Source: a candidate division FCPU426 bacterium
GTDB lineage: Bacteria > Oederibacteriota > JAAXVQ01 > JAUVAV01
Assembly: GCA_040756875.1 (NCBI GenBank)
Contig: JBFLYH010000001.1
Coordinates: 1,372,878-1,436,877 of the forward strand
Length of the DNA: 64,000 nt
Reading direction: 5' to 3'
In this document: in pieces, positions 1-64,000 of the stretch
How the letters are laid out: the number at the start of each line of letters is the position of its first letter
Numbering within the stretch: the first letter of the stretch is position 1
Translations under genes and position numbers: made by a program
Notes under the pieces: generated by a model
What the model was told of the DNA's origin: nothing
What the model saw: only the letters and a program-made list of their open reading frames with translations
Databases searched by the model: none

Positions 1-81
1 GTTCTCAGGATCGCCTTTGGCCGGATCATATACGTACCCGCACACCGTACACACGTATTTATCCATGACGTTCTCCTTTAT

Positions 82-897
82 TTATTTGAAATTGATCATG
101 GGGACGGAGTTTTCGCCTAACATGGTTTCCGGCAGTTTACCGTCCCATTTTTTTATCCACTCGACCGCCACAATGTCCTTGGTGAGTTGCATCCGGATCA
201 GCCGCTGCTTCTCCGCCTCGGCTTCGGCCTCAAGGATCGTACGCTGTTTGTACTGTTCGGCCTGGCGTTTCTGATATTCCGCGGTTTTGATTTTTTGCTC
301 CTCGATCTGTTTCTGCTCCACGACCCGGTTGAATTCCGCAGAAAAAGTAATGTCCGTCAGATTCACGTCCTCCAGGACAATATCGTATAACAGGAGCTTT
401 TTGCCAAGCGTTTCGGTGATGACCGCCTTGAGTTTGGGTCTTTCCACAATTATGTTTTCCACCGGGAAAAGTGCGGTGCCGGCTTTTACCGCCTCCTGAA
501 TCGACGGTTCGATCACTTTGCGTTCAAAATCCATACCCACTTCCTGGAAAAGCTTGGCGACTTTTTGGTTGTCCAGGTGGTAATTCACGACGGTCCGGAC
601 GTTCACGGACTGCAAATCTTTCGAGGCGCCGTCGCTGGCGCGTTCGAGTTTCTGGGTTTTGACATCGAACTTGACTACGACCTCAATTCCTGGAATCCGA
701 AAATTCAACCCTTCCTGCATGACGCGTTCCTGCACGCCTGTAAAGCGGGAGAAAACTACTCCGCGCTCGCCGGCGCCGATAATGACAATAGGATTGAGAA
801 ACAGTAGGACCAGCACCAACGCCCCAAGGCCGAGCAACCGGCTGGCCCGTTTCCATGATTCCGCGCCTGCATTCCGTTTCATTTCATATTCATCCAT
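82..897 (-). CDS. SPFH/band 7 (prohibitin-family) membrane protein
   Basis: N-terminal TM segment, GERGVVF...EGLNFRIP, SKDLQSV and C-terminal coiled coil with KWDGKLP. Start moved from 921 to ATG 897 because GAGGAG precedes it. Confidence 0.9.
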   Translation of the reverse strand: MDEYEMKRNAGAESWKRASRLLGLGALVLVLLFLNPIVIIGAGERGVVFSRFTGVQERVMQEGLNFRIPGIEVVVKFDVKTQKLERASDGASKDLQSVNVRTVVNYHLDNQKVAKLFQEVGMDFERKVIEPSIQEAVKAGTALFPVENIIVERPKLKAVITETLGKKLLLYDIVLEDVNLTDITFSAEFNRVVEQKQIEEQKIKTAEYQKRQAEQYKQRTILEAEAEAEKQRLIRMQLTKDIVAVEWIKKWDGKLPETMLGENSVPMINFK

Positions 898-939
898 TTT
901 CTGACTCCTCTCCTGGCGCACAGCCTGGTGATGGGGGTT

Positions 940-967
940 AGTATAAGGAAATGAGAGGGTATGTCAA
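940..967 (-). promoter_or_regulatory. sigma70-type promoter for the SPFH gene
   Basis: Minus strand reads TTGACA-N16-TATACT (967-962 / 945-940). Confidence 0.7.
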
Positions 968-991
968 CCGCAATCGGGCGGGAGCCAGGGT

Positions 992-3718
992 TTATTTAGG
1001 GGCTTGCGGCTGGATCGGCTCCGCCACGGACAGGAGATACGCCTGGGGGTGGAAGTATATTTTCGCCGCCCGCTTCATGGCCGGAAAGGTCACGGCCCGG
1101 ATGGCTTCGGCGTGCCGGCGGCGGTAATCGTCGCCCAGGCTGTGGTATTCGATTTCACGGTTCAGATAAGCCAGGCCGGCGTTGGTTTCCAGTCCCAGCG
1201 CCAGTTCGCCCACCAGCTGCTCGCGCGCGTCGTCCAGCATCTGTTCGCTGACCAGCCCGGACTGGATTTTCTTCATTTCGGCCAGGGACAAGGCCACTGC
1301 CTGGTCCACCTTGGACGGGTCAGTCTGAAGAAACAGGCACCAGGGGCGCACGCCGCGCGAAAGCTTGAACATCGAGTAGATGCCGTAGGTCAACCCGGCG
1401 CGGTCGCGGACTTCCCGCATCAACTGGCTGGAGAGCCCCGCCCCGCCGAGCACCTGATTGGCCACGAAAGCCGGATAATAATCGGCGTCGAGCCTGCGGA
1501 GGCCTTCGTGCCCCAGCACCACCATGCTTTCCTGTTTCCCCGGCAGCTCCTGCCGGTGGGTTTTAATTTCTTTGACTTTAGGCATGGGAGTTGGATCCAC
1601 CGGCTTCCACTCGGCCTGGCCCTGTTCCCACGCGCTGAACAGCCGCTCCACCCATTGGCGCACCTGTTCGGGATCCAGGTCCCCGGCCAGGGAAATGATC
1701 GTGCCCTGGGGCCGGATTTGTCCCTTGTGATACTCTTCCAAATCCCTGCGGCTGACGCGTTCCAGCCCGGGCTCCGCAGTAATCAGGCTGCGGGTCATGG
1801 GATGGCCCGGCCCGTAGGCCAGTTCGGAAAATCCCTGCCAGGCCTGGGATTCCGCGTTGTCTTTGGCCACCGCGCTGCCGGTCAGCAGCTGCTTTTTAAC
1901 CCGATCCAATTCCTCCTGGGGAAAGGTGGGCGTCAGCAGGCATTCGGCCAGCTGTCCGAGCAAAAGCTCCATGTCTTCTTTCAACGCTTCGCCGCTGAAC
2001 GTGAGTTCTTCCAGCCGCACGGCAAAAGACAAGTGGGCGCCTTTAAATTCCAGGGCCGTGGCCAGTTCCCGGGCGGTATGGCGGGCGGTGCCGCGGTCCA
2101 GCAGTTGGGCATGGGCAAAAGCCAGGCCGGGCTTGTCCTCCGGTTCCTGGAGCAACCCGCCCCGGATCAGGCCGGATAAAACGAACATGGGATTCGCGGG
2201 ATTGCGTTCGACCAGCAAGGTCAGCCCGTTGGCGAGCTGGTAACGCTGGCAGGCGCTTTTGGCCTGGGTTTTGCCGCCGTCTCCGGCGGAAGCCGGCGGT
2301 GCGGCTTGCGGCCAGGCGGCTTCCGCCTGGTCGCGGTCAGAAAGCGGGCGCCAGGAAAGATTTTCCTGCGGCGCCGGCGCCAGCGGCCCGGCGGGTTCGC
2401 CCGGCACGGGCTCGAAGAATCCTACGGTCATCCGCTCCGGCTGGAGGTAGTTCCGGGCCGCAGCCTGAATCTGCTCTCGGGTCACCTCAGCCACTTTTTG
2501 CGGATACTGGTCCAGCAAACGCCAGTCTCCGGCTACGGTCTGATAGAATCCCATCAGCATGGCCTGGTCGGTCAGGCTGTCCTTGGCGTATACCAACTCG
2601 GCGCGGGTTTGGTTGACGGAACGCTGGAATTCCTCCGGCTCGAGCAGCTGGTTCTTCACGCGTTCAAACTCGTCGAGCAGGGCTTTTTCCACGGTCTGCG
2701 GCGCGACACCCCGCTGGCAGACCGCGACGAAGGTCCAATAACCCGGATCGATCATTTCCAGCGGACCGCCGCCGACCGAAACCGCTAACCCGCTCTCCAC
2801 CAGCGCGCGGTACAAGCGCGATGCCTTGCCCTTGGTCAGCGCGTCGTTCAGCACGGTCAGCGGAAAATGATCCGGATGGCCGGCCGGCGGGATGACGATG
2901 TTCATGCGCACGATGGCGGCCGGGCCGTGATCCGACAGCGACACCCGGCGCTCGCCGCGCTGCGTTTCCACCGGCGCAGAAAGCCCCGCAGAAATCGGTT
3001 TGGAGCGCAAAGCGCCGAAATTGCGCTGCACCAGATACCGCAGGCGATGGGGATCAAAGTCGCCCACCACCACCAAGGTAGCGTTGGCCGGCTGGTAATA
3101 CGCTTGATAGAACTGCTTGAGCTGTTTGCAGGTCAGGGCGGCGACCTCGTTTCGCCAGCCGATGACCGGGCGGCGGTAGGGATGATTCAGCCAAGTCTGC
3201 GCATTGACGAGATCCCGCAACCGCACGTCCGGATGGTTTTGGTAGCCGTCCAACTCGGACAGGATGACCGTACGCTCCTGTTCGAACTCCTTGGGGTTGA
3301 GCAGGGCGTTGACCATGCGGTCGGACTCGATCTTCAGGGCCAGTTCCAGGTATTCGGCCGGCACGGTTTCGAAGTAAGCCGTGTAATCCTGGCTGGTGAA
3401 GGCGTTTTGCTCGCCGCCGGTCCGGCCGATGAGCCGGGCGATTTCGCCCTTTCCGTATTGCTTGGTGCCCTTGAAGAGCATGTGCTCCAGGAAATGCGCA
3501 AGCCCGGACTGGCCGGCCGGTTCCTGCCGGCTGCCCACCCGGTACCAGATGTACACCGAAACGACTGGCGCATGATGCAGGGGTTTGGCGACGACGCGCA
3601 GGCCGTTCGCCAGTTGATAGTCTTGCACCGTTTCCGTCATGGTCACCTCGTTTTTTCCCAGCGCAGCGCCGCACAGCAACATCGCCGCCAGCGCGCCCAT
3701 CGTCCGTTGCCATTTCAT
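992..3718 (-). CDS. M16 (pitrilysin-like) zinc peptidase, fused two-module type, with signal peptide
   Basis: HFLEH (HxxEH) motif, NAFTS and downstream Glu; second LANGL-initiated half lacks HxxEH but has R-x3-GLTYG. Confidence 0.92.
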   Translation of the reverse strand: MKWQRTMGALAAMLLCGAALGKNEVTMTETVQDYQLANGLRVVAKPLHHAPVVSVYIWYRVGSRQEPAGQSGLAHFLEHMLFKGTKQYGKGEIARLIGRTGGEQNAFTSQDYTAYFETVPAEYLELALKIESDRMVNALLNPKEFEQERTVILSELDGYQNHPDVRLRDLVNAQTWLNHPYRRPVIGWRNEVAALTCKQLKQFYQAYYQPANATLVVVGDFDPHRLRYLVQRNFGALRSKPISAGLSAPVETQRGERRVSLSDHGPAAIVRMNIVIPPAGHPDHFPLTVLNDALTKGKASRLYRALVESGLAVSVGGGPLEMIDPGYWTFVAVCQRGVAPQTVEKALLDEFERVKNQLLEPEEFQRSVNQTRAELVYAKDSLTDQAMLMGFYQTVAGDWRLLDQYPQKVAEVTREQIQAAARNYLQPERMTVGFFEPVPGEPAGPLAPAPQENLSWRPLSDRDQAEAAWPQAAPPASAGDGGKTQAKSACQRYQLANGLTLLVERNPANPMFVLSGLIRGGLLQEPEDKPGLAFAHAQLLDRGTARHTARELATALEFKGAHLSFAVRLEELTFSGEALKEDMELLLGQLAECLLTPTFPQEELDRVKKQLLTGSAVAKDNAESQAWQGFSELAYGPGHPMTRSLITAEPGLERVSRRDLEEYHKGQIRPQGTIISLAGDLDPEQVRQWVERLFSAWEQGQAEWKPVDPTPMPKVKEIKTHRQELPGKQESMVVLGHEGLRRLDADYYPAFVANQVLGGAGLSSQLMREVRDRAGLTYGIYSMFKLSRGVRPWCLFLQTDPSKVDQAVALSLAEMKKIQSGLVSEQMLDDAREQLVGELALGLETNAGLAYLNREIEYHSLGDDYRRRHAEAIRAVTFPAMKRAAKIYFHPQAYLLSVAEPIQPQAPK

Positions 3719-5061
3719 CGGCGCGGCCCCGCCTCCAGCCAGGATAGCTGGCCCGCGTCCGGGGCCACATCCGCCGGCGCCGCCTCGTCGTCGAAAAGCC
3801 GGATGCGGCCGTAGACCCCGTCATAGCCGGGAACGGCCGACACGGCGCCCCGGCGCATGCGCATCAGGGCTTCGGCCACCCGGCCGCCCGCCCATTCAGC
3901 CACCTGGTTTTCCGGGGCAAAAAGCAGAATCTCCAGTTCACTCCCCCCCTGTTCGACCAGCTGGTCCCAAACCCGCTGCACGCCTTTGGAGGCCGGCTTC
4001 TTGCCCAGGGCCTCGGCGACGATCTCGTCCAAGGGGATCAAATGCACGCTGGGTACGGCTTCCGGCGGCACGAAGCCCGCCGGACGGTCGGCCAGCTGCT
4101 CCACCCGCGAAGCCACGCCGCCGGTGAACGGTTTGCCGCACACCGGGCAGCGGCCACCCCATTCGCGGTACTCCGCGGGCGAAGCCGACCGGCGGCAGGC
4201 GCTGTGCCCGGGCCAGTGGTATTTGCCTTCCTCGGGAAAGAACTCGACGGTGAAGCGGAACCGTTCGCGGTCCTTGCGGCGCAGGATGTCGCCCAGGTCC
4301 GTCCACGTCAGGGGCCCGCGGAAGACGTTGCACTCCCGGCCCAGGCGGCTCGGCGAATGGGCGTCGGAATTGGAGATCAGCGCCACGCGGTCGAGCTGGG
4401 ACAGCCGCCAATTCATTTCCGGATCCGAAGAAAGGCCGGTCTCCGCCGCCGCCAAAAAGCCGGTTTCGTCTTCGAAGCACTCCTCCAGCGAATCGAATCC
4501 CGATTGCTCTCCCAGGACCGAAAACCAGGGCGTCCAGATGTGCGCCGGAATCACCAGGGTCTCCGGATCGATGCCCCTCAGCAGTTCGCACAAGTGACGC
4601 GCCGAAAAGCCGAATATCGGCCGGCCGTCCGAGGCCACGTTGCCACGGCTGGCCAGCGCGCGGTTAATCTCGCGGGCCGTTTCCAGAGAGCGCGCCAAAA
4701 ACAGCATGTGCACCCGCCGGGTTTTTCCGGCCTGCTTGTAGATGTGCGAAGTCTCCGCGGAAAGCACGAACCGGACATCCGGCCCCGCGCCGCGCAGCCG
4801 GTAAAAGCCGCTCTCATCGGGTTCCAGCTGTTCGGTCAGTTGCCGGAAATATTCGGGATGGGTGAAATCCCCCGTGGCCAGAAGCTGCAAGCCCTTGCGC
4901 CGGCCCCAATAGTGGAGCGAGGCGACCTCCATCTGGCTGGACGTGGCCCGGGAGAACTTAGAATGCAGGTGCAGGTCCGCGAACACCAGCGGCCGCGGTT
5001 GGGGGCTGAGGTCAGCCACCCGTCCGACCGCAGGTCCTGACGACGGGGGATTCACTGCCAC
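3715..5061 (-). CDS. Endonuclease Q family protein (PHP domain + Zn finger), stand-alone
   Basis: DLHLHSKFSRATS, TGDFTHP, PAHIWTPW, ETGLSSD, NSDAHS, GKYH..GH..C, CPVC, PGYDGVYG. Confidence 0.88.
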   Translation of the reverse strand: MAVNPPSSGPAVGRVADLSPQPRPLVFADLHLHSKFSRATSSQMEVASLHYWGRRKGLQLLATGDFTHPEYFRQLTEQLEPDESGFYRLRGAGPDVRFVLSAETSHIYKQAGKTRRVHMLFLARSLETAREINRALASRGNVASDGRPIFGFSARHLCELLRGIDPETLVIPAHIWTPWFSVLGEQSGFDSLEECFEDETGFLAAAETGLSSDPEMNWRLSQLDRVALISNSDAHSPSRLGRECNVFRGPLTWTDLGDILRRKDRERFRFTVEFFPEEGKYHWPGHSACRRSASPAEYREWGGRCPVCGKPFTGGVASRVEQLADRPAGFVPPEAVPSVHLIPLDEIVAEALGKKPASKGVQRVWDQLVEQGGSELEILLFAPENQVAEWAGGRVAEALMRMRRGAVSAVPGYDGVYGRIRLFDDEAAPADVAPDAGQLSWLEAGPRR

Positions 5062-5609
5062 CGGGCTTCAAAACTGCAAACGCGCGCACCTTGCCGGCGG
5101 CACTGCAGCACTTTGGCTTCGACGTTCTTGGCGCCCGAGGCCTCCACCACGCCCTGGATCCAACCAAGAACCGACAGGCAATGTTCGTGCATCGGGGTGT
5201 CGAAAGCGCTCAGGGTGATATGCACGCATCCTTTGCCCTTGACCTCGGTCTGAAGCTGGCCGGAATCGTAATAGCGGTTCCAGACCTGGGCGGCGCGCTG
5301 AATGATGAACTCGGGCGACCCAAATTTGAAAAAGATTTTGTAGATGCCGCGGACAGCCTCGCCGGCCGACCGGCGCCCCATTTCCACCAGCAAGGCGCCG
5401 TCGCCCTGGCCTTTCACCTGGTCAATGGCACGGCTGAATTCCACCAGATACTGCAGGGGATACCACTGGCTGGCAAACGCGCCGTTCTCAAGCAGTTCCA
5501 CCATCTCAGCGGACAGCAGCGCACGGACGCGCGTCTGCTGTTCGGGGGTGCACTGGTCGCGGAGGAAATTCAAGCGGGCGATCAGCGCGCTACCTTTCAC
5601 TCTGGCCAT
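5052..5609 (-). CDS. V4R/H-NOX-like small protein (DUF2378/TIGR02265-like), paralog 1
   Basis: 185 aa; VKG start, WYP, GSPEFIIQR, EHCLSVLGW, C-x2-(Q/K)GA-x2-C near the C-terminus. Confidence 0.6.
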   Translation of the reverse strand: MARVKGSALIARLNFLRDQCTPEQQTRVRALLSAEMVELLENGAFASQWYPLQYLVEFSRAIDQVKGQGDGALLVEMGRRSAGEAVRGIYKIFFKFGSPEFIIQRAAQVWNRYYDSGQLQTEVKGKGCVHITLSAFDTPMHEHCLSVLGWIQGVVEASGAKNVEAKVLQCRRQGARVCSFEARWQ

Positions 5610-5619
5610 GGCAGCTCCT

Positions 5620-6177
5620 TTAATCCCAACGGGCAGTGATTTCGCAGAACGGGGCGCCCTTGCGCCGGCATTTGCTCATCTCCGTACGCACGTTTTTTCC
5701 ACCTGATAATTCCAGCGTACGGTGCACCCACCCGAGCACGGAGAGGCAGTGTTCCTCGGTGGGCGATTCCACTTCGGTCAGCGTAATCCGCGCCTCTCCG
5801 GGGGCGACTTTCGCCACATTAAGCTGGCCGTTGACGAAATACTGGTTCCAGACCTTGGCCCCGCGCTGGATGATAAACTCCGGCGAACCCACTTTGTAGA
5901 AAAGCTTGTAGACGCCCTTGAGGCCCTGATCCGCCGAATAATACCCTAACTTGGGGATCAGGGACAGATCGCCCGTGCCGAGGACCTTGTCCAAAGCGCG
6001 GTTGATTTCAATATAATATTCGAAAGGATACCAGGTTCCGAGAAAGATGCCCTGGCGGACTTCCTTCTGGAATTCCGGGCTCAGCAGCGCGACGATTTTT
6101 TCCTTCTGCTCGGGCGTGGCCTTTTCCTCCAGATACTTGATGCGGGGCATCAAGGCCGTACCCTTGACTTTGGCCAT
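5620..6177 (-). CDS. V4R/H-NOX-like small protein, paralog 2
   Basis: Start moved to ATG 6177 (AAGGAG upstream), giving 185 aa, the same length and motifs as 5052..5609. Confidence 0.6.
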   Translation of the reverse strand: MAKVKGTALMPRIKYLEEKATPEQKEKIVALLSPEFQKEVRQGIFLGTWYPFEYYIEINRALDKVLGTGDLSLIPKLGYYSADQGLKGVYKLFYKVGSPEFIIQRGAKVWNQYFVNGQLNVAKVAPGEARITLTEVESPTEEHCLSVLGWVHRTLELSGGKNVRTEMSKCRRKGAPFCEITARWD

Positions 6178-6190
6178 GTACCGACTCCTT

Positions 6191-6634
6191 TCAACTGCGT
6201 TCCCCGCCGCGCCGGAAGGTGTCCGGAACCGGGGAGTAGATTTCGCGATACCAGATCGTAATGCCGCGGCCAATGGCGAAAAAGCCCGTGGCTGCGTATG
6301 ACAGCACGACTATTATACTGGAGAGCCGCGCGGTTTGCAAAGCCGCCGGCTGGGTGGCGGAGCGGAAAAAATACTCCCGCAGGGCGGGCATCAGCCACCA
6401 GGACCAGACCAGTATCCAGGTCCAGCCGCCGTCCAAAAACCAGTAAAAGCGCTGTATCGTGCGCGCCGGAGGCATGCGGTCCGTCCCCAGCAGCCACACG
6501 CGCAGACCCGGCCGGGCTTCGAGCCAGGCGATAAAATCCCTCCGCAGAACCAGCAGCGCCATGACCGTCAGGCCCAGCCACAAGGCCAGGCAGGCCGCAT
6601 AATAAAGCAACGTGCCGAACGGCAGAGTGTTCAA
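6191..6634 (-). CDS. Hypothetical membrane protein (about 3 TM segments)
   Basis: Likely TTG start at 6634 behind AGGAGGAGG; hydrophobic segments; fills the gap in the operon. Confidence 0.65.
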   Translation of the reverse strand: MNTLPFGTLLYYAACLALWLGLTVMALLVLRRDFIAWLEARPGLRVWLLGTDRMPPARTIQRFYWFLDGGWTWILVWSWWLMPALREYFFRSATQPAALQTARLSSIIVVLSYAATGFFAIGRGITIWYREIYSPVPDTFRRGGERS

Positions 6635-6645
6635 ACCGCCTCCTC

Positions 6646-7650
6646 CTAAAAAACGCCCGGAATCCGGCGGCTGCAGCGCGGACAGGCGTTCCCTTTCACC
6701 GCCATGCTGAGCGTATCGTAACCCCGGCGGTCCACCAGGGTCTCGCCGCACTGGGGGCAATACACCGAATCGTCTCTGGGGCCCAAATTGCCCAGGTAGA
6801 CCCAGGTCAACTTGGTCTTGGCCAGTTCAGCCGCCTGTTCCAGCAACAAGGGCGGCGTAGGCGGCGCTTCCCATTGATACTGGGGATAGTAGCGCGTCAA
6901 ATGCAGCGGTATCTCCGGGGACACCGAAGCCACCCAGGCCGCCAACTCGGCGATTTGGCCCAGGTCGTCGTTGCCGCCGGTCACGACCAGGTGCGTGATT
7001 TCCACGTGCGACCGGGCGGCGGCCATCCGGATCGTGGCCTGCACCGGCGCCAGGCTGGCGCCGCACATCCGCTCATAAAAATCCTCGCGGATGGATTTCA
7101 GATCGATGTTCCAGGCATCGACCAAAGGCAGCAATTCCGCGCACGGTTCCGGAGAAATGTAGCCGTTGGTCACCAGGACATTGAGCAACCCCGCGGCGCG
7201 CACCGCCTGCGCGCAATCCCTGACGTACTCGAAGTTGATCAGCGGCTCGTTGTATGTATAGGCCACGCCGCAGGCCTCCTGCGCCAACGCCTCCCGCGCC
7301 ACGGCGTCGGGCGCCATTTCAGTCCCGAAATTCCGTTGTTGGGAAATGGTCCAGTTCTGGCAAAACGAGCAGCGCAGGTTGCAGCCGTAGGATCCCACGG
7401 AGAGGATCGCAGCCCCGGGCTTAAAATGATACAACGGTTTCTTCTCGACGGGATCCAGCGCCAGGGAGGAAATGCGGCCGTAGGCTTCGGCCACCAGGCC
7501 GTGTTCCCGGGCGCGGCGGACGCCGCAGCGGCCTGTTTGGCCGCGGGCGATCAGGCAGCAGTGGGGGCAGAGTCCACAGCGCACTGAGCCGTTTTCCGGC
7601 TGCCAATGAGCCGCAGCGACCGGTCCCTGCGCTTTCCCGTCCGCAGGCAT
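6646..7650 (-). CDS. amrS: AmmeMemoRadiSam system radical SAM enzyme
   Basis: N-terminal C-x2-CPH-x-C, DPVEKKPLYHF, CNLRCSFCQN (CxxxCxxC), YTYNEP, C-terminal CPQC/CPRC. Confidence 0.88.
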   Translation of the reverse strand: MPADGKAQGPVAAAHWQPENGSVRCGLCPHCCLIARGQTGRCGVRRAREHGLVAEAYGRISSLALDPVEKKPLYHFKPGAAILSVGSYGCNLRCSFCQNWTISQQRNFGTEMAPDAVAREALAQEACGVAYTYNEPLINFEYVRDCAQAVRAAGLLNVLVTNGYISPEPCAELLPLVDAWNIDLKSIREDFYERMCGASLAPVQATIRMAAARSHVEITHLVVTGGNDDLGQIAELAAWVASVSPEIPLHLTRYYPQYQWEAPPTPPLLLEQAAELAKTKLTWVYLGNLGPRDDSVYCPQCGETLVDRRGYDTLSMAVKGNACPRCSRRIPGVF

Positions 7651-7653
7651 GGG

Positions 7654-8127
7654 TTATTTCTTTTTAGCTTCTGTCTGGGAAGCTACGATGTGCTTGACTT
7701 CCTCCAGAAACGCGTTGATATCCTTGAATTGGCGGTACACGGAGGCGAAGCGGACGTAGGCCACTTCATCGAGATCGGCGAGCTTGCGCATCACCAGTTC
7801 CCCGATTTCGGTGCTGGAGATCTCCTTCTCCATGCGGTTTTGGATGACTTTTTCGATTTCATCCACCGACTGCTCGATGGTTTCGGTAGCCACGGGCCGC
7901 TTTTCGCAGGCTTTGCGCATGCCGGCCACGATTTTGAAGCGGTCGAACGGCTCCCGGCGGTTGTCTTTTTTCACCACCACGGGGAGGGTGTCCTCGACCT
8001 GTTCATAGGTGGTGAACCGTTTCCCGCACTGCAGGCATTCGCGGCGCCGGCGGATGGCCAGTCCGTTTTTGCTGGTTCGGGAATCCACCACTTTGTCTTC
8101 CTGATAGCTGCAGAACGGGCATTTCAT
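7654..8127 (-). CDS. nrdR: Transcriptional repressor NrdR
   Basis: MKCPFC...VVDSR...RRRREC..C..RFTTYE, ATP cone, [12 protein letters not shown]. Confidence 0.98.
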
Positions 8128-10400
8128 CGGGAGGCACCCCTCTCTAGTCGTTCCAGCTTGCGCCGAAGTTCCTCGGCCCGCGGATAGTTCGGAGCCTGCT
8201 CTAGAATATACCGGTATTCCTTCGCCGCTTCAAGCCCCATTCCCTGCTGTTCCCTGATCAAGGCCTTATTGAGCCGCGCTTCGAGATAATGCGGTTTGAG
8301 CTTCAGGGCTTCGTCAAAAGCCGTGACCGCGCCTTCCAGCTCGCTCCGGCGGGCCCGCACAATGCCAAGGTTGCTCCAGGTGCTCGCCTGGGTGTTGATG
8401 TCGCCCCGCCAATTGCGGAGCGTGGCGCCGGTAAAGTATTCGTAGGCCGCTTCCTGCTGGTTCCGCACCAGGGCCAGGTATCCTTTGTAGGAAAAGGGTA
8501 TGGCGAAATCCGGAAACAACTCGATCAAGCGGTCCACCACGCGCTCGGCCTCGTCCCAGCGCTTCTGGGAAAGGTACACCGACGCCAGGTCCAGCGCAAA
8601 ATAAACGTTGTACGGGTCCAGTTCCGCGGCCTGGCGGCAGGCGGTCTCGGCTTCAGACAGCTTGGACGGATCGATGAAATCCCCCCAATATTTGTAAACG
8701 CGTCCGACGTTGTTGTAATCGTAGCCGTTCAGCGGATTCATGGCAATGGTATGCTGATGGACTTCCACTGCGCGTTTGAGCAGCGGCACTTTATCCTGGG
8801 CGCGTTTGGCCGCTTCCTCCAGGGCAATGCCGTACTTCACCCAATAGATTTCGCGCTGCGGAGCCAGGGACACGGCTTTGGCCATCTCGGCCACGGACGG
8901 TTCCGGATAACCCCGGGCCAGAAAAACCATGCCCCGCTTGAAATAGACGTCGCTGCTCCAGGCCCTCACGCCGAGCAAACCGAAAACCAAAAACAGGGCG
9001 CAGGCGCCCAGAAACAGCATCCAGCGCGGACCCGGGACCTCGGCCAGCGTAAAGCGTTCCTGAGGCCGTTTCCATTCCGGCGCCGCTTCGTCTGCGTTCC
9101 CCAGGGCCGGTCCCAGGGCCAGGAGGAACCAAAAGAGCGACCCATAGGCGACCACGGTGAAGCTGAACTGGTTCTGCACCAGGAATCCGACCTGCGCCAA
9201 GCCCACGGCCAGGGTCCAGTGCCGGCGTTCAGGTTCCAGCCGAAAAAGATTTTTTCCCAACACTGTGAAATAGACGACCAAGAGCCATACCCAGGCGCCC
9301 AAGCCCAGCAGGCCGGTGGTGGCGCCGATTTGCAGGAAAAAATTGTGGGCTTTCTCTGGCGTGCCGTTCCACTCCAGCCGCCAGTATTCGGCCAGCCGGT
9401 ATTTGGGGAACGTGATCTGGAAGGTGTCCAGGCCGCTGCCCAACAGGGGTTTGTCGCGGATCATCTGCAGCGCGCTGCGCCAGATGTACAAGCGGGGCGT
9501 CATTTGCGCGTGTTTGAGGTCGAGGGTCGCCAGCGTGCGGTCCAACGTTACAGCCAGGTTGCTGCGCACGTTGGGCAACGCCAGGCTCAGCCCCCCCAGG
9601 GCCACCAACAGGATCAGCCAGCGCTTGTTGCGCTGCCACAGGCTGCCCGGCCGCGCGGCGTCCCAGATCAGATAAACTCCCAGCAGAACTCCTTCGGCCA
9701 CCAGGGCATAGACCGCGCCCCGGCTTTTGGTGAACATCATGGCCAGCAGCATGACAAACACTGCCAGGATCATCGCCAACTTGATCGAGGGCCGTTCCGA
9801 GAGTAGGAACCAGATGAACGCCAGGGGCAAGGTCATCAACAGATAGGCCGCCAGGAAATTGGGATTGCCGAGCGTGCCGAACAGGCGGGTGACCGAATAT
9901 GTGGCCGGGTTCCATTGGATGAAATCGATCCCGAAATTTTGGGCCACGCCGTAGCCGCCGGCCAGCAGGCCGGCCACGACGATGACAGCCAGGTATTTGC
10001 GGATCTCGGAGAAGCGGCGCAGCAGGCGGAGCGCCAGGAGCCACAGGAGCAGGTAATTAAAAATGGTTAATATGCCCTCGAAATCCTCGTAAACCCCGAA
10101 AATGCTGGTCAGCCGGTTGTTCGTCACCAGCGTAGAGAGCAACGACGACAGGCCTACCAGGGCCAGCGGCAGCCACAATTTCGAGGCAGGCAGACGCCAC
10201 TCGCCGAGCAGCAGGATCTCGCCCGCCCAGCCCAGCAAGGCCAGCAGGGTGAACAGACGCATGACTGTTAATTTGTTGAGTTCGAATACATCGTGGGCAA
10301 AGGTGAAAAAAACCAGGGGAACCAGCAACAGCAAGGCCATGACCGCCAAGTGCTGGCTTTGGCGCAACCATTGCCCCCATTCCTCACGGGTCATTGTCAA
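8124..10400 (-). CDS. O-antigen ligase-like (Wzy_C) polytopic membrane protein with C-terminal TPRs
   Basis: [19 protein letters not shown]...PLLGSG...F, AHNFFLQ; multiple TM helices; TPR-like C-terminus. Confidence 0.85.
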
Positions 10401-10469
10401 CCAAGCTCCTTGTCGTGGGTAAAGGATGCATTCCTTCCCGGCCGCTGCGGCCGGAAAGAAAGTACTCTA

Positions 10470-11630
10470 TCAAATTCCATGTCCGACGGATATATTTTTC
10501 ATGCGCGGCGGCCGGAACGGCGGCGGCGGCTGTTTGCGCCAGCCGCCGATCCACTCAATGGCTGCCACGATCCGCTCGGCCGCGCGGCCGTCCCCAAACG
10601 GGCAGGCGGTCGTCCGGCGCCTGGACGCCAAGGGCCGCCGCAACTCCGCGGCCGCGGCCTTGACGATGGCTTCCCGGTCCAGGGGCAGCAGCCGGGCCCC
10701 GGCCTGCAGGGCTTCGGGGCGTTCGGTCACGCGCCGCACCACGAGGGCCGGCACGCCAAAAACCGGCGCCTCCTCCTGAATGCCTCCGGAATCGGTCAGG
10801 ACCAGCCTGGCCTGGGCCAGCAGGCGGATGAAATCCGCGTACGGCTGGGGCGGAACCAGTTTCAAATTGGCCGGCGGCCGCCGCAGCACGGCGCGGACGG
10901 TCCGGCGCACGTTGGGATTGCGGTGGACCGGAAACACGAATTCCTGCCGGGGATGCAGGCGGGCCAGTTCCAGGACAGCCCGGCAAATTTCAGCCAACGG
11001 CCGGCCGAAGTTTTCGCGGCGGTGCGCGGTCACGACTACCAATTCGCGGGCCGCCCATCTTTCCCGTCCCTGGACCGAATGCAGGGCATCCACCACCGGA
11101 TTTCCGGTAACGAACACGCGGCTGGACGGCACCCCCTCGGAGGCCAGGTTTTTCGCCGCCCACGGCGTGGCGGCAAAATGCCAGGTCGCCAGCAACGAAA
11201 CCATGCGGCGGTTGGCTTCCTCGGGAAAGGGATTGTCCATCCGGTAGGTGCGCAAACCGGCTTCCACGTGGCCTACGGCCACGCCTTGGTAAAAAGCGGC
11301 CAGCGCGCCGGCCAGGGTCGAACTGGTGTCACCCTGCACGAGCACCAGGTCCGGCTTGGTTGCAGCCAGCGCCCGTCCGCAGCCGGCCAAAGCCGCGGCG
11401 GTCAGCGTTGGAAGCGATTGCTCGGCGCGCATGAGATCAAGGTCGATTTGCGGACGGATGCCCATCAACCGCAGCACCTGGTCCAGCATCTCGCGGTGCT
11501 GGGCGGTCACCGCCACCACGGTGTCGAAGCGCCGCGGATCAGCCTGCAGGCGCCGGATGACCGGAGCCAGTTTGATGGCTTCAGGCCGGGTGCCGAAGAT
11601 GGAAAGCACTTTAAACCGTTTGCGTTTCAC
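10470..11630 (-). CDS. wecB: UDP-N-acetylglucosamine 2-epimerase (non-hydrolysing)
   Basis: GTRPEAIK, QHREML, VQGDT, HVEAGLRT, PFPEE, HRREN, TDSGGIQEEAP. Start placed at GTG 11630 (ORF track start 11675). Confidence 0.95.
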   Translation of the reverse strand: MKRKRFKVLSIFGTRPEAIKLAPVIRRLQADPRRFDTVVAVTAQHREMLDQVLRLMGIRPQIDLDLMRAEQSLPTLTAAALAGCGRALAATKPDLVLVQGDTSSTLAGALAAFYQGVAVGHVEAGLRTYRMDNPFPEEANRRMVSLLATWHFAATPWAAKNLASEGVPSSRVFVTGNPVVDALHSVQGRERWAARELVVVTAHRRENFGRPLAEICRAVLELARLHPRQEFVFPVHRNPNVRRTVRAVLRRPPANLKLVPPQPYADFIRLLAQARLVLTDSGGIQEEAPVFGVPALVVRRVTERPEALQAGARLLPLDREAIVKAAAAELRRPLASRRRTTACPFGDGRAAERIVAAIEWIGGWRKQPPPPFRPPRMKNISVGHGI

Positions 11631-11684
11631 TTCCCCGCCTTGTGTTGTTTGCGGACGCTGGCTGTGTACCTTCATCCCCTGCGC

Positions 11685-12695
11685 CTACGCCCACCAAATG
11701 ATCAGCAGGCCGGCCAAGCCGAGCAGCAGGGAGAACGTAAAAATTAATGCCACCGCCGCGCCGGGCGAAAAATCCTGGGCGAGCAGATAGTGGTGCCCGT
11801 GCCGGTTGTCGGCCTTGGAAACCGGCAGGCCCCGTCGCCAGCGCCGGATGGTGACCTGGGTGGCGTCAGCCAGGGGCCAGGCCAGGGCCAGGGCCACGAA
11901 CCACGGCGCAGCCGGAGACAGTCCCGGCCGCAGCAGCAGCAAAGCGGCTATGCCGAGCCCCAGGCCCAGGAGGGCGGAGCCGGCTTCGCCCAGGAAGATT
12001 TTCGCGGGATGCCGGTTGAAGCGCCAGAAACCCAGGGCAGCTCCGGCAACGGCAGCGGCCAGCACTCCGGCCAAGACGTACTGATAAACCGCGGCCAGGT
12101 CCGTGGCGCGCGTCGCCAGGCGCCAGGCGCCCAGACACAACCAGATTCCGCCCAGAAAAGCCTGGCTGCTCGCCAGTCCGTCCAGCCCGTCGATGAAATT
12201 GAAGGCATTGGTGACGACCAGGAGCCAAAACCAGGCGAGCAGGAACCCCAGCCACGGCCATATTGCCATGATGCCGAACGGCCACACCCAGCAGGTTTGC
12301 AGATGGAACCCGGCGGCCAGCACCAGGGCGGTCGATAGCAATTGCGCCAGGAGTTTCACTTTGGGCGGGAGCGGACGCCGGTCATCCCATAATCCGGCCA
12401 GTGTCATCACGACGGCTGCAGCCAGCAGCCACCACAGGCCCCGGCCCAGCCAGGCTTGGCGGTAGGCGGCTAAAGCCCGGCCCACGGGCGTCCACACCGT
12501 GGCGACTGTCACGCCGAGCGCCAGCCCCGCGGCCACGGCCGCCCCGCCCCACAAGGGCGTCAGACGGCGGTGGCGTTTGCGCTGGCGGTCAGGCCGGTCC
12601 AGCACCTGTAGGCGCTCAGCCAAACGGCGCGCTGGCGGGGTAAGCAAAAAAGTCACTGCCGCGGCAGCAGCCAGAGCCACCAAACTGGTCAGCAT
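11685..12695 (-). CDS. MraY/WecA/TagO-family glycosyltransferase (undecaprenyl-P GlcNAc-1-P transferase-like)
   Basis: GLWDD, TNAFNFIDGLDGL, FN.HPAKIFLGEAGS (usual motif FMGDxGS), D..HGHH; multiple TM helices. Confidence 0.85.
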   Translation of the reverse strand: MLTSLVALAAAAAVTFLLTPPARRLAERLQVLDRPDRQRKRHRRLTPLWGGAAVAAGLALGVTVATVWTPVGRALAAYRQAWLGRGLWWLLAAAVVMTLAGLWDDRRPLPPKVKLLAQLLSTALVLAAGFHLQTCWVWPFGIMAIWPWLGFLLAWFWLLVVTNAFNFIDGLDGLASSQAFLGGIWLCLGAWRLATRATDLAAVYQYVLAGVLAAAVAGAALGFWRFNRHPAKIFLGEAGSALLGLGLGIAALLLLRPGLSPAAPWFVALALAWPLADATQVTIRRWRRGLPVSKADNRHGHHYLLAQDFSPGAAVALIFTFSLLLGLAGLLIIWWA

Positions 12696-12735
12696 GTCGC
12701 TCCCGGGGAGGCCTCCACGAACCGGCCTGTTTGGT

Positions 12736-13221
12736 TCAGACTGCGGACTTCTCGAAACGGACCAGCTCGATTCCCGCTTCCTTCAGCATAGCCAGCGACA
12801 ACTCGTCGGGATAATTTCCCTCGTACTTGATTACGCGGATGCCTGCGTTGATGAGCATCTTGGAACAGATGACGCAGGGCTGGGTGGTGCAGTAGAGCGT
12901 TGCCCCCTCGATGGAAATCCCGTGCACAGCGGCCTGGATGATGGCATTTTGCTCTCCGTGCAGGCCGCGGCAGATTTCATGCCGTTCGCCGGAGGGAATG
13001 TTGAGCTGCGTCCGCAGGCATCCGGTTTCCGTGCAATGCCGCAAACCCCGGGGCGGGCCGTTGTAACCCGTGGCAATGATGCGCTTGTCCTTCACCAAAA
13101 CCGCCCCCACGGCGCGGCGCAGGCAGGTGGCCCGCTTGGCCACCAGGTGGGCGATTTGCATGAAATAATCGTCCCAGGACATGCGCGGTTCAGCCGCGTG
13201 TCCGGCGGGGTTGTGCGTCAT
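12736..13221 (-). CDS. dCMP/deoxycytidylate deaminase (ComEB-like)
   Basis: WDDYFM, ATCLRR.VGAV, TGYNG, HGEQNA, PCVIC. Start placed at ATG 13221, overlapping the glyA stop. Confidence 0.92.
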
Positions 13222-14468
13222 GCCGCCGCTCCCACGGGAAACCGCCGGCACAACTCGCGGACTTCCTCCCGGATCTTGGCGGGCTCGGTCGTGCCGCGCA
13301 AGGTGCGGGTGATCAGGTCGGCGACCTGGGCCATTTCAGGTTCCCGCAGGCCCTGAGTGGTCAACGCCGGCGCGCCCAGGCGCAAGCCCGAGGTCACGCG
13401 GGGTCCGCGGGGGTCGTTGGGGATGCCGTTCTTGTTCGCGATGATCCCGGCCTCTTCCAGGCGGGCCGCGGCCTCGGCGCCGGTCAGGTGCTCACGTCGC
13501 AGGTCGATGAGCACCAGATGGTTGTCGGTGCCACCGGTGAGCAATTCGAACTCTTGGGCCAGCAGCGCGGCGGCCAGGGCCTTGGCGTTGGCCACCACCT
13601 GGCGGGCATAGTCCCGGAACGCGGGCTGCATGGCTTCATGGAAACAGACGGCCTTGGCTGCAATGACATGCACCAGCGGACCGCCCTGGATGCCGGGAAA
13701 GATCGCCGCGTCCACGGCCTTGGCATGAACATCCCGGCAGAGGATGAACCCGCCCCGGGGGCCGCGCAGAGTCTTGTGCGTGGTGGAGGTGATGATATCG
13801 GCGTACGGCACAGGGCTGGGATGGGCGCCACCGGCCACCAAGCCGGCGATGTGGGCGATGTCCACCATGAGAAAAGCTCCCACGCTGTCGCAGATCGCCC
13901 GGAAGGCGGCGAAATCGATTTGGCGCGGATACGCCGAGGCGCCGGCGATGATCAGGCGCGGCCTGAGGGTCTTGGCCTGGTCCGCCAAATAGTCGTAATC
14001 GATCAGGTGCGTGGCGGCGTGGACCTTGTAGGAATATGCCTGAAACAGCTTGCCCGAAAAATTAAAGGCCGCGCCGTGGGTCAGATGCCCGCCGTCGGCC
14101 AGGTCCATGCCCAAAATGCGGTCGCCGGGCTTGAGCAGCGCCAGGTAGGCAGCCATGTTGGCCGTGCTGCCGGAATGCGGCTGAACGTTGGCGTGTTCGG
14201 CCCCGAACAGATTCCGGGCGCGGTCAATAGCCAACTGCTCCACCGCGTCCGAAGGCCCGCACCCCTGGTAGTACCGGGCTTGCGGGTAACCCTCGGCGTA
14301 TTTGTTGGTGAAGACGCTGCCTTGGGCCTCCAATACCGCGGGCGTGCAAAAATTCTCCGAAGCGATCATCTGCAGCTTGCTGGTTTCGCGCTCGATCTCC
14401 GCGGCCAGGGCCGCCGCCACTTCGGGATCCGATTGGGCCAGGGGATGCACGGACTGCTCCTTTGTCAC
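13218..14468 (-). CDS. glyA: Serine hydroxymethyltransferase
   Basis: [40 protein letters not shown] (PLP lysine), FPGIQGGP. Confidence 0.99.
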
Positions 14469-14932
14469 GCCGGTTCCTTGACCGAGCGCAGGTATTTTTT
14501 CTCCACGTCGGAAATTTTGTCCAGACGGCGCTGGTGCCGTTCCCCGGCGAACCGGGCGTGCAGCCAGGCGCGGATCATGTCCATGCTCATTTCCTTGCCG
14601 AAAACCCGGCCGGGCAGCACCAGGATGTTCGCGTTGTTGTGTTCTCGGGCATACTGCGCCGAATAAGTGTTATAGGCCAGAGCGGCGCGAATACCCGGCA
14701 CCTTGTTGGCGGTGATGCTCATGCCGATGCCCGTTCCGCAGATGAGGATCCCCAGAGTGTCCGCGTCCCGCGCCACCTGCTCCGCCACCTTGAGTCCGAT
14801 GTCGGGATAATCGCAGGATTCCTCGGTCGAGGTCCCGAAATCCTCCACGGCCTGGCCGGCGGCGGTCAACTCCCTGATCAACCGCTGCTTGAGCTCGTAG
14901 CCGGCATGGTCGCTGCCGATAATCAATTTCAT
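14465..14932 (-). CDS. rpiB: Ribose-5-phosphate isomerase B
   Basis: [38 protein letters not shown]. Confidence 0.97.
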
Positions 14933-15432
14933 TGCTTGCCCTCCCTTTCCCCGGGTTCGCCGGGCATGTCGATTTTTTCCAATATGGCCGGGCGGGCTTC
15001 GCCCAGCAAAACGCGAAGCTGGGCCGCCACGCGCCGATAAACCGCCAATGGCTGTCCAATCGGGTCCGGAATGTCGGGGCCGGCCTGGCCGCGCGCCAAC
15101 TCCCCGAGCGTCACTACTTTGGCAGCCTGGGATGGAAACCGGTGTTTAAGCCAGAGGGAGTGTTCACGCGTCATGGCCACCACCAACGCCGACTCCTCAA
15201 GCAATTCGGCCGTCACGCGCCGCGACCGGTGTTGCGCCAAATCCGCGCCCAGTTCCCCGGCTGCGGCGACGGCCTCCGGTGTGGCCGGGAACCCCTCGGG
15301 AGCGATCGTGCCGGCCGAAGACACCGCCACATGGGGATGGGACTCCAGCAAGCCCCGCAGCAATCCTTCGGCCATGGGACTGCGGCAGGAATTGCCGCTG
15401 CAGACTACGAGAATCCGCTTCAAAGCCGCCAC
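14929..15432 (-). CDS. Low-molecular-weight protein arginine/tyrosine phosphatase (YwlE-like)
   Basis: VCSGNSCRSPMAE P-loop, SAGT, DIPDP. Confidence 0.92.
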   Translation of the reverse strand: MAALKRILVVCSGNSCRSPMAEGLLRGLLESHPHVAVSSAGTIAPEGFPATPEAVAAAGELGADLAQHRSRRVTAELLEESALVVAMTREHSLWLKHRFPSQAAKVVTLGELARGQAGPDIPDPIGQPLAVYRRVAAQLRVLLGEARPAILEKIDMPGEPGEREGKQ

Positions 15433-15435
15433 GCC

Positions 15436-16956
15436 TCACAACTTGAGGGATTTTACGCGGAAGACCGACACCTTGTCCCGTTTGCCCTTGACCGCCAGCG
15501 GCGTCAGCCGTTCGGCGACGACCTTGGCGTTCACCTGCAGGTAGGTTTCCTCGGAAATTAAAATGCTGCCGCCTTCGGCCACGGATTCCAAACGGGCCGC
15601 CAAATTCACCGAATCGCCGATGACCGTATAATCCATCTTCTGCGACGAACCCATGTTGCCCGAAACCACGTCGCCGGTGTTGATGCCGATCCCGATGGTC
15701 ACGGTCTTTTCCCCGGCCGCCCGGCGGCGCTGGTTCATTTCGTCCACGGCGATCTGAATTTCCAGGGCGCTGCGCACGGCCCGCAAGGCATCATCTTCCT
15801 TGGCCAGCGGAATGCCGTACACGGCCATGACGCAATCGCCGACGAATTTGTCCAGCATGCCGCCGTTGCGAAGGATGATCTCGGTCTGCACCGAGAGGTA
15901 ACTGTTGATGATGGAAACGACCTCTTCAGGCTGCATGGTTTCGGACATGGCGGTAAAGCCGCGGATATCGGAAAACAGGATGGTGGCCCGCTTGCGGGCT
16001 CCGCCCAAAGCCATGCTGCCCGGATTTTTCAGGACCTCCTCCATCACCTGGCTCGACACATACGTGGAGAACGCGCCCTTGATCAGTTCCTTCTCACGCA
16101 GCGAACTGGCCATTTCGTTGAAGGCCGCGGTCAGCTCGCCCAGTTCATCCTTGCGGTTTACGCGCAGTTTCTGGTTGAGGTCTCCGGAGGCAATGGCCAG
16201 CACGCCGCCCACCAGGCGTTTGATGGGTTGCGTCAGGTATTGAGCCATCACAATGGCGCCGATCGCGCCCAGCAACAGCACCACGGCCGTGGCGATCAGC
16301 AGCTTGGCCGCCGCCTGTTTGACCGTCATGGCCACCAGCGATTCGGACATCGCCAGGTGCACCACGCCGATTTTTTTCCGGCCTTCGGTCAAGTCCGGCC
16401 GCGCCACGAATACCGGCACCGCGATGTCGATCCGGTGGTCTTTTTCGCCTATGGTGTAGGGCTGGACCTGGATCATTTCCCCCGAATATTTCGTGATCTC
16501 CTTGGACGGAGGGTCGTATTTCTCTCCAGTTTTTTGGATATCGTTGTGGGCCACGATCTTGTCGTCGATGTCCACCATGGTGATCTCCACCACGCCGGCG
16601 TTTCCGGTGATGTTGCCTGGCATACCCTGTTCTTCGCCGGTGATGTCGTCCCACAAAGACTGCAGCACGTTTCCCCAGGTAATGGAGGTCAGGGAATTCG
16701 AACCGGCTGCCGGCATGGTCTCATGGATGAGCGTGGCGCAGACCAAATCGTTCAGCACCGCCTCCCCGGCGGACGAGGCCAGGCTGCGGGCGATGGTCAC
16801 ACCGCGCTTGACCACCTCGGCCCGCAGGGAACGTTCCTGTTGGCGGTACGTCAGCCAGGTGGTCAGGGCCATGACCGACCCGATGGTCAGGATCATCAGG
16901 AAAGTGATCTGCACCATCAGGGGAATGCGGCCTTTGGCCTTCACGACTGGGCCCAT
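15436..16956 (-). CDS. Membrane class III adenylate cyclase (2 TM, extracytoplasmic domain, HAMP)
   Basis: FSDIRGFT, DKFVGD, GIGINTG, DYTVIGDSVNLAARLE; catalytic residues intact; K/T pattern points to ATP. Confidence 0.92.
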   Translation of the reverse strand: MGPVVKAKGRIPLMVQITFLMILTIGSVMALTTWLTYRQQERSLRAEVVKRGVTIARSLASSAGEAVLNDLVCATLIHETMPAAGSNSLTSITWGNVLQSLWDDITGEEQGMPGNITGNAGVVEITMVDIDDKIVAHNDIQKTGEKYDPPSKEITKYSGEMIQVQPYTIGEKDHRIDIAVPVFVARPDLTEGRKKIGVVHLAMSESLVAMTVKQAAAKLLIATAVVLLLGAIGAIVMAQYLTQPIKRLVGGVLAIASGDLNQKLRVNRKDELGELTAAFNEMASSLREKELIKGAFSTYVSSQVMEEVLKNPGSMALGGARKRATILFSDIRGFTAMSETMQPEEVVSIINSYLSVQTEIILRNGGMLDKFVGDCVMAVYGIPLAKEDDALRAVRSALEIQIAVDEMNQRRRAAGEKTVTIGIGINTGDVVSGNMGSSQKMDYTVIGDSVNLAARLESVAEGGSILISEETYLQVNAKVVAERLTPLAVKGKRDKVSVFRVKSLKL

Positions 16957-16957
16957 G

Positions 16958-18241
16958 TCACTGAATTCCTTTCTTCAAAGCCACGGTCTCGATAAAAACG
17001 TCCACGATCTCCGGATCAAACTGCGTTCCGGACCCCTTCTTCAGTTCATCGATGGCCTGGGAACGGGTCATGGCCGAACGGTGTTTCTGCGCCGACGTCA
17101 TGGCGTCGAAAGCGTCCGCCACGGCCAGAATGCGGGCTCCGAGCGGAATGTCCTTGCCCTTCAAACCGGCGGGATATCCCGCCCCGTCATAGCGTTCATG
17201 GTGGTGCAAAACGAGCTTCACCGTTCCACGCAATGCCTGGATCTGGTTCAGGATTTCCGCGCCGACCATGGGATGTTCCTTGAGCTTCTTATACTCCTGT
17301 TCGGAAAGCTTGCCGGTGCTGTGCAGGATCGAATCCGGCACTGCGATGTGCCCCAGGTTCTGAACCTGCGCCGCCAGGCGGATGTTCTCCACTTCCTCAA
17401 CAGCTAGTCCGATGACCTGGGCCACGCTGGCGGCGTACTCCGCGACCCGCTGATCGTGCCCGCCGGCGAATTTGTCGCGCGATTCCAGGGTTTTAGCCAT
17501 GGCGCGCAACATGCCGATATAAAGCTCCTTGAGGTGCTCGGTCATCTCGTTGAACGCGTTGGCTACCAGGGTCAATTCATTCTGGCCCTTGAGATTGATT
17601 TTATAATTTAAGTTCCCCTCGCCAATGGCCTTGATGCCGTGCAACAGGTCGTTCAGGGGCCGCATGGTCATGTTGATCAACAGCACCGAGACGAACACGC
17701 CGATCAGCAGCAATCCGGCTGCGATGGACATGGACTCGCGGAACGTCTGATTGACGAAACGGTCAATGGCCCGCTGCGACATTCCCACGTGCACCGCGCC
17801 GATGCGGACGCCGTTGCGCAAATTGATGGGAATGGCTATATCTATGATCGGCTCTTTTTTATCGTCCTGGTAGGGCTGGATCAGTATTTCTTCATTGGTC
17901 AAAGGCCGTAGGCCCGGCGGTTCCACGTAGGACTTGCCCACGTCCTCGATGCGACTGTGGGCGAGGATCTGCATCCGGTCGTTGAGGGTGAGCGCGTACA
18001 ATACGCCGTCGTTCTTCATGGTGCTGGTGACGAACGTGGCCAGGGCCAGCTGGTCATTGCCGATGAGCGAATCCGTGCTGACTGTGGCCAGATTTCTGGC
18101 TATCGTGGCGCCGCGGCGGGTCATCTCCCGCAGCAGAACATCACGCTCTTGGCGGATAAAAAAAAAGGTGGAGCCCAGGACCGTCACGGTCACCAGGGCG
18201 ATCGTGATGAGAATAAACTGCAGTTTGATGCTGATCCGCAT
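16958..18241 (-). CDS. Membrane HAMP + HD-GYP domain protein, degenerate HD motif
   Basis: HHHERYDGAGYP and ARILAVADAFDAM are present, but the usual LHDIGK reads VQNLGH. Confidence 0.85.
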   Translation of the reverse strand: MRISIKLQFILITIALVTVTVLGSTFFFIRQERDVLLREMTRRGATIARNLATVSTDSLIGNDQLALATFVTSTMKNDGVLYALTLNDRMQILAHSRIEDVGKSYVEPPGLRPLTNEEILIQPYQDDKKEPIIDIAIPINLRNGVRIGAVHVGMSQRAIDRFVNQTFRESMSIAAGLLLIGVFVSVLLINMTMRPLNDLLHGIKAIGEGNLNYKINLKGQNELTLVANAFNEMTEHLKELYIGMLRAMAKTLESRDKFAGGHDQRVAEYAASVAQVIGLAVEEVENIRLAAQVQNLGHIAVPDSILHSTGKLSEQEYKKLKEHPMVGAEILNQIQALRGTVKLVLHHHERYDGAGYPAGLKGKDIPLGARILAVADAFDAMTSAQKHRSAMTRSQAIDELKKGSGTQFDPEIVDVFIETVALKKGIQ

Positions 18242-18348
18242 CCAAACCTCCGCCGGGTCACAGGCGGATGACTCAGATCCACATGCCCCGCGCAGTGAAA
18301 ACGCCTGTAAACTAAAACCATTTCGTGGCGAAAAATGTCGTGGCGGTC

Positions 18349-18378
18349 AGTTTAGCAACTTAAATAAGTCATTGTCAA
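18349..18378 (-). promoter_or_regulatory. sigma70-type promoter for the leftward gene run
   Basis: Minus strand TTGACA-N18-TAAACT with TGn extension. Confidence 0.6.
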
Positions 18379-18400
18379 GAAAAAACCAGTCCGTTTCCAC

Positions 18401-18430
18401 TTGACAAAAAATGAAAAAATCCTTTAAAAT
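18401..18430 (+). promoter_or_regulatory. sigma70-type promoter for the TolB-like lipoprotein (divergent, back-to-back)
   Basis: TTGACA-N18-TAAAAT; a second TTGACA follows at 18432. Confidence 0.6.
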
Positions 18431-18506
18431 CTTGACAAAATCACCAAGGAGGCAGAACGGACGCGAAGGTGTTGGAAACCAAATCCACTAAAATTTCCGG
18501 AGCTAT

Positions 18507-20150
18507 TTGGCTAAATATATGACAATATTTCTTTCCATGCGACGCTCATCCAGCCTTCTTCCCCTTCTGATCCTATCGATTATTTTCAGCGGCGGGTGCA
18601 AAAAATCCCCCTCTCAGCCTGCCGTTTCACCGGCGCCAACCGCCCTGCCCTACTCGGATCAAATTCTGTATACCTCCGGCGGCCAGTTGTACCTGACTTC
18701 CCTGGACGGAGAGCAAACAAAAAAACTAAGCGCTGCCGGCCGCAATATCTGGTTTCCTTCCGTATCGCCGGATTATACGCGGTTGGCCTTTTGGGCCGCT
18801 TCAAACGGGTTCCACGAACTGTGGGCCTATGACATCGCCGGGGATTCGCTCCGGCAACTCACCTTTTTCAACCAAAAGCTCGCCCAGGCGCATCTGCAGA
18901 ATTTCAATTTGCACAACGCGCCCGCCTGGGAGCCTGACGGCAGGCGCATCGTCTTTTCGCAGGCGGACAAACTCTGGAGCGTCGACGCGGAGGGATTCAA
19001 CCTGGAAACCGTCCTGTCCGACGGCGTTTTTTACGCCCCGTCCCTGTCGCCGGATGGAAAACTGTTGGCTTACGTTTCAGAACGCGACCAGGCGCGCAAT
19101 CTTTTTATTCGCCGGCTGGGCACGAACGAAGAATGGCCGGTGACCGCTTTTCCCTACACCCACTCGGCAGGAAGCCCGAGTTGGTCTCCGGACGGATCGT
19201 TGCTCGCATTTGCCCTGGTGGCAGGCGAACAGGTTGATATCTGGGTGGTGCGCCCGGACGGAGAACAGTTGCGGCGCCTGACCCAGGATGGATACAGCAA
19301 TTCACCCGTCTGGTCGCCGGATGGCCAGCGTCTGGCTTTCGCCTCCGGAAGGCAGGATCCGTATCACTGGGAAATTTGGGTCATGAACCGCGACGGCGGC
19401 GGCCAGTTTGCCGTAACCCGCAATGGAGGCTCGTCGCCGGTTTGGATCCGAATGTCCAAGCAAGCGGCTTCCCCGGCGCCCATAGTGGTTGCCACACGGG
19501 TTCAATCCGCCACCCCGGCGATTTCGCCGAAACCTACGGCTGCTCCGACTTATAAACCCACGGCCCAGCCTACAGCCAAGCCTACAGCTAAGCCTACTGC
19601 CAAACCCACTGCCAAACCTACGCCTCAACCGACTCCCCGGCCCACCGCCAAACCCACGCCCCGGCCCGCTGTGAAATCCGTCACCACGCCGGCACCTGCA
19701 GCCACCGCAACCGGCGGCGAGGAGGAGGCGGAGTACGAGGAGTATGAAGAATATGCCGACGAGGATCAGGCGGTATTGCCCGAAGCGGATCTGGGCGCGG
19801 CCGTGGAAGGCAACCGCATTGTTTTCACGCCGAAAATCGAGTTCTACTTCGCCAAAGACATGATCAAACCGGGTTCGCTGCCCACCTTAAAACAACTGGC
19901 CGAAGAATTGGACGCTTATCCGGATGCTTCGCTGGTTGTCAAAGGATACATGCGCGGACCGGGGTTCCTTAAAAAAATCCTGCCCATTCTAAAGACGCTC
20001 TCCCGGGCCAGGGCCAACAGTGTCTTGCGCCACTTGATCGTGAATGAAAAAATCCGCCAGATCAACGTAACCGCACTGGGCGAGACCGATCCCGTGCCTG
20101 ACGTTGCGCGCAACCAGGAAAAACCCGTTCTCATCGTCGAAGTAAAGTAA
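18507..20150 (+). CDS. Lipoprotein: TolB-like PD40 beta-propeller + Pro/Thr/Ala/Lys linker + degenerate OmpA/Pal-like domain
   Basis: Lipobox-like FSGGC; repeated P.(W/L)SPDG..LA(F/Y); PTAK repeats; C-terminal F...IK..S...L..LA...LS.ARA..V...ALGE..P. Start uncertain (18507, 18519 or 18537). Confidence 0.8.
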   Translation: MAKYMTIFLSMRRSSSLLPLLILSIIFSGGCKKSPSQPAVSPAPTALPYSDQILYTSGGQLYLTSLDGEQTKKLSAAGRNIWFPSVSPDYTRLAFWAASNGFHELWAYDIAGDSLRQLTFFNQKLAQAHLQNFNLHNAPAWEPDGRRIVFSQADKLWSVDAEGFNLETVLSDGVFYAPSLSPDGKLLAYVSERDQARNLFIRRLGTNEEWPVTAFPYTHSAGSPSWSPDGSLLAFALVAGEQVDIWVVRPDGEQLRRLTQDGYSNSPVWSPDGQRLAFASGRQDPYHWEIWVMNRDGGGQFAVTRNGGSSPVWIRMSKQAASPAPIVVATRVQSATPAISPKPTAAPTYKPTAQPTAKPTAKPTAKPTAKPTPQPTPRPTAKPTPRPAVKSVTTPAPAATATGGEEEAEYEEYEEYADEDQAVLPEADLGAAVEGNRIVFTPKIEFYFAKDMIKPGSLPTLKQLAEELDAYPDASLVVKGYMRGPGFLKKILPILKTLSRARANSVLRHLIVNEKIRQINVTALGETDPVPDVARNQEKPVLIVEVK

Positions 20151-20292
20151 TCAGGATCGAAATAAAGCCGGCGGGAAACCCCTGAAAAACAGTTCATCCC
20201 CAAATCCAGTCCGGGCGTTTCTTTCCCCCGGATCACTTCTTCTGCCATCTTCGTCTGATTTCGAATCCCGTTCGGGCGTTCGGGGGGCGTGG

Positions 20293-22257
20293 TTACCAGT
20301 TGGTGGGCATGGCCTTGCGCGCCTTGTCCTTGTCCGCGCATTCGGCTTTCAAGGCCTGCAAGGTGGGGAAAAGCTTTTCCGCGGATGCAACCGTGGTGGC
20401 ATAGTCTTCGCTGCGCAGCAGCAACTTGATCTTGCCGAGCTCCTGCTTCAGTTCCGCCACTTGCTTGGGAAAATAGCGTTCTCCGTTCAGCGTATCAATG
20501 TCCAGCATCAACTTGACGGCCCGGCCATAAGCGCCGCGGGCGCGCTTGCGCAACCGTTGAACACGCGCGTCCAACGGAGCGGTCAGGGTAGCCTTTTCGG
20601 GGGCAGGCGTCACGGCCGGGACCGGCGCAGAATCCCGGGATTTTTCCGGCGCGGGCGCCGGCGGCGCTTTGACTTCTTCGGCTTCGGCTTTTTCCCTCCG
20701 GACGGCGCGGACCGCCAAACGCTCGGCTTCACGGCTAACCGCCTGGGAAATCGCCTGCACACGTTCGCTTTCCCCCACTGAAAGGTTTTCCTCGGCTAAG
20801 GCCAGTTGTTTCTGCAACGCCGAAAGTTCTTCGTCGAAATATTCCCGCACTCGCCGGTTTTTCCTGGCTGCCGAGAAGGCCGCCCGGGCGCGCTGCAAAC
20901 TCGAACCGGCCTCGCGCAAGGCTGCACGCCGGGCCACCAGCGCAGCCTCCCGTTCCTTGCGTTCCTGCTGTTGCTTTTGTTGTTCGGACAACACCTCGAG
21001 TTTCTTCTGCACGGACTGGAGCAACAGGGAGGCCTGGCTGTGGCGGGGGTCCAAGGTCTGCGCCTTGCGGTATTCCGAAGCGGCACTAAGCAGGTTACCC
21101 TCCTTTTCGAATTCCAACCCCTGGTCGATATGAATGCGGATTTCAGCCTGGCGTTTGAGGGTCTCATTCAGCGCCGTGATTTTTTGGCGCAGGGTTTGGT
21201 CATCCGGAACCATTTCCGCGGCTTCTTCCCACGCCTGCAACGCCGCCTGGGCGTCGCCTTCGCGGCGGTAGTCCTCGCCCTCCTCGATCAAGCGGTCGGC
21301 CAGCGCGCGGGCGTCATCCTCGGCGCTTTGGGAAGCTCCAAACGTGAATTGCAGGTTCAACAGATGCGTGACTCCGGCCTCGCTGAATCCCCCCAGAGGA
21401 ATGACGAGGGCGTATTCCACGCCCACGGACCACGCGGTTTGGGGCAGACGCAGGGTAAACCCTGCCGTGGCTTCGGAAAGCTCGCGGTCGCCCAGAGCCA
21501 GTCCCAAGCGGCTCGCGAAAATGCCGCGAACCCACCAGGCCTCCCCGCCCAGGGCCAGGCGATAGTGTCCGGACTGCGTCAGGGCTTCGAAGCCGGCCAG
21601 ATAATTTTCCTGCCTCCAGCCCGCACCGGCCCGCAACTGGAACGGGACGCGCGACTCGGCGCCGGACAACGAAAGGTTGGGCTGGTTCACGTTCGCCAAC
21701 GACAAACCAGCGGTGATTTCGTCCGTCAGATACATCAGCCCGCCCACGTCCACACCCACGGCCAGGGCCGACGTCCCGCCGTCGAAGTAGGGGTTCGCGG
21801 CAGTTGCAGCGGAATCCAGATAGCGCTGCTGCAGCAGTTTTAAAGCGATGCCGGCCATATAGCTTCCGGTTTCATCGAGCGCCAGGCCATATCCCAGGGC
21901 CCAAAGGTTTTCCTGATACATATCTTGTAAAGAGCGTTGAAACCACGAGGCGCCGATCGAACCGTAATCTTCCAGGGGTTGGATATACGATATCCTGCCC
22001 TCCGACAACACTCCGTCATTGAGTCCGGCCAGCAGACGCCCATAGCTGAGACCTGCCATCGGCGTCGGAATCTGCGCCATTCCCGCGGGGTTGGAAAAAA
22101 GCGCATCCGTGTCGTCAGCCAGGGCGCAGAACGCGCCAGCCATGCCCGCCGAACGGGCGCCGGGTTTTTCCAGCTCAAACCCCGCCTGCACGAGGCGCGG
22201 CCCGCAAAAAGCGGCCGTTCCGAACAGCAACAATGCCCAACCCCAGGAGGTTTTCAT
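20293..22257 (-). CDS. PorV/PorQ- or PorP/SprF-like outer-membrane beta-barrel fused to TPR and coiled-coil C-terminus
   Basis: Signal peptide; GARSAGMAGAFCALADD...NPAG; alternating beta strands to ~aa 305; TPR-like helices after that. Start overlaps the upstream stop (ATGA). Confidence 0.75.
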   Translation of the reverse strand: MKTSWGWALLLFGTAAFCGPRLVQAGFELEKPGARSAGMAGAFCALADDTDALFSNPAGMAQIPTPMAGLSYGRLLAGLNDGVLSEGRISYIQPLEDYGSIGASWFQRSLQDMYQENLWALGYGLALDETGSYMAGIALKLLQQRYLDSAATAANPYFDGGTSALAVGVDVGGLMYLTDEITAGLSLANVNQPNLSLSGAESRVPFQLRAGAGWRQENYLAGFEALTQSGHYRLALGGEAWWVRGIFASRLGLALGDRELSEATAGFTLRLPQTAWSVGVEYALVIPLGGFSEAGVTHLLNLQFTFGASQSAEDDARALADRLIEEGEDYRREGDAQAALQAWEEAAEMVPDDQTLRQKITALNETLKRQAEIRIHIDQGLEFEKEGNLLSAASEYRKAQTLDPRHSQASLLLQSVQKKLEVLSEQQKQQQERKEREAALVARRAALREAGSSLQRARAAFSAARKNRRVREYFDEELSALQKQLALAEENLSVGESERVQAISQAVSREAERLAVRAVRREKAEAEEVKAPPAPAPEKSRDSAPVPAVTPAPEKATLTAPLDARVQRLRKRARGAYGRAVKLMLDIDTLNGERYFPKQVAELKQELGKIKLLLRSEDYATTVASAEKLFPTLQALKAECADKDKARKAMPTNW

Positions 22258-23165
22258 CGCGCCAGCACCACTGCGGCCCGGTAGGTTCGATTCCCGGCCT
22301 GAATGACCAAGACATATATTCCGGCCGGCAAAGCTTTGCCCGCATCATCCCGGCCGTCCCAGCGCACGGTATAGTCCGGGATTTGGCCGCGCACCGTGCC
22401 TTCCGCGACACGCCTGCCGTTGAGCGAATAGACTTTGGCGTGTATCTCTCCCGCCGAAAGCTCGGATTGGAATACCGCCGCCAGTTCCCGGTTCAGGCTT
22501 CCATCCGGAGTGAATGTGCGCGTTAGCCATCTGACATTTCCCAACAAACCGGAAAAAGCAACCGTCGGCGGCGAGACATACGGAACCCGGGTGGGACTGA
22601 TGCTGGGCGTCGGCGAAATGGTGGGGGTGCGTGTAATCGTGAAAGTCGGCGTAACGGTGGCGGAAGGTGAAAAAGTCGGCGTGCGGCTGGGTGTGGGGCT
22701 GATGGTGCCGGTCGGGCTTTCCGTGGCCGTCTCGCTGATCGTGGGTGTAGCGGTCCGGGTGGCGCTCTCGGTGGGAGTAGTCGTGATGGAAAGCGTAGGG
22801 GAAATCGTCGGGGTTGGAGACTCGGTCGCAGTGTCCGTGGACGTCGGCGATTCGGTCAAAGTCGGGCTCAAGGTGGGAGTGGCTGAAAGAGTGGCTGTCC
22901 CGGTGATCGTAAACGTGCCTGTCGGCGTGGGAGAATCGGTCAGCGTCGGCGTGACAGTCGCGGTGGGTGTATCCGTCGGCGTGGAAGTCAGCGTGACAGT
23001 CTCGGTCGGGGTCGGCGAGTCCGTGGGTGTGTCAGTAAAAGTCGGCGTGTCCACGGCCGCCGCATACAAATTCGAAGCCGAAAAAACCGCCAAAGCACAC
23101 GCGACCATCACACTCAGCACACACCCTAATCGCAACATAGCCCCTCGCGTGAAGTGTTTTCGCAA
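22254..23165 (-). CDS. Secreted mucin-like Thr/Pro/Ser-rich protein with FlgD-Ig/type-B-like C-terminal domain
   Basis: Signal peptide (alternative ATG 23138), ~155 aa TPT-type repeats, then FTPDG...VYSLNGRRV...WDGRDDAGKALPAGIYV. Confidence 0.75.
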   Translation of the reverse strand: MRKHFTRGAMLRLGCVLSVMVACALAVFSASNLYAAAVDTPTFTDTPTDSPTPTETVTLTSTPTDTPTATVTPTLTDSPTPTGTFTITGTATLSATPTLSPTLTESPTSTDTATESPTPTISPTLSITTTPTESATRTATPTISETATESPTGTISPTPSRTPTFSPSATVTPTFTITRTPTISPTPSISPTRVPYVSPPTVAFSGLLGNVRWLTRTFTPDGSLNRELAAVFQSELSAGEIHAKVYSLNGRRVAEGTVRGQIPDYTVRWDGRDDAGKALPAGIYVLVIQAGNRTYRAAVVLAR

Positions 23166-23207
23166 GTATTGATCTTACGAATTAACCTCTTGGATTTCAA
23201 TGTTTTT

Positions 23208-23236
23208 TTAGACCGGACGCCAAGGGGAACCTTGCT
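23208..23236 (-). promoter_or_regulatory. ECF-type promoter candidate (weak -35)
   Basis: AGCAAG-N17-GTCTAA. Confidence 0.45.
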
Positions 23237-24477
23237 TACTTCACCAGCGCAACCTTTTTCTTTTCGCTTCGGACAATGCCACCCTGCTGGTTGGAAATCC
23301 TGATCGTCAGCAGATAAATCCCGGGCGCGGCTTCCGGCGCATTCCAGACGCAGGTCAGCATCTGTCCACTGCCGCCATCCCGGGACTCCAGGATGTGCGC
23401 CACCCTTTCCCCGCACATATTGTAAATATCCACTGCCACTTGAACCTGCCCCTCGGCCGGATAGGCGATCACCACCCGGTTACGGGCCGGATTGGGATAG
23501 ACGGTCGTTTCACTCAAACGCAGAAGCGGGGAGGGCGTGGCGGTCATCGTCGCCGTCACGGTGGGAGTCCCCGTATCCGCAGGGGTCGGCGTCACGGTGA
23601 ATGAAGGCGTGACCGTGGGCGTCGGTGATAGGGTCGGAGTGTCGGTCCAGGTGCCGGTGGCAGTGAGCGTCGGCGTCATCGTCAGCGTCGGCGAAGCTGT
23701 CGCGGTAAATGTCACGGTCAGGGTCGGGGTCGCGGTCGGCGTGGCAGTGGAAGTTTCAGTAGCCGTAGAAGTCGGCGTAACGGTCTGGGTTGGAGTCGAA
23801 GTCAGGGTGACGGTCGGGGTGAGGGTCGGCGTGGGCGTGGGAGGCGGCATGCGCACCGTGACGTAATCCACGACAAAGTAGGTGCTGCCAAAACCCTCGG
23901 CCGTCAGTTGCACGCGGAAAGTGTGCCCCGGGCCGATCCACCCCATGATCGAGGCATAATTAAGGATGAATGTCCCGGTTGTGCTTGTGCTGGAGACAAG
24001 GTCCCGATACTGCCAGGCCCCGTTGATTTCCTGGATGCCAACCTTCCATGTCATGGATGGCGAGAGCGAGGTCACGCGGATCTCAATGTGCGTGAAAACA
24101 CTGGTGTTTGGAGAAAGGAGCGGAGAAAGCACCTTGCCCCAGGTGCTGTCCGCTGTCCGCGTCACGGCCGCTTGCGAAACCAGGCAGGAGTAGGAAATAT
24201 GCGCATTGAACAGCGGATCGTCGCTTTCATCCTGCCAGCCTGCAGGCTGTGCACCCGGCGGTCCTGCATCAAAGTCGTCCCGCCAGTATTCATAAGTCGG
24301 CGTATTGGTCGGAGTGGGCGTGCTGGTGGAGGTGCAGGTGTGAGTTGATGTCGCCGTCAGGGTAGGTGTGTCTGTCGGGGAGGCGGCCCAAAGCCCCTCT
24401 CCTTGGGCCAACAAAACCAGCCACAGGCCGGCCGGTATCATAAGGGTGTGCTGCATTACCCTTTTCATGGGCATCAA
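23236..24477 (-). CDS. Secreted protein: one repeated module + Thr/Pro linkers + T9SS type-A-like CTD
   Basis: Signal peptide; WRDDF..QPAGWQDE...TRTADSTWGKVLSP module; YPNP...GERVA...PGIY...KKVALVK. Confidence 0.8.
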   Translation of the reverse strand: MMPMKRVMQHTLMIPAGLWLVLLAQGEGLWAASPTDTPTLTATSTHTCTSTSTPTPTNTPTYEYWRDDFDAGPPGAQPAGWQDESDDPLFNAHISYSCLVSQAAVTRTADSTWGKVLSPLLSPNTSVFTHIEIRVTSLSPSMTWKVGIQEINGAWQYRDLVSSTSTTGTFILNYASIMGWIGPGHTFRVQLTAEGFGSTYFVVDYVTVRMPPPTPTPTLTPTVTLTSTPTQTVTPTSTATETSTATPTATPTLTVTFTATASPTLTMTPTLTATGTWTDTPTLSPTPTVTPSFTVTPTPADTGTPTVTATMTATPSPLLRLSETTVYPNPARNRVVIAYPAEGQVQVAVDIYNMCGERVAHILESRDGGSGQMLTCVWNAPEAAPGIYLLTIRISNQQGGIVRSEKKKVALVK

Positions 24478-24507
24478 CAGCCAGTTGCAACGAATACCGT
24501 TAACTTT

Positions 24508-24536
24508 TCAGACTATGCTTGACTCCTTTCTTTTCA
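24508..24536 (-). promoter_or_regulatory. ECF-type promoter candidate
   Basis: TGAAAA-N17-GTCTGA. Confidence 0.45.
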
Positions 24537-24661
24537 AAGAAAAACCACGTCTGATTCCCGGCCTTCTCATCATTCTAATTATATCACTGTTTCGAACGGA
24601 TCGTTCCCGGAAAAAGGCTTGTTTTACAAGGCGTTCTTCAGGCATGGCATCTACCAGGCTT

Positions 24662-27600
24662 TTATCGGATAATAGCGACCTTTTTAGTTTCAGAAAAAAC
24701 GATTCTTCCGTTCGCGTCAAGTATCCTGATCCGAGCTAAATACACCCCTGGCGCCTGGTCCGAACAATTCCAGAGCAGGGTCATGGTCTGCCCCCGGCCA
24801 GCCTGTTGATTCTCGATCAAATGCGCCACGCGCTCTCCTGCCAACTGGTAAATATCAATGGTGACCGTATAATTGCCGCTGCGGGTATAAGCGAAGGTCG
24901 TCCGGTTACGGGCCGGGTTGGGATAGACCATGACCCGGCCTGCCTCCAGCCAGGGCGTAGGCGAAGGCGTGGCTGTGTTCAGCGTGCCGGCACCGATCGC
25001 GTTGTCAGGCGTGGGGCTGATGGTGAAGGTCGGAGTGGGCGTGGGCGGCAAGGCATAGATTCTCACTGAATCAGCCAGTAAATAACTGCCCGGGCTTCCT
25101 TCCAGCGTCAGTTGGATAAAAAAACTCTGGCTGCCGCTGCGACCCATGACCGTGGGAATGTCGAACACAAAACTTCCGGTCTGGGAGGTCAACGGCATGA
25201 GCGTCCAGAAGGACCACGCCCCGCCGTTTTCCTGGATGCCCGCGTTCCACACTGCGCCGGGCGAGAGGCCGAGCACCCGGAGTTCCAGCCGGTTATACTG
25301 GGAAACATTGCACGTTAAAGCCGGAGAAAGCACCTTGCCCCAGGTGTCGTCCGCCGTGCGGGTAAGCGCGGCGCAGGACGGCGAGGCAGAGTAGGCCAGA
25401 TGACAATCAAAGGCCGGGTTCTCGCTTTCATCGCTCCACCCCGGCGGTTGCACCCAAAACGTCCCGTTGAAGTCCTCCAGCCAGAAGGTGTCGGCCGGCG
25501 TCGGACTCGGGGTCGGCCGGTTGCCGTTCACCACGCTGACGTTTTCGACCAGCACCCAGGAGTTGTCCAACGAAAACTGGCTTTCCACACCGCCGACCGC
25601 CACGGTGAAATACTGGAGCCCACTTTGCAGGGAGAGCGGCAGGTAGTGGCGTAGATTGAATTTGAAAGCCCCCTTCACCGGGGAATCATAGTGCATGCGG
25701 ACCGAATACCCGCTGGGAGTGTTGCTTAAAAAGGCGTACCATTTTCCATAGAGGTCTTTGATATCGATGCGCAGGTCAGCCTCCTGGTCCATGTCAACGC
25801 TGAACGGGTAAATTTTTTCGATCGAGCCGTACCCGTAAGGCTCAGCCCCGCGATACAGGTCATAGATCCTGACCCCATTCTCCAGCGGCGCAAACTGGGC
25901 GCGATTATAAACCGGCGTCCACTGGGCGGTGACGCCCGGCAGCTGGGTGTTGAGCATGATCTGCTCGCCCCCCGCAGCCGGAGGCACCACGGTCCAGGGG
26001 TCGGACGGCCGGGGCACTGGTCCCGGGTTTTTCAGGTTGCTGCCTGTGTAAGCAGTGGCGTTCACCTCGGCCCCGGACCGCAGCAGTCCGGCCGCCGTGA
26101 ACAGCCCCATCAAATGCGGCGTCCCGTCTTGTTCGGTGTCGTTGAGCAGCCACACCAGCCCGCCCGCGAGGTCGGTCTGGTAGATGCTGTCCCAGACATG
26201 GGTGAAATAGTCGCTCACTTCCGCCGCCGGCGGGCTGAGGTTGAAATCCATCCCAAACTCTTCAAACAGTATGGGTTTAACCTGGCCTAATGATTGCATC
26301 AGGGTTCTGGCTTGCATGGCCGCGCCGATATAAGCGTCCCTGCGGTCGTAATAGTGAATGGTCACCACATCCACAGGCGCCAGATCCAGGCTGCGCAGGC
26401 TGTCCGGCCAGGCCGTAGCCGCTATCACCAAATGATTGGGATCCAGGCTCTGCATATACCCCGCCAGATCCTGGTGCCAATCCAAGGCGTACGGATGAGC
26501 TGTCAAATCACCGTTAACCAGCGCCACATAGACATCCAACTCGTTGGTGACGCCCCACCCTAAAATGCGGTCGTCGTCCCGGAACCGCTCCAGAATGAGG
26601 CGCACATGGTTCTTTTGGTCCGTTCGGGTCGCGGGAGAATAATTCCGCGTATAGGGGAAAAACGTGAATTCCACTTTCAACCCCGCTTTGTCCGCAAAGT
26701 ACAGGAATTGTTCCATGCGGGCCAACATCTCGGGCTTGACCGCGGCCCCGCCGAATTCATCATAATGGATGAACGTGCGGATGGTGTTGAATCCCAGGCC
26801 GGTCGCGCGGCTCAGCTCGGTTTCGATCATGGCTTGATCCCATTCCACCCACATCTTTTGCCAGCCGTGCGCCGAGGGATAGTAATTGGCCCCTTTGATT
26901 TTAACGATCGTTCCCTGCAACTCCAATTGTTCGGGGTCCGCGCCGCTGACCCGGACGAAATCACCGGCCGCCGCCTGGCGGCGGTTCCCGAATACCCGCA
27001 CACTCTCCACCGTGATTTGTTCGCCCGCCGCCCCTTCCACGGTAATTTGCACCACGATATCCTTTTCGCCGGACCAGCCGATGATCTGGGCGTAATCAAA
27101 CTCGAAAACCCCGTCCGTGGTCTGACTGGCGCATAAATCCCAGTAATTTGAAGTCCCATTTTCCAAAATGCCCACTTTCCACGAAACCGCGGAAGAAAAG
27201 CTGCTGACATTGATCTCCAGGCGGTTATAGGCGTTGACATCACAGCGAATGGGCGAGGACAACACCTTGCCCCAGACATCCTCCGCAGTGCGCACGATTG
27301 CAGCCGACGAAACGCCGCTGTAGTTTATCTCGGCGTTGAAAGTCGCATCATCCGTTTCATCGAACCAATTGGAGGGCTGGAGGCCTGCGGTGCCGGTAAA
27401 ATCCTCATGCCATATGTCCGCCGTCAGGGCGCTGGGCGTGGGGGTACGGGTCGGCGTTGAAGTCGGCCCGTCGGGCGTGAAGCTTGGGGTGGGCGTGGGG
27501 CTGGCCGTCGGAGTGGGTGGAGCCGAACGCACGCTCACATAATCCGCCACCAGATACTTCCCCACACCTCCCTCCACGGTCAATTGAACGTAAAAATCCT

Positions 27601-28162
27601 TCGTGCCGCTCCATCCCATGGCTGAAGCATAGGGATATATGAAAGTTCCGATCTGGCTCTGGCTCGCGCACAGGCTTTGGTACGTCCAGGAACCCCCATA
27701 TTCCTGTATACCGATCTTCCAGGTGGTGGTCGGTGAAAGCCCGGCGATCTTGACTTCTACATAACCAAACTGGCTGGTATCGCAATGCAAAAGCGGCGAA
27801 AAAACCTTGCCCCAGACATCTTCGGCGGTCCTGGTTACCGCGGCCAGGGACGGTTGAAAGGAATAAGCTATTTCTGCATTGTAGGTATTGACATCCGTTT
27901 CGTCCTGCCATCCGGCCGGTTGTAGTCCGGGTGTACCTCCGTTAAAATCATCCCGCCAGAATTCAATCACCGGTGTGGCGGTCGGGGAGGGCGTGAGGGT
28001 AAACGTTACGGTTGCGGTGGGAGAAGGTGTCTGGGTATCCGTATCTGTCGGAGTAAACGTAGGGGAGGCTGCCATGACGGTGTTGAAAATGCAAAAAAAC
28101 ATCACTATGTTAAAAGTAATGATTCCTGCCCACGTTCTCTGCTTCCCAGGCATGACAGCCAT
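24662..28162 (-). CDS. Secreted clan GH-A (GH5-like) glycoside hydrolase with 3 repeated modules and T9SS-like CTD
   Basis: KGANYYP, LGFNTIRTF, WGVTNELD (acid/base), TIHYY, KPILFEEFG (nucleophile); YPNP...KKVAIIR. Confidence 0.8.
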   Translation of the reverse strand: MAVMPGKQRTWAGIITFNIVMFFCIFNTVMAASPTFTPTDTDTQTPSPTATVTFTLTPSPTATPVIEFWRDDFNGGTPGLQPAGWQDETDVNTYNAEIAYSFQPSLAAVTRTAEDVWGKVFSPLLHCDTSQFGYVEVKIAGLSPTTTWKIGIQEYGGSWTYQSLCASQSQIGTFIYPYASAMGWSGTKDFYVQLTVEGGVGKYLVADYVSVRSAPPTPTASPTPTPSFTPDGPTSTPTRTPTPSALTADIWHEDFTGTAGLQPSNWFDETDDATFNAEINYSGVSSAAIVRTAEDVWGKVLSSPIRCDVNAYNRLEINVSSFSSAVSWKVGILENGTSNYWDLCASQTTDGVFEFDYAQIIGWSGEKDIVVQITVEGAAGEQITVESVRVFGNRRQAAAGDFVRVSGADPEQLELQGTIVKIKGANYYPSAHGWQKMWVEWDQAMIETELSRATGLGFNTIRTFIHYDEFGGAAVKPEMLARMEQFLYFADKAGLKVEFTFFPYTRNYSPATRTDQKNHVRLILERFRDDDRILGWGVTNELDVYVALVNGDLTAHPYALDWHQDLAGYMQSLDPNHLVIAATAWPDSLRSLDLAPVDVVTIHYYDRRDAYIGAAMQARTLMQSLGQVKPILFEEFGMDFNLSPPAAEVSDYFTHVWDSIYQTDLAGGLVWLLNDTEQDGTPHLMGLFTAAGLLRSGAEVNATAYTGSNLKNPGPVPRPSDPWTVVPPAAGGEQIMLNTQLPGVTAQWTPVYNRAQFAPLENGVRIYDLYRGAEPYGYGSIEKIYPFSVDMDQEADLRIDIKDLYGKWYAFLSNTPSGYSVRMHYDSPVKGAFKFNLRHYLPLSLQSGLQYFTVAVGGVESQFSLDNSWVLVENVSVVNGNRPTPSPTPADTFWLEDFNGTFWVQPPGWSDESENPAFDCHLAYSASPSCAALTRTADDTWGKVLSPALTCNVSQYNRLELRVLGLSPGAVWNAGIQENGGAWSFWTLMPLTSQTGSFVFDIPTVMGRSGSQSFFIQLTLEGSPGSYLLADSVRIYALPPTPTPTFTISPTPDNAIGAGTLNTATPSPTPWLEAGRVMVYPNPARNRTTFAYTRSGNYTVTIDIYQLAGERVAHLIENQQAGRGQTMTLLWNCSDQAPGVYLARIRILDANGRIVFSETKKVAIIR

Positions 28163-28243
28163 AAACCCCCCAGAAGTCTGACGACTCTGGCTAACCCCTG
28201 CTTATATTGTATCCTTAAAAATCCCTATAAACACTATCTATAT

Positions 28244-28272
28244 TTAGACTAGCTCATTTAGCTAATATTTCC
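28244..28272 (-). promoter_or_regulatory. ECF (RpoE-like) promoter
   Basis: GGAAAT-N17-GTCTAA. Confidence 0.7.
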
Positions 28273-28280
28273 GTTTTTCC

Positions 28281-28320
28281 AAATAAAAAGGGGGGCAGAG
28301 GTTATCCCTCCGCCCCCCCC
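28281..28320 (-). terminator. Intrinsic terminator after 28339..30822
   Basis: GGGGGGCGGAGG/CCTCTGCCCCCC stem followed by TTTTTATTT. Confidence 0.8.
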
Positions 28321-28338
28321 TAAAGGCACAAACATAGT

Positions 28339-30822
28339 TTATTTGATAATAGCGACTTTTTTCTTCTCTTTCATAAGCACCTGTCCGCCTGCATCCGTGA
28401 TTACAATCCGGCATAAATATACGCCCGGCGCCACGTTCACCGCATCCCAGGCAGTCCTCAACGTCTGGCCGGTTCCGCCGTTTACCGTTTCCGTGACCGA
28501 AGCCACCCGTTCACCCGCCAGCGTAAAGATATCGATGGTTACTTTCCCCGCGCCGGGCACGGTGTAGGCAAAAAACACTTTGCCTTTGGCCGGGTTGGGA
28601 TAGGGCAAGACCTGGTTGGCAGCCACGAAAGGCGTGGCCGTCGGGGTGGCGGTCGGCGTGGGGGTATTCATTGCCAGTTGCGCGGTTGGCTCAGGCGTGG
28701 GGGTCAAGGTCAGGGTTGGAACGGGTGTGGAGGTTGCCGAAAAAGTTGGAGTCGCGGGTATGTAGATGGCGCCTAGTACGGTCTCTTCGCCGCCCACACG
28801 CACCCAATCCACTTCCACGGCCTTGCCCGGCGCACCCTCCACGGTCAGCTGGACGCGGAAGGCGTGCGTACCACTCCATCCTGTTGCGGTTGCGTAATTA
28901 TACTTGTATGTTCCGGTTCCGGTCTGACTTCCGCTGAGGTTGTAGTAGGTCCAACTGCCCTCAGCCTCCTGGATGCCGACTTTCCAGCTGGCGTCGACGC
29001 TCACCGAAGCCACGGCTACCTCCACATAGCTATATACCGAAACATTGCAGTTGATGACCGGCGAAAGCACTTTGCCCCATTCACCCTCGGCGGTGCGCGT
29101 TACCGCGGCCAGTGAGCTGACCGCGGAGTAAGCGATTTCGGCGTTGAAATTGGCGTCATCCGTTTCGTCCATCCAGTTCGCGGGTTGTTGCCCCTGGGTG
29201 CCCGCAAAATTCTCGAAATACGCATTGCTCGGTGTCGGAGTGGGAGTGGGCGTTATGGTCGGCGTGGGGGTGGGCGAGGGCATGCCTTCACGGTGAATCC
29301 GCACCTGGTCAAACGTGACAACGCAATTGCCGCCCTCGGAAATCAGTTCCACCCCCAGGTTTTTCACCCCGCTCCAGCCGGAGGCGGTCGGGATGTCGAA
29401 GGAATAGGTGCCCGGCGCCGCCAGCGAACCGCTGCAGACATGCTCCTCCCACCCGCCGGCCTGGCTGAACACCGCGATCTTGGCCGTGCCGCCCGAAATG
29501 GCCGAGATCGTCACCTCCAGAGTGCTGTACAGGTTCAAATTCACATCCGCAGAATAGGACAGCACTTTGCCCCACTCCTGGCCGGAGACCGTGGTCACTT
29601 CGGCCAGGCTGTCTGTGGCCGCGTAGGCGATCTGGGCGTTCATGCCGCCGTCGTCCGATTCATCGTACCATCCTGCCGGCTGCGCCCCCTGCGAGCCGCC
29701 GGAGAAGTGCTGGTTCCAGAACAGGGGGTTGTTTTCCCACCAGTCGATCCGGTCGCCCCCGAACGTGGGCGCGACGACATCGGCATCGCCATCCCCGTCC
29801 ACGTCAGCGGTTATCACATCAATCACGCCCCCGTAATTGTCATCGATGACATGGGCGGTGATATTTTCGGAGCCGTCGTTCTCCCACCAGACGATGTCAC
29901 AGGAATCCTTGGCGCAGCCGACCACATCCAGGTCCCCGTCATTGTCCATGTCGGCCGCCAGGACGGATTGCGCTCCGTCGAAGCCGGTGGCGATGACATG
30001 TTTGGTAAAACTCATCGACAGGTTGTTCTCATACCACGCAACCGTATCCTGCCCTTCGGAAGCCGCCAAAATGTCCACGTCGTTGTCCTGGTCCAAATCC
30101 ACAGCCACCACATCCGTAGGATCGATAAAATTCGAGTCGACTACCCTCTCGGTATATTTATCGAGAGAAGGGTCGTATTCAAGGACCAAAATGTCCTCGA
30201 CATCAACTGCGCCTGCAATGACATCAATATCCCCGTCATTGTCCATATCACCGGCGTCGATGAAATAAGTATACTTCGGATTGACGAAGACGTTTTTTTC
30301 AACAAAGCCGCCGGAGCCGTTGTTGATCCATTTGATAATATCGCCCTGGTATATCTTGCTGCAGAGCACGTCCAGATCATTGTCCAGGTCCAAATCCTTG
30401 ACCCTTATCTTTTTGATCCAGGCAAATTCCGGGTATGGCTCCGAGGTCATGTTGTGGTGGGTGAAATTCTCCGAGCCGTCGTTCTCCAGCCACATGGAAC
30501 GGCTGCCGCCGACGGCAATATCCACATCCCCGTCCCCGTCCAAATCGCCGGCACTGACCGTATCATCATACTTGATATTTGTCCCGGCCGTATGCCTGAT
30601 AAAATTGCCGACACCGTCATTTTCCCACCAATAAACCGTTTGCTCCACAATGCCAATAATGTCCATATCGCCGTCAGTATCCAAATCCGCAGCGCAAATT
30701 TCCAAAGGTCCATCGACGCTATCCTCGACTTCGCGTTTTTGAAAGTCACTGCTCCAAGCCAAGGATTGCAGTAAAAGCAAGGCCGCACCCAACATGCCGT
30801 ACCGGACGATTGAATTGCGCAT
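28339..30822 (-). CDS. Secreted FG-GAP/VCBS beta-propeller protein with 2 repeated modules and T9SS-like CTD
   Basis: Seven D(L/M/V)D.DxD.D...W.EN-type blades; two modules; YPNP...KKVAIIK. Confidence 0.82.
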   Translation of the reverse strand: MRNSIVRYGMLGAALLLLQSLAWSSDFQKREVEDSVDGPLEICAADLDTDGDMDIIGIVEQTVYWWENDGVGNFIRHTAGTNIKYDDTVSAGDLDGDGDVDIAVGGSRSMWLENDGSENFTHHNMTSEPYPEFAWIKKIRVKDLDLDNDLDVLCSKIYQGDIIKWINNGSGGFVEKNVFVNPKYTYFIDAGDMDNDGDIDVIAGAVDVEDILVLEYDPSLDKYTERVVDSNFIDPTDVVAVDLDQDNDVDILAASEGQDTVAWYENNLSMSFTKHVIATGFDGAQSVLAADMDNDGDLDVVGCAKDSCDIVWWENDGSENITAHVIDDNYGGVIDVITADVDGDGDADVVAPTFGGDRIDWWENNPLFWNQHFSGGSQGAQPAGWYDESDDGGMNAQIAYAATDSLAEVTTVSGQEWGKVLSYSADVNLNLYSTLEVTISAISGGTAKIAVFSQAGGWEEHVCSGSLAAPGTYSFDIPTASGWSGVKNLGVELISEGGNCVVTFDQVRIHREGMPSPTPTPTITPTPTPTPSNAYFENFAGTQGQQPANWMDETDDANFNAEIAYSAVSSLAAVTRTAEGEWGKVLSPVINCNVSVYSYVEVAVASVSVDASWKVGIQEAEGSWTYYNLSGSQTGTGTYKYNYATATGWSGTHAFRVQLTVEGAPGKAVEVDWVRVGGEETVLGAIYIPATPTFSATSTPVPTLTLTPTPEPTAQLAMNTPTPTATPTATPFVAANQVLPYPNPAKGKVFFAYTVPGAGKVTIDIFTLAGERVASVTETVNGGTGQTLRTAWDAVNVAPGVYLCRIVITDAGGQVLMKEKKKVAIIK

Positions 30823-30885
30823 GCCACACCTCCGAGTTAATCAGGCAAATCCCCCAAGTCTTTATACCTTGGGGTTGAATATGGG

Positions 30886-30915
30886 GTAGACGCAAATGTC
30901 TCACATTTTATTACA
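30886..30915 (-). promoter_or_regulatory. ECF-type promoter
   Basis: TGTAAT-N18-GTCTAC. Confidence 0.6.
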
Positions 30916-30966
30916 TTTATTTTTGCTTATTATATACATGGTTTCTATTTGGCGTATAAATAATTG

Positions 30967-31000
30967 AAAAAGGGGCGGGCTGCCACTGGCCACCCGCCCC
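30967..31000 (-). terminator. Intrinsic terminator after 31035..40526
   Basis: GGGGCGGG...CCCGCCCC stem + TTTTT. Confidence 0.78.
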
Positions 31001-31034
31001 CGTGCGAAAGAACGCCCACAGCTGCGTTCTGTGC

Positions 31035-34000
31035 CTACTTGATCAGCGCCACTTTCTTGGTCTGGTTGAGGACGATCTTCCCTTCCCCGTCTGTTACCAC
31101 GACCCGCACCAGGTAAATCCCCGGAGCCACACCGGCGGCCTTCCAGCTGGTGGTCAGCGTCTGGCCCGTGCCCTGCTTGTGTTCCACAATGCTCGCCACC
31201 CTTTCGCCGGTCAGGCGGAAGATGTCGATTTGGACTTTCACCGGCCCGTTAACCGTGTAGGCGAAATTCACCTGCCCGCGCGCTGGATTGGGATAGGCCG
31301 CCACGGTTTGCGCCTTGACAAAGGGCGTGGAAGTGGAAACCGGCGTCGGCGTGCCCGTGGCTGCGGATATAATCGTTTCCGGCGTGCTGGTCTTGGTGGC
31401 CGTGGGAGTCGGGGTCGGCGTCGAGGTAAGGGTGGAAGTCGGCGGAATGTAGATAATGGCAGCCTGGGCTTCCTGCTGCATGAGTTGGTCGCCCACGGCC
31501 TGCGCTTCAGCCTGAGTTTCAAAGTTCATGCTGGCAGTTATCTTTTCATCCATCCGTTCCACTGACGCGGCGCTTACCCACCAATCCGGCACCACGATAA
31601 TGGGAACATAGCTGATTCCTCCCAATCCCTGGTTGTCCACACTGATGATATTGACCTCCCAGTTCTTGTTGCCGGCGGTGAAGGCGGCACTGGCCGGTTC
31701 TCCGGCAGGACCGGTGATGCGCGTGACTTCTTTCACTCCGCCGAAAGTGCCGGAACCGGTTATCACGCGGTAACGCAGGGTGATACTCGGCTGCGGTGTA
31801 AGTTGATAGAGCGAAGTCGCCAAGATATTCTGGGTATGCGTAGTGTGCATGAAGTAAGACAATTCCGGCCAGGCCCTAACCCTTTGCGGAGTTTTCGGTG
31901 TCGGCGTGGGCGTCGGCGTGATCGTCGTTTCCGAAGTTGAGGTATACGTCTCGGTCGGCGTATGGGTATAGGTGTAGGTTTCCGTCGGCGTCTCGGTGAG
32001 TGTCGGAGTCAGCGTCGGGGTATAGGTCGGCGTATCCGTTGCCGTGTCGGTCCACGTTTCGGTCGGGGTCTCGGTCGGCGTGTCCGTGGGCGTGTCGGTC
32101 GGGGTCTCGGTATACGTGTACGTCGGTGTCTCAGTTGGGGTGTCGGTCGGGGTGTCAGTTGGCGTCTCGGTCCACGTTTCAGTCGGAGTCTCGGTCGGTG
32201 TATCCGTGGGCATGTCAGTCGGGGTCTCGGTATACGTGTACGTCGGTGTCTCAGTTGGGGTGTCGGTCGGGGTGTCGGTTGGCGTCTCTGTCCACGTTTC
32301 GGTCGGTGTCTCGGTCGGTGTATCCGTGGGCGTGTCAGTCGGGGTCTCGGTATACGTGTACGTCGGTGTCTCAGTTGGGGTGTCGGTCGGGGTGTCAGTT
32401 GGCGTCTCGGTCCACGTTTCAGTCGGAGTCTCGGTCGGTGTATCCGTGGGCGTGTCAGTCGGGGTCTCGGTATACGTGTACGTCGGTGTCTCAGTTGGGG
32501 TATCTGTCGGGGTGTCGGTTGGCGTCTCCGTCCACGTTTCAGTCGGTGTCTCGGTTGGTGTGTCCGTGGGCGTGTCGGTCGGGGTCTCGGTATACGTGTA
32601 CGTCGGTGTCTCAGTTGGGGTGTCGGTCGGGGTGTCGGTTGGCGTTTCCGTCCACGTTTCAGTCGGCGTCTCGGTCCACGTTTCAGTCGGCGTCTCGGTC
32701 GGCGTCTCGGTTGCTGTTTCCGTTGGAGTCGGGGTTGGAGTCGGGGTGATTTCCGGCAGATAGAACGGCGTTCCAGGTACGCCTGTGGAGGAATAAAGGT
32801 TGATCCGGCCTATCACATTTCCGCTCTCATAGTATCCAGGAGCGCCCACCATAAACTCCGCCAAGCTGTCTCCGTTAATATCTCCTGTTCCGGAAACAGC
32901 CACGCCGAAGCTTGAGCCGGTTTGATCACCGGCAATAATCCAATAGGGTTCAATACCCAGTCCGGCGGCGGATCCCAGGAAGGTATAAACCCGTCCCGTA
33001 GGATTGTCCCATGTCCACCCACCCGTCGCGCCTACCGCAACATCCGGGTACAGGTCGCCGTTTATGTCGCCAATTCCTGCCACACAATCACCGAAATGTT
33101 CGCTGGCAACATTGCCCTCGGCTGTCCAAGCTGGCACTGTCTGCAACCCAGCTGCCGAGCCGAGATAGAGATAGGCGGCGCCTCGGCTGTCCGCGGCATT
33201 CAGATAAGCTCCCACCATCACATCATCATATCCATCCCGGTTAACATCCCCGGCTGAAGCGACTGAAATCCCATAGCCGCTGCCTGAAGATCCCGCGACC
33301 ATCCATGCAGGCGTGGTTGCCAATCCAGCGGCCGACCCCAGATATACATACGCCTTGCCGGTCTGCCGGGCGCCTATAACCACATCGTCAAAACCGTCGC
33401 CATTGACATCGCCGGCCGAAGCGGCAGAACAGCCGAAAAGATCGTTGATATTTTCCCCTTGAGCAATCCAGTCCGGGGTTGAATTGAGCCCCAGAGCCGA
33501 ACCCAAATAAACGAACACATGCCCTCGCATGCTGTCGTAAATATAACCACTGACCATGACATCCGCATAACCGTCATGGTTCACGTCGCCGGCTGTCGCC
33601 ACGACGCCCCCAAGCTGTTCATTGGCCGCGCTGCCATAGACCGTCCAGGCAGGGGTTTGCGACAAGCCTTCAGCCGAGCCTAAATACAAATAGGCCGCGC
33701 CTTGATTGGTCGCTGCTTGGCTGTAACCATAGGCTCCAATGACTACATCCTCAAAACCGTCTTGATTCACGTCGCCGGCCGAACCTACAGTGCCGAAGCA
33801 GGCGTTGGTCTGCGGACCGGCCATTGTCCAGACCGGGACCGTGGTCAGGCCTGAGGCAGATCCCAGAAAAACATCCACGCGCCCCGTATTGCTGTTCCAA
33901 TTAGGACTGCCGACGATTAAGTCCGGATAGCCGTCGCCATTTACATCCGCCCGATCCTGGTATGATCCGGTTTGAGACTGTTGTATCCCTTTAAGAATCC

Positions 34001-37000
34001 AGACTGGAACAACTGAAGGAGTCGGCGTCGGTGTTTCGGTGAAGGTGGAAGTCGGCGTCTCAGTCGGCGTCTCAGTCGGCGTCTCGGTCGGCGTGGGGGT
34101 TACTTCCGGAAGCCCGCTGCCCTGGAGAATCCGTAAAGCACTACTATCCGCCACGTATATCAGATTCCCGACCAACTGCAAATCCGTGGCTACACCCGGC
34201 GTATCAAAGAACCCGGTCTCATATGGCCGGTAAGGATCAGCGACATTGAGAACTCTAACACCCGAATATCCGTCCGCAACCACGGCAAACGGCCACGCAA
34301 CAGCAACATCCAGGGCTGCAAACGGCGTGTCATAAAAACCGACATAAACAGGAGCCGTCGGATTCGATACGTCCACAATCCGCACGCCCCCATAATAGTC
34401 CGCGACAAAAGCATATCCATTGGACACGGCGACTTTCTGGGCCCCTCCCGGCGTGTCATACAAGCCAATCTGTACCGGAACCGCGGGGTTGCTGACATCA
34501 AATATTCGCAAGCCTGCCGTGCCGGCAGCGACATAGGCATATGTTCCTTCCACCTGGATTCCCTCGGCTTGATTGGGTACCGCAACCTGTCCCGCGAGTA
34601 TGGGATTGGCGGGATCCGCGACATCCAATATCATCAATCCTTCGCTGCCGTTCGCGAGGTAGGCATAATGCCCGGCAACTTGAATATCCTGCGCCTGCAT
34701 CATCTCCTGATAATGCCCGACTTCCACGGGTATTGCGGGATTGGAAATATCGACTATTCTCAAACCAAACTCCATGCAGGCCACATAGGCATATATTCCC
34801 GAAACTGCCACGGCGGCGGCATCACCCTCGCTGATTTGATAATACCCCAGTTCACTCGGAGCCGCAGGGTTGGATATGTCAATAATCCGCAAGCCGTCCA
34901 TCGCAGCGGCTGCATAAGCACGCTGACCGGCAATGAAAACGTCCTGGATACTATTGATTCCCAATGCGCCTAACTGGGCAAGGGCGATTCCTGGCAAAGG
35001 CGTCGGGGTCTGCGTTGGCCATTGAATGGGCGTCGTTGTCGGCGTAGGAGTCGGCGTGGGAGCCGGTCCCGGCAACCCGGTGATTTCAAGTATGCGCACC
35101 CCGCCTTCATCTCGAGGAGCCGCATAGGCATACAAATCCTTGATAGCGCAGCTTACGATTCTTTCGGTCGCAGTATAACTAGCCACCTCAAAAGGAGCTG
35201 CGGGATTGGCGATATTAACCATACGCAATCCAGCCAGATCACAAGAAAGGAAGGCATAGTCGCCAGCCAGGCACACCTCTTCAACATTTCCGGAAGTAGT
35301 ATAATGTCCGACTTCCACTGGCATTGCAGGATTCGACAGGTCAATGATCCGCAATCCGCCGGTCAAATCCGCCACATACGCCATAGCGCCCTGCACCATA
35401 ATGTCTCGGGTATATCCTGGAGAACCATAAAAAGACGTTTCAACCGGATGACGGGGGTCTGAAACGTCAATGATTCTCACGGCAGTGCCGTCGGCTACCA
35501 GCGCATACTGTCCCAACATGGCAACATCCATCGCATTTCCCGGGGTGTTGTAGAATCCGAGTTCAACCGGATGGGTAAGATCCGAGCAATCCAATATTTG
35601 CAGACCGCTTTCCCCTTCCGCAATGAATGCATACTGACCTGATACGGCAATATTATACGGGAACCCAGGGGTATAATACGTCGAAACAGCAGTCGGATTG
35701 GAGGGGTTGGAAATATCCATCACAACCAGAGGGTTCGACCCAAGAACATACGCATGGTTGCCCTCCACCCGCAGATTGCGCGCTCCCGCCACATTCATCA
35801 ACCCGACAGGAGTGGGCATAGCCGGATTCGACACATCCAGGATTTCAATCCCCAGCGGGCCGCCGCACAGGAAAGCGAGCTGCCCGGCCACCACAATTTT
35901 TTCCGTATTTTCACTACTATACTCGCTAATTTCATGCAGCCCGATGGTCGCGGTCATTGTTGGGGTGGGTGTCGGGGTCGGGACAAACGTCGCATAGATT
36001 CGCACAGCATCGAAAGTGGCCGAGGCACCGTTCGGCCCTTCCACTGACAGCTGAACTCCGTACAACTGCACGCCGCTCTCGCCGGTTACGCTCGGAATGT
36101 CAAAGATATAGGTCCCGGGCGCGTTGATACTGTCCCCGCTCAGCAGATCCCAGAATTGATACGGCGGTGTGGGGCCAGGATGGAAGACACCCACCCGTAC
36201 TGTCGCGCCGTTCAAACTTGTGATCGTGACAGCCAGTTTGGTGAAGATAGACAGGTCCACGTCTTGTGAGAATGAAGCCACCTTGCCCCAGCCGCCGTCA
36301 TTGGCGACTGTTACCTCAGCCAGACCATCCGTCGCGCTGTAAGCGATTTCCGCGGCCGGACTGATCGTATCCGAGGCATCATACCAACCCGCAGGCTGGG
36401 CGCCCGGCGTACCTCCACTGAATTCCTCCAACCAGAGCGTGTTGATCGGAGTGGAAGTCGCAGTCGGCGTGGGCGTTAAAGTAGGCGTTTCGGTCATCGT
36501 CGGCGTAGGAGTCGGTTCCGGCGCGAAGATCCGGATTGAATCTATGGTTACGATCCCGCCGTTCCCGCCCTCCGCGGAAAGTTGCAGGGCATACAACTGC
36601 ACGCCGGTCTCGCCGGTGGTGGTCGGAATATCGAACACATAAGTTCCTGGCGAATTGATGCTCGCTTGGCCTTGCAGGAAATCCCAGAACTGATACGCCG
36701 GATCCGGATGGAAAATGCCCACCCTAAGCGCGGCGCCGTTCACGGCCGCCACTTTAATTTCCACCTTGGTATAGTAAGAAAGATCCACGTTTTGCGAGAA
36801 GGATACAACCTTGCCCCACCCGCCGTCGTTGGTTATGGTGATCTCCGCCAGTCCGTCGATAGCGGCGTAAGCAATTTCCGCCGAGGGAGCGATAGTATCC
36901 GTGGCATCGTACCAGCCGGCGGGCTGGCCGCCGGGCGTACCGCCGGTGAACTCCTCCTGCCACAGGGTCATGGGCAAGGGCGTGGGGGTTGGGGTGATGG

Positions 37001-40000
37001 TAGGCGTGGGCGTTTCCGTGGGCGTGGGAGTAATCGTGGGTGTTTCGGTTTCAGTCGGGGTTGGCGTAGGCGTGGCTGTCAGCTGAACCGGCGGCAGCAT
37101 GGCCGTCTGGCCGGCCTGCAGGAACTGCAGGTCCTCGATATAAGTCCGGTACTTGCCCGTTGCGGTCGGCTCATCGAATCCCACCATGACCAGGTCGATG
37201 ATCTTGCCTTCCAAGGGCGACAGATCAGCTTCCACGTAGTACCAGGTATTATAGGGATCCGCGCGTCCGGCCGGATGCATGTCAACACCGTATTGGTCCT
37301 TGATCCCGGTGTTGCGCAACTCCGTCCCATCCGTGCAATGGAAGTCGACGGAGACGTGGTGGTTGCCTGCCTCGCCGTTCTGTAAATGGTAGATCCGGTA
37401 GACCATATGCATGCCGGTTTCGATGGTAATGTTGTGGAAGGGCTGAATCAGGTCGCTGTACAGGCGGTAATAGCAATAAGCCGGCGCGGCCACGGCATTG
37501 CCGCCGGCCATGAGGAATTTCTGGCCGCGGAAAGCAGGCACGCCCGCTTCGCCGCCGGGGCGCGGGCTGCACTCGGGCGGCAGATAGGAATAGAACCCCT
37601 CGACATTCTGCGAGGCCAGGACCGTGTCCCGGAAGCCGCCGTTTTCGCCGATCTCCCAGTTGCACTGGACCGGCTCCACGCCCGGGTCCGCCCCGGTAAA
37701 TATTTTCAGGCGGTCGATGAACGCCTCGTAATGCAATCCGTTCGCGCCCGTGTCAAAGCCCACGCGGACCTCGTTGATGGTCTTGCCCGCCAGGCCGGAC
37801 AGGTCCGCCTCGACATAGGTCCAGGCGTTGGACTCCACGTCGCGGTAGGCGGGATGCATGAGATAACCGCGCTGGTCTGAAATGCCGAGATTGCGCAGGG
37901 CTGTGCCGTCGCTGAAGATCAGGTCGATGCAGACATGGGTGTTGCCCTGTCCCAGGCCGTCTTTCCGGTTGTAAATCCAATACGACAGGCGCGTGTCCGC
38001 CACGACCGCAATCGGGCTGAAGCCCGGGTAGGAGGCATCGAACAATTGATAATAGCAATAGGCCGGAAGGGACTGGTTTTCCACCTGGCCGGCCACATAC
38101 AGGTAGCGCGGGCCTTCCAGGCTTGCCACGCCGTTGTAGCCCGCGTCCGTCACCATGCACACGGGCATGGGGTAAGGATCGTATCCAATGAGATTGCTGG
38201 CAGCGATCACCTGAGTGGAATAGCCTTCCATCTCGCCCAGGTTCCAACTAGTTTTCAAGGGATAGGTTAAATGGGAGGTCGGGAGTTTGGGCGGAATGGG
38301 TGTGGTTTCTTTAAGAAGGCGGAAATAATCGAATACACCGTTATCGCCAGGATTACTTCCATTGATCCAGACCTTGATCGAGAACTGCGAAGGATCAAAC
38401 CCATTTGCTACTGTATTAATGTTCACGCGGTACGTTCCTGGCGTGTTAAGTCCGACAAAAGCGGGATAATAAGTGGGCGATACAAACTCTTGCTGGACTC
38501 CAATGTCGAAGTACGTTCCTGGCGTGATGCTGTCCAGCTTGACTTCCAGGGTATTGAATACCATGCCGCCGTGCGCTGTGGTCGTGACATCGCGGAAGAT
38601 TGGGGAAATCACATTGCCATATTGAGGCGAAGTGCTTGACAGGCTAATAATGCCGCCAGAAGAACCGTTGCCGGCAATGGTTGCGTTGGAATCATTTCTC
38701 CAGCCTGGCGGCAGCACGCCTGCCGGGCCGGTGAAATCCTCGTCAAAACCCTCGGGCTCGCCCGGGCCGCCGTGGATGGCAATCTGATTGGCGTAGTCGC
38801 CCAGCGAAGCCAGGCCCGACTGGAACAACTGCCCGACCGTGTACCAGCCCAGGCCGATATACCCGTTGTCCGTGAGCATGCGGAAGGCGTCTTCCATCTC
38901 GAAGGTCGTGTTCGAGCCGGCGTTCTCGCCGTATTTTTCCATGCCATACTGGTCGACCAGCCAGGCGTAATAATGAGGGGCAGACCAGTTGGGGTTCAGC
39001 AGACTGAGTTCCCAGGCCGGTTCGTGCACGGGCTGAGTGCTCCAATCGTCCTCTTTCCAGGCTTCCCCGCGCCAGACCGCCTGAAGCGCGGTGTTGGCGA
39101 ACAGAACATTTTTACGGTCCGCCAGACCAGCCAGATAACGGTCCGGAACAAAGCCCCGGTTCACCCAATAGTAATTGCGCGTCAGGCCGGCCAGATCGCT
39201 GTTGGCTTCGGCTTCAATATCTCCGGACCGGGCCATGAAGCCGCCGCCCATGAGCAGCAGGCGGCCGTCGTAATATTTTTTCATGGTGGTGATTTGCCAA
39301 TTGATGAAATCCGTCAGGTTCTGGTAGTACCAATCGAGGAATGCCTGGGCGGCGGACGGATTGTACGTGGTGCCGTCGGTAATGGAAATGTCGTCGAAAT
39401 CAACCGTGGCCAGGGTTGCCGGGCCCGTGACAAACAGCTCCACATAGGCTTTGGCTGTGTAAGTCACCGAGGCGAAGCTGGGGCTGGTCACTGTGGTCCA
39501 GGTAGTGGCCGAACTCGCGACATTGGTCATTTCGGACCAGGTAAACGCCCCGGTCGGCTGGAAGACGCGGATGTTGCCGGTCACACCCGGGGTATTGCTT
39601 CGGATGCGTCCGCTCAGAGTGTACGTGGTGTTGGGTTTAAGGACAATGCTCTGCCGCAAATGATATTCCCGGCCACTCTGATCAGGCGGGGTGGTGTAAC
39701 TTAAATAATGGCTGCCTTCGGGCGCGCCGCCGGTTTGCACGTTCGGCTGCCAGCCGCTTTGATAATAGCAGTCCAGCGTATTTTCCCAATTGGCGATGGT
39801 GTTGGCATAGTAAGTGTCTTCGAATCCGCCGTTGACCACACGCTGGCCCTGGATGCCCGTGGCACCGGGCATGAAGGAGGCGGCCAGAGGGTTCGAGGCA
39901 ATGGCCGCCCGGGCATACGGGTCCCAGGCCCAATAGCAATTGCGATGGCCGTAATAGTCGTTCGCTTCGGGATAAGCGACTTCGCCCCAGCGCCCCACGG

Positions 40001-40526
40001 TCAGATAGACAGCCCAAAAATTGTTGCCCAGGTCGGAAAACACCCGCGCCAGGTAACTTTCGAAAGCCGTGCGGTAATTCGGTTCCCAGATGCTGACCAG
40101 GGAGTCAGGCGCATTGCCATGATTCTCAGGGTCCCAAGGCGAACCGTACTGGTTGACATAATGGGCGTTCGGATGGGCGGTCCAGTACCAATCCGGCACC
40201 GGGAAGGGGTTGACGCGCAGGACAATGGCAAACCCTTTTTCGCGCAATTTGCGAATCTCGGCCTGTTTCTGGCTGATGTAATTGGCGTCGTATACGCCCT
40301 GACTGGGTTCGTACAGCGCCCAGCGGATGTATACGTTACGCAGTCTGAGCCCTGCCGTATATTCGGCGTCGAGATGGGAGGCATCCGTGGGTTCACCGTG
40401 ATTAGGCTGGCCGGGATTGGAAATGGACTCGTCCCAGGCTGTCCCGTAAAAAGCGGCTTGAGCCGGCGAAAGGGACAAGCTGGCAAATAGAATAGAAAGA
40501 ACAACGAATGTTTTCTTGCCTGGCAT
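31035..40526 (-). CDS. Giant secreted multidomain protein (3163 aa): GH14/GH42-like barrel with CBM-like insert, accessory modules, two LVIVD propellers, FG-GAP propeller, Thr/Pro repeats, T9SS-like CTD
   Basis: [27 protein letters not shown] insert; GLRI(I/V)D(I/V)SNP repeats; AGDVN.DG(Y/F).D repeats; YPNP...KKVALIK. Confidence 0.8.
32050..32660. repeat. Coding tandem repeat, 120-nt period, about 5 copies (40-aa [40 protein letters not shown] unit)
   Basis: The identical 40-mer ggggtctcggtatacgtgtacgtcggtgtctcagttgggg starts at 32101, 32221, 32341, 32461 and 32581. Confidence 0.95.
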
Positions 40527-40716
40527 ATGCAGGAGACCCCCTCCGGCAGGTTGGTGTGTCGGAAAAAAGACGGAAGATAATGTTTTTCCGGATCAGCGAC
40601 GGAGGAAACCCAAGGATATAGTGGGAAACGGGTAAGGAAATATAAGTATATCACAAAATCAGTTAAAATCAATTTTACGCCTGAAAATAAAGTGCTTTTA
40701 TCTTCCTACTTTACAG

Positions 40717-40745
40717 TTAGACTCAGGCAAAACGTTTTTATAACA
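40717..40745 (-). promoter_or_regulatory. ECF-type promoter
   Basis: TGTTAT-N17-GTCTAA. Confidence 0.7.
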
Positions 40746-40749
40746 CCCT

Positions 40750-40789
40750 AAAAATAAAACCAGGGGCGCATACTGCCTGCGCCCCTGGT
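40750..40789 (-). terminator. Intrinsic terminator after 40818..41768
   Basis: ACCAGGGGCGCA/TGCGCCCCTGGT 12-bp stem + TTTATTTT. Confidence 0.85.
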
Positions 40790-40817
40790 CGGAATTCAGT
40801 CCAACGAATCAGGCTTT

Positions 40818-41768
40818 TTAAAAACGAACCGCCACGGCCACCTGATGGATCAATCCCAGATCACCATAAGAGCCCAGCGCATAGTCCACGTTGAAGATAT
40901 CCAATTTGAACCCTATTCCCGCGGTCAGCCCTGCGATCCCGCCCATCTCGCCTGTATCCTTGATCTTGTACCCTACCCGCCCGGCCACCAGCTGGTCATA
41001 CCAGTATTCAGTGCCCACGTTGACGGAAGTATAATTGACGTCGCCGAAAGGCAGGTTGACATCAAGCGCCACATTCCAAATGTCCCGGGAAGAGACCAGG
41101 GCCGGAAGCACGTAAGCGGCGCCCGCCTTGGCGTTCATGGGCAAATAAGCATCCGCCACTTTGGTCCCCAGGTTCTGGACCGCCAGTCCGATCTGCAACC
41201 CGTCTATGCCGGGCTTTAGCAAACCGCCCACATCCACAGCCACGGCGGAATACGTTTCAGTGTCGATGTTTTGGGTGAATACTTTCACCGCGCCGCCCAC
41301 AGCCAGATTTTCCAGCAACCACTGGCCGTAGCCGGCCGAGGCTGTCATCACATACGGGGTAAACTGGCCCTGGTCGACCGGCATCCCTGTGGCTTCATCA
41401 AAACCCGTTTTATCAATGGCGCCGTAGTTCAGGTAAGTCACATTGGCGCCAATGCCTGCGCCCGCGAAGAGATTCTGAGCGTACGCCAGGTACTCCTGGG
41501 ACGTTTCCTCCAGGTAAATATTGTGCATGAATCCGGCCTGATAGCCTTGCATTTGGGCCAAGCCCGCCGGGTTCCAGGCCAGGGCATTCAGGTCATCGGC
41601 CAAAGCCACGTACGCCTCGCCCATGGCTACGGGCCTGGCGCCCAGTCCCAACTTCAATTCCGACGCCCCTACCTTGCCGATATCATAATTCGTTTGCGCC
41701 GCCCAAACCACGCCTCCTGAAGAGATAATGACGACGACGGCCAGCCAAGCGATAATCGTTTTTGTCAT
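40818..41768 (-). CDS. PorV/PorQ-family outer-membrane beta-barrel
   Basis: Signal peptide; GARPVAMGEAYVALADD..A..WNPAGL; amphipathic strands; C-terminal Phe (VAVRF). Confidence 0.82.
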   Translation of the reverse strand: MTKTIIAWLAVVVIISSGGVVWAAQTNYDIGKVGASELKLGLGARPVAMGEAYVALADDLNALAWNPAGLAQMQGYQAGFMHNIYLEETSQEYLAYAQNLFAGAGIGANVTYLNYGAIDKTGFDEATGMPVDQGQFTPYVMTASAGYGQWLLENLAVGGAVKVFTQNIDTETYSAVAVDVGGLLKPGIDGLQIGLAVQNLGTKVADAYLPMNAKAGAAYVLPALVSSRDIWNVALDVNLPFGDVNYTSVNVGTEYWYDQLVAGRVGYKIKDTGEMGGIAGLTAGIGFKLDIFNVDYALGSYGDLGLIHQVAVAVRF

Positions 41769-41811
41769 GATTTTTAATCCCTCGATTTATAGTGATTGGA
41801 TTTCTTAATAA

Positions 41812-41841
41812 TTAGACTGAAGATGGCTGGTAAATATTACA
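41812..41841 (-). promoter_or_regulatory. ECF-type promoter
   Basis: TGTAAT-N18-GTCTAA. Confidence 0.68.
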
Positions 41842-41861
41842 TTCATTTTTTGATTTTTTAC

Positions 41862-41901
41862 CCGCAGGGCGCCCGAAGGCATGCTTGGGGCGCCCTGCAG
41901 G
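41862..41901 (-). other. GC-rich hairpin after 41926..50547 (no U-tract)
   Basis: GCAGGGCGCCC/GGGCGCCCTGC stem; followed by an A-rich run on the minus strand. Confidence 0.6.
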
Positions 41902-41925
41902 ACAAAAGTTCCCGGGAACTGGCTG

Positions 41926-44900
41926 CTATTTGATGATTGCCACCTTCTTCTTCTGATCCACAACCACCCGGCCAGCCGCATCCGTCACCTGGATCCGGCA
42001 CAGGTAGATGCCCGGCGCGATACCAGCGGCGTCCCAGATTGTGGTCAGGGTCTGCCCTGCCCCTCCCTGCTTGCGGTCCGTGATCCGCGCCACCCGTTCG
42101 CCGGTCAGGCGGTACACATCGATGGTCACGCTCGCCTGCCCGGTCACGGTATAGGCGAAGGTGACGTGCCCCCTGGCCGGATTGGGATACGTGACCACTT
42201 TATGTTCACCCAGCCACGGCGTGGGGGTCGGCGTCGGCGTGGGGGTATTGGTGTTTACAACCGGGGTCGGCGTGTCTGCGGCCGCCGTCGGCGTGAAGGT
42301 GGGCGTGGTCGTGGGCGTGAACGTCGGGCTGTTGGCTACGTACAGCGCCTGCCAACCCCCGGCCGAACTGCCGACGACCTCAGGCAGGCAGATCCGGACC
42401 CAATCCACTTCCAGGCCGCTGCCGGCCAGCCCTTCGGCGACCAGCTGCACCCTGAAGGCGTGCGTCCCGGTCCAGCCGGTGACAGCCGCAAGATCATAGG
42501 CGAACCGGCCGGTCTGGCTCTGGCTCGAGTTGAGATCCCAGTATTGCCACGCTCCGCCCTCCTCCTGAATTCCCACTTTCCAGGTCGTGTCAGGCAGCAC
42601 CGAAGCCACCGCCAGCTCCACGTAGCGATAGACCGAAACATCGCAGGTGATCAGCGGCGACAAGGTCTTGCCCCAGTTGCTCTCCGCCGTGCGGGTGATG
42701 GAAGCCAGGGATGCGGTATAGCTGTACGAAAGCTGGGCGTTAAACTGGCTGTCGTCCGTTTCATCCAGCCAGCCGGCAGGCTGGTCGGGCGCCGTTCCCA
42801 CAAAGTCTTCGCGCCAGGCCTCGGCCGGAACCTGCGTCGGCGTCACGGTCAAGGTGGCGCTGGACGTCGGCGTGGCGGTCGGCGTCAGGCTGGACGTGGG
42901 GGTGATCGTGGGCGTGATCGTGGAGGTCACGGATCGCGAAGGCGTAACGGTCACGGTCGGGGTCATCAGGTCGCTGAATATCCTGACCCAGTCCACATAG
43001 ACCGCCGTGTATTGCCCTTCTATGGTCAACTGAACATAAAAGTCATGCGTGCCCGCCCAGCCTGTAATGCCGGGAATGTCAAAAGTGAATATCCCCGTCT
43101 GGGACGAACTCGTGTTGCAATCCCAATAGTTCCAACTGCCGCCGATTTCCTGGATGCCCAGCTTCCAGGTGGGATTCTGCGAGAGACTGTCGATCTTTAT
43201 CGAGACTTTCCTATATAAGCTGACATCGCAGTGCATGGCAGGGGACAATGCTTTCCCCCAGGACGCAATCGAGCCGAGAGAAATATATCCGCTTCCCAGG
43301 TCCGCGGCGAAAGCGACATTGTCGGTGGAATCCTGCCACAGCGCCGAGGGCGGGGTAAATTCGTCCCGCCAGAATTCTTCCGGCATAGGCGTCGGATTGG
43401 GCGTGGGGGTTGAAGTCGGAGGCGTAAACCCGTCGGCCACGAAATGCTTGGCGTAAATGTGCTTGTTCGATCCGTTGGATTCGGCAAAAGCGGCAAACGG
43501 CATGGTATAGGCCAGACCCACGGTGGAGGTGTCCGCTCCCTGATAGGGATCAAGGTTCAGACTGCCGCTGGCCAAAGCCCACTGGCCTCCGTCCCACTTC
43601 TTGACATAAATCTGATTGTCTTCGCCCCAAGTAACAAACAGATTGACGCCGTCGGAAGCCAGCCGGGGATGGTCGCCCACCTGGCTCTCAGCCAGGTTCA
43701 AATAGCTGCCAAGCATATTCCAGTCCGTGCCGTTCCACTGTTTGACAAACACTTTTCCGCTTTCCAGCCAGGCTGCGGTTGGCAGGCCGTCATGGATGAT
43801 GATCTCCGGTTGGTCGGCGCTCTGGCCGGAGTCCACATTCAGCACACCGCCATTCTGCACCCACTGGCTGCCGTTCCAATGCTTGACGTATAATTTGGAC
43901 GATTCATGCCAAATCACGTAGGGTGTCTCTCCATCCAGGGCGATGGCGGGATTCGCCACTTCGTCGGTCGAAACAGCATTAAGCGCGCCGCCGAGGGTCA
44001 CCCAGGTGGCGCCATTCAAATAGCAGGCAAAAGTCTGATAATTGGTCCGCGGATACTCCCTGCGCTCGCGGTAGGCGACCCAGGGAACGCCGCTGGCCGA
44101 CCCCGCGATGCGCGGCTGGCCGGTCTGATACCACTCATAAGCGCCGATTAATCCGCCCAGGCGCTGCCAATCTCCGTTCATGAAACACTTGACGTAGACG
44201 TTCTCATGCCCTGTATCCCCTTCAGTCCAGGCGGCATAGGGCAAGCCGCTGATCATGGTCAGATTCAAATCAGCCGCCATGTTCCACCCCTGATAGGAGG
44301 GAACGCGGGTCACCATGTTCAGCTTGGTTCCCAGCAGCTCCCACGCGCCGCTTCCGGCATAACGCTTGACGTACAAACTGTTGATTTTCCCGCTCACCGC
44401 CGGTTCTTCCCAGCTGACGTAAGGAATGCCGTTGAGCATGGCCAGCCGCGGGTTGCGGGCGTTTAGAATGATATTGACGTTCAAGCTTCCGCCGTCTGAC
44501 AGCCATTGACCCGGGATCGTCACGGGCGTGGGGGTATAGGTGGGGCTGGCCGTGGGCGTCGGCGTGGCGGTTGCAGTGAGGGTGATGGTTTGCGTGATGG
44601 TGATTGTCGGCGTGGGCGTTATCGTGGCCGTCTCGGCCTGGGTCGGGGTCACGGTGGCAGTGACCGTAGGCGTCGGGGTGGGCGTGTTCAGCGTCGAAGA
44701 CGGAATAATCCTTATGTAATCCAGGGTGGCGCTGTCTCCGGGCCCATAGGCAAGCACATCCACCTTGATGACGAACTCGGACTGGTCCATGTATCCCGTG
44801 TAATAACTCCACAGATCCCGGATGTTGTATTGTTTGGTGCCAGTGCCGTAGAACCACAATCCGCCATAAGTCGCCTGGCGTTCGCCCGCTTCCCGCAATT

Positions 44901-47900
44901 GAACGGCCAGCGCGTAAATGTGGTTCACGCCCGATACGCTGACCTCCAAGGTATCGTAAACGCTGGTGTCGAGGTTTTTGACGACTGCCGACCAGGTTTC
45001 ACCCGTGGAATCCGCCGTTAAAGCGATGGTCGCTTGCGTGCCGCCGTCCCCTGTGAAGGAGCATTCATGCACCGACCAGCCTTCGGGCCGCTGTCCGGCC
45101 GGACCGGTGAAGTGGTCGAGATATCCAGCCGGGCCCTCGGGATGAATGCGAAGATAATCGAGTTTTCCAACCGTCGCGCCCTGCGGCCCATTGGCCCAGA
45201 CTTTGACAAAAATGGCCGAGAGGTCCTGTCCGGCCGCGATGTCGTGGAGGCGCACGCGGTGCGTTCCGGGCGTATTGAGCCCCGCGAAAGCGGTAATATA
45301 GGGGCCGTTGATGATCTGGATGCCGACGTCAAAATAGCAATTCGCGTTGACTTGCTCGACTTTTATTTCCAATACATCGTTCACAGTGGTGTTCAGTCCC
45401 CGGATGTCAGGCGACCAAATGTCGCCGTACGTCCGGTCCGGATCGAGCGTGATGGCGGCGTAGGTCGCGCCGTCGGACGTCAGGGTGGCGCCGCTGGCGG
45501 GCGAATTGCTTTTATCGCGCCACCCGGAAGGAATTTGCCCGTTCGTCCCCTTCAGGTGATCCGTATACCCTTCATTCCCCACCACCCGCACGTACTCCAG
45601 GGTTGCGGCCCCGCTGCGCGCCGAATCGTTGGGCCAAAACTTGATTGAAAACCGCGACAGGTCGGCTCCCGGCGCGAGGCTGTTCAAATCCACGTAATAA
45701 ACCCCAGCCGTCGTGGCCCGCAACGCCCCAAAATATTGGAAGCTGCCTGTCTCCTGCTGAATACCCACATCCAGATAGTCGCAGGTGAGACTGTCGATTT
45801 TGATCTCCAGGACGTGGAAAACCTGGGTGTCCAGGTTGGTGATCACGGGAGAGATCACGTCCCCGTAGGTGTCCAGGGGATCCAAGGTGATTACGGCTTG
45901 AGAGGCGCCATTGTCTTCGATCCGGGCGTTATACTCCCCCCAGGCCATGCGGTCGCGCCAGCCTTCGGGTTTTTCACCCGCCGCGCCTCCGAAGTGCTCC
46001 TCATACCCGTCCGGCGTGGGCGTGACCACCGGAACCGGCGGATGCTGGACAAAACGGACGTAATCCAAAACCGCGTCACTGGCGGCCGGCGTGCCGTTAA
46101 GCCACATTTTGACGGTCATGGCGCTCAAATCGGCCTCGGCCGGCACCCGGTCGAGTTTTGCCCGCCAGATGCCGCCGTCATTCACGCGGGCAATCAACCC
46201 GTAGTCCTGGAAGTTGTTGGTTTGGGTGTTCCGCGCCAGCAGGCCGACATCCACCCAGGCGCCGGACGTCACTCCGTCGACTTTGAATTCCAGGGCATCG
46301 TAGGTTGCGCGGTCGTGCTGGTAAATCATCGGGCCGGCGATGTTGCCGTAACTGCTGCCGCCGAGCAGGCGGATGGTCGCCTGGCTCGAGCCATTGCCCT
46401 GGAACGTGGCGTTGTATTCGTTGGAATTCGAACTGTCGTTCCAGCTGGCCGGAACCTGTCCGGCCGGGCCGGTAAAGTGGTCGTCGAACGCCGGATCGGG
46501 ATTCGGAGTGATCTTGATGTAATCCAATTTAACGGCCGCGTTCCCGGCCGGGCCGTTGATCCACAGCCGGAACGCGAACGCGGACATGTCCAGGTCGCCT
46601 TTAATGGCGTTCAGATCCACGCGGTAGGTGCCCGGATGATCAAGGCGGTGCATGCAGTTGTTCTGCCGGTGGCTGCCACGCTGTTCGTTCAGGGTGACGT
46701 CCAGCCAAGTGTTGGGCGTGACCTCCTTGATCCGGATCTCCAGTTGATTGTACGCCGTGGGGTCCAGATTGACGAAAATAGGCGTCCGCACCTGGCTGTA
46801 GTTATTGACGCCCGGACGCAAGGAGACGGTCGCCGTGGAGTCTCCGTTGCGGGTGATGGTCGCGTTGGAGATGTTGGGGTCCTGCCAATCCGTGTAGTCT
46901 TCCCAGTTGGCCGGCAGGGTGGCGGCCGGCCCGTCAAACTCTTCGAGATACCCGGCCTGGGCCGGCGCGGGTTCGAACGCCAGGTCATCCACGTAGGCGC
47001 GGTACGCTTCTCCGTGCAGGTTCCAGTCAGGGTCGTCGAATGCCACGTAAATCTCGTGGATTTCCTTCGCGCCGCCGTTCAGGAGCGGAGTAAGATCGAC
47101 TTCCACCAGGTTCCAGGCGTTGGCCGGATTATTCGCGACCTGGCGGGCGCTGGGATGAACGCCGATCCCATTCTGGTCCAGCAGCCCGGAGTCCCGCAAA
47201 TACTGCCGGTTGGACGGCACGTTGGGATCGGCGCCAGCTGCCGTATACATGAAATCAACGGCCACGCACTTGTTTCCGTCGTCAGCGCGCCCCGGGTCGT
47301 CGTAATGGTAGATGTAATAGCGCAGCTTCATGCCCGGCGTGACGGTGATTTTATGATAAGGAATGAGGACGTCGTTGAACAGCCAGGAATAGCAATAGGG
47401 ATTTCCGGGGCCGGTCAGATCCACTTTCCCGGATGCGACCAGGTAATCGCTGCCCGTGCGCGGGAGCACGTTGCGGTTGCCGGTATACGCCCGGGTGCAC
47501 AGCGGCGCGCCGTATTCCGCCGGATCATAGCCCGCGACATTGTTGCGCGAATCGTAGACATTGTCATACCCCATGGCCTCCCCGGCCTCCCACCCCGCGG
47601 CAATGGGATGGATGCTCCCACCCGTGGGCGGTTTGGGCGGCAGGGCGTTGTACTGGGCGATGAGGTCCACGTAGTTCTTGATATTCGTGCCGCGCGCGGG
47701 TTCAAACAACTGCCCGATGGTGTACCACCCCAGCCCGCTGAAATCCAGGGTTTGCAGATTCTGAAACACATCCTGCATTTGGGCGAAGCTGTTGAGGCCG
47801 CCGTTTTCACCGTACAATTTGGCCGTGGGGCCCCAGATGTCCCTCGCCGTCTGGGCATAGTATTTGGGGGCCGACCAGTCGCTCCGCAGGGGGCTGTCGT

Positions 47901-50547
47901 TCCAGGCCGCGCCGCTGAAGCGGTCCGGATGTTCCCAGTCGTTCCACACCACTTCCATGCCGGTATCGGCGAAATACACGTTGCTGAGGTCGACGGTCGG
48001 ATCGTTTTTAAGGGCCTGGAGGTAACGGTCCACGGCAAACCCGCGGCTGACCCAGTACGCGTTCTTCGTTTTGCCCGAAAGGTCGTTGTTGATTTCCGCC
48101 TCAATGTCGCCCGGCCGCGTGGCATCGCCCCCGCCCATCAGAATCAAGCGGCCGCTGTAATGGGCGCGGATTTCGGCGATCTGCCACTTCAACGCGCTGA
48201 CGAGGCCGCCGTAGTACCAATTGATGAACTGCTCGGCCTGGCTGTGATCGGCGCCCGGGTGGTCGAGGTCTGCCAGGGAGAACCCGTCGAAATCCATGGT
48301 TCCCTGCCCGCTGTTGTCGTAGGTCGTGAGGCTGGCGTCCAGGTAAGCCAGTTGGGCGTCGGCCGGACTGGTCAACTCGTGCCGGAAATCCTTCCAGCCT
48401 TCGGCCGAATATTTTTTCACCCATACTTGTCCGGCTTCCAACCAGGCCAGATACGGGGTGGCGCCTTGCACCGCCAGTTCGGGATAGCTGGCGTGGACCA
48501 TGCCGTTGGCGTTCAATAGGCCGCCGACGCGTTCCCAGTCGCCGCCGTTCCACTTTTTGCAGTACAGCTTTTGCGTCTCGTTCTGCAGGATGCCCTCGAA
48601 CCACACGGCGTAAGGCGTTTCTCCGGCAAAGGCGATGTCCGGGTAATCGGCAAAGAGCTGGGGATTCAGGGTCAGGTTTCCGCCCACCAGGGTCCAATCG
48701 GCGCCGTTCCAGCGTCTGACGTGGATTTGCATGTTTCCATCGCTGGTAATGACATACGGTTCATTGGCGGGAGACAAGGCCAGATTGGGGCGCTTGCCCG
48801 TGCTCAGGCTTGATCCCAGCAGCTGCCACGAACTCCCGTTGAATCGTTTGACGTAGATCCAGAGCCCCGAGCCTCTCCCCACCTCGTTCCAGGCGACGAC
48901 CGGCTGGCTGTCCGACCCGATGGCCAGCCGGGGCATGACGGGAATGATGCTCGAATCGTTGTCCGACACCACGACCAAGTCCCCTCCCACCAAACTCCAT
49001 TTGTTGCTTTCGAATTTCTTCACGTAAATCCGGTAGGGGTAGCCGTTGTTCTGCGACCAGACCACATAGGGCGTGCCGTTGTGGACGGCGATATCCGAGA
49101 ATTGGTTGCCGCCGCACGGCAGTTTGCTGAGATAGGTGCCCAACGCCTGCCAGGAACTGCCATTGAATTTCTTGACCGCGATGTAACCGTCGCCGGTGCG
49201 GCGGTAGCTCACGTAAGGCGTGCCGTTGAAGGCCGCGATCCTCGGGAAGGTGCCGGTGGCCACCTGCCCGCCGACCGCCTGCCAGGCGGCGCCGTTCCAC
49301 ATTTTGACCTGCAAGGAAGTCCCGGCCTGGGCATAGACCACGTAAGTCTTCTGGTCGACCGGATCAATGGCCAGGTGTCCCTTGCCTTCCCACGAGGAAA
49401 CGGCCTGGGCATTGGGCGAATTGCCCTGCCAGGCCCAGACATCGGCTTCGGCTTGATACGCCAGGGTGGTGGCGCCGATGGCGTCCGCGAAATACAGGCG
49501 CAGATTGCCGCTGGCGTTGGCGGAGGCCTGCCGGGCCATACCCGTCAGGCGGTAGCGCGTCCCGCTCCGCACCGGCATCTCCTGGCGCAGATGGTAATTC
49601 GTTCCGGCCGCGCTCTGGTAACGCAGCCAGCGGCTGCCTTCGCCGGCCTGGTTCGGGTCCTGGATGACCTGGGGGTTCCAGCCCGAACCCAGGGCATGGC
49701 AATCCCGCGCGCTCCACCAGTTGGCGATGGTCCCGGAATAGAAAGTATCCTCGAAGCCGCCGTTCACCAGCCGCTGGCCGGTTCCGGCCTGCGTGGCCGG
49801 CATCCAGCCCGGCACCGGGCAGGCGGCCTGGGCGTCGTTTTCGTAGGCCCAATAGCAGTTCCAATTCCCGTAGTAATCCTCGCCCCGGCTGTCGCCCGGC
49901 CGGTCCAAGCGCTTGACCGGATTAAGGCCTGGAAAGGCCACTTCCCCGAATTGGCCGCTGGAAATATAGATTGCCCACAGGCTGTCCTTCAGGTCCGCAA
50001 ACTCAGTCAGCACTTGGTGGATATAGGCGCAGACCCGGTTCTGGTAATTCGCATCCCAAAGGCTGACTTGGGTGTTATATTGTTCCTCCTCATCCAGCCG
50101 ATTGTCCACCAGGTCCGGCTCCCATTCCCGGCCATATTGATTCTTGTACCGCACGTTGCCTTCGTCTTTATAGTATTTCGGCACGGGAAAGGGATTGATG
50201 CGCAAGACGACCTGAAACCCGGCGTTTTGGTAGTGTTGAATTTCAAGCCGTTTCTGGTTCAGGTAATGGGCGTTCCAGTTTCCATCGTTCTGATAATCCG
50301 CCCAGCGGATATAGACGTTGCGGAGGTTGATCCCCCGGTCATGTTCATCCAGAAGATAGCGGAAATCCGTGGGTACACCGTGCATGCTTTCCTTATTGGT
50401 ATTCACTCTGGGATCTTTGGCATAGGGAACCAGGTAGTGATAGGATTCATCCCAAGCCGTTCCGAAATCATATGAATGGCCCGGCGTTTGAAAAGCAGAC
50501 AAGGCCAGCACGGTCATCCCAGCGATAAGCCATTTTTTCCAAGCCAT
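41926..50547 (-). CDS. Giant secreted multidomain protein (~2870 aa): GH14/GH42-like barrel with nested CBM-like/propeller insert, 5 diverged + 2 closer modules, second propeller, T9SS-like CTD
   Basis: Paralog of 31035..40526 at the N-terminus ([31 protein letters not shown]); W(N/D)G..W..(V/L)GG blades; YPNP...KKVAIIK. Start placed at ATG 50547 (ORF track 50580). Confidence 0.8.
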   Translation of the reverse strand: MAWKKWLIAGMTVLALSAFQTPGHSYDFGTAWDESYHYLVPYAKDPRVNTNKESMHGVPTDFRYLLDEHDRGINLRNVYIRWADYQNDGNWNAHYLNQKRLEIQHYQNAGFQVVLRINPFPVPKYYKDEGNVRYKNQYGREWEPDLVDNRLDEEEQYNTQVSLWDANYQNRVCAYIHQVLTEFADLKDSLWAIYISSGQFGEVAFPGLNPVKRLDRPGDSRGEDYYGNWNCYWAYENDAQAACPVPGWMPATQAGTGQRLVNGGFEDTFYSGTIANWWSARDCHALGSGWNPQVIQDPNQAGEGSRWLRYQSAAGTNYHLRQEMPVRSGTRYRLTGMARQASANASGNLRLYFADAIGATTLAYQAEADVWAWQGNSPNAQAVSSWEGKGHLAIDPVDQKTYVVYAQAGTSLQVKMWNGAAWQAVGGQVATGTFPRIAAFNGTPYVSYRRTGDGYIAVKKFNGSSWQALGTYLSKLPCGGNQFSDIAVHNGTPYVVWSQNNGYPYRIYVKKFESNKWSLVGGDLVVVSDNDSSIIPVMPRLAIGSDSQPVVAWNEVGRGSGLWIYVKRFNGSSWQLLGSSLSTGKRPNLALSPANEPYVITSDGNMQIHVRRWNGADWTLVGGNLTLNPQLFADYPDIAFAGETPYAVWFEGILQNETQKLYCKKWNGGDWERVGGLLNANGMVHASYPELAVQGATPYLAWLEAGQVWVKKYSAEGWKDFRHELTSPADAQLAYLDASLTTYDNSGQGTMDFDGFSLADLDHPGADHSQAEQFINWYYGGLVSALKWQIAEIRAHYSGRLILMGGGDATRPGDIEAEINNDLSGKTKNAYWVSRGFAVDRYLQALKNDPTVDLSNVYFADTGMEVVWNDWEHPDRFSGAAWNDSPLRSDWSAPKYYAQTARDIWGPTAKLYGENGGLNSFAQMQDVFQNLQTLDFSGLGWYTIGQLFEPARGTNIKNYVDLIAQYNALPPKPPTGGSIHPIAAGWEAGEAMGYDNVYDSRNNVAGYDPAEYGAPLCTRAYTGNRNVLPRTGSDYLVASGKVDLTGPGNPYCYSWLFNDVLIPYHKITVTPGMKLRYYIYHYDDPGRADDGNKCVAVDFMYTAAGADPNVPSNRQYLRDSGLLDQNGIGVHPSARQVANNPANAWNLVEVDLTPLLNGGAKEIHEIYVAFDDPDWNLHGEAYRAYVDDLAFEPAPAQAGYLEEFDGPAATLPANWEDYTDWQDPNISNATITRNGDSTATVSLRPGVNNYSQVRTPIFVNLDPTAYNQLEIRIKEVTPNTWLDVTLNEQRGSHRQNNCMHRLDHPGTYRVDLNAIKGDLDMSAFAFRLWINGPAGNAAVKLDYIKITPNPDPAFDDHFTGPAGQVPASWNDSSNSNEYNATFQGNGSSQATIRLLGGSSYGNIAGPMIYQHDRATYDALEFKVDGVTSGAWVDVGLLARNTQTNNFQDYGLIARVNDGGIWRAKLDRVPAEADLSAMTVKMWLNGTPAASDAVLDYVRFVQHPPVPVVTPTPDGYEEHFGGAAGEKPEGWRDRMAWGEYNARIEDNGASQAVITLDPLDTYGDVISPVITNLDTQVFHVLEIKIDSLTCDYLDVGIQQETGSFQYFGALRATTAGVYYVDLNSLAPGADLSRFSIKFWPNDSARSGAATLEYVRVVGNEGYTDHLKGTNGQIPSGWRDKSNSPASGATLTSDGATYAAITLDPDRTYGDIWSPDIRGLNTTVNDVLEIKVEQVNANCYFDVGIQIINGPYITAFAGLNTPGTHRVRLHDIAAGQDLSAIFVKVWANGPQGATVGKLDYLRIHPEGPAGYLDHFTGPAGQRPEGWSVHECSFTGDGGTQATIALTADSTGETWSAVVKNLDTSVYDTLEVSVSGVNHIYALAVQLREAGERQATYGGLWFYGTGTKQYNIRDLWSYYTGYMDQSEFVIKVDVLAYGPGDSATLDYIRIIPSSTLNTPTPTPTVTATVTPTQAETATITPTPTITITQTITLTATATPTPTASPTYTPTPVTIPGQWLSDGGSLNVNIILNARNPRLAMLNGIPYVSWEEPAVSGKINSLYVKRYAGSGAWELLGTKLNMVTRVPSYQGWNMAADLNLTMISGLPYAAWTEGDTGHENVYVKCFMNGDWQRLGGLIGAYEWYQTGQPRIAGSASGVPWVAYRERREYPRTNYQTFACYLNGATWVTLGGALNAVSTDEVANPAIALDGETPYVIWHESSKLYVKHWNGSQWVQNGGVLNVDSGQSADQPEIIIHDGLPTAAWLESGKVFVKQWNGTDWNMLGSYLNLAESQVGDHPRLASDGVNLFVTWGEDNQIYVKKWDGGQWALASGSLNLDPYQGADTSTVGLAYTMPFAAFAESNGSNKHIYAKHFVADGFTPPTSTPTPNPTPMPEEFWRDEFTPPSALWQDSTDNVAFAADLGSGYISLGSIASWGKALSPAMHCDVSLYRKVSIKIDSLSQNPTWKLGIQEIGGSWNYWDCNTSSSQTGIFTFDIPGITGWAGTHDFYVQLTIEGQYTAVYVDWVRIFSDLMTPTVTVTPSRSVTSTITPTITPTSSLTPTATPTSSATLTVTPTQVPAEAWREDFVGTAPDQPAGWLDETDDSQFNAQLSYSYTASLASITRTAESNWGKTLSPLITCDVSVYRYVELAVASVLPDTTWKVGIQEEGGAWQYWDLNSSQSQTGRFAYDLAAVTGWTGTHAFRVQLVAEGLAGSGLEVDWVRICLPEVVGSSAGGWQALYVANSPTFTPTTTPTFTPTAAADTPTPVVNTNTPTPTPTPTPWLGEHKVVTYPNPARGHVTFAYTVTGQASVTIDVYRLTGERVARITDRKQGGAGQTLTTIWDAAGIAPGIYLCRIQVTDAAGRVVVDQKKKVAIIK

Positions 50548-50622
50548 GGAAGTACCCCCCGAATGATGTTTCCGTAACACCTGTATATATAATGAATCGC
50601 AATGGATATTGTTAACCAGAGG

Positions 50623-50651
50623 TTAGACTAGGCAGGACGCGGTTTATAACA
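50623..50651 (-). promoter_or_regulatory. ECF-type promoter
   Basis: TGTTAT-N17-GTCTAA, identical boxes and spacing to 40717..40745. Confidence 0.7.
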
Positions 50652-50656
50652 GGACT

Positions 50657-50696
50657 AAAAAAAGAAAAGCCCTCCGGCTGGCAACCGGAGGACTTT
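50657..50696 (-). terminator. Intrinsic terminator after 50720..51664
   Basis: CCTCCGG/CCGGAGG stem followed by GCTTTTCTTTTTTT. Confidence 0.8.
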
Positions 50697-50719
50697 GACA
50701 GGCAAAAGGCGATAACGCT

Positions 50720-51664
50720 TTAAAAATGCACTCCCACGCTGAATTGGTGGGCCGTGCCCAGGTCTCCAAAAGCAGCCAGGGCGTAATCCACCACCAACAA
50801 TTCGCCGCGGATGCCCAGCCCCAGGGTCAGGCCGGTCGAACCGCCCAAGCCTCCGGTTTCGCGGATTTTATAACCCAAGCGCAGGGCGTAATTCGTGTAC
50901 CAGTATTCGGTTCCCAGATTCGCGGACACGTACCGGGTATCTCCGAAGGGAACGTCCACGTCCAAAAGCACGTTCCAACTGTCCTTGTCGAACAATTGGA
51001 CCGGCAGTTTATAGGCCGCGCCCACCTTGGCCGCCAGGGGCAGGTTGAAATCCAGCACCGGCGTGCCCAGGTTGCGCACCACGGCGCCCAGCTGCAGGTT
51101 CAGGACCGGCGGCTTGACCAGCACGCCCGCGTCAAAGGCCACGGCTGAATAGCTCTCGGTGTCGATGGTCTGCGAAAAATACTTTATCGTCGCGCCTACG
51201 GCCACCATGGGCACCAGCCACTGGCCGTACCCGGCGGAAAAGGCCAGCACCGACGGCGTGAAATCCCCCTGCGCTTCCGGCAGGCCGTCGCTTCCCACCA
51301 CGTATCTGGAAAATTGGCCGTAATTAATGTACATGAGGTTCGCGCCCAGGCCCGAACCGCCGAATATATTTTGGGCGTAGGCGAGGTATTCCACCGAAGT
51401 ACCCTGGAGATAAATGTTGTGCATGAACCCGGCTTCGATCCCGCCAATCTGGGCCAGGCCGGCGGGGTTCCAGGCCGTGGCATTGACATCGTCGGCCTTG
51501 GCGATGAAAGCCTCGCCCATGGCCACGGGCCTTGACCCCAACCCCAGCCCCAGTTCAGAGGCGCCCACCTTGCCGGCCGCAAAATCCGTCTGATCGGCCC
51601 ATCCAGCCGCCACCCAAACGGCAGCCGCGCCCAGCGCGGCGATCAAGTGATGCCAACGGATCAT
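50720..51664 (-). CDS. PorV/PorQ-family outer-membrane beta-barrel (paralog of 40818..41768)
   Basis: GKVGASEL.LGLG.RPVAMGEA, WNPAGLAQ, AGFMHNIYL and EYLAYAQN shared with the paralog; C-terminal Phe; 21 bp downstream of the six-module gene. Confidence 0.82.
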   Translation of the reverse strand: MIRWHHLIAALGAAAVWVAAGWADQTDFAAGKVGASELGLGLGSRPVAMGEAFIAKADDVNATAWNPAGLAQIGGIEAGFMHNIYLQGTSVEYLAYAQNIFGGSGLGANLMYINYGQFSRYVVGSDGLPEAQGDFTPSVLAFSAGYGQWLVPMVAVGATIKYFSQTIDTESYSAVAFDAGVLVKPPVLNLQLGAVVRNLGTPVLDFNLPLAAKVGAAYKLPVQLFDKDSWNVLLDVDVPFGDTRYVSANLGTEYWYTNYALRLGYKIRETGGLGGSTGLTLGLGIRGELLVVDYALAAFGDLGTAHQFSVGVHF

Positions 51665-51685
51665 GACGTTCCTCCTGTCATCCGA

Positions 51686-54600
51686 TTATTTAATGATAGC
51701 CACTTTCTTGACCTGATTCACGACCTGCAGACCCTGGTCATTGGTAACCACCAAGCGGCAGAAGTAAATGCCCGGCGCCACCTGGGCCGCGTTCCAGACC
51801 ATGGTCAGCACCTGGCTGGGCGAACCGACCGCCTGCTCCTGCACCGAGGCCACCCGCTCGCCGGTCATGCGATAAATGTCCAGTGTGGCGGTCACCGGCC
51901 CGTTGGCCTGGTAGCCGAAAATAACCCGGTCAGTGGCCGGGTTGGGATAAGCCAGGAAATCGTTTTTAGCCACCCAGGGCGTGGCGGTGTAAGTCGGCGT
52001 CACCGTGGGTGTCGCGGTCGGGAAGCCGTAACCGGCGATCCGGACAAAGTCCAGTTCCACGTACTTGCCGGCGCCGCCTTCCACGGCGATTTCCACGCTG
52101 AACCGATGCGTGCCGCTATTCCAGCCCGCCACGGCGGCGTAATTGTATTCAAAGGTACCGAGGTTGGCATTGTTCGCCTGGATCTCATACGTCGCGTAGG
52201 AGCCTTCCAGTTCCTGAATATTGAGTTTCCACTGTGTGGCGGTCGAAATACCCTTTACGCTGATCTGCACCAAGGGGAATTGCGCCGTGTCGATCGTCAA
52301 GGCCGGAGACATGACTTTGCCCCAGGTGCTGTCCGCGTTGCGCGTGACCGCGGCCCAGGAATAGGTCGTGGAATGGGCAATCTCCAGGTTGTAGGCCGGG
52401 TTTTGGGATTCATCTTCCCAATTTGCGGGCTGCTGGCCGGGCGTGCCGATGAAATGATCTTCCCAGCCGATCACAGTCGGTATCGGTGTGGGCGTAATCG
52501 TGGGTGAGGGTGGCACGCCGAGCATGTAGATTTGCACCAGATCCAAAGTCACCGTGGCCGGCGCATCGCCCACCAGGACCAGTTCCACGCTGAAGGTATG
52601 TACTCCGGTATTCAAACCGGTCAGCGTGGCATAATTGAAATTGAACGTCCCGACCGAGCCTGTTTCCGTATTCAAGTCCCAATGCCTGAAGCTGCCTTCC
52701 TGTTCCTGGATCCCGAGCTTCCACTGGGCGCCGCCCGCCACGTTGCTGACGACGACTTGGAGCCAGGGGTATTGGCCCACGTCCACAGTCTTGTTGGAGG
52801 TCAGCACCTTGCCCCAGCCTTCGCTGCCAGCCGGCCGCGTGAGCGCCGCGTAAGAATTGACGGCTGAATAGGAGATTTCGAGATTGAAGCTAATGGTATC
52901 GGTGTCGTCGAGCCAGCCTGCGGGCTGCTGTCCGGGTGTGCCGCCGGTGAAATGATCGCTCCAGAAAGCGGTGATCGCCTGGGTGGCGGTGATCGTGGGC
53001 GTGGCGGTCGCGCTGTTTACGACATCCGGCGTATTCGTGACGGTAAAGGTGGCCGGCGGAGTCGTGCCGTAGATGCGCACCTGGTCCACCACCACGTATT
53101 CACCGGCCCCTCCTTCCACCACGATTTCCACGCTGAACACGTGCGTGCCGGTGTTCCAGCCCGTAAGCGCGGCGTAATTGAAGGATTGCGTGGCCACCCC
53201 GCTTTGGGAGCCGCTCAGGTCCCAATGGGAATAACTGCCTTCCTGTTCCTGGATGCCGAGTTTCCAGGTGGCGCCGGCTGAAAGCCCGCTCACCGTGATT
53301 TCGACCATGGGATAGAACCCCACGTCGACGGTCTGGTTGGGCGACAACACCTTGCCCCACGTGCTCTCCGCGGTCCGCGTCACCGCGGCCAGGGAGCTGG
53401 TGTAGGAATAGGCGATGTGCGCGTTGAAGGTAGCATCCTGGGTCTCATCCGTCCAATTGGTCGGCTGGTCGCCGGCCGTGCCTATAAAATGATCCTGCCA
53501 GCTATTGTAAGTGCCGGTCCCGGTAGTGGAGGTCGGCGTGGGCGTGAACGTCCGGGTGATGGTCCGGGTCGCGGTAATAGTCGGAGTGGGCGTGTGGGTG
53601 TTCACGAGGTCCGGCGTATTGGTAATGGTGAAGGTCGGAGAAGCGGTCGGCGTCGGCGTAATAGTGGGCGTTTTGGTCAAGGTGGGAGTATTGGTCGGCG
53701 TATTGGATGTCCCATAGATGCGCACGGAATCCACGACCACGTATGTTCCCGTGCCGCCTTCCACGATGATCTCCACGCTGAACACGTGCACCCCGCTCAG
53801 CAACCCGGTCAGCGTGGCATAGTTGAACGGAAACGTTCCGGTCCCGGTTTGCGACCCGCTCAAATCCCAGTGCCGGTAGCTCCCCTCCTGCTCCTGGATC
53901 CCCAGCTTCCAGCTGGTGCTGGCCGAAAGCCCGGTGACCACGATTTCCACCATCGGATAAGCTGCCACGTCCGCGGTCTGCGCCGGCGACAGTACCTTGC
54001 CCCACGTGCTCTCCGCCGTGCGCGTCACTGCGGCCATGGAATTAATATAGGAATACGCGATGTGCGCGTTGAAATTCGCATCCTGCGTCTCGTCCCACCA
54101 GTTGGTCGGCTGGTCGCCGGCTAGACCCACGAAATGATCCTCCCAAAAGTTGGACGTCGGACCGCCGGGCGTGACCGTGGGCGTGATGGTGGGGGTAAAG
54201 GTCGGCGTGCCGCTGCTGCCGCTGTAAATGCGCACGGAATCTACGACCACGTATGTTCCCGTGCCGCCTTCCACGATGATCTCCACGCTGAACACGTGCG
54301 TCCCGCTCAGCAACCCGGTCAGCGTGGCATAGTTGAACGGAAACGTCCCGGTCCCGGTTTGCGACCCGCTCAAATCCCAGTGCCGGTAGCTTCCCTCCTG
54401 CTCCTGGATCCCCAGCTTCCACGACGTGCTCGCCGATACCCCGCTCACTACAATTTCAATCATGGGATACGTCGCCGTATTCACAGTCTGCGCCGGAGAC
54501 AGCACCTTGCCCCACGTGCTTTCCGCGGTCCGCGTCACCGCAGCCATCGAACTCGTGTACGAGTAGGCGATATGCGCGTTGTAGCTCGAATCCTGCGTCT

Positions 54601-55231
54601 CGTCCCACCAGTTGGTCGGCTGATCGCCGGCTATGCCCACGAAATGGTCCTGCCAAAAGTTGGACGTTGGACCGCCGGGCGTGGCCGTGGGCGTGATGGT
54701 GGGGGTAAAGGTCGGCGTGCCGGCAACGTCATAGATGCGTACGGAATCCACGACCACGTATGTTCCCGTGCCACCTTCTACGATGATCTCCACGCTGAAC
54801 ACGTGCACTCCGCTCAGCAACCCGGTCAGCGTGGCATAGTTGAACGGAAACGTCCCGGTCCCGGTTTGCGACCCACTCAAATCCCAGTGCCGGTAGCTTC
54901 CCTCCTGCTCCTGGATCCCCAGCTTCCAGCTGGTGCTGGCTGAAAGCCCGGTGACCACGATCTCAATCATCGGATTAGCGGCCACATCCAAAGTCTGCGC
55001 CGGCGACAGCACCTTGCCCCACGTGCTCTCCGCCGTGCGCGTCACTGCGGCCATGGAATTAACATAGGAATACGCGATGTGCGCGTTGAAATTCAAGTCC
55101 TGCGTCTCGTCCCACCAGTTGGTCGGCTGGTCGCCGGCCGTACCCACGAAATGTTCTTCCCAGACATTGGCCGCCTGGGTATTGACCGCCGCGAACACGA
55201 TCAGTCCCATCACCGCGAGTATTTTTTTCAT
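51686..55231 (-). CDS. Secreted non-catalytic protein of six tandem repeated modules + T9SS-like CTD
   Basis: Signal peptide from ATG 55231 (MKKILAV); six W.(D/E)HF.G..G.QP..W.D(E/D) units with Thr/Pro linkers; YPNP...KKVAIIK. Confidence 0.85.
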   Translation of the reverse strand: MKKILAVMGLIVFAAVNTQAANVWEEHFVGTAGDQPTNWWDETQDLNFNAHIAYSYVNSMAAVTRTAESTWGKVLSPAQTLDVAANPMIEIVVTGLSASTSWKLGIQEQEGSYRHWDLSGSQTGTGTFPFNYATLTGLLSGVHVFSVEIIVEGGTGTYVVVDSVRIYDVAGTPTFTPTITPTATPGGPTSNFWQDHFVGIAGDQPTNWWDETQDSSYNAHIAYSYTSSMAAVTRTAESTWGKVLSPAQTVNTATYPMIEIVVSGVSASTSWKLGIQEQEGSYRHWDLSGSQTGTGTFPFNYATLTGLLSGTHVFSVEIIVEGGTGTYVVVDSVRIYSGSSGTPTFTPTITPTVTPGGPTSNFWEDHFVGLAGDQPTNWWDETQDANFNAHIAYSYINSMAAVTRTAESTWGKVLSPAQTADVAAYPMVEIVVTGLSASTSWKLGIQEQEGSYRHWDLSGSQTGTGTFPFNYATLTGLLSGVHVFSVEIIVEGGTGTYVVVDSVRIYGTSNTPTNTPTLTKTPTITPTPTASPTFTITNTPDLVNTHTPTPTITATRTITRTFTPTPTSTTGTGTYNSWQDHFIGTAGDQPTNWTDETQDATFNAHIAYSYTSSLAAVTRTAESTWGKVLSPNQTVDVGFYPMVEITVSGLSAGATWKLGIQEQEGSYSHWDLSGSQSGVATQSFNYAALTGWNTGTHVFSVEIVVEGGAGEYVVVDQVRIYGTTPPATFTVTNTPDVVNSATATPTITATQAITAFWSDHFTGGTPGQQPAGWLDDTDTISFNLEISYSAVNSYAALTRPAGSEGWGKVLTSNKTVDVGQYPWLQVVVSNVAGGAQWKLGIQEQEGSFRHWDLNTETGSVGTFNFNYATLTGLNTGVHTFSVELVLVGDAPATVTLDLVQIYMLGVPPSPTITPTPIPTVIGWEDHFIGTPGQQPANWEDESQNPAYNLEIAHSTTYSWAAVTRNADSTWGKVMSPALTIDTAQFPLVQISVKGISTATQWKLNIQELEGSYATYEIQANNANLGTFEYNYAAVAGWNSGTHRFSVEIAVEGGAGKYVELDFVRIAGYGFPTATPTVTPTYTATPWVAKNDFLAYPNPATDRVIFGYQANGPVTATLDIYRMTGERVASVQEQAVGSPSQVLTMVWNAAQVAPGIYFCRLVVTNDQGLQVVNQVKKVAIIK
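53715..55165. repeat. Three near-identical direct repeats (~510-nt period) encoding modules 1-3
   Basis: Long shared DNA blocks, e.g. agttgaacggaaacgt(t/c)ccggtcccggtttgcgaccc at about 53821, 54331 and 54838. Confidence 0.9.
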
Positions 55232-55315
55232 TCCAGCCTCCCCACCAAACGGCCTCAGGCAGGATACGCCCAAAGCCTTGTATATATCGGGATTATATCA
55301 TAGCGCAATATATAG

Positions 55316-55344
55316 TTAGACTTGCAAAATACCCAAATCGTTTC
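55316..55344 (-). promoter_or_regulatory. ECF-type promoter
   Basis: GAAACG-N17-GTCTAA. Confidence 0.62.
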
Positions 55345-55367
55345 ACATTTTTTTTGTGAATGAGCGG

Positions 55368-55412
55368 AATAGGGCGAACCCCGCGCAAGCTGCTCGCGGG
55401 GTCCGCCCTATT
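55368..55412 (-). other. Long hairpin after 55421..59908 (weak or no U-tract)
   Basis: AATAGGGCG.ACCCCGCG / CGCGGGGT.CGCCCTATT inverted repeat. Confidence 0.65.
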
Positions 55413-55420
55413 TGCCGGTT

Positions 55421-58400
55421 TTATCGAATCAAGGCCACCTTCTTCTTCAATTTCATTACCTCGTTGCCACTGGCACCGGTTATTTCAATGCGGCAAATAT
55501 AAATGCCCGGCGCCACGCCCTCGGCTTGCCAAGTCGTAACCAGGGTCTGCCCCTGGCCGCCGTCCCGGAATTCCGTGATCGCGGCTACCCGTTCCCCGGT
55601 CAGCCGGTAGATGTCAATCTTCACCTTGCCCGCACCTGCAAGTGTATAGGCGAAATGCACATTCCCGCGCGAGGGGTTGGGATAAGTCATGACCTGGTTT
55701 TTGCCCAGCCAGGGGGTGGGCGTGGAAGTCGGCGTCAGGGTCGGGGTTGATGTCGGTGTCAGGGATGGAATGGTTATTGGCGTCGAAGTGGGAGTGGGAG
55801 TAGGAGTGAATACAGAGGTAACGGACGGCACCGGCGTCAGGGGAGCCATGGTACTGCCCATGACACTGCCCGCTTGGCCGACCCATAGATAGTCGACCTC
55901 AAACCATTTGCCGGCCGCGCCCTCCACGACCATCTCCAGATTGAACTCCTGGACGCCCGCCCACCCGGTTATCGCGGAATAATTGTAAGTATATTCCCCG
56001 GTGCTTGACGAGCTGTTCTGCAGGACGGCAAATTCCGTCTCGCTGTCTTTCTTGCGAATGATCAATTTCCATGCGGTGTCGGCCGAAATCCGGTCCACCT
56101 TGATTCCCACGATCGGATACTCACTGACGTTCGCTGTGAGCAAGGGAGACTGGACTTTTCCCCAGCCGATGGCATCCGCCGTGCGGGTAATACAAGCCAC
56201 GGAATAGGCGGAGGAAAAAGCGACGTGCGCATTAAAGCCCGTGTCGTCGTTTTCGTCCTTCCACTCTTGCGGCTGCACCCATAATGTGCCTTTGAAATGG
56301 TCGGCCCAGGCCATGCCGGCCGGCAAGGTCGGTTCCGGCGGCCGGGTCCCGTTCACGACGCTGATGTTTTCCAGCCAGGCGGCGGCATAGTCGGTCGGCG
56401 AGGGCAGCACCCCGTTGGCCGCCCCCACGATCAGCCTGAAACTCCGGACGCCATTTTGCAGGCTTTCGGGGAGATAATACTTGAGGTTGTAAATATATTC
56501 GCCCGGCAGGCCTGCGTCGTATTCCATCCGGACGATGGGATCGCTGGTCGAGCTGCCCAATTGCAAATAGGTATACCATACCTGCTGAACCTTCCGGACG
56601 TTCATCCTCACATCCGCTTCCTGGTCCATATCCACGGTAAACGGCTGGCTGGCGGCAATGCTGCCCCAAAAATCCTGGGTCGTCGATCCGGCAACATTGA
56701 GTTTGACTTCCGTGCCGTCTATCACGCGGCTGGTCGAACCGTCGCGGACCGGCCACTGGGCGATGATGTCCGGCACTTGGTAGTTGAGCAGGATCTGTTC
56801 GGCGCCTGCGGCTGCCGGCATCACGGCCAAGGGCGCGGCGGGCCTGGACACCTGGTTAAGCGGATTGAACGTCGTGCCTTGATAGGCGTTCAACACCGCT
56901 CCCACGCCGTCGCGCATGGCCCCGGCCGTGGTAAAACAACCCTTGTTTTGGGTGACAAAATCGTTCAAAGTCCAAATCATGGTGCCGGCGATGTCCGCGG
57001 AATATGCCTGCGAATAAACACGGTTGAAATAGGCGGCGATTTGTTCCGCAGAATACCCGGCATTATAATCCAACCCGTGTTCTTCGAACAGAATCGGCCG
57101 GGTTACGCCTTTTTTCGCCATAAGCTGTCTGGCCTGCATGACCATGCCCAGCTCCGGTTTGTCATCGCCGAGCGAATGGAGGGCAAAAACATCTATATTC
57201 GTCAGGTCCAGCGCCCGGATGGCAAAAGGCCGGCTGGAGGCAGCGACCAGAAGATGATTCGGGTCCTGGGCCTTCATATGTTCGGCCATGTTGGCATGCC
57301 ACGCATACGCTTCGTCTTTTTTGCTTTGCAAAGCGAAATGCAGCGCATAAAGATCGAGTTCGCTGGTTACCCCCCAGGCAAAGATGCGGTCGTCCTCCTT
57401 GAAACGTTCAAGCACGGCGGTCAAATGATCCCTCATTCCCTGCCACTTCGAGACCGAATAATCCCGGGCATAGGGGAAGAACGTGAGTTCGACCCGCAGG
57501 CCCAGGCGGTCGGCAAGGTATAAAAAGTCCTCCATACGCGCCAGCATTTCCGGCCTCACGCTGGCCCCGCCGAATTCTTCGTAGTGCACGAAAAATCTCA
57601 CCGCGTTGAACCCAAGTTGGGCAACACGCGCGAGTTCTTGTTCGACCCGTTCCGCATCCCATTGGCTCCACACTTCGTGATTCGTCTCATCGTAGGTCGC
57701 AGGATAATAATTGACCCCTTTGATTTTAACCACCGTGCCATTCAGTTCCAGCTGTTCGGGTTCGGTCGCGCTGCGATGGATGAAACTGACGGCAGCCGGC
57801 CTGCGCACTCCGAATATTTTCACGTAATCAATGGCCAGGTTGCTTCCGGCGATCCCCTGGACCTTAATCTGAATCTGAAGCCGTTTCTCTCCTGACCAGC
57901 CGGCGATCGCCGCATAATTGAAATAATAGCGGCCCGGGGATGCCTGCCACGGGCAGAGATCGTAATCATTGCCTTCCACCTCATGAATGCCGACTTTCCA
58001 GGCGGTGCCAGCGGAAACGCCGTCTACTTTGATCTCCAAATGATCATACTGGCTGGCATTGGTCAGGAACGGCAGGGACACGGTTTTCCCTTCCGCGTTT
58101 TCCAGCAGAGTCAACGTCGCGGTCGTGCTCCCGCTTCCGTCGCCGACGAACTCGGAATCCAGGCCGGAATTCTGGCTTTCGTCAAGCCAGCCAAAAGGTT
58201 GGCCGGAAATGTTCCGGAAATGGTCAAACCAGAAATCCGCGATCGGGGTGACCGAAACCGTGGCTGTCATGGTCATGGTCGGCGTCGGGGAAACGGTCGG
58301 CGTCTGCGTGGCTGTAAGGGTTTGCGTAGGCGTGGGGCTGATGGTGCAGGAGGCGGAAAGCGTCGAGGTCACTGTGGGTGTCGGCGTCACCGTGGGCGTC

Positions 58401-59908
58401 GGAGTCAGCGGAACGCTCTGACGCAGGCTCACGCTGTCAAAAATGGCCGAATGGTTCGTCCCCTCGGTAAACAAATCGACGCCGAACGTGACGATTCCGC
58501 TCCAGCCCATGACGCTGCGCAGATCCCAGGCATAGGTTCCGGCCGCCGAGATTCCGCTCTGGATGTCGTACCCTCCTGTCCCCCGCGCTACGCCGACCTT
58601 GACGGTCCCGGTGGCGACTTGATCGATTTTGACTTCCAGAAAAGGATACTGATCAATATCCGCCGTTATGTTTTGGCCGGTCATGATCTGCGCATAATTG
58701 GCCTGGCCGTCATTGGTTTCGATCACATAGCCGTCGCGCGTGTCGTACCAGGCAATGGGCCTGGTTAGGAGCCACCCTTGGGGGGGATTGCCGGGCGAAG
58801 ACGGAGGGATGTCATCCGAATAGTTGAACTCGTCCTGCCAGGCCACTGTCGCCGAAACAGTCTGAAGCGGATTGGTGCTGATTCTCACGAAGTCCAACTT
58901 CACCTGGCAGTTTGCGCCATCCGAAATCAACTCCACACCCAGGTATTTGATTCCGCTCCACGCGCCGCTGGTGGCCGCGGGAATATCGAAAGTATACAGC
59001 CCGGGCCGGGTAATCGACTGGGCGCAGGTAAACGATTGCCACCCCCCCGAGGTGGTGAACACATTGACTCTGAACGTTCCGTTCGTTACGCTGTCCACTT
59101 TGACTTCCAGCGTGGCATACACATTCAGATTCACGTCCTGCGAAAAGGACTGCACCTTCCCCCACGAAGCCCCGGGGACTGTTTGCAACAAAGCCCTCGA
59201 GATTTGGCTGTCATAGGCGATTTCGGCGTTGAAGCTGCCGTTATTGGTTTCATCGTACCATCCCGGGCATTGCATCCCGGGGGACGAAGGAGGGACATCG
59301 TCGCTATAGACGAATTCTTCCCTCCACTTGTACAGGGCATAGGCGGGTTTGCGGGTTATTTTAATGTAATCCAATTCAATCCATTTTCCGGAAGCGCCCT
59401 CGACCACGACTTCGAACTTGAAAGCATGCGTGCCTGTCCAGCCAGCCACGGCGGCATAATCGTAGCAAAACGTTCCGCCGGTGTTCTTGGTGGCCTGGAT
59501 CACCCAGGAAGGAGAACCCGGGGTGCTTTCGCGCAGAATCAGTTTCCAGCCCGTGCTCGACGACAGCCGGTTGACTTTGATTTCCACCAGGGGATACTCA
59601 TCGACATTGACCACCCGCTGCGGGGTCGACACCTTCCCCCATACGTCCTGGGCGGTCCGCGTCACAGCCGCCACGGAGGATTGATACGAGTAGGCGATTT
59701 CCGCGTTGAAGTCGGCGGAATTGGTTTCGTCGATCCAGCCGGCAGGCTGCGCCCCCGGCGCGCCTCCGTCGAAATGATTGATCCAAATGTCCGGCGTGGG
59801 GGTAGGCGTCGGGGTCGCCGCCGCCCATCCCGGCAATGTAAACAACAGCCATCCGACGAACAACCACCTGGTTTGCGACCCTGTCTGAATCCCGCTTTGG
59901 TTTTTCAT
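55421..59908 (-). CDS. Secreted clan GH-A (GH5-like) glycoside hydrolase with 5 repeated modules and T9SS-like CTD
   Basis: KGVNYYP, LGFNAVRFF, WGVTSELD, RPILFEEHG; paralog of 24662..28162; YPNP...KKVALIR. Start placed at ATG 59908 behind GGAGGGGG. Confidence 0.8.
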   Translation of the reverse strand: MKNQSGIQTGSQTRWLFVGWLLFTLPGWAAATPTPTPTPDIWINHFDGGAPGAQPAGWIDETNSADFNAEIAYSYQSSVAAVTRTAQDVWGKVSTPQRVVNVDEYPLVEIKVNRLSSSTGWKLILRESTPGSPSWVIQATKNTGGTFCYDYAAVAGWTGTHAFKFEVVVEGASGKWIELDYIKITRKPAYALYKWREEFVYSDDVPPSSPGMQCPGWYDETNNGSFNAEIAYDSQISRALLQTVPGASWGKVQSFSQDVNLNVYATLEVKVDSVTNGTFRVNVFTTSGGWQSFTCAQSITRPGLYTFDIPAATSGAWSGIKYLGVELISDGANCQVKLDFVRISTNPLQTVSATVAWQDEFNYSDDIPPSSPGNPPQGWLLTRPIAWYDTRDGYVIETNDGQANYAQIMTGQNITADIDQYPFLEVKIDQVATGTVKVGVARGTGGYDIQSGISAAGTYAWDLRSVMGWSGIVTFGVDLFTEGTNHSAIFDSVSLRQSVPLTPTPTVTPTPTVTSTLSASCTISPTPTQTLTATQTPTVSPTPTMTMTATVSVTPIADFWFDHFRNISGQPFGWLDESQNSGLDSEFVGDGSGSTTATLTLLENAEGKTVSLPFLTNASQYDHLEIKVDGVSAGTAWKVGIHEVEGNDYDLCPWQASPGRYYFNYAAIAGWSGEKRLQIQIKVQGIAGSNLAIDYVKIFGVRRPAAVSFIHRSATEPEQLELNGTVVKIKGVNYYPATYDETNHEVWSQWDAERVEQELARVAQLGFNAVRFFVHYEEFGGASVRPEMLARMEDFLYLADRLGLRVELTFFPYARDYSVSKWQGMRDHLTAVLERFKEDDRIFAWGVTSELDLYALHFALQSKKDEAYAWHANMAEHMKAQDPNHLLVAASSRPFAIRALDLTNIDVFALHSLGDDKPELGMVMQARQLMAKKGVTRPILFEEHGLDYNAGYSAEQIAAYFNRVYSQAYSADIAGTMIWTLNDFVTQNKGCFTTAGAMRDGVGAVLNAYQGTTFNPLNQVSRPAAPLAVMPAAAGAEQILLNYQVPDIIAQWPVRDGSTSRVIDGTEVKLNVAGSTTQDFWGSIAASQPFTVDMDQEADVRMNVRKVQQVWYTYLQLGSSTSDPIVRMEYDAGLPGEYIYNLKYYLPESLQNGVRSFRLIVGAANGVLPSPTDYAAAWLENISVVNGTRPPEPTLPAGMAWADHFKGTLWVQPQEWKDENDDTGFNAHVAFSSAYSVACITRTADAIGWGKVQSPLLTANVSEYPIVGIKVDRISADTAWKLIIRKKDSETEFAVLQNSSSSTGEYTYNYSAITGWAGVQEFNLEMVVEGAAGKWFEVDYLWVGQAGSVMGSTMAPLTPVPSVTSVFTPTPTPTSTPITIPSLTPTSTPTLTPTSTPTPWLGKNQVMTYPNPSRGNVHFAYTLAGAGKVKIDIYRLTGERVAAITEFRDGGQGQTLVTTWQAEGVAPGIYICRIEITGASGNEVMKLKKKVALIR

Positions 59909-59995
59909 TTTCCCCCTCCGGCGATTGGATTTCTCCAGTGAAACCATCATCCGTCCGCTTGCGTTTCACCGTTCCTTTCAGCGGACGGATCAGAA

Positions 59996-62878
59996 TCATT
60001 TGTATCCATATACTCTTACATAATCCAGCAGGATAAACTGCCCGGGCTCCCCCTCCATGTTGATCTGCACGATGAATTCCCTGACCCCGCGCCAGCCGGT
60101 CTTGGCCCGTAGGTCCGCCGAATAGGTCAGGGCGTCGGCCGAGCCGGCGACAAGGTCCCAGTAATTGTCCGTGCCCGGCTCGCGCAGGGCGATGTTCCAG
60201 CGCGTGCCCGGCGAGTTGCGGACCACTTTGGCTTCCACGTAGTTGTAGCGGTCGACATCGAGGCGGATCAGGCGGCTGCGGATGTTCCCCCAGGTGCTCT
60301 CCGCGGTGCGCGTGACCGCGGCGAAGCCGGGTTCGCACGCATACGCGATCTCGGCATTGAGGTCCGCCTGGTCGGTTTCATCCTGCCATTGCGAGGGTTG
60401 CCGGCCCGGCGTGCCGTTGAAGTCGTCCTGCCATCCGTTCATGCAGGGCGGCGTGACGGTGGGCGTGCCGGTCGGGCGCTGCCGCGGTTCGGCCAGGCCG
60501 GGCACAAAGGCGCCCATCCGGTTGTTCACGATGACGGCCCGGGAGGAAAACCCGGCGGTTGTGATGAACATCATCCAATATCCCGGTCCGAGATCAGGGG
60601 GAAACCTCAGGCGCAGCGTGTCCTTGGTCTGGGACCACGCCAGGGGATAAAGCCGGGAAGTCAGGTCCAGCATTTGCCCGGAAGAACTGTACACGCCCAT
60701 GCTGCCGCTGTCCAGGGCGAGGAGCCAAGCCCGGGGATAATTCACAGCCGAACTGCCCCACCCCTGGCCGCAGCCTGCCCCCCAGGGGCCGCGAAATCCC
60801 TGCCCGATCACGATGCCGATGGCCCCGGGTTTGGCCACATCGGACCAGGTCTTGATCCGCGGGCCTGGCCCGGATTCAGGCGGCAGGGCTTCGCCGCGAT
60901 AAGAACAGGCTTCCAGGCTGGCCAGATATTCCAGCCGGTCCTCGCCGCCGGTCAGCAGCACGCGGCCGTCCGCCAGCAGCGTGGCCGTATGCTCCCGGCG
61001 CTGGCCCGCCAGCGGGGCTGAAAGGTGGAAATGGTCCGTGGCCGGATGGTACCATTCTGTTTCCGCGGCGCCGCCCGCCAGCAGGACGTCGCCGCCGGGC
61101 AGCAGGGTGGCGGTGTGCCCGCTGCGGGCCCGGTTGAGGCGGCCGGCGGAAACGAACCGGTTGGTCGCGGGATCATAGCGTTCCGCCCCGGCTAAAAGGC
61201 TTTCCTGATTGGCGCCGCCGGCGATCAAAACCTGGCCGTTGGCCAGGCGTGTGGCCGTGTGCATGGCTCTGGGTTCGGCCATGGCGCCGGCGGGCGAAAA
61301 ACGCCGGGTCAGCGGATCGTACAATTCGGCGCTGGCCAGGTAACGCGCGCCGTTGTACCCTCCGGCGATCAGCACTTTGCCATTGGCCAGCAAGGTTGCG
61401 GAATGCTTTTCCCTGGGTTCAGCCATGCGGCCCGCGGAGATGAAGCTTCTGCTTTCAGGATCATAGAGCTCGGCGCTTGCGAGATGCTTCTGGTTGAATC
61501 CCCCGGCCAGCAGCACCTGGCCGTTGTTCAGGAGTGTGGCCGTTTGCTTTTCCCGCCGGGCCAGCATCCTGCCCGTCATTTCGAAGCGCCGCGTGTCCGG
61601 ATGGTAAAGCTCGGCGCTGTCATAATACTCGCCGTCGCCGTAGCCGCCGGCCAGCAGCACCTCGCCTCCGGGCAGGAGGGTCGCGGAATGGCAGTGCCGC
61701 GGAACCAGCATCATGCCCGCCGCCAGGATGGCATTGGCCTGGGGGGCGAAGCGTTCGCACTGGGCGAGATAACGTCCGTTATAACCGCCCGCGATCAGAA
61801 CCTGGCCGTCCGGCAGCAGGGTGGCGGTGTGGGTGTGACGGGAAAGGCTCATGGATCCCAGCGCGGTCCAGGCGCCGGTTCCGGGCAGGTAGAGTTCCGG
61901 CCGCAGCCCGCTGCCGCCGCCGAAGACGAAGACTTTGCCGTCTGGCAGCAGCGTGGCGCTGTGGAAGGCGCGGGCCGAAGCCATGGGCGCCTGCGTCAGC
62001 CAGCGGTTGCCGGCAGGATCAAACCTCCATGCCTGAGGCCCGGACAGCAGCATCACCGTGCCGTCAGGCAGCAGCGTGGCGGTCAAACCGGGCCGGAGGG
62101 CGTCCAGCTGGCCCACAACCTGCGCGCGCCGCTCCTGGGGGAAATACCGCTCCACTGCCGCGGGCCCGCCGCCGGCCAGCAAGACGCTTCCGTCCGCCAG
62201 CAGCACGGCCGCCGGGTCGATGCGGTCGCCCGCGAGCCGGCCGGCGGACTGAAAGTCATTGCGCCCGATGCGGTAGATTTCCACGGCCGGGTTCCCGCCG
62301 CCGGCCACCAGCACCTGCCGCTCGTCCAACAGGACGGCCGCATGCCCGGCGCGAGCGAATTGAAGGTTTCCGGCTTTTCGGAATTTTCCGTTTCGCGGGT
62401 CGTACAGTTCGGCCGCCTGCGGGCCGCCGCCGGCCAGCAACACCTGGCCGGTCGGCAGCAGCGTGGCCGTGTGCCCTGCCCGCGCAAAATGCATGCTGCC
62501 CGTGGAGGTAAACTCGCCGGTTGCCGGCTGGTAAATCTCAGCCGAGGATTGCGGCTTTCCGAACGCGTCCTCGCCGCCCGCGATCAGAACCGTGCCGTCG
62601 GGCAGCAGCGTGGCCGTGTGCCGGGCCCGCCGGTTGGTCATGTATCCGGCGACGCGGAAAGTCCCGTTTTGCGGATCGAACAGCCAGGCGCCGTAGCCCG
62701 GCCGGCCCTGGCTGAAGCCTCCGGTCAGCAGCACTTTTCCGTTGGGAAGCAGGGTCGCGGCATGCCGCGCAGTGTCCGTGGTCGCTTCCACCGGATAGCA
62801 CCACTCCCCGGCAGCGGCTGATTTGAGGTAGGCGAATATCAACAGGGCGGATAGCAGGATGCGAGCGGTAGGTCTCAT
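59996..62878 (-). CDS. Kelch-repeat (tandem beta-propeller) secreted protein ending in one repeated module, no CTD
   Basis: About 14 R..HTATLL.(D/N)G.VL.AGG...AE.YDP repeats; C-terminal WQDDFNGTPGRQPSQWQDETD...TRTAESTWG module. Confidence 0.88.
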   Translation of the reverse strand: MRPTARILLSALLIFAYLKSAAAGEWCYPVEATTDTARHAATLLPNGKVLLTGGFSQGRPGYGAWLFDPQNGTFRVAGYMTNRRARHTATLLPDGTVLIAGGEDAFGKPQSSAEIYQPATGEFTSTGSMHFARAGHTATLLPTGQVLLAGGGPQAAELYDPRNGKFRKAGNLQFARAGHAAVLLDERQVLVAGGGNPAVEIYRIGRNDFQSAGRLAGDRIDPAAVLLADGSVLLAGGGPAAVERYFPQERRAQVVGQLDALRPGLTATLLPDGTVMLLSGPQAWRFDPAGNRWLTQAPMASARAFHSATLLPDGKVFVFGGGSGLRPELYLPGTGAWTALGSMSLSRHTHTATLLPDGQVLIAGGYNGRYLAQCERFAPQANAILAAGMMLVPRHCHSATLLPGGEVLLAGGYGDGEYYDSAELYHPDTRRFEMTGRMLARREKQTATLLNNGQVLLAGGFNQKHLASAELYDPESRSFISAGRMAEPREKHSATLLANGKVLIAGGYNGARYLASAELYDPLTRRFSPAGAMAEPRAMHTATRLANGQVLIAGGANQESLLAGAERYDPATNRFVSAGRLNRARSGHTATLLPGGDVLLAGGAAETEWYHPATDHFHLSAPLAGQRREHTATLLADGRVLLTGGEDRLEYLASLEACSYRGEALPPESGPGPRIKTWSDVAKPGAIGIVIGQGFRGPWGAGCGQGWGSSAVNYPRAWLLALDSGSMGVYSSSGQMLDLTSRLYPLAWSQTKDTLRLRFPPDLGPGYWMMFITTAGFSSRAVIVNNRMGAFVPGLAEPRQRPTGTPTVTPPCMNGWQDDFNGTPGRQPSQWQDETDQADLNAEIAYACEPGFAAVTRTAESTWGNIRSRLIRLDVDRYNYVEAKVVRNSPGTRWNIALREPGTDNYWDLVAGSADALTYSADLRAKTGWRGVREFIVQINMEGEPGQFILLDYVRVYGYK

Positions 62879-62896
62879 GGAGCCCCCAGGCAGGCC

Positions 62897-62925
62897 AGTA
62901 TAGCTTGGAGTCAGGTGGCAAACAA
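62897..62925 (-). promoter_or_regulatory. Possible sigma70-type promoter for the Kelch gene
   Basis: TTGTTT-N17-TATACT. Confidence 0.45.
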
Positions 62926-63056
62926 GGGTTTAATCCCTCCGCAGAGGGATAGGATAGCGGGATTGTCTTGCGGAGGGAGGGAGCCCTGGCCAGCGGTCCC
63001 GTAGGGACCTTCTGCCCAGGGTTCACTCCACTGGCGGTTGGGAACAGCTGTCAGGA

Positions 63057-63674
63057 TCAGGCGGTCACCAGGCCCACGGCATCTTCCCCCAGCCACGGGC
63101 GGCTGATTTTCGACAGTAAATGTTTGCCCCGCAAGAGGCGCACGCCCAGGATTGCAGCCGGAATGTTCAAACGCCTGGCTGCTTCGCTGTAAGAGTGGCG
63201 CTTCCAATAAATAAGGTAGATCACGCGCCGGTATTTCTTCGGCAGCGTCTTCAAGGCCTGGCGCAGGCCGCTGATCTGCTGTTCCAGCACCAGCTGCTCC
63301 TCCAGGTTGTTTCCCGGTGCGGTCAAAACCAGGTTCTCGGGCAGACCGGCCTGAGGCAGGCGCCGCCGCTTGGTCAGATGTGTCTTGCAGGTGTTGGCCG
63401 TTATGCGGAACAACCAGGTCCACAGCCCCGATTGGCCGCGAAAATTAAGAATCTTTTTCTCGCCCAAGACTTTGGAAAAAACTTCCTGTGCCGCGTCCCG
63501 GGCATCGTGCAGATCGCGGAAATAACGCAGGCAGGTATTCAGCACTTTGCGATAGTATCGGTCTGCCAGCTGATCCGCCGCGCTTGCCACGTTATTACGG
63601 ATTAGCTGGATGAGCTCCATATCCGTTAAATCGATCGTATCTTTCTTTTCAGTACAAATAACAGGCATGGGCAT
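63057..63674 (-). CDS. ECF sigma factor (sigma70 group 4, RpoE-like)
   Basis: Region 2 DARDAAQEVF...FRGQSGLWTWLFRITAN; region 4 LP..YR.VI.L.Y....SY.E.A..L.IP; AGGAG RBS. Confidence 0.88.
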   Translation of the reverse strand: MPMPVICTEKKDTIDLTDMELIQLIRNNVASAADQLADRYYRKVLNTCLRYFRDLHDARDAAQEVFSKVLGEKKILNFRGQSGLWTWLFRITANTCKTHLTKRRRLPQAGLPENLVLTAPGNNLEEQLVLEQQISGLRQALKTLPKKYRRVIYLIYWKRHSYSEAARRLNIPAAILGVRLLRGKHLLSKISRPWLGEDAVGLVTA

Positions 63675-63704
63675 TCGCTCCTATATTAATGATTCACAAT
63701 AATA

Positions 63705-63720
63705 AGCAAACGCCATGCCA
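63705..63720 (-). promoter_or_regulatory. sigma54 (-24/-12) promoter for the ECF gene
   Basis: TGGCATGGCGTTTGCT versus consensus TGGCACG-N4-TTGC(A/T); exact GG-N10-GC; ends ~30 nt upstream of the start codon. Confidence 0.78.
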
Positions 63721-63833
63721 CTTCTAGGCAGTTAGTAAAAAACTCTTTTCCTTATAAATAAGCTGTTTCTGCATTTATTCAAAAGAAGAGACAAACGAAA
63801 CCGGAAGGTTTTTATTCCAGCCGGAACAAATAA

Positions 63834-63851
63834 CTTCCACTTCAGTGGAAG
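63834..63851. promoter_or_regulatory. Palindrome, candidate upstream activator sequence for a sigma54 enhancer-binding protein
   Basis: CTTCCACT-TC-AGTGGAAG perfect 8-bp inverted repeat ~115-130 bp upstream of the -24 box. Confidence 0.4.
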
Positions 63852-64000
63852 CCGCACTGGGCAGGCACCTGGATATTTTAGGAGGGATTTAAATCATTCC
63901 GGCGGACAACTCAGGCTTGGTTTTTAGGAGGGCGTTGGATGCCATAGCGACGCAGGAGTTGGTTGAGCTGCTCCCGCGCCAAGCCCATGGCCCGGGCTGC

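Follow-up and report, generated by a model that had tools for sequence, protein, structure and literature searches.

Bacteroidota genomes carry one or two PorV-family genes. The core of their type IX secretion system (T9SS), as in Flavobacterium johnsoniae (6H3I, 8GL6), combines SprA, PorV and the type A C-terminal domains (CTDs) of its cargo. The extracellular loops of the carrier are described as binding the T9SS substrates, and the release of the carrier-substrate complex as requiring motor energy (PMC10994853). In type B CTD systems such as SprB-SprF and PorP-PorE-PG1035, a barrel is reported to serve as a cargo-specific non-covalent anchor independently of PorU, with PorE adding a link to the wall (PMC9143113). 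Here we describe what appears to be a reduced system related to type IX secretion, with probable anchoring of cargo to barrels by sorting tails, in an uncultured Goldbacteria-type bacterium. Type IX secretion has no prior description in this phylum. The window that we analysed is a stretch of 64,000 nucleotides from contig JBFLYH010000001.1 (GCA_040756875.1). A sequence-only reading of the window had argued for a host outside Bacteroidota and suggested a link to candidate phyla such as FCPU426. Both points agree with the nearest named relatives, which are Candidatus Goldiibacteriota metagenome-assembled genomes (MAGs), as the FCPU426 16S cluster is equated with Goldbacteria in PMC7031533.

Organization of the array

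The array, a block of about 43 kb at positions 20293-63674, encodes an ECF sigma factor, a Kelch protein, three barrels and eight CTD proteins, of which seven share one CTD and the eighth has a variant, all of them on the (-) strand; the CTD proteins, the barrels and their single strand are as first read. We designate the genes A to M in order of increasing coordinates. M (63057-63674) encodes an ECF-type sigma-70 factor of 205 aa (TIGR02937, 79.5 bits, cut-off 42.9; Sigma70_r2 and r4_2). L (59996-62878) encodes a secreted Kelch beta-propeller protein of 960 aa (Kelch families), which lacks the CTD, is absent from the match lists of both the window CTD profile and the iterated profile, and ends in one copy of a new CBM-like domain (residues 802-960). 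The cargo proteins of the array contain 29 copies of this unannotated domain of about 160 aa. K (55421-59950, 1509 aa) combines five copies with a central GH5-like TIM-barrel region and the CTD, and its central region resembles in sequence that of D (24662-28162, 1166 aa, three copies and the CTD), for which sequence comparison with the PDB gave a DUF5060 protein (E 2e-7) as well as GH5 endo-mannanases. J (51686-55273, 1195 aa) consists of six tandem copies, the first and third being 85% and 88% identical to the second, and the CTD. H (41926-50580, 2884 aa) and F (31035-40526, 3163 aa) both have an N-terminal GH-like region, new-domain copies (seven in H) and the CTD, and F also contains LVIVD and FG-GAP propellers and a 40-aa Thr/Pro repeat. 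E (28339-30822, 827 aa) has FG-GAP repeats, two copies and the CTD, and C (23236-24477, 413 aa) a single copy and the CTD. B (22254-23165, 303 aa) is a Thr/Pro-rich protein with the variant, FlgD_ig-type CTD. The barrels of the PorV/PorQ family are I (50720-51664, 314 aa), which starts 21 nt after J, G (40818-41768, 316 aa) and the divergent A (20293-22257, 654 aa), in which the barrel (residues about 8-306) is followed by a TPR/coiled-coil extension and whose start is overlapped by the stop of B by 4 nt.

The AF2 model of the new domain (pLDDT 88) matched CBM86, CBM4, CBM22, CBM27, CBM61 and CBM11 in Foldseek (E 1e-4 to 2e-3, TM 0.42-0.56), with MAM domains and ciliary jelly-roll proteins ranking equally. 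Its neighbours in the protein atlas are CBM-like clusters, and it occurs within glycoside-hydrolase-like and propeller proteins. The domain thus resembles beta-jelly-roll CBMs in its modelled fold and glycan-enzyme context; unlike them, it is covered by no Pfam family and its profile found only weak matches among PDB sequences (best E 0.02), and sugar binding is predicted. The cargo would be multidomain, assembled from putative clan GH-A-like TIM barrels, beta-propellers, CBM-like jelly-rolls and Thr/Pro linkers, and the eight very large surface proteins are probably sugar-binding.

A sigma-54-type promoter match (TGGCAT-N5-TTGCT, 63705-63720, (-) strand) lies 30 nt ahead of the M start codon. 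It is the only one in the window, where 0.11 were expected and at least one occurred in 10 of 100 shuffles. The gene just upstream of M, past the window end, encodes an NtrC-type sigma-54 activator; no anti-sigma ORF was found between M and L. The heptamer AGTCTAA precedes J (55316-55322), H (50623-50629), G (41812-41818), F (40717-40723) and D (28244-28250), always on the (-) strand. On the same strand, terminator-like hairpins follow I (50666-50696, 14 pairs and a T run), G (40758-40790, 13 pairs, 9 GC) and E (28287-28321, 15 pairs, 10 GC). These strong hairpins speak against one operon headed by the ECF sigma gene, and the array is predicted to form at least four transcription units. In a same-genus genome the array is syntenic (A to K are 50-83% identical) and has no orthologue of L or M at this place, carrying instead a different regulator and ECF-sigma pair inside the array. 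On this comparison, the link between the array and the ECF sigma factor, read earlier as the array's own regulator, is only indirect. The locus is also not unique, being one of about 30 cargo-barrel places in its own genome.

Sorting tails and PorV-family barrels

Over their final 95 residues, C, D, E, F, H, J and K can readily be aligned, with 46-63% identity to H, and the YPNP, GERVA, APG.Y and KKVA motifs are invariant or nearly so. A TP(W/F)(L/V) lead-in was counted in six of the seven, the number given before, and C has SPLL instead. Scored against public models, as the sequence-only reading had proposed for tails and barrels alike, the CTDs are marginal (23-31 bits). Six pass the T9SS type A model TIGR04183 (25.8-31.0 bits, cut-off 23) and H is not among its matches at E<=0.01, whereas only C, D and F pass Pfam Por_Secre_tail (cut-off 27), the other four reaching 23.1-25.1 bits. 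H is the highest scorer against the profile built from the window CTDs. The CTD of B scored 27.4 bits on FlgD_ig (cut-off 27) and only 18.8 on TIGR04183, and B was recruited by the iterated CTD profile. Genome-wide, 65 proteins match the window profile and 97 after iteration. Fifty of the 65 matches in the first, full-length search end no more than 10 residues before the C-terminus, and in the remaining 15 the final 12 residues mostly close with a similar basic-hydrophobic tail; in the iterated search, which covered the last 110 residues of proteins only, the CTD is strictly C-terminal in all 97.

On the PorV/PorQ family model NF033709 (cut-off 90 bits), G (164.1) and I (150.8) score above the cut-off and A (57.8) below it. 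A reached 185.9 bits on a barrel profile built from its own genome, and 25.7 bits on TPR_2. G and I are 58% identical to each other and fall below the cut-offs of the PorV and PorQ equivalog models (73.7 vs 250 and 90.4 vs 220). The barrel profile found PorV (6h3i_F) in the PDB at E 5e-35 and the FadL-type TbuX at 0.0027. The best Foldseek matches of the G model were likewise PorV chains (8gl6_F, E 5e-15; 6h3i_F, E 2e-13; both TM 0.72), followed by TodX/FadL near E 1e-8. Profile and model together identify the barrels as PorV homologues rather than FadL transporters, in agreement with the earlier assignment. The genome has 33 ORFs above the NF033709 cut-off and 39 barrels by the genome-derived profile; among 20 long barrels scanned, 10 have a C-terminal OmpA domain and five have TPR repeats.

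Pairing of cargo and barrels

By crude longest-ORF gene calls, on which all genome counts rest, a same-strand CTD gene immediately precedes 30 of the 39 barrels, and 33 have a CTD gene beside them; a 4-nt overlap is seen in 15 of these 30 pairs. When 97 randomly drawn genes took the place of the CTD genes, 3.1 barrels on average had such a gene on one side or the other (maximum 10 in 1000 draws), and the adjacency is far beyond chance. Several dedicated barrels had been suggested. One-to-one dedication fails, because only 35 of the 97 CTD genes adjoin a barrel (62 have no neighbouring one), nine of the 39 barrels lack an upstream CTD gene, and in the window five of the eight CTD cargo genes are without a barrel directly after them. 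Non-enzymatic cargo also precedes barrels, for example a 7689-aa protein. Barrel and CTD sequences appear to co-diverge (Mantel Spearman r 0.33, a value equalled or exceeded in 0 of 2000 permutations; nearest neighbours coincide for 11 of 30 pairs), a correlation for which joint duplication rather than co-adaptation can be the source.

Modelling of a CTD-barrel complex, also proposed beforehand, gave an ipSAE of 0.85 for G with the CTD of H (median of three runs), against 0.00 for the best of three controls. Of 157 solved complexes, 116 attain this ipSAE mark, as do two of 215 mismatched pairs; these counts are only rough because our own alignments were used for the complex model. Between the three runs, 87% or more of the contacts are shared, and the pLDDT of the partner does not fall below 84. 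The modelled contacts join the YPNP, GERVA, APGIY and KKVAIIK segments of the CTD with every second turn of the barrel, placing the CTD on one face. From the usual barrel topology, this would be the extracellular-loop face. The pass may be a product of likeness to solved PorV-CTD complexes (8gl6). With TIGR04183 passed by six of seven tails and a CTD docking on the barrel in the model, the proposal that the system is related to the T9SS, sorts or displays proteins and uses lineage-specific CTDs is supported.

Translocon and missing components

The genome contains one SprA/Sov-like gene, a 2111-aa ORF outside the array (TIGR04189, 224.2 bits, cut-off 200). The GldK/L/M/N TIGRFAMs have no match in this genome, and neither has the FGE-sulfatase domain (PorK fold), in a genome scored 100% complete and with the control positive in three genomes. 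Eight distinct genomes of this lineage yielded neither GldM nor GldL, whereas two Bacteroidota controls did; these negatives are weak, as the same models missed five PorV-bearing non-Bacteroidota MAGs (KSB1, Caldithrix, Marinimicrobia, Zixibacteria and Poribacteria) and one Bacteroidota MAG. A true PorU was not found either: the sole C25 protein of the genome scored 84 bits on NF033707 (cut-off 420). It carries its own CTD, has no barrel gene after it, and could still have a sortase role here. ORFs upstream of PorV genes in other phyla reached 608-1203 bits on the PorU model in six of seven cases (608 in the Caldithrix MAG), and no PorU-sized CTD ORF precedes the PorV gene in the KSB1, Zixibacteria and Poribacteria MAGs. 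The reduced export route envisaged earlier stands as far as GldK/L/M/N and PorU are concerned, but not for the SprA/Sov homologue, which exists elsewhere in the genome.

In our sample of the phylum, all 61 genomes have PorV-family barrels, at 25-60 genes per 3-Mb genome, and six have Peptidase_C25. A SprA-like ORF is present in 58 of the 61 and in 43 of the 45 high-quality ones; the three genomes without a match have barrels, and one of them is less than 90% complete. No motor-like gene is conserved beside SprA in 16 loci. Judged from these homologues, the array seems to be part of a system of the Goldbacteria-type lineage that extends throughout the genome and the phylum.

Discussion

We propose, with a probability of about 0.68, a T9SS-like route that works without the known motor and sortase, in which cognate PorV-family barrels serve as carriers or anchors. 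Cargo would cross the inner membrane by Sec, as suggested by N-terminal signal-like segments read by eye, and the outer membrane via the SprA-like channel, as homology and co-conservation in the phylum suggest. The outward face of the cognate barrel would then catch the CTD, consistent with the complex model, co-divergence and gene adjacency. The barrel would remain as a non-covalent anchor, with no hand-over of cargo to a sortase; we favour anchoring because of the missing PorU orthologue, the rarity of C25 in the phylum and the OmpA/TPR extensions on many barrels. Both ends of such barrels are usually periplasmic, and if this holds here, the extensions would tie the barrels to the wall. Within the array, G and I probably serve the seven cargo proteins of one CTD subtype, and A would serve B.

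The locus could instead be an ordinary cargo cluster of a canonical, complete T9SS whose PorKLMN and PorU are too divergent for the models. The poor reach of the GldL/GldM models outside Bacteroidota, evident from their failure in the five PorV-bearing MAGs, would allow for this, as would the three of those MAGs without a PorU-sized CTD ORF and the presence here of SprA, the PorV family, CTDs and a CTD-bearing C25 peptidase. We nevertheless regard it as unlikely, since the PorK fold is missing from a complete genome with a positive control, the PorU model reaches other phyla yet gives only 84 bits here, C25 is rare where barrels and SprA are nearly universal, and the SprA loci have no conserved motor-like neighbour. 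We also know of no canonical T9SS with so many PorV-family genes in a genome of this size. Very unlikely, in our view, are self-contained, SprA-independent display modules in which BAM would assemble the barrel around or beside the CTD and the barrel would hold the protein, by analogy with some two-gene autotransporter-like systems. The tight translational coupling of half of the pairs, the barrel-CTD co-divergence, the 39 barrels for one SprA and the three genomes with barrels in which SprA was not found would fit such modules, but SprA is kept in 58 of 61 genomes, one of the exceptions being incomplete, and a barrel of PorV size would be too small for folded proteins of 800-3000 aa. The 62 CTD proteins without a barrel neighbour require a shared route, and PorV is described as receiving cargo from SprA in the known system (PMC10994853).

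A reading in which the barrels take up products of the neighbouring hydrolases as FadL-like channels, and the C-terminal domains are plain Ig-like domains without a sorting role, is hardly credible: the PorV fold is FadL-type, TodX/FadL are the next structural matches and the cargo appears glycan-directed, but the profile prefers PorV to TbuX by far, all 97 proteins have the CTD strictly at the C-terminus (within the last 110 residues searched), the complex model passes where controls fail, and barrels follow non-enzymatic cargo too.

The proposed route with cognate barrels as carriers or anchors shares with the Bacteroidota T9SS a SprA homologue, PorV-homologous barrels and CTDs that match the type A model, and the carrier loops that bind substrate there would have a counterpart in the barrel face on which the CTD is modelled here. 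It differs in having 39 PorV-family genes, mostly right after a cargo gene and many fused to OmpA or TPR domains, and in that neither GldKLMN nor a PorU orthologue was found, leaving no visible source of motor energy for carrier release. The gene order of a CTD protein followed by a PorV-family barrel is that of the porU-porV pair, comparable to the PorU-PorV and PorZ-PorQ sub-complexes; whereas the upstream ORF is PorU in six of seven loci of other phyla, it is diverse cargo here rather than a sortase. From type B systems, the array is set apart by barrels of the PorV/PorQ instead of the PorP/SprF family (A scored 19.5 bits on TIGR03519, cut-off 90.55), by CTDs that match the type A and not the type B model, and by a wall-binding part fused to the barrel rather than supplied as a separate protein. 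Despite these differences, the logic of a cargo-specific, non-covalent and PorU-independent barrel anchor would be the same, with the barrel-fused OmpA/TPR extension possibly providing the wall link that PorE adds to PorP.

Gene content and family assignment

Thirteen genes, designated A to M and all on the minus strand, occupy positions 20293–63674 of the window. From the upstream end, they encode the ECF sigma factor M (63057–63674), the Kelch protein L (59996–62878), the cargo proteins K (55421–59950) and J (51686–55273), the barrel I (50720–51664), the cargo protein H (41926–50580), the barrel G (40818–41768), the four cargo proteins F (31035–40526), E (28339–30822), D (24662–28162), and C (23236–24477), protein B with a variant C-terminal sorting domain (CTD) (22254–23165), and A, a barrel with an extension (20293–22257). 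Sequence alignment bore out the earlier sequence-only reading that seven proteins share a C-terminal domain and that an eighth, B, has a variant of it, and the three interleaved barrels and the ECF sigma gene that it placed on one strand were all found. The shared domain of about 95 residues in C, D, E, F, H, J, and K is 46–63% identical to that of H, and six of the seven proteins have the TP(W/F)(L/V) lead-in. All twelve proteins from A to L appear, when read by eye, to begin with a signal-peptide-like hydrophobic segment. The array is syntenic in a genome of the same genus, with identities of 74% for A, 50% for B, 63% for C, 79% for D, 66% for E, 83% for F, 72% for G, 62% for H, 81% for I, 53% for J, and 71% for K. 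Convergent with A, a plus-strand gene at 18507–20150 encodes a protein of 547 aa in which PD40 beta-propeller repeats are combined with a linker of Pro/Thr/Ala/Lys repeats (Pfam PT).

[quoted passage not shown] The variant domain of B reached 18.8 bits with TIGR04183, below the cut-off, and 27.4 bits with FlgD_ig. In every cargo protein of the window, the CTD lies at the extreme C-terminus.

The PorV-like character first ascribed to the barrels also held. G and I passed the PorV/PorQ family model NF033709 (cut-off 90) with 164.1 and 150.8 bits; A scored 57.8 bits, below the cut-off, and 185.9 bits against the barrel profile of the genome itself. All three are under the equivalog cut-offs of PorV (NF033710) and PorQ (NF033711). 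With TIGR03519, the PorP/SprF model for type B carriers (cut-off 90.55), A alone gave a match, at 19.5 bits, and G and I were not listed. We considered whether the barrels might instead be FadL/TodX-type channels. A profile from 13 barrels of the genome matched Flavobacterium johnsoniae PorV (6h3i_F) with an E-value of 5e-35 and the FadL-type protein TbuX with 0.0027. The AlphaFold2 (AF2) model of G (pLDDT 83) had as its best Foldseek matches the PorV chains 8gl6_F (E 5e-15) and 6h3i_F (E 2e-13), both with a TM-score of 0.72, and TodX/FadL followed behind at about 1e-8. Because both the profile and the fold matches favour PorV, the refuting case set out for the sequence-only reading, in which the barrels would be FadL-type transporters, does not hold. 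M is an ECF sigma factor according to TIGR02937 (79.5 bits, cut-off 42.9) and contains Sigma70_r2 and r4_2.

Transcription units and regulation

A single operon under the sigma gene was considered for the array. We rejected this arrangement because strong terminator-like hairpins follow I (50696–50666), G (40790–40758), and E (28321–28287), all on the minus strand. They divide the array into L-K-J-I, H-G, F-E, and D-C-B-A, a minimum of four units.

Within the array, the heptamer AGTCTAA is found between genes at five places, preceding D (28244–28250), F (40717–40723), G (41812–41818), H (50623–50629), and J (55316–55322) on the minus strand, and it also precedes the D, H, and J orthologues in the same-genus genome. 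It is rare in the genome: among its 49 occurrences, 23 are intergenic, and 17 of these intergenic copies are oriented toward a start codon within 200 nt. Eight of these 17 precede CTD or barrel genes, compared with a share of 5.7% for such genes among all genes. The heptamer is a candidate for a shared promoter or operator element. No fixed -35 partner was found for the sites. AAC-like motifs occur at variable distances, between about 10 and 24 nt away, and for this reason we refrain from assigning the heptamer as an ECF -10 box.

A sigma-54-type promoter match at 63705–63720 (minus strand) is located 30 nt before the start of M. It is the sole match in the window, where 0.11 would be expected, and 10 of 100 shuffled sequences contained one. 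Sigma-54 promoters are not a general feature of the genome, which has only eight strict matches; three precede genes, and one precedes M. Directly upstream of M, just past the end of the window at positions 1436788–1439538 of the contig (G000:C1), we found a two-component pair, namely a histidine kinase of 454 aa and an NtrC-type sigma-54 activator of 456 aa. Together with the promoter match, this gene order suggests a cascade from the kinase via the activator and sigma-54 to the ECF sigma factor M, with M as a putative regulator of the cargo genes. Orthologues of L and M are absent from the head of the array in the same-genus genome, which has instead, between its H and G orthologues, an activator (40% identity) and an ECF sigma factor (37% identity); no sigma-54 match was found in one 20-kb stretch containing this pair. 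Because both genomes have an activator and an ECF sigma factor at the array, a regulator module of this kind goes with it in both. From about position 371,000 onward on G000:C1, the contig of the window, there is a 12,520-aa gene call, two genes past a sigma-54-type promoter match.

Cargo proteins

A repeat domain of about 160 residues recurs in the array. We counted 38 copies in 14 proteins of the genome, including 29 in eight proteins of the window (seven in H, six in J, five in K, four in F, three in D, two in E, and one each in C and L). No Pfam family covers it in the window proteins or in 33 relatives. The AF2 model (pLDDT 88) is a beta-jelly roll, for which Foldseek returned CBM86, CBM4, CBM22, CBM27, CBM61, and CBM11 with E-values from 8e-5 to 2e-3, together with MAM and ciliary jelly-roll proteins, and its neighbours in the protein atlas are CBM-like clusters. 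Judged by the Pfam scans, the domain does not belong to any described CBM family by sequence, and the predicted likeness is at the fold level only. A profile search against 1.84 billion representatives retrieved 536 clusters at E ≤ 1e-3, of which 124 also reach E ≤ 1e-30, and 54 of the best 150 matches end in a CTD according to our own CTD profile. Among the 33 relatives scanned, nine contain Por_Secre_tail, 11 have no Pfam family, and the others have propellers or lectin-type modules.

For the central region of D, the matches are a DUF5060 protein (E 2e-7) and endo-mannanases of family GH5, a similar region is present in K by sequence, and the N-terminus of F has a weak beta-galactosidase match (E 9e-4). 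The cargo thus looks like glycan-directed surface enzymes and binders. In PMC7031533, one member of the Goldbacteria is tied to cellulose degradation.

A 120-nt tandem repeat inside F (32017–32711, minus strand; 5.8 copies, 92% matches) encodes a 40-aa linker unit of Thr, Pro, Glu, and Asp, and F is 3163 aa long here compared with 2110 aa in the same-genus genome. Inside J (53633–55180, minus strand), the first and third copies of the repeat domain are 85% and 88% identical to the second, pointing to recent tandem duplication; the J orthologue in the same-genus genome has five copies versus six.

CTD genes and barrels across the genome

We extended the analysis to the source assembly (3.22 Mb in 7 contigs, scored 100% complete), using our own longest-ORF calls (2388 genes of at least 80 aa) and local profiles built on them. 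NF033709 gave 44 matches, with 33 ORFs over the cut-off, and the genome's own profile identified 39 barrels. The CTD profile from the window detected 65 proteins, rising to 97 after iteration on C-terminal pieces of 110 aa. A CTD gene lies immediately upstream on the same strand in 30 of the 39 barrels, and 33 of the 39 adjoin a CTD gene, compared with a mean of 3.1 and at most 10 adjoining barrels for random sets of 97 genes (1000 draws). Only 35 of the 97 CTD genes adjoin a barrel. The two genes share exactly 4 nt in 15 of the 30 CTD–barrel pairs, and the gap is 36 nt or less in 25.

At G000:C1:1002060–1030323, a CTD protein of 7689 aa precedes a 322-aa barrel, a 312-aa NHL-repeat protein, and a protein of 1067 aa that contains LysM as well as a short SprA-like stretch (TIGR04189, 30.9 bits). 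At G000:C2:864166–866352, a 728-aa protein joins a PorV-family barrel to a periplasmic binding-protein domain of the phosphonate type, and the gene before it encodes two copies of the new repeat domain.

Barrel–CTD pairing and possible anchoring

The identity matrices of barrels and CTDs from the 30 pairs correlate with a Mantel Spearman r of 0.33, a value that none of 2000 permutations reached, and the nearest barrel and the nearest CTD agree on one pair in 11 of 30 cases. The correlation shows a joint history in these sequences, with which co-duplication and co-adaptation are both compatible.

We predicted the complex between the barrel G (13-sequence alignment) and the CTD of H (7-sequence alignment), which scored 0.85 as the median of three runs, compared with 0.00 for the best of three controls. 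As a rough guide only, since our own alignments were used here, 116 of 157 solved complexes but only 2 of 215 mismatched pairs score as high as this. The runs had at least 87% of the contacts in common, with a partner pLDDT of at least 84. On the modelled CTD, the contacts involve the conserved segments YPNP, GERVA, APGIY, and KKVAIIK, and on the barrel, they involve every second turn; by the usual barrel topology, these turns would be the extracellular loops. Because a like complex, PorV with the RemA CTD (8gl6), has already been solved, the score demonstrates likeness to that structure and is not proof that G binds the CTD of H.

A length of 400 aa is exceeded by 25 of the 39 barrels. Among the 20 of these scanned for domains, we found a C-terminal OmpA domain in 10, TPR in five (one below the Pfam cut-off), FlgD_ig-type domains in six, fn3 in two, the phosphonate-binding-protein domain in one, and no domain in one. 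A carries a TPR/coiled-coil tail. The termini of such barrels are usually periplasmic. If the tails are indeed periplasmic, the barrels, tied to the wall or to partners in the periplasm, look like fixed anchors more than free shuttles.

Translocon, motor, and sortase

The sequence-only reading had raised the possibility of a minimal or different export route. A 2111-aa SprA/Sov-like ORF is encoded elsewhere in the genome (G000:C1:863629–869964; TIGR04189 224.2 bits, cut-off 200), so the route is not without a translocon homologue; the reduction stood for the motor and the sortase, as neither GldKLMN nor PorU was found. The models of GldK, GldL, GldM, and GldN (TIGR03525, TIGR03513, TIGR03517, and TIGR03523) had no match in the genome, and neither did the FGE-sulfatase domain of PorK (PF03781), for which the control gave a signal in three genomes. 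GldM and GldL were found in none of eight distinct genomes of the lineage and in two of three Bacteroidota-labelled controls. The same two models also missed five MAGs labelled KSB1, Caldithrix, Marinimicrobia, Zixibacteria, and Poribacteria, and the negative result for PorL, PorM, and PorN (GldL, GldM, and GldN) therefore weighs little outside Bacteroidota.

A PorU-like sortase was also considered. The only C25 peptidase of the genome is a 1188-aa protein with its own CTD (Peptidase_C25, 167 bits), which scored 84.3 bits with the PorU model NF033707 against a cut-off of 420. The same model recognises PorU in other phyla, where it gave 608–1203 bits for the ORF that precedes PorV in six of the seven loci tested, and Peptidase_C25 is present in only 6 of the 61 genomes sampled from the candidate phylum. 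On these grounds, we dropped the reading that a PorU-like sortase is present. Five loci in MAGs labelled Puniceispirillum, Alphaproteobacteria, or Thiohalospira (L042, L044, L051, L057, and L070) have a PorV-family gene after a CTD-bearing ORF of 886–1350 aa, which is PorU in both loci scored with the model, L044 and L057 (646 and 677 bits); the labels of these MAGs may be binning or naming errors.

We compared the neighbourhoods of the SprA-like gene at 16 loci, from the source genome and 15 other genomes. A second SprA-related ORF of about 700–1600 aa follows the SprA-like gene at 13 of the 16 (L134 and L136–L147), often amid lpt/lpx genes of outer-membrane biogenesis, and the one scanned contains fn3; the source genome is without such an adjoining copy. 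LptF/G genes lie beside the SprA-like gene at 10 of the 16 loci, lpxI, lpxA, lpxC-fabZ, and lpxD are near it at seven, and a heptosyltransferase gene at four others. The other conserved neighbours are a LytTR two-component pair and ComF-like genes, and no motor-like gene is conserved beside SprA in the 16 loci.

Distribution in the candidate phylum

Barrel G has its highest identity (72%) to a MAG that, judged by identical contigs, coordinates, and scores, is of the same genus as the source genome. Its nearest named relatives are in two Candidatus Goldiibacteriota MAGs (68–69%) and one Candidatus Firestonebacteria MAG (65%), and the Goldiibacteriota MAG is, on the same grounds, of the same order as the source genome. 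The mention of FCPU426 in the sequence-only reading fits these relatives, since the FCPU426 16S cluster is equated with Goldbacteria in PMC7031533. The NCBI taxonomy lists Goldiibacteriota among the unplaced candidate phyla, Bacteria incertae sedis, and not in a named group such as FCB.

In the phylum sample of 61 genomes, covering 18 families and 46 genera, PorV-family genes are present in all 61, usually with at least 25 each among the matches listed. A SprA-like ORF of about 1750–2330 aa is present in 58 of the 61 genomes and in 43 of the 45 high-quality ones. In a 2025 review and a 2025 research paper, the T9SS is presented as specific to the FCB superphylum, together with its CTD proteins and SprA. 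In the open-access literature searched, we found neither a link of the T9SS to Goldbacteria, Firestonebacteria, or FCPU426 nor a treatment of PorV paralogs together with SprA across phyla; the papers examined on type IX secretion and Elusimicrobia yielded no T9SS outside the FCB group.

Discussion

These observations might be brought together in a minimal type IX-like pathway in Goldbacteria-type bacteria. It would consist of a SprA-like channel and many PorV-like barrels, each recognising its own CTD subtype and staying in place as a wall-tethered, non-covalent anchor, and it would operate without the PorLM motor, the PorKN ring, and the PorU sortase. We consider this reading tentative, with a probability of roughly 0.4. 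According to PMC10994853, T9SS substrates bind the extracellular loops of their carrier inside the translocon, and the energy-requiring step is the release of the carrier–substrate complex. With the minimal pathway, this release step would be bypassed or driven by another source, thereby raising a clear question about the energy supply.

Throughout this candidate phylum, which is listed as unplaced rather than under FCB, the outer-membrane core is present in a different form, with many carriers linked to cargo and without a recognisable motor or sortase. If the minimal pathway is correct, the SprA–PorV–CTD core would predate the Bacteroidota machine assembled around it and have a wider distribution. 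If the different form of the core holds, the T9SS parts essential for crossing the outer membrane could be sorted from the Bacteroidota additions. It would also provide a simple genomic rule for uncultured phyla, where surface proteins could be spotted together with their anchors by a PorV-like gene placed behind a CTD gene. The locus further defines an unannotated family of CBM-like domains by predicted fold, which may mark glycan-binding surface enzymes of these bacteria.

Compared with the canonical T9SS, the PorKLMN part and PorU were not recognised here, and the outer-membrane half is shared, namely SprA, the PorV family, and a type A-like CTD. The cargo–barrel pairs also have the same gene order as the classical porU-porV pair, because PorU is the ORF upstream of PorV in most of the loci from other phyla. 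The tailed barrels that we propose as anchors resemble the PorP–PorE-type complexes of type B cargo, as these are described in PMC9143113. They differ from those complexes in that the barrels belong to the PorV family rather than to PorP and in that the wall-binding part is fused to the barrel itself.

Follow-up and report, generated by a model that had tools for sequence, protein, structure and literature searches.

Candidate ECF-type promoters ahead of T9SS cargo genes and a proposed sigma-54-to-ECF cascade for their control

In the window analysed here, a stretch of DNA of 64,000 nucleotides, an array of minus-strand genes includes six intergenic sites that look like promoters for an alternative sigma factor (Table 1). 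These sites, at 28244, 30886, 40717, 41812, 50623 and 55316, are predicted to drive five large or giant T9SS CTD cargo genes and one PorV/PorQ-family gene, and their specific signal is (T/G)G(T/A)(A/T)A(T/C)-N17/18-GTCTAA. On balance, we consider it probable that a HrpL-like cascade controls this T9SS cargo through a histidine kinase, an NtrC-type regulator, sigma-54, an ECF sigma factor and the promoters. The motifs, their specificity and conservation, and the gene order are read directly from the DNA, and they suggest that the six sites serve as transcription start signals.

Table 1. Features of the array and of the adjacent regulatory genes, listed in the direction of transcription.
Feature	Position	Strand	Details
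NtrC-type response regulator gene, 3' end	63911..64000	-	whole gene 456 aa, runs past the window to 65281
Sigma-54-type promoter (-24/-12), TGGCATGGCGTTTGCT	63705..63720	-	ends 30 nt upstream of the ECF start codon
ECF sigma factor gene, 205 aa	63057..63674	-	Pfam Sigma70_r2 + Sigma70_r4_2; TIGR02937 79.5 bits vs cut-off 42.9
Secreted Kelch-repeat protein gene, 960 aa	59996..62878	-	Pfam Kelch families
CTD cargo gene, 1509 aa	55421..59950	-	PF18962; best upstream matrix score 4.2
Promoter-like TGAAAC-N18-GTCTAA	55316..55345	-	16.2 bits; 42 nt before start codon of 1195-aa gene
CTD cargo gene, 1195 aa	51686..55273	-	PF18962
PorV/PorQ-family gene, 314 aa	50720..51664	-	NF033709 150.8 bits vs cut-off 90
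Intrinsic-terminator-like hairpin	50666..50696	-	14 pairs then T run; just upstream of the 50623 promoter-like site
Promoter-like TGTTAT-N17-GTCTAA	50623..50651	-	19.3 bits; 42 nt before start codon of 2884-aa gene
CTD cargo gene, 2884 aa	41926..50580	-	PF18962
Promoter-like TGTAAT-N18-GTCTAA	41812..41841	-	30.7 bits, genome rank 1; 43 nt before PorV/PorQ-family gene
PorV/PorQ-family gene, 316 aa	40818..41768	-	NF033709 164.1 bits vs cut-off 90
Intrinsic-terminator-like hairpin, 13 pairs then T run	40758..40790	-	
Promoter-like TGTTAT-N17-GTCTAA	40717..40745	-	29.0 bits, genome rank 2; 190 nt before 3163-aa gene
CTD cargo gene, 3163 aa, LVIVD + FG-GAP repeats	31035..40526	-	Pfam scan
Promoter-like TGTAAT-N18-GTCTAC	30886..30915	-	24.5 bits; 63 nt before 827-aa gene
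CTD cargo gene, 827 aa, FG-GAP	28339..30822	-	Pfam scan
Intrinsic-terminator-like hairpin, 15 pairs then T run	28287..28321	-	
Promoter-like GGAAAT-N17-GTCTAA	28244..28272	-	25.1 bits; 81 nt before 1166-aa gene
CTD cargo gene, 1166 aa	24662..28162	-	Pfam scan
Weak candidate TGAAAA-N17-GTCTGA	24508..24536	-	12.0 bits; 30 nt before 413-aa gene
CTD cargo gene, 413 aa	23236..24477	-	Pfam scan
GTCTAA site, second class	23208..23236	-	5.1 bits as cargo class; 42 nt before 303-aa gene
303-aa gene, FlgD_ig-like C-terminal domain	22254..23165	-	Pfam scan

Promoter-like sites of the array

A preliminary description of this DNA had placed ECF-type promoters at eight minus-strand positions, each 30-190 nt ahead of a start codon. 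All eight sites are present at these positions, and the distances measured from the end of the -10 box span exactly that range (Table 1). The two-box architecture that had been proposed is likewise borne out, with boxes 17-18 nt apart, a GTC-containing -10 box and the orientation of the downstream gene. At the sequence level, these sites therefore have the fixed 16-18 nt spacing, the -10 box and the upstream, co-oriented placement by which ECF-type promoters are recognized. As promoters of one kind, the six sites named above stand, but 24508 is weak and 23208 belongs to another class.

An exact GTCTAA is present at six of the eight sites and nowhere else in the window, each time on the minus strand within an intergenic region of the array. 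The eight regions of this kind span 1376 nt (43.8% GC) and hold six sense and no antisense copies, and GTCTAA is the hexamer common to most of them (6 of 8); dinucleotide shuffles of the same regions give a mean of 0.28, with none of 20,000 reaching five. The -35 boxes of the eight sites are heterogeneous, with TGTAAT or TGTTAT at four and GGAAAT, TGAAAC, TGAAAA and AGCAAG at the others. Upstream of genes throughout the genome, GTCTAA is found 52 times sense and 19 times antisense, with 8x enrichment, whereas the variant -10 boxes GTCTGA (39/31) and GTCTAC (12/11) show little or no enrichment.

The strict form TGTWAT-N17/18-GTCTAN has five matches, where 0.35 would be expected across both strands (6.4 Mb), and other spacings yield zero to two. 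Each of the five is co-oriented with, and lies before, a T9SS CTD or PorV/PorQ-family gene, and all are intergenic as judged by gene calls from a crude caller. Four are in the array and one precedes another CTD gene at C3:165630. Among all 204 genomic GTCTAA sites, the -35 pattern [TG]G[ACT][AT]AT peaks at a spacer of 17 (nine sites) and 18 (three sites). The enrichment ahead of CTD genes that had been anticipated is seen for the full two-box motif, which is rare and precedes CTD or PorV/PorQ genes, but not for bare GTCTAA, which occurs genome-wide and also before unrelated genes.

A scoring matrix was built from eight sites in five other genomes with no window sites included; because these training sites were picked for their likeness to the motif, their sequences were not blind, although their positions were. 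For the null, 1104 other upstream regions of the same genome were each represented by their best matrix score. In a genome-wide scan with this matrix, which like the reverse matrix below is A/T-rich and favours intergenic DNA in a 60% GC genome, window sites rank 1, 2, 5 and 6. Rank 3 is at the end of a paralogous ECF gene, ahead of a 2443-aa CTD gene, and rank 4 is ahead of a PorV-like gene. Sites 28244, 30886, 40717 and 41812 outscore all 1104 null regions, and the remainder fall at null percentiles of 0.5% (50623), 1.8% (55316), 7% (24508) and 36% (23208). In the reverse direction, cluster loci from relatives (183 kb) were scanned with a matrix of the six window sites; 11 hits reached 17 bits or more, versus none in 192 kb of control loci.

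The seven cargo genes of the array carry PF18962 (Por_Secre_tail) at 27.7-34.0 bits versus a cut-off of 27 in the genome search; in the protein scan, three of the seven proteins reach the cut-off and four are just below it (23.1-25.1 bits). Both PorV/PorQ-family proteins fall short of the cut-offs of the equivalog models for PorV and PorQ. Six of the sites are preceded by hairpins of 10-16 pairs, which implies that each gene needs its own promoter; the hairpins ahead of 41812 and 55316 have no T run, so that read-through is possible there. We propose that the array is a series of separately transcribed units, each laid out as a GC-rich hairpin behind the gene before it, then A/T-rich DNA, the -35 box, 17-18 nt, GTCTAA, a short leader (about 35 nt in most units) and the gene. 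The 314-aa PorV/PorQ-family gene is likely in the same operon as the 1195-aa cargo gene, and this second family member would ride behind its cargo gene. The intergenic regions of 40717 and 50623 are alike beyond their boxes and are thus probably duplicates and not independent.

It is improbable that the genes are instead driven by housekeeping-type promoters or by read-through, with the boxes acting as a regulator binding site or a leader RNA element. The housekeeping boxes of this genome are TTGACA/TATAAT-like. Sigma-70-like matches do occur in the leader downstream of 40717 (40672..40645) and across the downstream flank of 23208 (23200..23172), clear TTGACA/TATAAT-type promoters precede some PorV-like genes of relatives, and the two hairpins without a T run might be passed by the polymerase. 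However, a gene-strand match of at least 9/12 to sigma-70 boxes was found in none of the supported intergenic regions except that of 40717, leaving five without one. Strong terminator-like hairpins stand ahead of at least three sites. A pair of conserved blocks kept 17-18 nt apart, while the DNA between them diverges, is characteristic of recognition by a sigma factor.

A second class of GTCTAA sites and the limits of the regulon

GTCTAA is a -10 box used across the genome, with 204 copies of which 121 are in intergenic calls. Most copies with a recognizable -35 carry another -35 box and are found before unrelated genes. A second class, GCAWK-N17-GTCTAA, is represented by 21 sites, and the -35 region of 23208 (GCAAGG) fits this class and not that of the cargo genes.

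Two broader readings of the hexamer were rejected. As a general mark of T9SS cargo it fails, with GTCTAA within 300 nt upstream of only eight of 69 CTD hits and three of 22 PorV-like hits. A single regulon for every GTCTAA site was also set aside because the -35 boxes form at least two classes with different gene sets. The preliminary description had joined the cargo genes and one PorV-like gene in one regulon. The full motif, being specific to CTD cargo and PorV/PorQ-family genes, agrees with such a grouping, but GTCTAA alone does not define it. The count of PorV-like genes must also be corrected, since the array has two, one with its own promoter-like site and the other 21 nt behind a cargo gene. 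The -10 box of the cargo class is shared with this larger promoter class, so some cross-reading between the two may occur.

The ECF gene, its upstream module and related genomes

The protein encoded at 63057..63674 has the composition of an ECF (group 4) sigma factor, with Sigma70_r2 and Sigma70_r4_2 only, no sigma-3 domain and a length of about 200 aa. NCBIfam equivalog models all score far below their cut-offs on it, and its closest solved relatives include E. coli sigma-E, SigW and a Pseudomonas-type 'sigma-H factor' chain. No anti-sigma gene was found beside the ECF gene; the gene that follows encodes the secreted Kelch protein, which has a signal-peptide-like N-terminus and no anti-sigma domain. 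An anti-sigma factor may be encoded elsewhere in the genome or be of an unfamiliar type. The Kelch gene is probably co-transcribed with the ECF gene, and a matrix scan of upstream regions found no cargo-class promoter before it or before the 1509-aa gene. Upstream of the ECF gene itself, the best cargo-class score is 13.9 bits (3.6% of the null).

The pattern TGGCAY-N5-TTGCW has a single match in the window, immediately ahead of the ECF gene (Table 1), and the strict form TGGCMY-N5-TTGCW has 22 matches genome-wide. Boxes of the sigma-54 type precede ECF relatives at 10 of 13 loci, and the genome includes rpoN. The NtrC-type regulator (L080:989-2359) combines Pfam Response_reg, Sigma54_activat and HTH_8 domains, and directly upstream of its gene is that of a histidine kinase (L080:2375-3739, HATPase_c). 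Three such kinase, NtrC regulator and ECF modules exist in the genome. Their ECFs are paralogous. The ECFs of such modules form one subfamily, with mutual bit scores of 77-241 versus 0-92 to the other ECFs of the genome, and within it the closest grouping of the window ECF is with ECFs from the clusters of two other genera.

From these parts, a flow from signal to secretion can be proposed. The histidine kinase would phosphorylate the adjacent NtrC-type enhancer-binding regulator, which would activate the sigma-54 promoter at 63705..63720, a predicted active element, ahead of the ECF gene. Presumably free of anti-sigma hold, the ECF would have its amount set by transcription, and RNA polymerase carrying an ECF of this subfamily would read the cargo promoters, yielding the cargo together with a dedicated outer-membrane shuttle. 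Gene order and family association point to the ECF at 63057..63674 as the probable reader.

Related genomes keep this module, including the histidine kinase, the NtrC-type regulator, the sigma-54 promoter, an ECF without an adjacent anti-sigma gene, and motif-bearing PorV-like and cargo genes. The order NtrC regulator, ECF, Kelch protein, PorV-like gene and CTD cargo recurs at loci L016, L018, L019 and L082, and in the last three the Kelch gene directly follows the ECF gene. The motif precedes PorV-like genes at six of 16 loci examined, in several genera whose intergenic DNA is otherwise unalignable, and that of 41812 is found ahead of PorV-like genes in five other genomes. Exact-motif counts across 40 relatives are 30 versus 15 for a reversed-pattern control within the order, with no enrichment beyond it. 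Co-localization of exact motifs with ECF genes was dropped as support because it is weak: seven of 26 matches are within 30 kb of a subfamily ECF gene, two of these seven are inside long reading frames, and a rough chance estimate is about 10%.

In a genome of the same genus, the -35 and -10 blocks are kept while spacers diverge. The counterpart of 28244 is unchanged as GGAAAT-N17-GTCTAA, and those of 50623 and 30886 read GGTTAT-N17-GTCTAA and TGTCAT-N18-GTCTTA. At the place matching 55316, the TGTGAAACGA and AGTCTAA blocks are identical and the spacer differs. The counterpart of the weak candidate 24508 reads GTCTGG. This footprint is weak on its own because the intergenic regions are 70-77% identical overall. 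Such identity (about 73%) and the likeness of the 40717 and 50623 regions are what would be expected if the motif were shared by duplicated intergenic descent within the array, or by chance, and had no function. We regard this as very improbable given that chance expectation is 0.28 to 0.35, that every copy is on the gene strand, and that other genera, at 43-55% GC and with unalignable flanks, also have the motif.

The sites might also be real ECF-type promoters with another reader, namely one of the two sigma-54-linked paralogues of this ECF or the sigma factor of the GCAWK class, with the neighbouring ECF only loosely linked. We consider this unlikely, if a serious contender. The cargo and GCAWK classes agree in -10 box and spacer, the genome has three paralogous modules, the ECF of the same-genus cluster is only 37% identical to the window ECF, and in one relative a motif-bearing PorV-like gene is at least 32 kb from any subfamily ECF gene. 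In contrast, the two classes have -35 boxes that differ at four of six positions and serve different gene sets, and in at least four other genomes the cargo-class motif adjoins a subfamily ECF gene.

Comparison with known regulatory systems

The HrpR/HrpS, sigma-54 and HrpL (ECF32) cascade is described as controlling the T3SS regulon of Pseudomonas syringae and its relatives (PMC8999054, PMC7826278, PMC5263251). As in the accounts of HrpL, the ECF considered here apparently lacks a partner anti-sigma factor, has a predicted sigma-54 promoter and an enhancer-binding protein (here from sequence alone, with the regulator gene adjacent), is not obviously autoregulated, and resides in a neighbourhood that joins a two-component system to secretion-system genes (PMC8999054, PMC7826278). 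The secretion system here is T9SS-like rather than a T3SS, cargo and PorV/PorQ-family genes are targeted instead of machinery, and, unlike the hosts of HrpL, the organism belongs to a candidate phylum near Goldiibacteriota and Firestonebacteria. The promoter boxes also differ from the hrp box of HrpL. The likeness is one of regulatory logic.

A parallel in function is the PorY-PorX-SigP system of Porphyromonas gingivalis, where a two-component system is reported to act through an ECF on T9SS-related genes including porV (PMC4800418), as proposed here. In that report, PorX is a direct binding partner of the SigP protein, whose levels depend on it; the targets are machinery genes whereas here they are cargo genes, and the proposed SigP motif is a single A-rich element (PMC4800418). 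The adjacent regulator of the present module is not of the PorX type, having receiver, sigma-54-interaction AAA+ and HTH_8 domains, and it would act on the promoter of the ECF gene. The promoter-like sites share with RpoE/AlgU promoters, as described for the AlgU consensus GAACTT-N16/17-TCtgA, two boxes, a similar spacer (16-17 nt in the RpoE/AlgU type) and a TCnnA-type -10 (PMC10651043). Unlike these, the -35 here is TGTAAT/TGTTAT-like and not GAACTT, and no RseA/MucA-type anti-sigma gene lies beside the ECF gene.

What is offered is a regulon prediction rather than a new principle, since there are precedents for ECF promoters, for ECFs controlled at the level of transcription and for ECF control of T9SS genes. 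To our knowledge, detailed accounts of how T9SS cargo is regulated exist only for a few Bacteroidota, and we know of no case for CTD-bearing candidate phyla. Literature searches outside the subscription journals found no description of a sigma-54, ECF and T9SS-cargo cascade in titles and abstracts, and nothing relevant that links GTCTAA to ECF sigma factors; a paper on Goldbacteria names type IX secretion solely among its references. More tentatively, this lineage might possess a family of anti-sigma-less, sigma-54-dependent ECFs, each module being the master switch of its own island of giant T9SS surface proteins with a dedicated PorV/PorQ-type shuttle; if true, this would be an independent invention of HrpL logic for another secretion system. 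The promoter code would then have two parts, with GTCTAA common to two or more sigma factors that are told apart only by the -35 box (TGTAAT-like versus GCATG-like).

The analysis provides a defined promoter motif and a plausible three-step cascade. Because the motif is defined and the parts are compact (one ECF gene and promoters of about 35 nt), the model is directly testable, and the uncultured state of the organism is no obstacle because it can be transferred to a laboratory host. Annotation of operons and regulons in these genomes might benefit as well, and the ECF/promoter pair may prove orthogonal for circuit design. With regard to the T9SS itself, a search of the genome for GldM (TIGR03517) gave no match, and a control search likewise matched nowhere, so that this negative carries no weight. 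For SprA/Sov, five collinear stretches of a 2149-aa frame match TIGR04189, all of them below the cut-off of the model.

Promoter-like sites in the cargo array

The eight sites listed in the preliminary description are indeed present on the minus strand, each located upstream of and co-oriented with the start codon of a gene. All six copies of GTCTAA in the window are on this strand and within intergenic regions of the array. The whole-window count is ordinary (6 versus 10.2 expected from whole-window shuffles), and it is the placement of the copies rather than their number that is unusual. The eight array intergenic regions (1376 nt in total, 43.8% GC) contain six sense and no antisense copies where 0.28 are expected, and none of 20000 dinucleotide shuffles of these regions yielded five or more. 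GTCTAA is also the hexamer common to most of these regions.

The array encodes seven Por_Secre_tail cargo proteins, ranging from 413 to 3163 aa and in some cases carrying repeats of the FG-GAP or LVIVD type, together with two members of the PorV/PorQ family (NF033709 scores of 164 and 151 bits; cut-off 90). At six sites, a GC-rich hairpin of 10-16 pairs separates the stop codon of the preceding gene from the −35 box. A T run follows four of the six, and a terminator scan flagged three. The genes are thus presumably separate transcription units, each needing a promoter. A sigma-70-like match of at least 9/12 on the gene strand occurs just downstream of each of sites 40717 and 23208. The intergenic regions of sites 28244, 30886, 41812, 50623 and 55316 contain no such match.

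Two overlapping sigma-70-like matches (TTGATT-16-TATACT with TG, and TTAACT-16-TATATT) are located at 40639..40672 on the minus strand, downstream of the ECF-type site and within the unusually long leader of the gene for the 3163-aa protein, which may therefore have two promoters. The regions 40717..40790 and 50623..50696 are alike beyond the boxes, sharing tgcct(g)aGTCTAAc and ttta-g...TGTTATAAA. The two units composed of a PorV-like gene, hairpin, promoter and giant cargo gene look like a duplicated module. In addition, GTCTAA ends 42 or 43 nt before the start codon at 23208, 41812, 50623, 55316 and G000:C3:165630 (contig 3 of the genome), and this constant spacing suggests a leader of fixed length.

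Features of the array and of related loci. Plain numbers are window positions; G000 is the genome holding the window, C1 to C3 are its contigs, and L018 and L019 are loci from relatives. Distance is from the end of the −10 box to the start codon.
Feature	Position	Distance (nt)	Remark
Proposed site	23208..23236	42	second class
Proposed site	24508	30	doubtful
Proposed site	28244	81	cargo class
Proposed site	30886	63	cargo class, strict form
Proposed site	40717	190	cargo class, strict form
Proposed site	41812	43	cargo class, strict form
Proposed site	50623	42	cargo class, strict form
Proposed site	55316	42	cargo class
Fifth strict-form site	contig 3	42	upstream of another CTD gene
PorV-like gene	40818..41768		own promoter-like site
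PorV-like gene	50720..51664		starts 21 nt behind cargo gene
ECF gene	63057..63674		
Sigma-54 consensus match	63705..63720		
Second-class example	G000:C2:161645		
Second-class example	G000:C2:196233		
Second-class example	G000:C2:1065778		
Second-class example	G000:C3:158981		
Similar C-terminus	59996..62878		
Similar C-terminus	L018 2170..5103		
Similar C-terminus	L019 1859..4804		
Similar C-terminus	G000:C3:375428-376477		
~110-nt element	G000:C1:128198		
~110-nt element	G000:C1:1309126		
~110-nt element	G000:C1:1482899		
~110-nt element	G000:C2:163301		
~110-nt element	G000:C2:177726		
~110-nt element	G000:C2:892476		
~110-nt element	G000:C2:945864		
~110-nt element	G000:C3:21393		

Two promoter-like classes with a common −10 box

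The assembly holding the window comprises 3.22 Mb at about 60% GC, for which a crude codon-bias caller predicted 2266 genes (88% coding). GTCTAA occurs 204 times on both strands. By these crude gene calls, 121 copies fall in the intergenic 12%, of which 86 are oriented toward the next gene. Counted over the 250 nt preceding each gene, 52 copies are sense and 19 antisense, an 8-fold enrichment, and GTCTAA is the most strand-asymmetric hexamer after ribosome-binding-site words. The variants GTCTGA (39 sense, 31 antisense) and GTCTAC (12 and 11) show no comparable enrichment. TTGACA and TATAAT are likewise enriched upstream of genes, and the housekeeping promoter is therefore of the usual type. 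The spread and upstream enrichment of GTCTAA indicate that it acts as a −10 box genome-wide, beyond the array as well. The hexamer alone thus fails as a mark of a cargo regulon: it is found within 300 nt upstream of only 8 of the 69 Por_Secre_tail hits and 3 of the 22 UPF0164/PorV-like hits in the genome, and a second class of site also carries it.

This second and larger class has the consensus aaaaa-cGCATGAAAA-N13-ccGGTCTAAt. At the −35 position, 22 of the 204 GTCTAA sites match GCATGAAAA with at most two mismatches, versus 3 at a control position, and GCAWK precedes 21 sites at a spacer of 17 versus 0-2 at any other spacer. Its members are located upstream of toxin-antitoxin-like genes, a Flp-type pilin gene, a DUF1016-like gene, an IS200-like transposase gene and others, named by eye from their translations. 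Matches to GCAWK-N17-GTCTAA number 21 in this genome and 15, 32, 18 and 18 in its relatives G001, G003, G004 and G005, versus 2-3 for the reversed control, and by this comparison the class is kept throughout the family. Site 23208 (GCAAGG...CCGGTCTAA) belongs to it. The two promoter-like classes have the GTCTAA −10 box in common.

The smaller class, (T/G)G(T/A)(A/T)A(T/C)-N17/18-GTCTAA, is that of the array cargo. For the strict form, TGTWAT-N17/18-GTCTAN, the genome has five sites versus 0.35 expected, in every case intergenic and co-oriented. Three of these sites have a spacer of 17 and two of 18, and other spacings from 8 to 30 gave 0-2 matches.

A matrix trained on eight sites drawn from five other genomes was scanned over the genome (the forward matrix). 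Window sites rank 1, 2, 5 and 6 (30.7, 29.0, 25.1 and 24.5 bits). Rank 3 falls right where a paralogous ECF gene ends, ahead of a gene for a 2443-aa CTD protein, and rank 4 lies upstream of a gene for a 589-aa PorV-like protein. As the null, the top score was taken from each of 1104 further upstream regions (maximum 22.6), a set that excluded regions shorter than 60 nt and any lying in the window's array part. Site 50623 scored 19.3 bits (0.5% of the null), 55316 scored 16.2 (1.8%), 24508 scored 12.0 (7%) and 23208 scored 5.1 (36%). The test is not blind because the training sites were picked for resemblance to the motif; their positions upstream of like genes are independent observations. Conversely, with a matrix from the six window sites only, the cluster loci of relatives (183 kb) returned 11 hits scoring 17 bits or higher and the control loci (192 kb) returned none. 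Both matrices are A/T-biased.

Of the eight sites proposed as a single regulon, six form the cargo class, 23208 falls in the second class and 24508 is doubtful. These six are very probably real ECF-type promoters that are specific to the cargo/PorV module and kept in the lineage.

The ECF gene and its counterparts in relatives

The genome carries 13 sigma-70-family genes, about nine of them ECF-sized. The window gene encodes a plain ECF whose closest solved relatives are RpoE/SigW-like. This ECF groups with cluster ECFs from two further genera, in a subfamily set apart from the remaining ECFs of this genome, and is only 37% identical to the ECF of the same-genus cluster. No anti-sigma gene adjoins it; the next gene encodes a secreted Kelch-repeat protein. 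Directly upstream lie the gene for a response regulator, which has receiver, sigma-54-interaction and HTH_8 domains, and that for a histidine kinase; this part of the module runs past the end of the window. The only sigma-54 consensus match in the window, TGGCATGGCGTTTGCT, lies 30 nt upstream of the ECF start codon and is one of 22 genome matches to the strict form TGGCMY-N5-TTGCW. The genome also contains rpoN.

The module of kinase, NtrC-type regulator, sigma-54-type promoter and ECF gene occurs three times in the genome, with CTD or PorV-like genes nearby in every case, and is also present in several relatives. Of 13 loci examined, 10 have a sigma-54-type box upstream of the ECF gene. In the paralogous module L001, a small receiver-only reading frame separates the regulator and ECF genes and the −12 box is imperfect. 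In the relative G012, a sigma-54-like box, TTGGCGGGGAAATTGCATT, is found in an intergenic region (position 6946 of locus L082) upstream of a gene for a 1012-aa CTD cargo protein. Sigma-54 may therefore read a cargo gene directly in some relatives.

Relatives of the ECF and PorV-like proteins were fetched with their flanks. The order NtrC-type regulator, ECF, (Kelch protein), PorV-like gene and CTD cargo recurs in the same-genus genome and in other genera. TGTAAT-N17/18-GTCT(A/G)(A/T) is present upstream of PorV-like genes in the fetched loci L016/L022, L018, L019, L026 and L029. L018 also has TGTTAT-N17-GTCTAA upstream of a gene for a 1615-aa cargo protein, and L016 has GGAAAT-N17-GTCTAA, TGTAAT-N18-GTCTAA and TGTCAT-N18-GTCTTA upstream of PorV-like or cargo genes. 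Among 16 PorV-like loci, six have the motif, four a clear TTGACA/TATAAT-type promoter and two a PorV-like gene directly behind a cargo gene; in the other four, neither motif nor TTGACA/TATAAT-type promoter was seen by eye.

The same-genus counterparts of the intergenic regions are 70-77% identical overall, with both boxes identical and the spacers diverged, and that of 55316 retains TGTGAAACGA and AGTCTAA. Taken alone, this footprint would be weak evidence. Within the order, relatives have only about double the control number of exact motifs, and beyond it the counts equal the control. Exact motifs co-localise only weakly with ECF genes (7 of 26, with 2 of the 7 inside coding frames).

Proposed cascade and other observations

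In the proposed cascade, a signal sensed by the kinase would activate the NtrC-type regulator, which would open the predicted sigma-54 promoter of the ECF gene. This promoter probably also serves the Kelch gene and the gene for a 1509-aa cargo protein, upstream of which matrix scores revealed no cargo-class promoter. The ECF would then direct polymerase to the six array promoters, and the output would be giant surface proteins with their PorV/PorQ-type outer-membrane partners. We infer the link between the six promoters and the neighbouring sigma-54-dependent ECF with moderate confidence, and it is the best-supported reading. The sequences establish the motifs themselves, how rare they are, their strand, spacing, gene association and conservation, together with gene order and protein families, whereas promoter activity, the sigma factor that reads the sites and the working of the sigma-54 promoter are deductions.

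The same logic applies to HrpR/S, sigma-54, HrpL (ECF32) and the T3SS regulon. HrpL is described in PMC8999054 and PMC7826278 as controlled transcriptionally, with no anti-sigma factor or autoregulation, and as having a two-component system and secretion genes nearby. An ECF is already known to control T9SS genes in P. gingivalis, through PorY-PorX-SigP; there, according to PMC4800418, the regulator acts by binding the sigma protein, and machinery genes are the targets. The array −10 box resembles the TCnnA box given for AlgU/RpoE promoters in PMC10651043. The regulation predicted here would be a variant on kinds already known, in an uncultured phylum, and is testable with small parts.

Some secreted proteins driven by the system or linked to it lack a Por_Secre_tail hit and share similar short C-terminal stretches (such as ...ILLDYVRVYGYK and ...FDEIKIGSQEN), which also occur in several further downstream frames and may serve as another kind of signal for sorting or anchoring. 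GldM was not found in the genome with TIGR03517, in a search without a working control. At G000:C1:864000-870000, a 2149-aa frame has five collinear SprA/Sov-model matches, each below cut-off. Finally, a conserved element of ~110 nt with a hairpin (CCCCATGAAAAATC...GATTTTTCATGGGG) is present in eight copies outside the window, possibly as a small RNA or mobile repeat.

Follow-up and report, generated by a model that had tools for sequence, protein, structure and literature searches.

The window, as we call the whole 64,000-nucleotide stretch of DNA that was analysed, carries near one end a gene for an ECF (group 4) sigma factor of 205 aa (63057..63674, minus strand). According to Pfam, its product consists of sigma-70 regions 2 and 4 only (Sigma70_r2, 46.5 bits; Sigma70_r4_2, 38.1 bits), region 3 being absent. 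Among the NCBIfam matches listed, the superfamily model TIGR02937 is the only one that the protein passes (79.5 bits for a cut-off of 42.9) and all equivalog models stay far under their cut-offs; no model named after HrpL is present among 25 of its 64 NCBIfam matches. A word-limited protein search with this ECF returned the protein itself and one metagenome protein of 70% identity, a result that is no proof of rarity. The first gene after it encodes a Kelch-repeat protein of 960 aa (59996..62878, minus strand; Kelch_4, 209 bits, and related models), whose translation, read by eye, begins with a signal-peptide-like segment and has neither a T9SS tail nor a cytoplasmic domain. A conserved promoter-like element, TTG...-N17-TATACT, also read by eye, precedes this gene. 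The remainder of the neighborhood is a T9SS-CTD array (23236..59950, minus strand) of seven CTD genes, with products of 1509, 1195, 2884, 3163, 827, 1166 and 413 aa, and two PorV/PorQ-family genes. The Por_Secre_tail model gives 23.1-29.3 bits on the seven proteins, three of them above its cut-off of 27, and our own CTD profile detects the array proteins with E-values of 1e-42 to 1e-47. The 413-aa protein also matches TIGR04183 (30.1 bits, cut-off 23), and the 314- and 316-aa proteins match the PorV_fam model NF033709 with 150.8 and 164.1 bits (cut-off 90). For the other T9SS models, SprA matches a 2149-aa ORF in five pieces, the best of 77.6 bits against a cut-off of 200, and PorU matches a 1195-aa open frame (a 1188-aa ORF; C2:430911-434477) with 49 bits against a cut-off of 420.

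The sequence-only reading that preceded this work had proposed an HrpL-like cascade, from sigma-54 to an ECF that lacks an adjacent anti-sigma factor. Its observation that no anti-sigma ORF lies downstream of the ECF gene holds: 178 bp (62879-63056) separate it from the Kelch gene, and the only minus-strand ORFs of at least 20 aa that touch this gap are off-frame ones, which overlap the coding region of either the ECF or the Kelch protein. It had also considered that a cognate anti-sigma gene might lie just past the window, where we found a bEBP gene followed by a histidine kinase gene. On neither side of the ECF gene was an anti-sigma ORF found, and no anti-sigma Pfam domain was detected in the 24 proteins scanned from related loci or in the scanned neighbors at the locus itself. 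Anti-sigma factors are hard to recognize and could be encoded elsewhere, which leaves room for a cognate anti-sigma that is unrecognized or unlinked; sigma-54 would then be one control layer only and the control of the ECF would not be purely transcriptional. Small ORFs without a Pfam domain directly follow several paralogous ECF genes (181 aa in L029, 194 aa in L235, 108 aa in L229 and 140 aa in L237), and in the type-B loci the bEBP and ECF genes are separated by a receiver-only ORF, whose product could act on the sigma protein. At the present locus and in its four closest orthologues, however, what follows the ECF gene encodes a secreted Kelch protein without a cytoplasmic segment, the upstream neighbors are a bEBP and a kinase, and none of the neighbors scanned has an anti-sigma domain. 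We therefore regard a hidden anti-sigma factor as rather improbable.

Upstream of the ECF gene, the predicted GG-N10-GC element of a sigma-54 promoter is present as a near-consensus -24/-12 box, TGGCATGGCGTTTGCT (63705..63720, minus strand), from which the usual convention places the transcription start near 63694, in agreement with the sequence-only reading. The box agrees with the consensus at 10 of 11 positions and 30 nt separate its end from the ATG at 63674. Our criterion for such boxes was a GG-N10-GC core, the consensus TGGCAC-N5-TTGCW and an intergenic, gene-proximal location. In the 64-kb window, the pattern TGGCAY-N5-TTGCW has a single match, which is this box, where 0.11 is expected. 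Across both strands of the 3.2 Mb genome, 51 sites reach at least 10 of the 11 consensus positions; nine of these are intergenic and five, the ECF-gene box included, lie within 250 nt upstream of an ORF on the same strand. The other four precede glnA, fliL, a paralogous ECF gene and one unknown gene, and, as the boxes before glnA and fliL indicate, this consensus does find classical sigma-54 targets of the organism. The genome also encodes the sigma factor itself: the search for rpoN proposed earlier led to a complete, full-length gene (G000:C2:607920-608396; a 483-aa ORF with Sigma54_AID, CBD and DBD domains).

The box is also a family trait, as had been anticipated for a functional promoter. 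We assembled 25 homologous ECF loci from 11 of 61 related genomes, and a box of at least 10/11 is found upstream of 19 of them (at least 9/11 in 21). Eighteen of these boxes lie 28-100 nt before the start codon, the nineteenth being that of L236, where the box precedes a REC-ECF pair; a 9/11 box in L022 was left uncounted, as it is inside a receiver-only ORF. The threshold of 10/11 is reached in none of 144 unrelated ECF loci and in 59 of 20,000 random genome windows (0.3%). Twelve ECF loci of the same class served as further controls from outside the family: one of them, which has a 9/11 box, was recognized as a truncated member of the family, and the other 11 peak at 8/11. A quick tree groups the ECFs that have a box in a single clade (22 rows, SH-aLRT 99), outside which the two box-less loci L025 and L012 fall; this tree has SH-aLRT support only, omits the partial ECF of L013 and includes 30 generic ECF rows from a random 45 of 160 control loci. 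These counts bear on the simplest objection, that the box matches by chance and that an ordinary promoter drives the ECF gene. Shuffling the window does yield at least one match somewhere in the 64 kb in 10 of 100 shuffles. Against this, the position of the box is kept in 19/25 homologous loci and in 0/144 controls, a bEBP gene adjoins the ECF gene, and no sigma-70-like site was found on the ECF strand of the intergenic region. Because of the conservation counts, a chance match is all but refuted and we hold it to be extremely improbable.

The bEBP gene that had been sought just past position 64000 is there, its 3' end (63911..64000) lying inside the window. It encodes an NtrC-type response regulator of 456 aa (63911-65281, minus strand; L001:911-2281) with Response_reg (79.8 bits), Sigma54_activat (194.5 bits), AAA_lid_14 (63.3 bits) and HTH_8 (25.4 bits) domains. 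Upstream of it, on the same strand, is the histidine kinase gene (65297-66661; L001:2297-3661; HATPase_c, 96.1 bits), whose product has two hydrophobic (TM) segments around a loop of about 120 aa. Since the activator is a receiver-domain regulator with its own kinase, the logic of the locus reads as a kinase/regulator pair acting on sigma-54 and, through it, on the ECF gene. The arrangement recurs across the family: a bEBP gene adjoins the ECF gene in 16 of the 25 loci, in 13 of them directly upstream on the same strand, and the other three have a kinase-bEBP pair downstream of the ECF gene in the same orientation. The genome under study holds three modules of this kind. For some bEBPs of the family we had considered a receiver-like C-terminal extension; this was rejected, as the receiver belongs to an independent receiver-only ORF and the HTH is retained in those bEBPs.

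Judged from its sequence, the adjacent bEBP is atypical both in its sigma-54 contact loop and in its Walker B motif, and this counts against the model. The loop reads GSFTSA rather than GAFTGA, F and T being kept, and Walker B has Asn-Glu in place of Asp-Glu, a substitution shared by 7 of the 17 bEBPs linked to the family. The seven other bEBPs of the genome retain GAFT(G/S)A and the Asp.

The DNA between the regulator gene and the box has further features that may belong to the promoter. The AT-rich spacer noted earlier is clear, with a GC content of 0.33-0.37 over about 63601-63850 and 0.56-0.69 in the flanks. Within it, about 30-50 nt upstream of the -24 box, the minus-strand element GAAACAGCTTATTTATAAGG (63750..63769) is a candidate bending or IHF-like site; a AAGCYTTATTTATAAAG-like stretch stands at the same distance from the box in many loci of the family, as seen in the consensus line, and the genome has four HU/IHF-family genes. 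The perfect palindrome that had been reported some 120 bp upstream of the box is likewise present (63834..63851, minus strand) as an 8+8 repeat, CTTCCACT-GA-AGTGGAAG on the minus strand or CTTCCACT-TC-AGTGGAAG on the opposite one, with its center 124 nt upstream of the GG and at about -148 from the predicted start. It is a candidate upstream activator sequence, and a second inverted repeat, TTTGTTCC-GGCT-GGAATAAA (63811..63830, minus strand; arm 8, spacer 4; center 102 nt from the GG), could be an additional activator site. A MAFFT alignment of five orthologous promoter regions, which we used cautiously and for the upstream repeats only, as it misplaces the window's own sigma-54 box, sets this second repeat against the TTCAC...GTGAA palindromes of the orthologues. 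Conservation of the palindrome is partly borne out: two of the four closest orthologues have a related palindrome at 92 nt from the GG (TTCACAG-G-CTGTGAA in L004 and TTCACAC-A-GTGTGAA in L006), and inverted repeats centered 75-140 nt upstream of the box (arms of at least 8, at most one mismatch) occur in 16 of 19 loci where shuffles predict 3.6, but the element also looks like a terminator.

Indeed, on the minus strand a consensus scan scored both repeats as terminator-like, their stems having 9 and 8 pairs. As they also lie just past the bEBP stop codon, beginning about 60 nt beyond it, they may partly or wholly end the kinase-regulator transcript. The alternative would be that the palindrome and its neighbor are the intrinsic terminators of the kinase-regulator operon, the true activator sites being elsewhere or degenerate. 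The predicted RNA fold contains the palindrome hairpin (z-score -2.0), and in L006 the palindrome, read by eye, is inside a longer hairpin that runs into a T-rich stretch. On the other hand, with 4 and 3 GC pairs the stems are poor in GC, and ATTTGTT and TCGTTTG make weak T tracts. Moreover, the half-site TTC(C/A)AC...GT(G/T)GAA is shared with two orthologues whose proteins are less than 50% identical, which fits a protein-binding site more than a hairpin, and repeats at the same distance occur where no gene ends nearby, for example in L013, L014 and L016. The two roles are in any case compatible, and we consider it unlikely, while giving it some weight, that the repeats are terminators and nothing else.

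Based on these results, we propose with good confidence that the ECF gene stands at the end of a three-tier transcriptional relay, from kinase and regulator through a sigma-54 promoter to the ECF. The sequence itself shows which parts are present, in what order they stand, and that the box and its bEBP neighborhood are conserved across the ECF clade. In the mechanism that we envisage, the membrane histidine kinase, with its two TM segments and a periplasmic loop of about 120 aa, would sense an extracytoplasmic signal and phosphorylate the adjoining NtrC-type response regulator. The regulator would then bind the inverted repeats that lie some 100-150 bp ahead of the ECF gene, the AT-rich and probably bent spacer would help it to reach the promoter, and its AAA+ domain would open the sigma-54 RNA polymerase complex parked on TGGCAT-N5-TTGCT, so that transcription of the ECF gene would depend on sigma-54 in vivo. 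The ECF would simply be made and, without an anti-sigma factor, its amount would set its activity. Its regulon would probably be the array of Kelch, T9SS-cargo and PorV-like genes, possibly driven from promoters of the form TGTWAT-N17-GTCTRA. The HrpL-like cascade suggested by the sequence-only reading has thus gained an rpoN gene, a conserved box and a bEBP next door, and no anti-sigma ORF was found at the locus.

That reading had extended the cascade to a two-tier control of T9SS cargo. The first tier, from sigma-54 to the ECF, is supported by the evidence above; the second has gene order and a motif on its side. The order bEBP-ECF-Kelch is kept in the four closest orthologous loci, which come from two taxonomic families, and in all four the Kelch protein has 977-1004 aa. 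T9SS-CTD cargo follows Kelch in the three loci with sequence beyond it (L220, L221 and L222), and a PorV-like ORF of 314 aa follows in L221 and, by size only, in L223. As for the motif, a promoter-like site TGTTAT-N17-GTCTAA lies upstream of the 2884-aa gene (50623..50651, minus strand) and sister sites of TGTWAT-N17-GTCTRA start at 41841, 40745 and 30915 on the same strand within the array. The exact pattern occurs five times in the genome, three of them in the array, and its layout is ECF-like: two hexamers, a spacer of 17 +/- 1 and a GTC in the downstream element. We had at one point taken AGTCTAA for a -35 element; this was dropped once the TGTWAT hexamer was found 17 +/- 1 nt upstream, and AGTCTAA is now read as -10-like. 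Taken with the conserved gene order, this ECF-like motif suggests that the ECF may control the cargo array.

It is quite conceivable, with a likelihood that we put a little below even, that the sigma-54-to-ECF step is real and that the array promoters nevertheless respond to some other sigma factor or regulator, in which case the ECF would control the Kelch gene alone or genes elsewhere. The motif is absent from the ECF-Kelch and Kelch-1509 gaps and is also found where a paralogous ECF of 33-37% identity heads the array (L230 and L233). In the 15 genomes of the class that were counted, the exact motif occurs 45 times and its reversed pattern 34 times, and the third module of the genome sits before CusB/CusA-like efflux genes and not before T9SS genes. 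Control of the array by the ECF is favored, in contrast, by the gene order, which runs from ECF through Kelch to CTD cargo and PorV-like genes in members of two taxonomic families, by the ECF-like layout of the motif, and by its distribution: it lies within 350 nt of just 4 of the 62 CTD genes of the genome, three of them in the array, which is too few for a general T9SS-cargo promoter. The four genomes that lack a family ECF (G002, G008, G010 and G011) have 4 motif matches compared with 10 for the control.

Several known systems combine some of these elements. In E. coli, the ECF gene rpoE has a sigma-54-dependent promoter, along with several other promoters, and keeps its anti-sigma factor RseA. 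In the Rrp2-RpoN-RpoS pathway of Borrelia burgdorferi, a bEBP response regulator turns on a sigma gene through sigma-54, and the sigma factor, RpoS, is not an ECF. Further relevant background is that HrpR and HrpS are a pair of bEBPs without a receiver domain, that CseB, a regulator of the OmpR type, acts at a sigma-70-type promoter, with no known involvement of sigma-54, and that PorX is not known to be a bEBP. The closest likeness is to the HrpR/HrpS-sigma-54-HrpL cascade of Pseudomonas syringae (ECF32) and the HrpX/Y-HrpS-HrpL version of Erwinia and Pantoea, where, as is proposed here, an ECF without an anti-sigma factor is transcribed from a sigma-54 promoter that needs a bEBP (PMC8999054). 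The hrpL promoter has activator sites between -147 and -36 and its transcription is stimulated by IHF (PMC3105312), a bend-assisted layout to which the candidate sites described above would correspond. The activators of both systems have non-canonical GAFTGA loops, those of hrpL carrying GAYTGA or GAFTGV (PMC3105312). HrpL heads the regulon of a secretion system (PMC8999054, PMC3105312), as the present ECF may do.

The differences are equally clear. Unlike in the HrpL cascade, the activator here is a single receiver-domain regulator (79.8 bits) with an adjoining kinase, the ECF matches no named equivalog among the matches listed, the neighbors are Kelch, T9SS-tail and PorV-family proteins and not T3SS (hrp) genes, and three copies of the module occur per genome, as a feature of an entire ECF clade within an uncultured class. 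In Porphyromonas gingivalis, the PorXY two-component system and the anti-sigma-less SigP (ECF228) also govern T9SS-related genes, but PorX stabilizes SigP by direct protein contact (PMC7826278), whereas here the link would run through a sigma-54 activator and a promoter. In Streptomyces coelicolor, the CseBC two-component system directly activates transcription of SigE (ECF39), another ECF without an anti-sigma factor (PMC8999054). In the available part of a 2022 review of non-canonical ECFs, HrpL is the sole named case of sigma-54-driven ECF transcription (PMC8999054), and a term search of the 2021 ECF reclassification by Casas-Pastor, in the text at hand, returned neither the word sigma-54 nor the word enhancer (PMC7826278). 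Titles and abstracts on type IX secretion together with sigma-54 and ECF led to Flavobacterium genome and transcriptome studies, and no such cascade appears in them. Our data support a new form of the HrpL-type sigma-54-to-ECF cascade, in which the input comes straight from a two-component system.

So far, the control of an ECF purely at the level of its transcription, by way of sigma-54, has been tied to one textbook case, HrpL. If the same logic is a conserved, multi-copy trait of a whole ECF clade, this wiring would have arisen at least twice and could be modular. The locus may also offer a first handle on the regulation of T9SS cargo sets outside Bacteroidota, and a cassette so compact (kinase, bEBP, promoter, ECF and target promoter) could possibly be reused as an orthogonal switch. 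More tentatively, and with somewhat less than an even chance of being right in all its parts together, the loci may represent an unclassified ECF clade in which the anti-sigma factor is replaced by a chain of kinase, NtrC-type regulator and sigma-54, in a cassette duplicated about three times per genome to serve different envelope outputs. These outputs would be metal efflux of the Cus type and arrays of T9SS cargo that bring along PorV-like shuttles of their own, the ECFs would read a new promoter type, TGTWAT-N17-GTCTRA, and the activators would work with an Asn-Glu Walker B and degenerate GAFTGA loops.

On the distribution of these proteins, a protein-pattern search of wider genome contigs with the single ECF gave no match, and a search of genome and metagenome contigs with a five-row ECF alignment gave only generic ECFs of at most 37% identity, whose loci were used as negative controls only. 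Among the genomes searched, the ECF clade is confined to one class of an uncultured, groundwater-associated lineage.

The small ECF Sigma factor gene that heads the Kelch and T9SS-cargo array (minus strand, 63057-63674) encodes 205 amino acids with Sigma70_r2 and Sigma70_r4_2 as its only domains; in NCBIfam it passes the ECF superfamily model alone, the equivalog matches all falling far under their cut-offs. Upstream of it, on the same strand, lie a sigma-54 -24/-12 promoter box (TGGCATGGCGTTTGCT, 63705-63720), an AT-rich stretch beyond the box (GC 0.33-0.37), an inverted repeat (TTTGTTCC-GGCT-GGAATAAA, 63811-63830) and a perfect palindrome (CTTCCACT-GA-AGTGGAAG, 63834-63851). The sequence-only reading had described the gene, box, spacer and palindrome exactly, and had proposed an HrpL-like cascade in which sigma-54 drives the ECF. 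Comparative evidence makes this sigma-54-to-ECF connection probable, as the box is conserved, a gene for an enhancer-binding protein (bEBP) adjoins it and rpoN is complete. Within the window (1372878-1436877 on C1 of the source genome, G000) the box is the sole match to TGGCAY-N5-TTGCW, against 0.11 expected. Across the source genome, we held GG and GC fixed and scored sites by their matches to TGGCAC-N5-TTGCW (11 positions): 51 reached at least 10/11, nine of them intergenic on a crude ORF map, and five were both intergenic and no farther than 250 nt from the same-strand ORF downstream of them. These five precede a glutamine synthetase gene (beside a bEBP), a FliL gene, an unknown 274-aa ORF, the ECF gene and a paralogous ECF gene. 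Since glutamine synthetase and FliL are among them, the consensus picks out classical sigma-54 targets in this genome, and the box upstream of the ECF ranks among its best sigma-54 sites.

A homologue search (E <= 1e-20) over 61 genomes, the source genome and 60 relatives, returned 25 homologous ECF loci in 11 of them (source genome counted), all from the two families of one class that comprises only 15 genomes; none turned up in the 46 genomes that represent the phylum's other families. In 18 of these loci a box scoring at least 10/11 stands 28-100 nt ahead of the start codon; L236, whose box lies in front of a receiver-only ORF with the ECF after it, brings the number to 19. Genome and metagenome scans supplied 144 unrelated ECF loci as controls, none of which has such a box, so that the expected conservation upstream of orthologous ECFs is borne out, the family loci being relatives and their boxes non-independent events. 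At 9/11 or better the figure is 21 of 25; L019/L028 carry a near-miss (TGGCATGCTTCTTGAA, GA replacing GC), and a near-miss or no box was also found in L022/L237, L025 and L012. Among random 340-nt genome windows, 59 of 20,000 reach at least 10/11. Twelve ECF loci of the same class were taken as non-family controls: one (L213) turned out to belong to the family in truncated form, a bEBP lying upstream and its box scoring 9/11, and the remaining 11 never score above 8/11. A quick maximum-likelihood tree groups 22 family rows in a single clade (SH-aLRT 99) and places the box-less L025 and L012 outside it, among ordinary ECFs. Taken together, the distribution, the controls and the tree therefore identify the box as a trait of this ECF clade. 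At the looser threshold (at least 9/11), 12 of the 144 unrelated loci also score, nine of which belong to one Acidobacteriota/soil-metagenome subfamily (L072, L079, L093, L095, L102, L160, L162, L163 and L167). Some 35 nt ahead of the ECF match all nine have TGGCAC-N5-CTGCC (e.g. TGGCACACAGTCTGCC), and their 3 kb flanks contain no bEBP; they may be a further ECF subfamily linked to sigma-54, or the motif may be conserved coding sequence.

The bEBP gene (minus strand, 63911-65281; L001:911-2281) reaches into the window with its 3' end, which takes up the final 90 bases. It had been expected just past position 64000 and encodes 456 amino acids with Response_reg, Sigma54_activat, AAA_lid_14 and HTH_8 domains. 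A histidine kinase gene (65297-66661, 454 aa) precedes it; two hydrophobic stretches of the kinase, near residues 28-55 and 175-200, with a loop of about 120 aa between them, predict a periplasmic sensor layout. The genome contains a single, complete rpoN (AID, CBD and DBD), in keeping with the earlier proposal, together with ten full bEBPs and four HU/IHF-family genes. By tblastn, 13 of the 25 family loci have a bEBP immediately upstream on the ECF strand; in three further loci, L225, L232 and L227, retrieved with longer flanks, the order box-ECF-...-kinase-bEBP runs in a single orientation, which would give positive feedback. The ECF-linked bEBPs are atypical. The sigma-54 contact loop of the window's bEBP is GSFTSA, retaining the F and T reported to be critical, and this loop varies widely in the ECF-linked bEBPs of relatives. 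Walker B is Asn-Glu, not Asp-Glu, in seven of 17 ECF-linked bEBPs (the window's own and those of L221, L230, L233, L232, L029 and L231); the seven other bEBPs of the source genome retain GAFT(G/S)A and the Walker B Asp. Deviant loops (GAYTGA, GAFTGV) are also described for hrpL activators in passages of PMC3105312.

The palindrome is centred 124 nt from the GG of the box, at about -148 relative to the predicted start. Kindred palindromes stand 92 nt from GG in two of the four closest orthologues (L004, TTCACAG-G-CTGTGAA; L006, TTCACAC-A-GTGTGAA), and other paralogues have dissimilar repeats at comparable distances. Compared with mononucleotide shuffles, 16 of 19 loci have a repeat centred 75-140 nt upstream whose arms are at least 8 long with no more than one mismatch (3.6 expected), and perfect arms of at least 7 are present in eight of 19 (0.6 expected). 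Both window repeats also score as terminator-like and can fold as RNA (z-score -2.0), which counts against their being purely activator sites; they may end the kinase-regulator transcript too. Many loci conserve an AT-rich AAGCYTTATTTATAAAG-type element 25-45 nt ahead of the -24 box, a candidate bending site.

That the ECF has no adjacent anti-Sigma factor, as first proposed, agrees with the neighbourhood: the bEBP and then the kinase occupy the region just past the window where one might have been encoded, and the 178-bp gap downstream, before the Kelch gene, holds no free-standing ORF. No anti-Sigma Pfam domain was found in the Kelch protein, bEBP or kinase, nor in any of 24 proteins scanned from related loci. 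Downstream of the ECF, the window's subclade has a gene for a secreted protein. In some paralogues the ECF is followed by small ORFs that match no Pfam model, and four (L028:15563-15940, L236:1579-2007, L237:2390-2905, L238:17815-18216) have a receiver-only ORF of 125-171 aa between bEBP and ECF, preceded by a sigma-54 box in two; in such paralogues a hidden protein-level regulator is possible. The source genome has three kinase-bEBP-ECF modules, the window's included. One (L028) reads binding protein-kinase-bEBP-receiver ORF-ECF-2443-aa FG-GAP/T9SS-tail protein, and another (L029, G000:C2:864000-883999) binding protein-kinase-bEBP-[box]-ECF-181 aa-CusB-CusA-like, the binding-protein gene ahead of the kinase being of the Phosphonate-bd type. 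In L029 and L231 alike, the cassette of kinase, bEBP, sigma-54 box and ECF is followed by a small unknown ORF and by CusB/CusA-like efflux genes.

The closest known system is HrpR/S-sigma-54-HrpL, which the consulted sections of a 2022 review (PMC8999054) give as the case of sigma-54 control among ECFs regulated by transcription. The window locus would work like the HrpL cascade, yet it stands outside that system: a receiver domain and a partner kinase mark its activator, its ECF is unassigned and its neighbours are T9SS rather than T3SS genes. Two-component-linked groups without an anti-Sigma factor (ECF32, ECF234 and part of ECF39) appear in the 2021 reclassification (PMC7826278), where a term search found neither sigma-54 nor enhancers. 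Full-text searches on ECFs with sigma-54 and on type IX secretion, judged by listings and abstracts together with parts of PMC12655853 and PMC12316311, brought up no description of such a module. The locus is a variation, itself new, on already known regulatory logic.

The second tier proposed earlier, from ECF to T9SS-like cargo, stands on gene order. A 960-aa Kelch protein with a signal-peptide-like N-terminus is encoded next after the ECF, and a 977-1004 aa Kelch protein directly follows the ECF in all four closest orthologous loci (L220-L223, two taxonomic families). Tail proteins of the same type follow in the three with sequence past the Kelch gene (L220, L221, L222), and a PorV-like 314-aa ORF lies downstream in L221 (Pfam-tested) and L223 (by size alone). 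The window array, from 59950 down to 23236, encodes seven proteins with a T9SS C-terminal sorting domain (tail) and two of the PorV/PorQ family (150.8 and 164.1 bits; cut-off 90). Elsewhere, the genome has divergent SprA-like (2149 aa, G000:C1:865312-868770) and tail-bearing PorU-like (1188 aa, G000:C2:430911-434477) ORFs, both under the curated cut-offs, and 62 ORFs with T9SS-type tails of two sequence classes.

Ahead of every array gene comes a terminator hairpin followed by a bipartite TGTWAT-N16-18-GTCTRA motif (minus strand, 50623-50651, 41812-41841, 40717-40745 and 30886-30915), a putative promoter with an ECF-like layout. The genome has five exact copies of the motif, three within the array (permuted upstream hexamers, 0-1); with at most one mismatch, 25 matches occur in 773 kb of fetched loci (both strands), 16 upstream of tail-bearing or PorV-like genes, and only four of the 62 tail-bearing ORFs have it. 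The ECF-Kelch gap lacks it and has a conserved TTG...-N17-TATACT element instead, arrays led by ECFs of just 33-37% identity to the window's also have it, and class-wide exact counts are 45 versus 34 for the reversed pattern, all of which weighs against the window's ECF as its reader. As nothing ties the motif to a given Sigma factor, we infer the ECF-to-cargo link from conserved gene order, which makes control of the array by the ECF plausible, with the balance slightly in its favour.

AGTCTAA is itself scarce in the genome (49 sites, about 182 expected), five lying within the array, and the bipartite motif also precedes PorV-like or T9SS-tail genes in L221, L222, L223, L230 and L233. In the sister species (L230, G001:C2:522500-542400), an array of this tail type and a PorV-like gene occur without a Kelch gene, headed by an ECF just 37% identical to the window's. 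A repeated module of roughly 150 aa (W..DET...FNAEIAY...), without a Pfam match, is common to the C-terminal third of the Kelch protein (59996-62878) and the 1509-aa protein (55421-59950), its copies divided by PT-rich linkers. In the 45-bp gap between the genes of these two proteins (59951-59995), a 9-bp inverted repeat (CCGTCCGCT...AGCGGACGG) reaches the start codon and may form a translational or attenuator structure.
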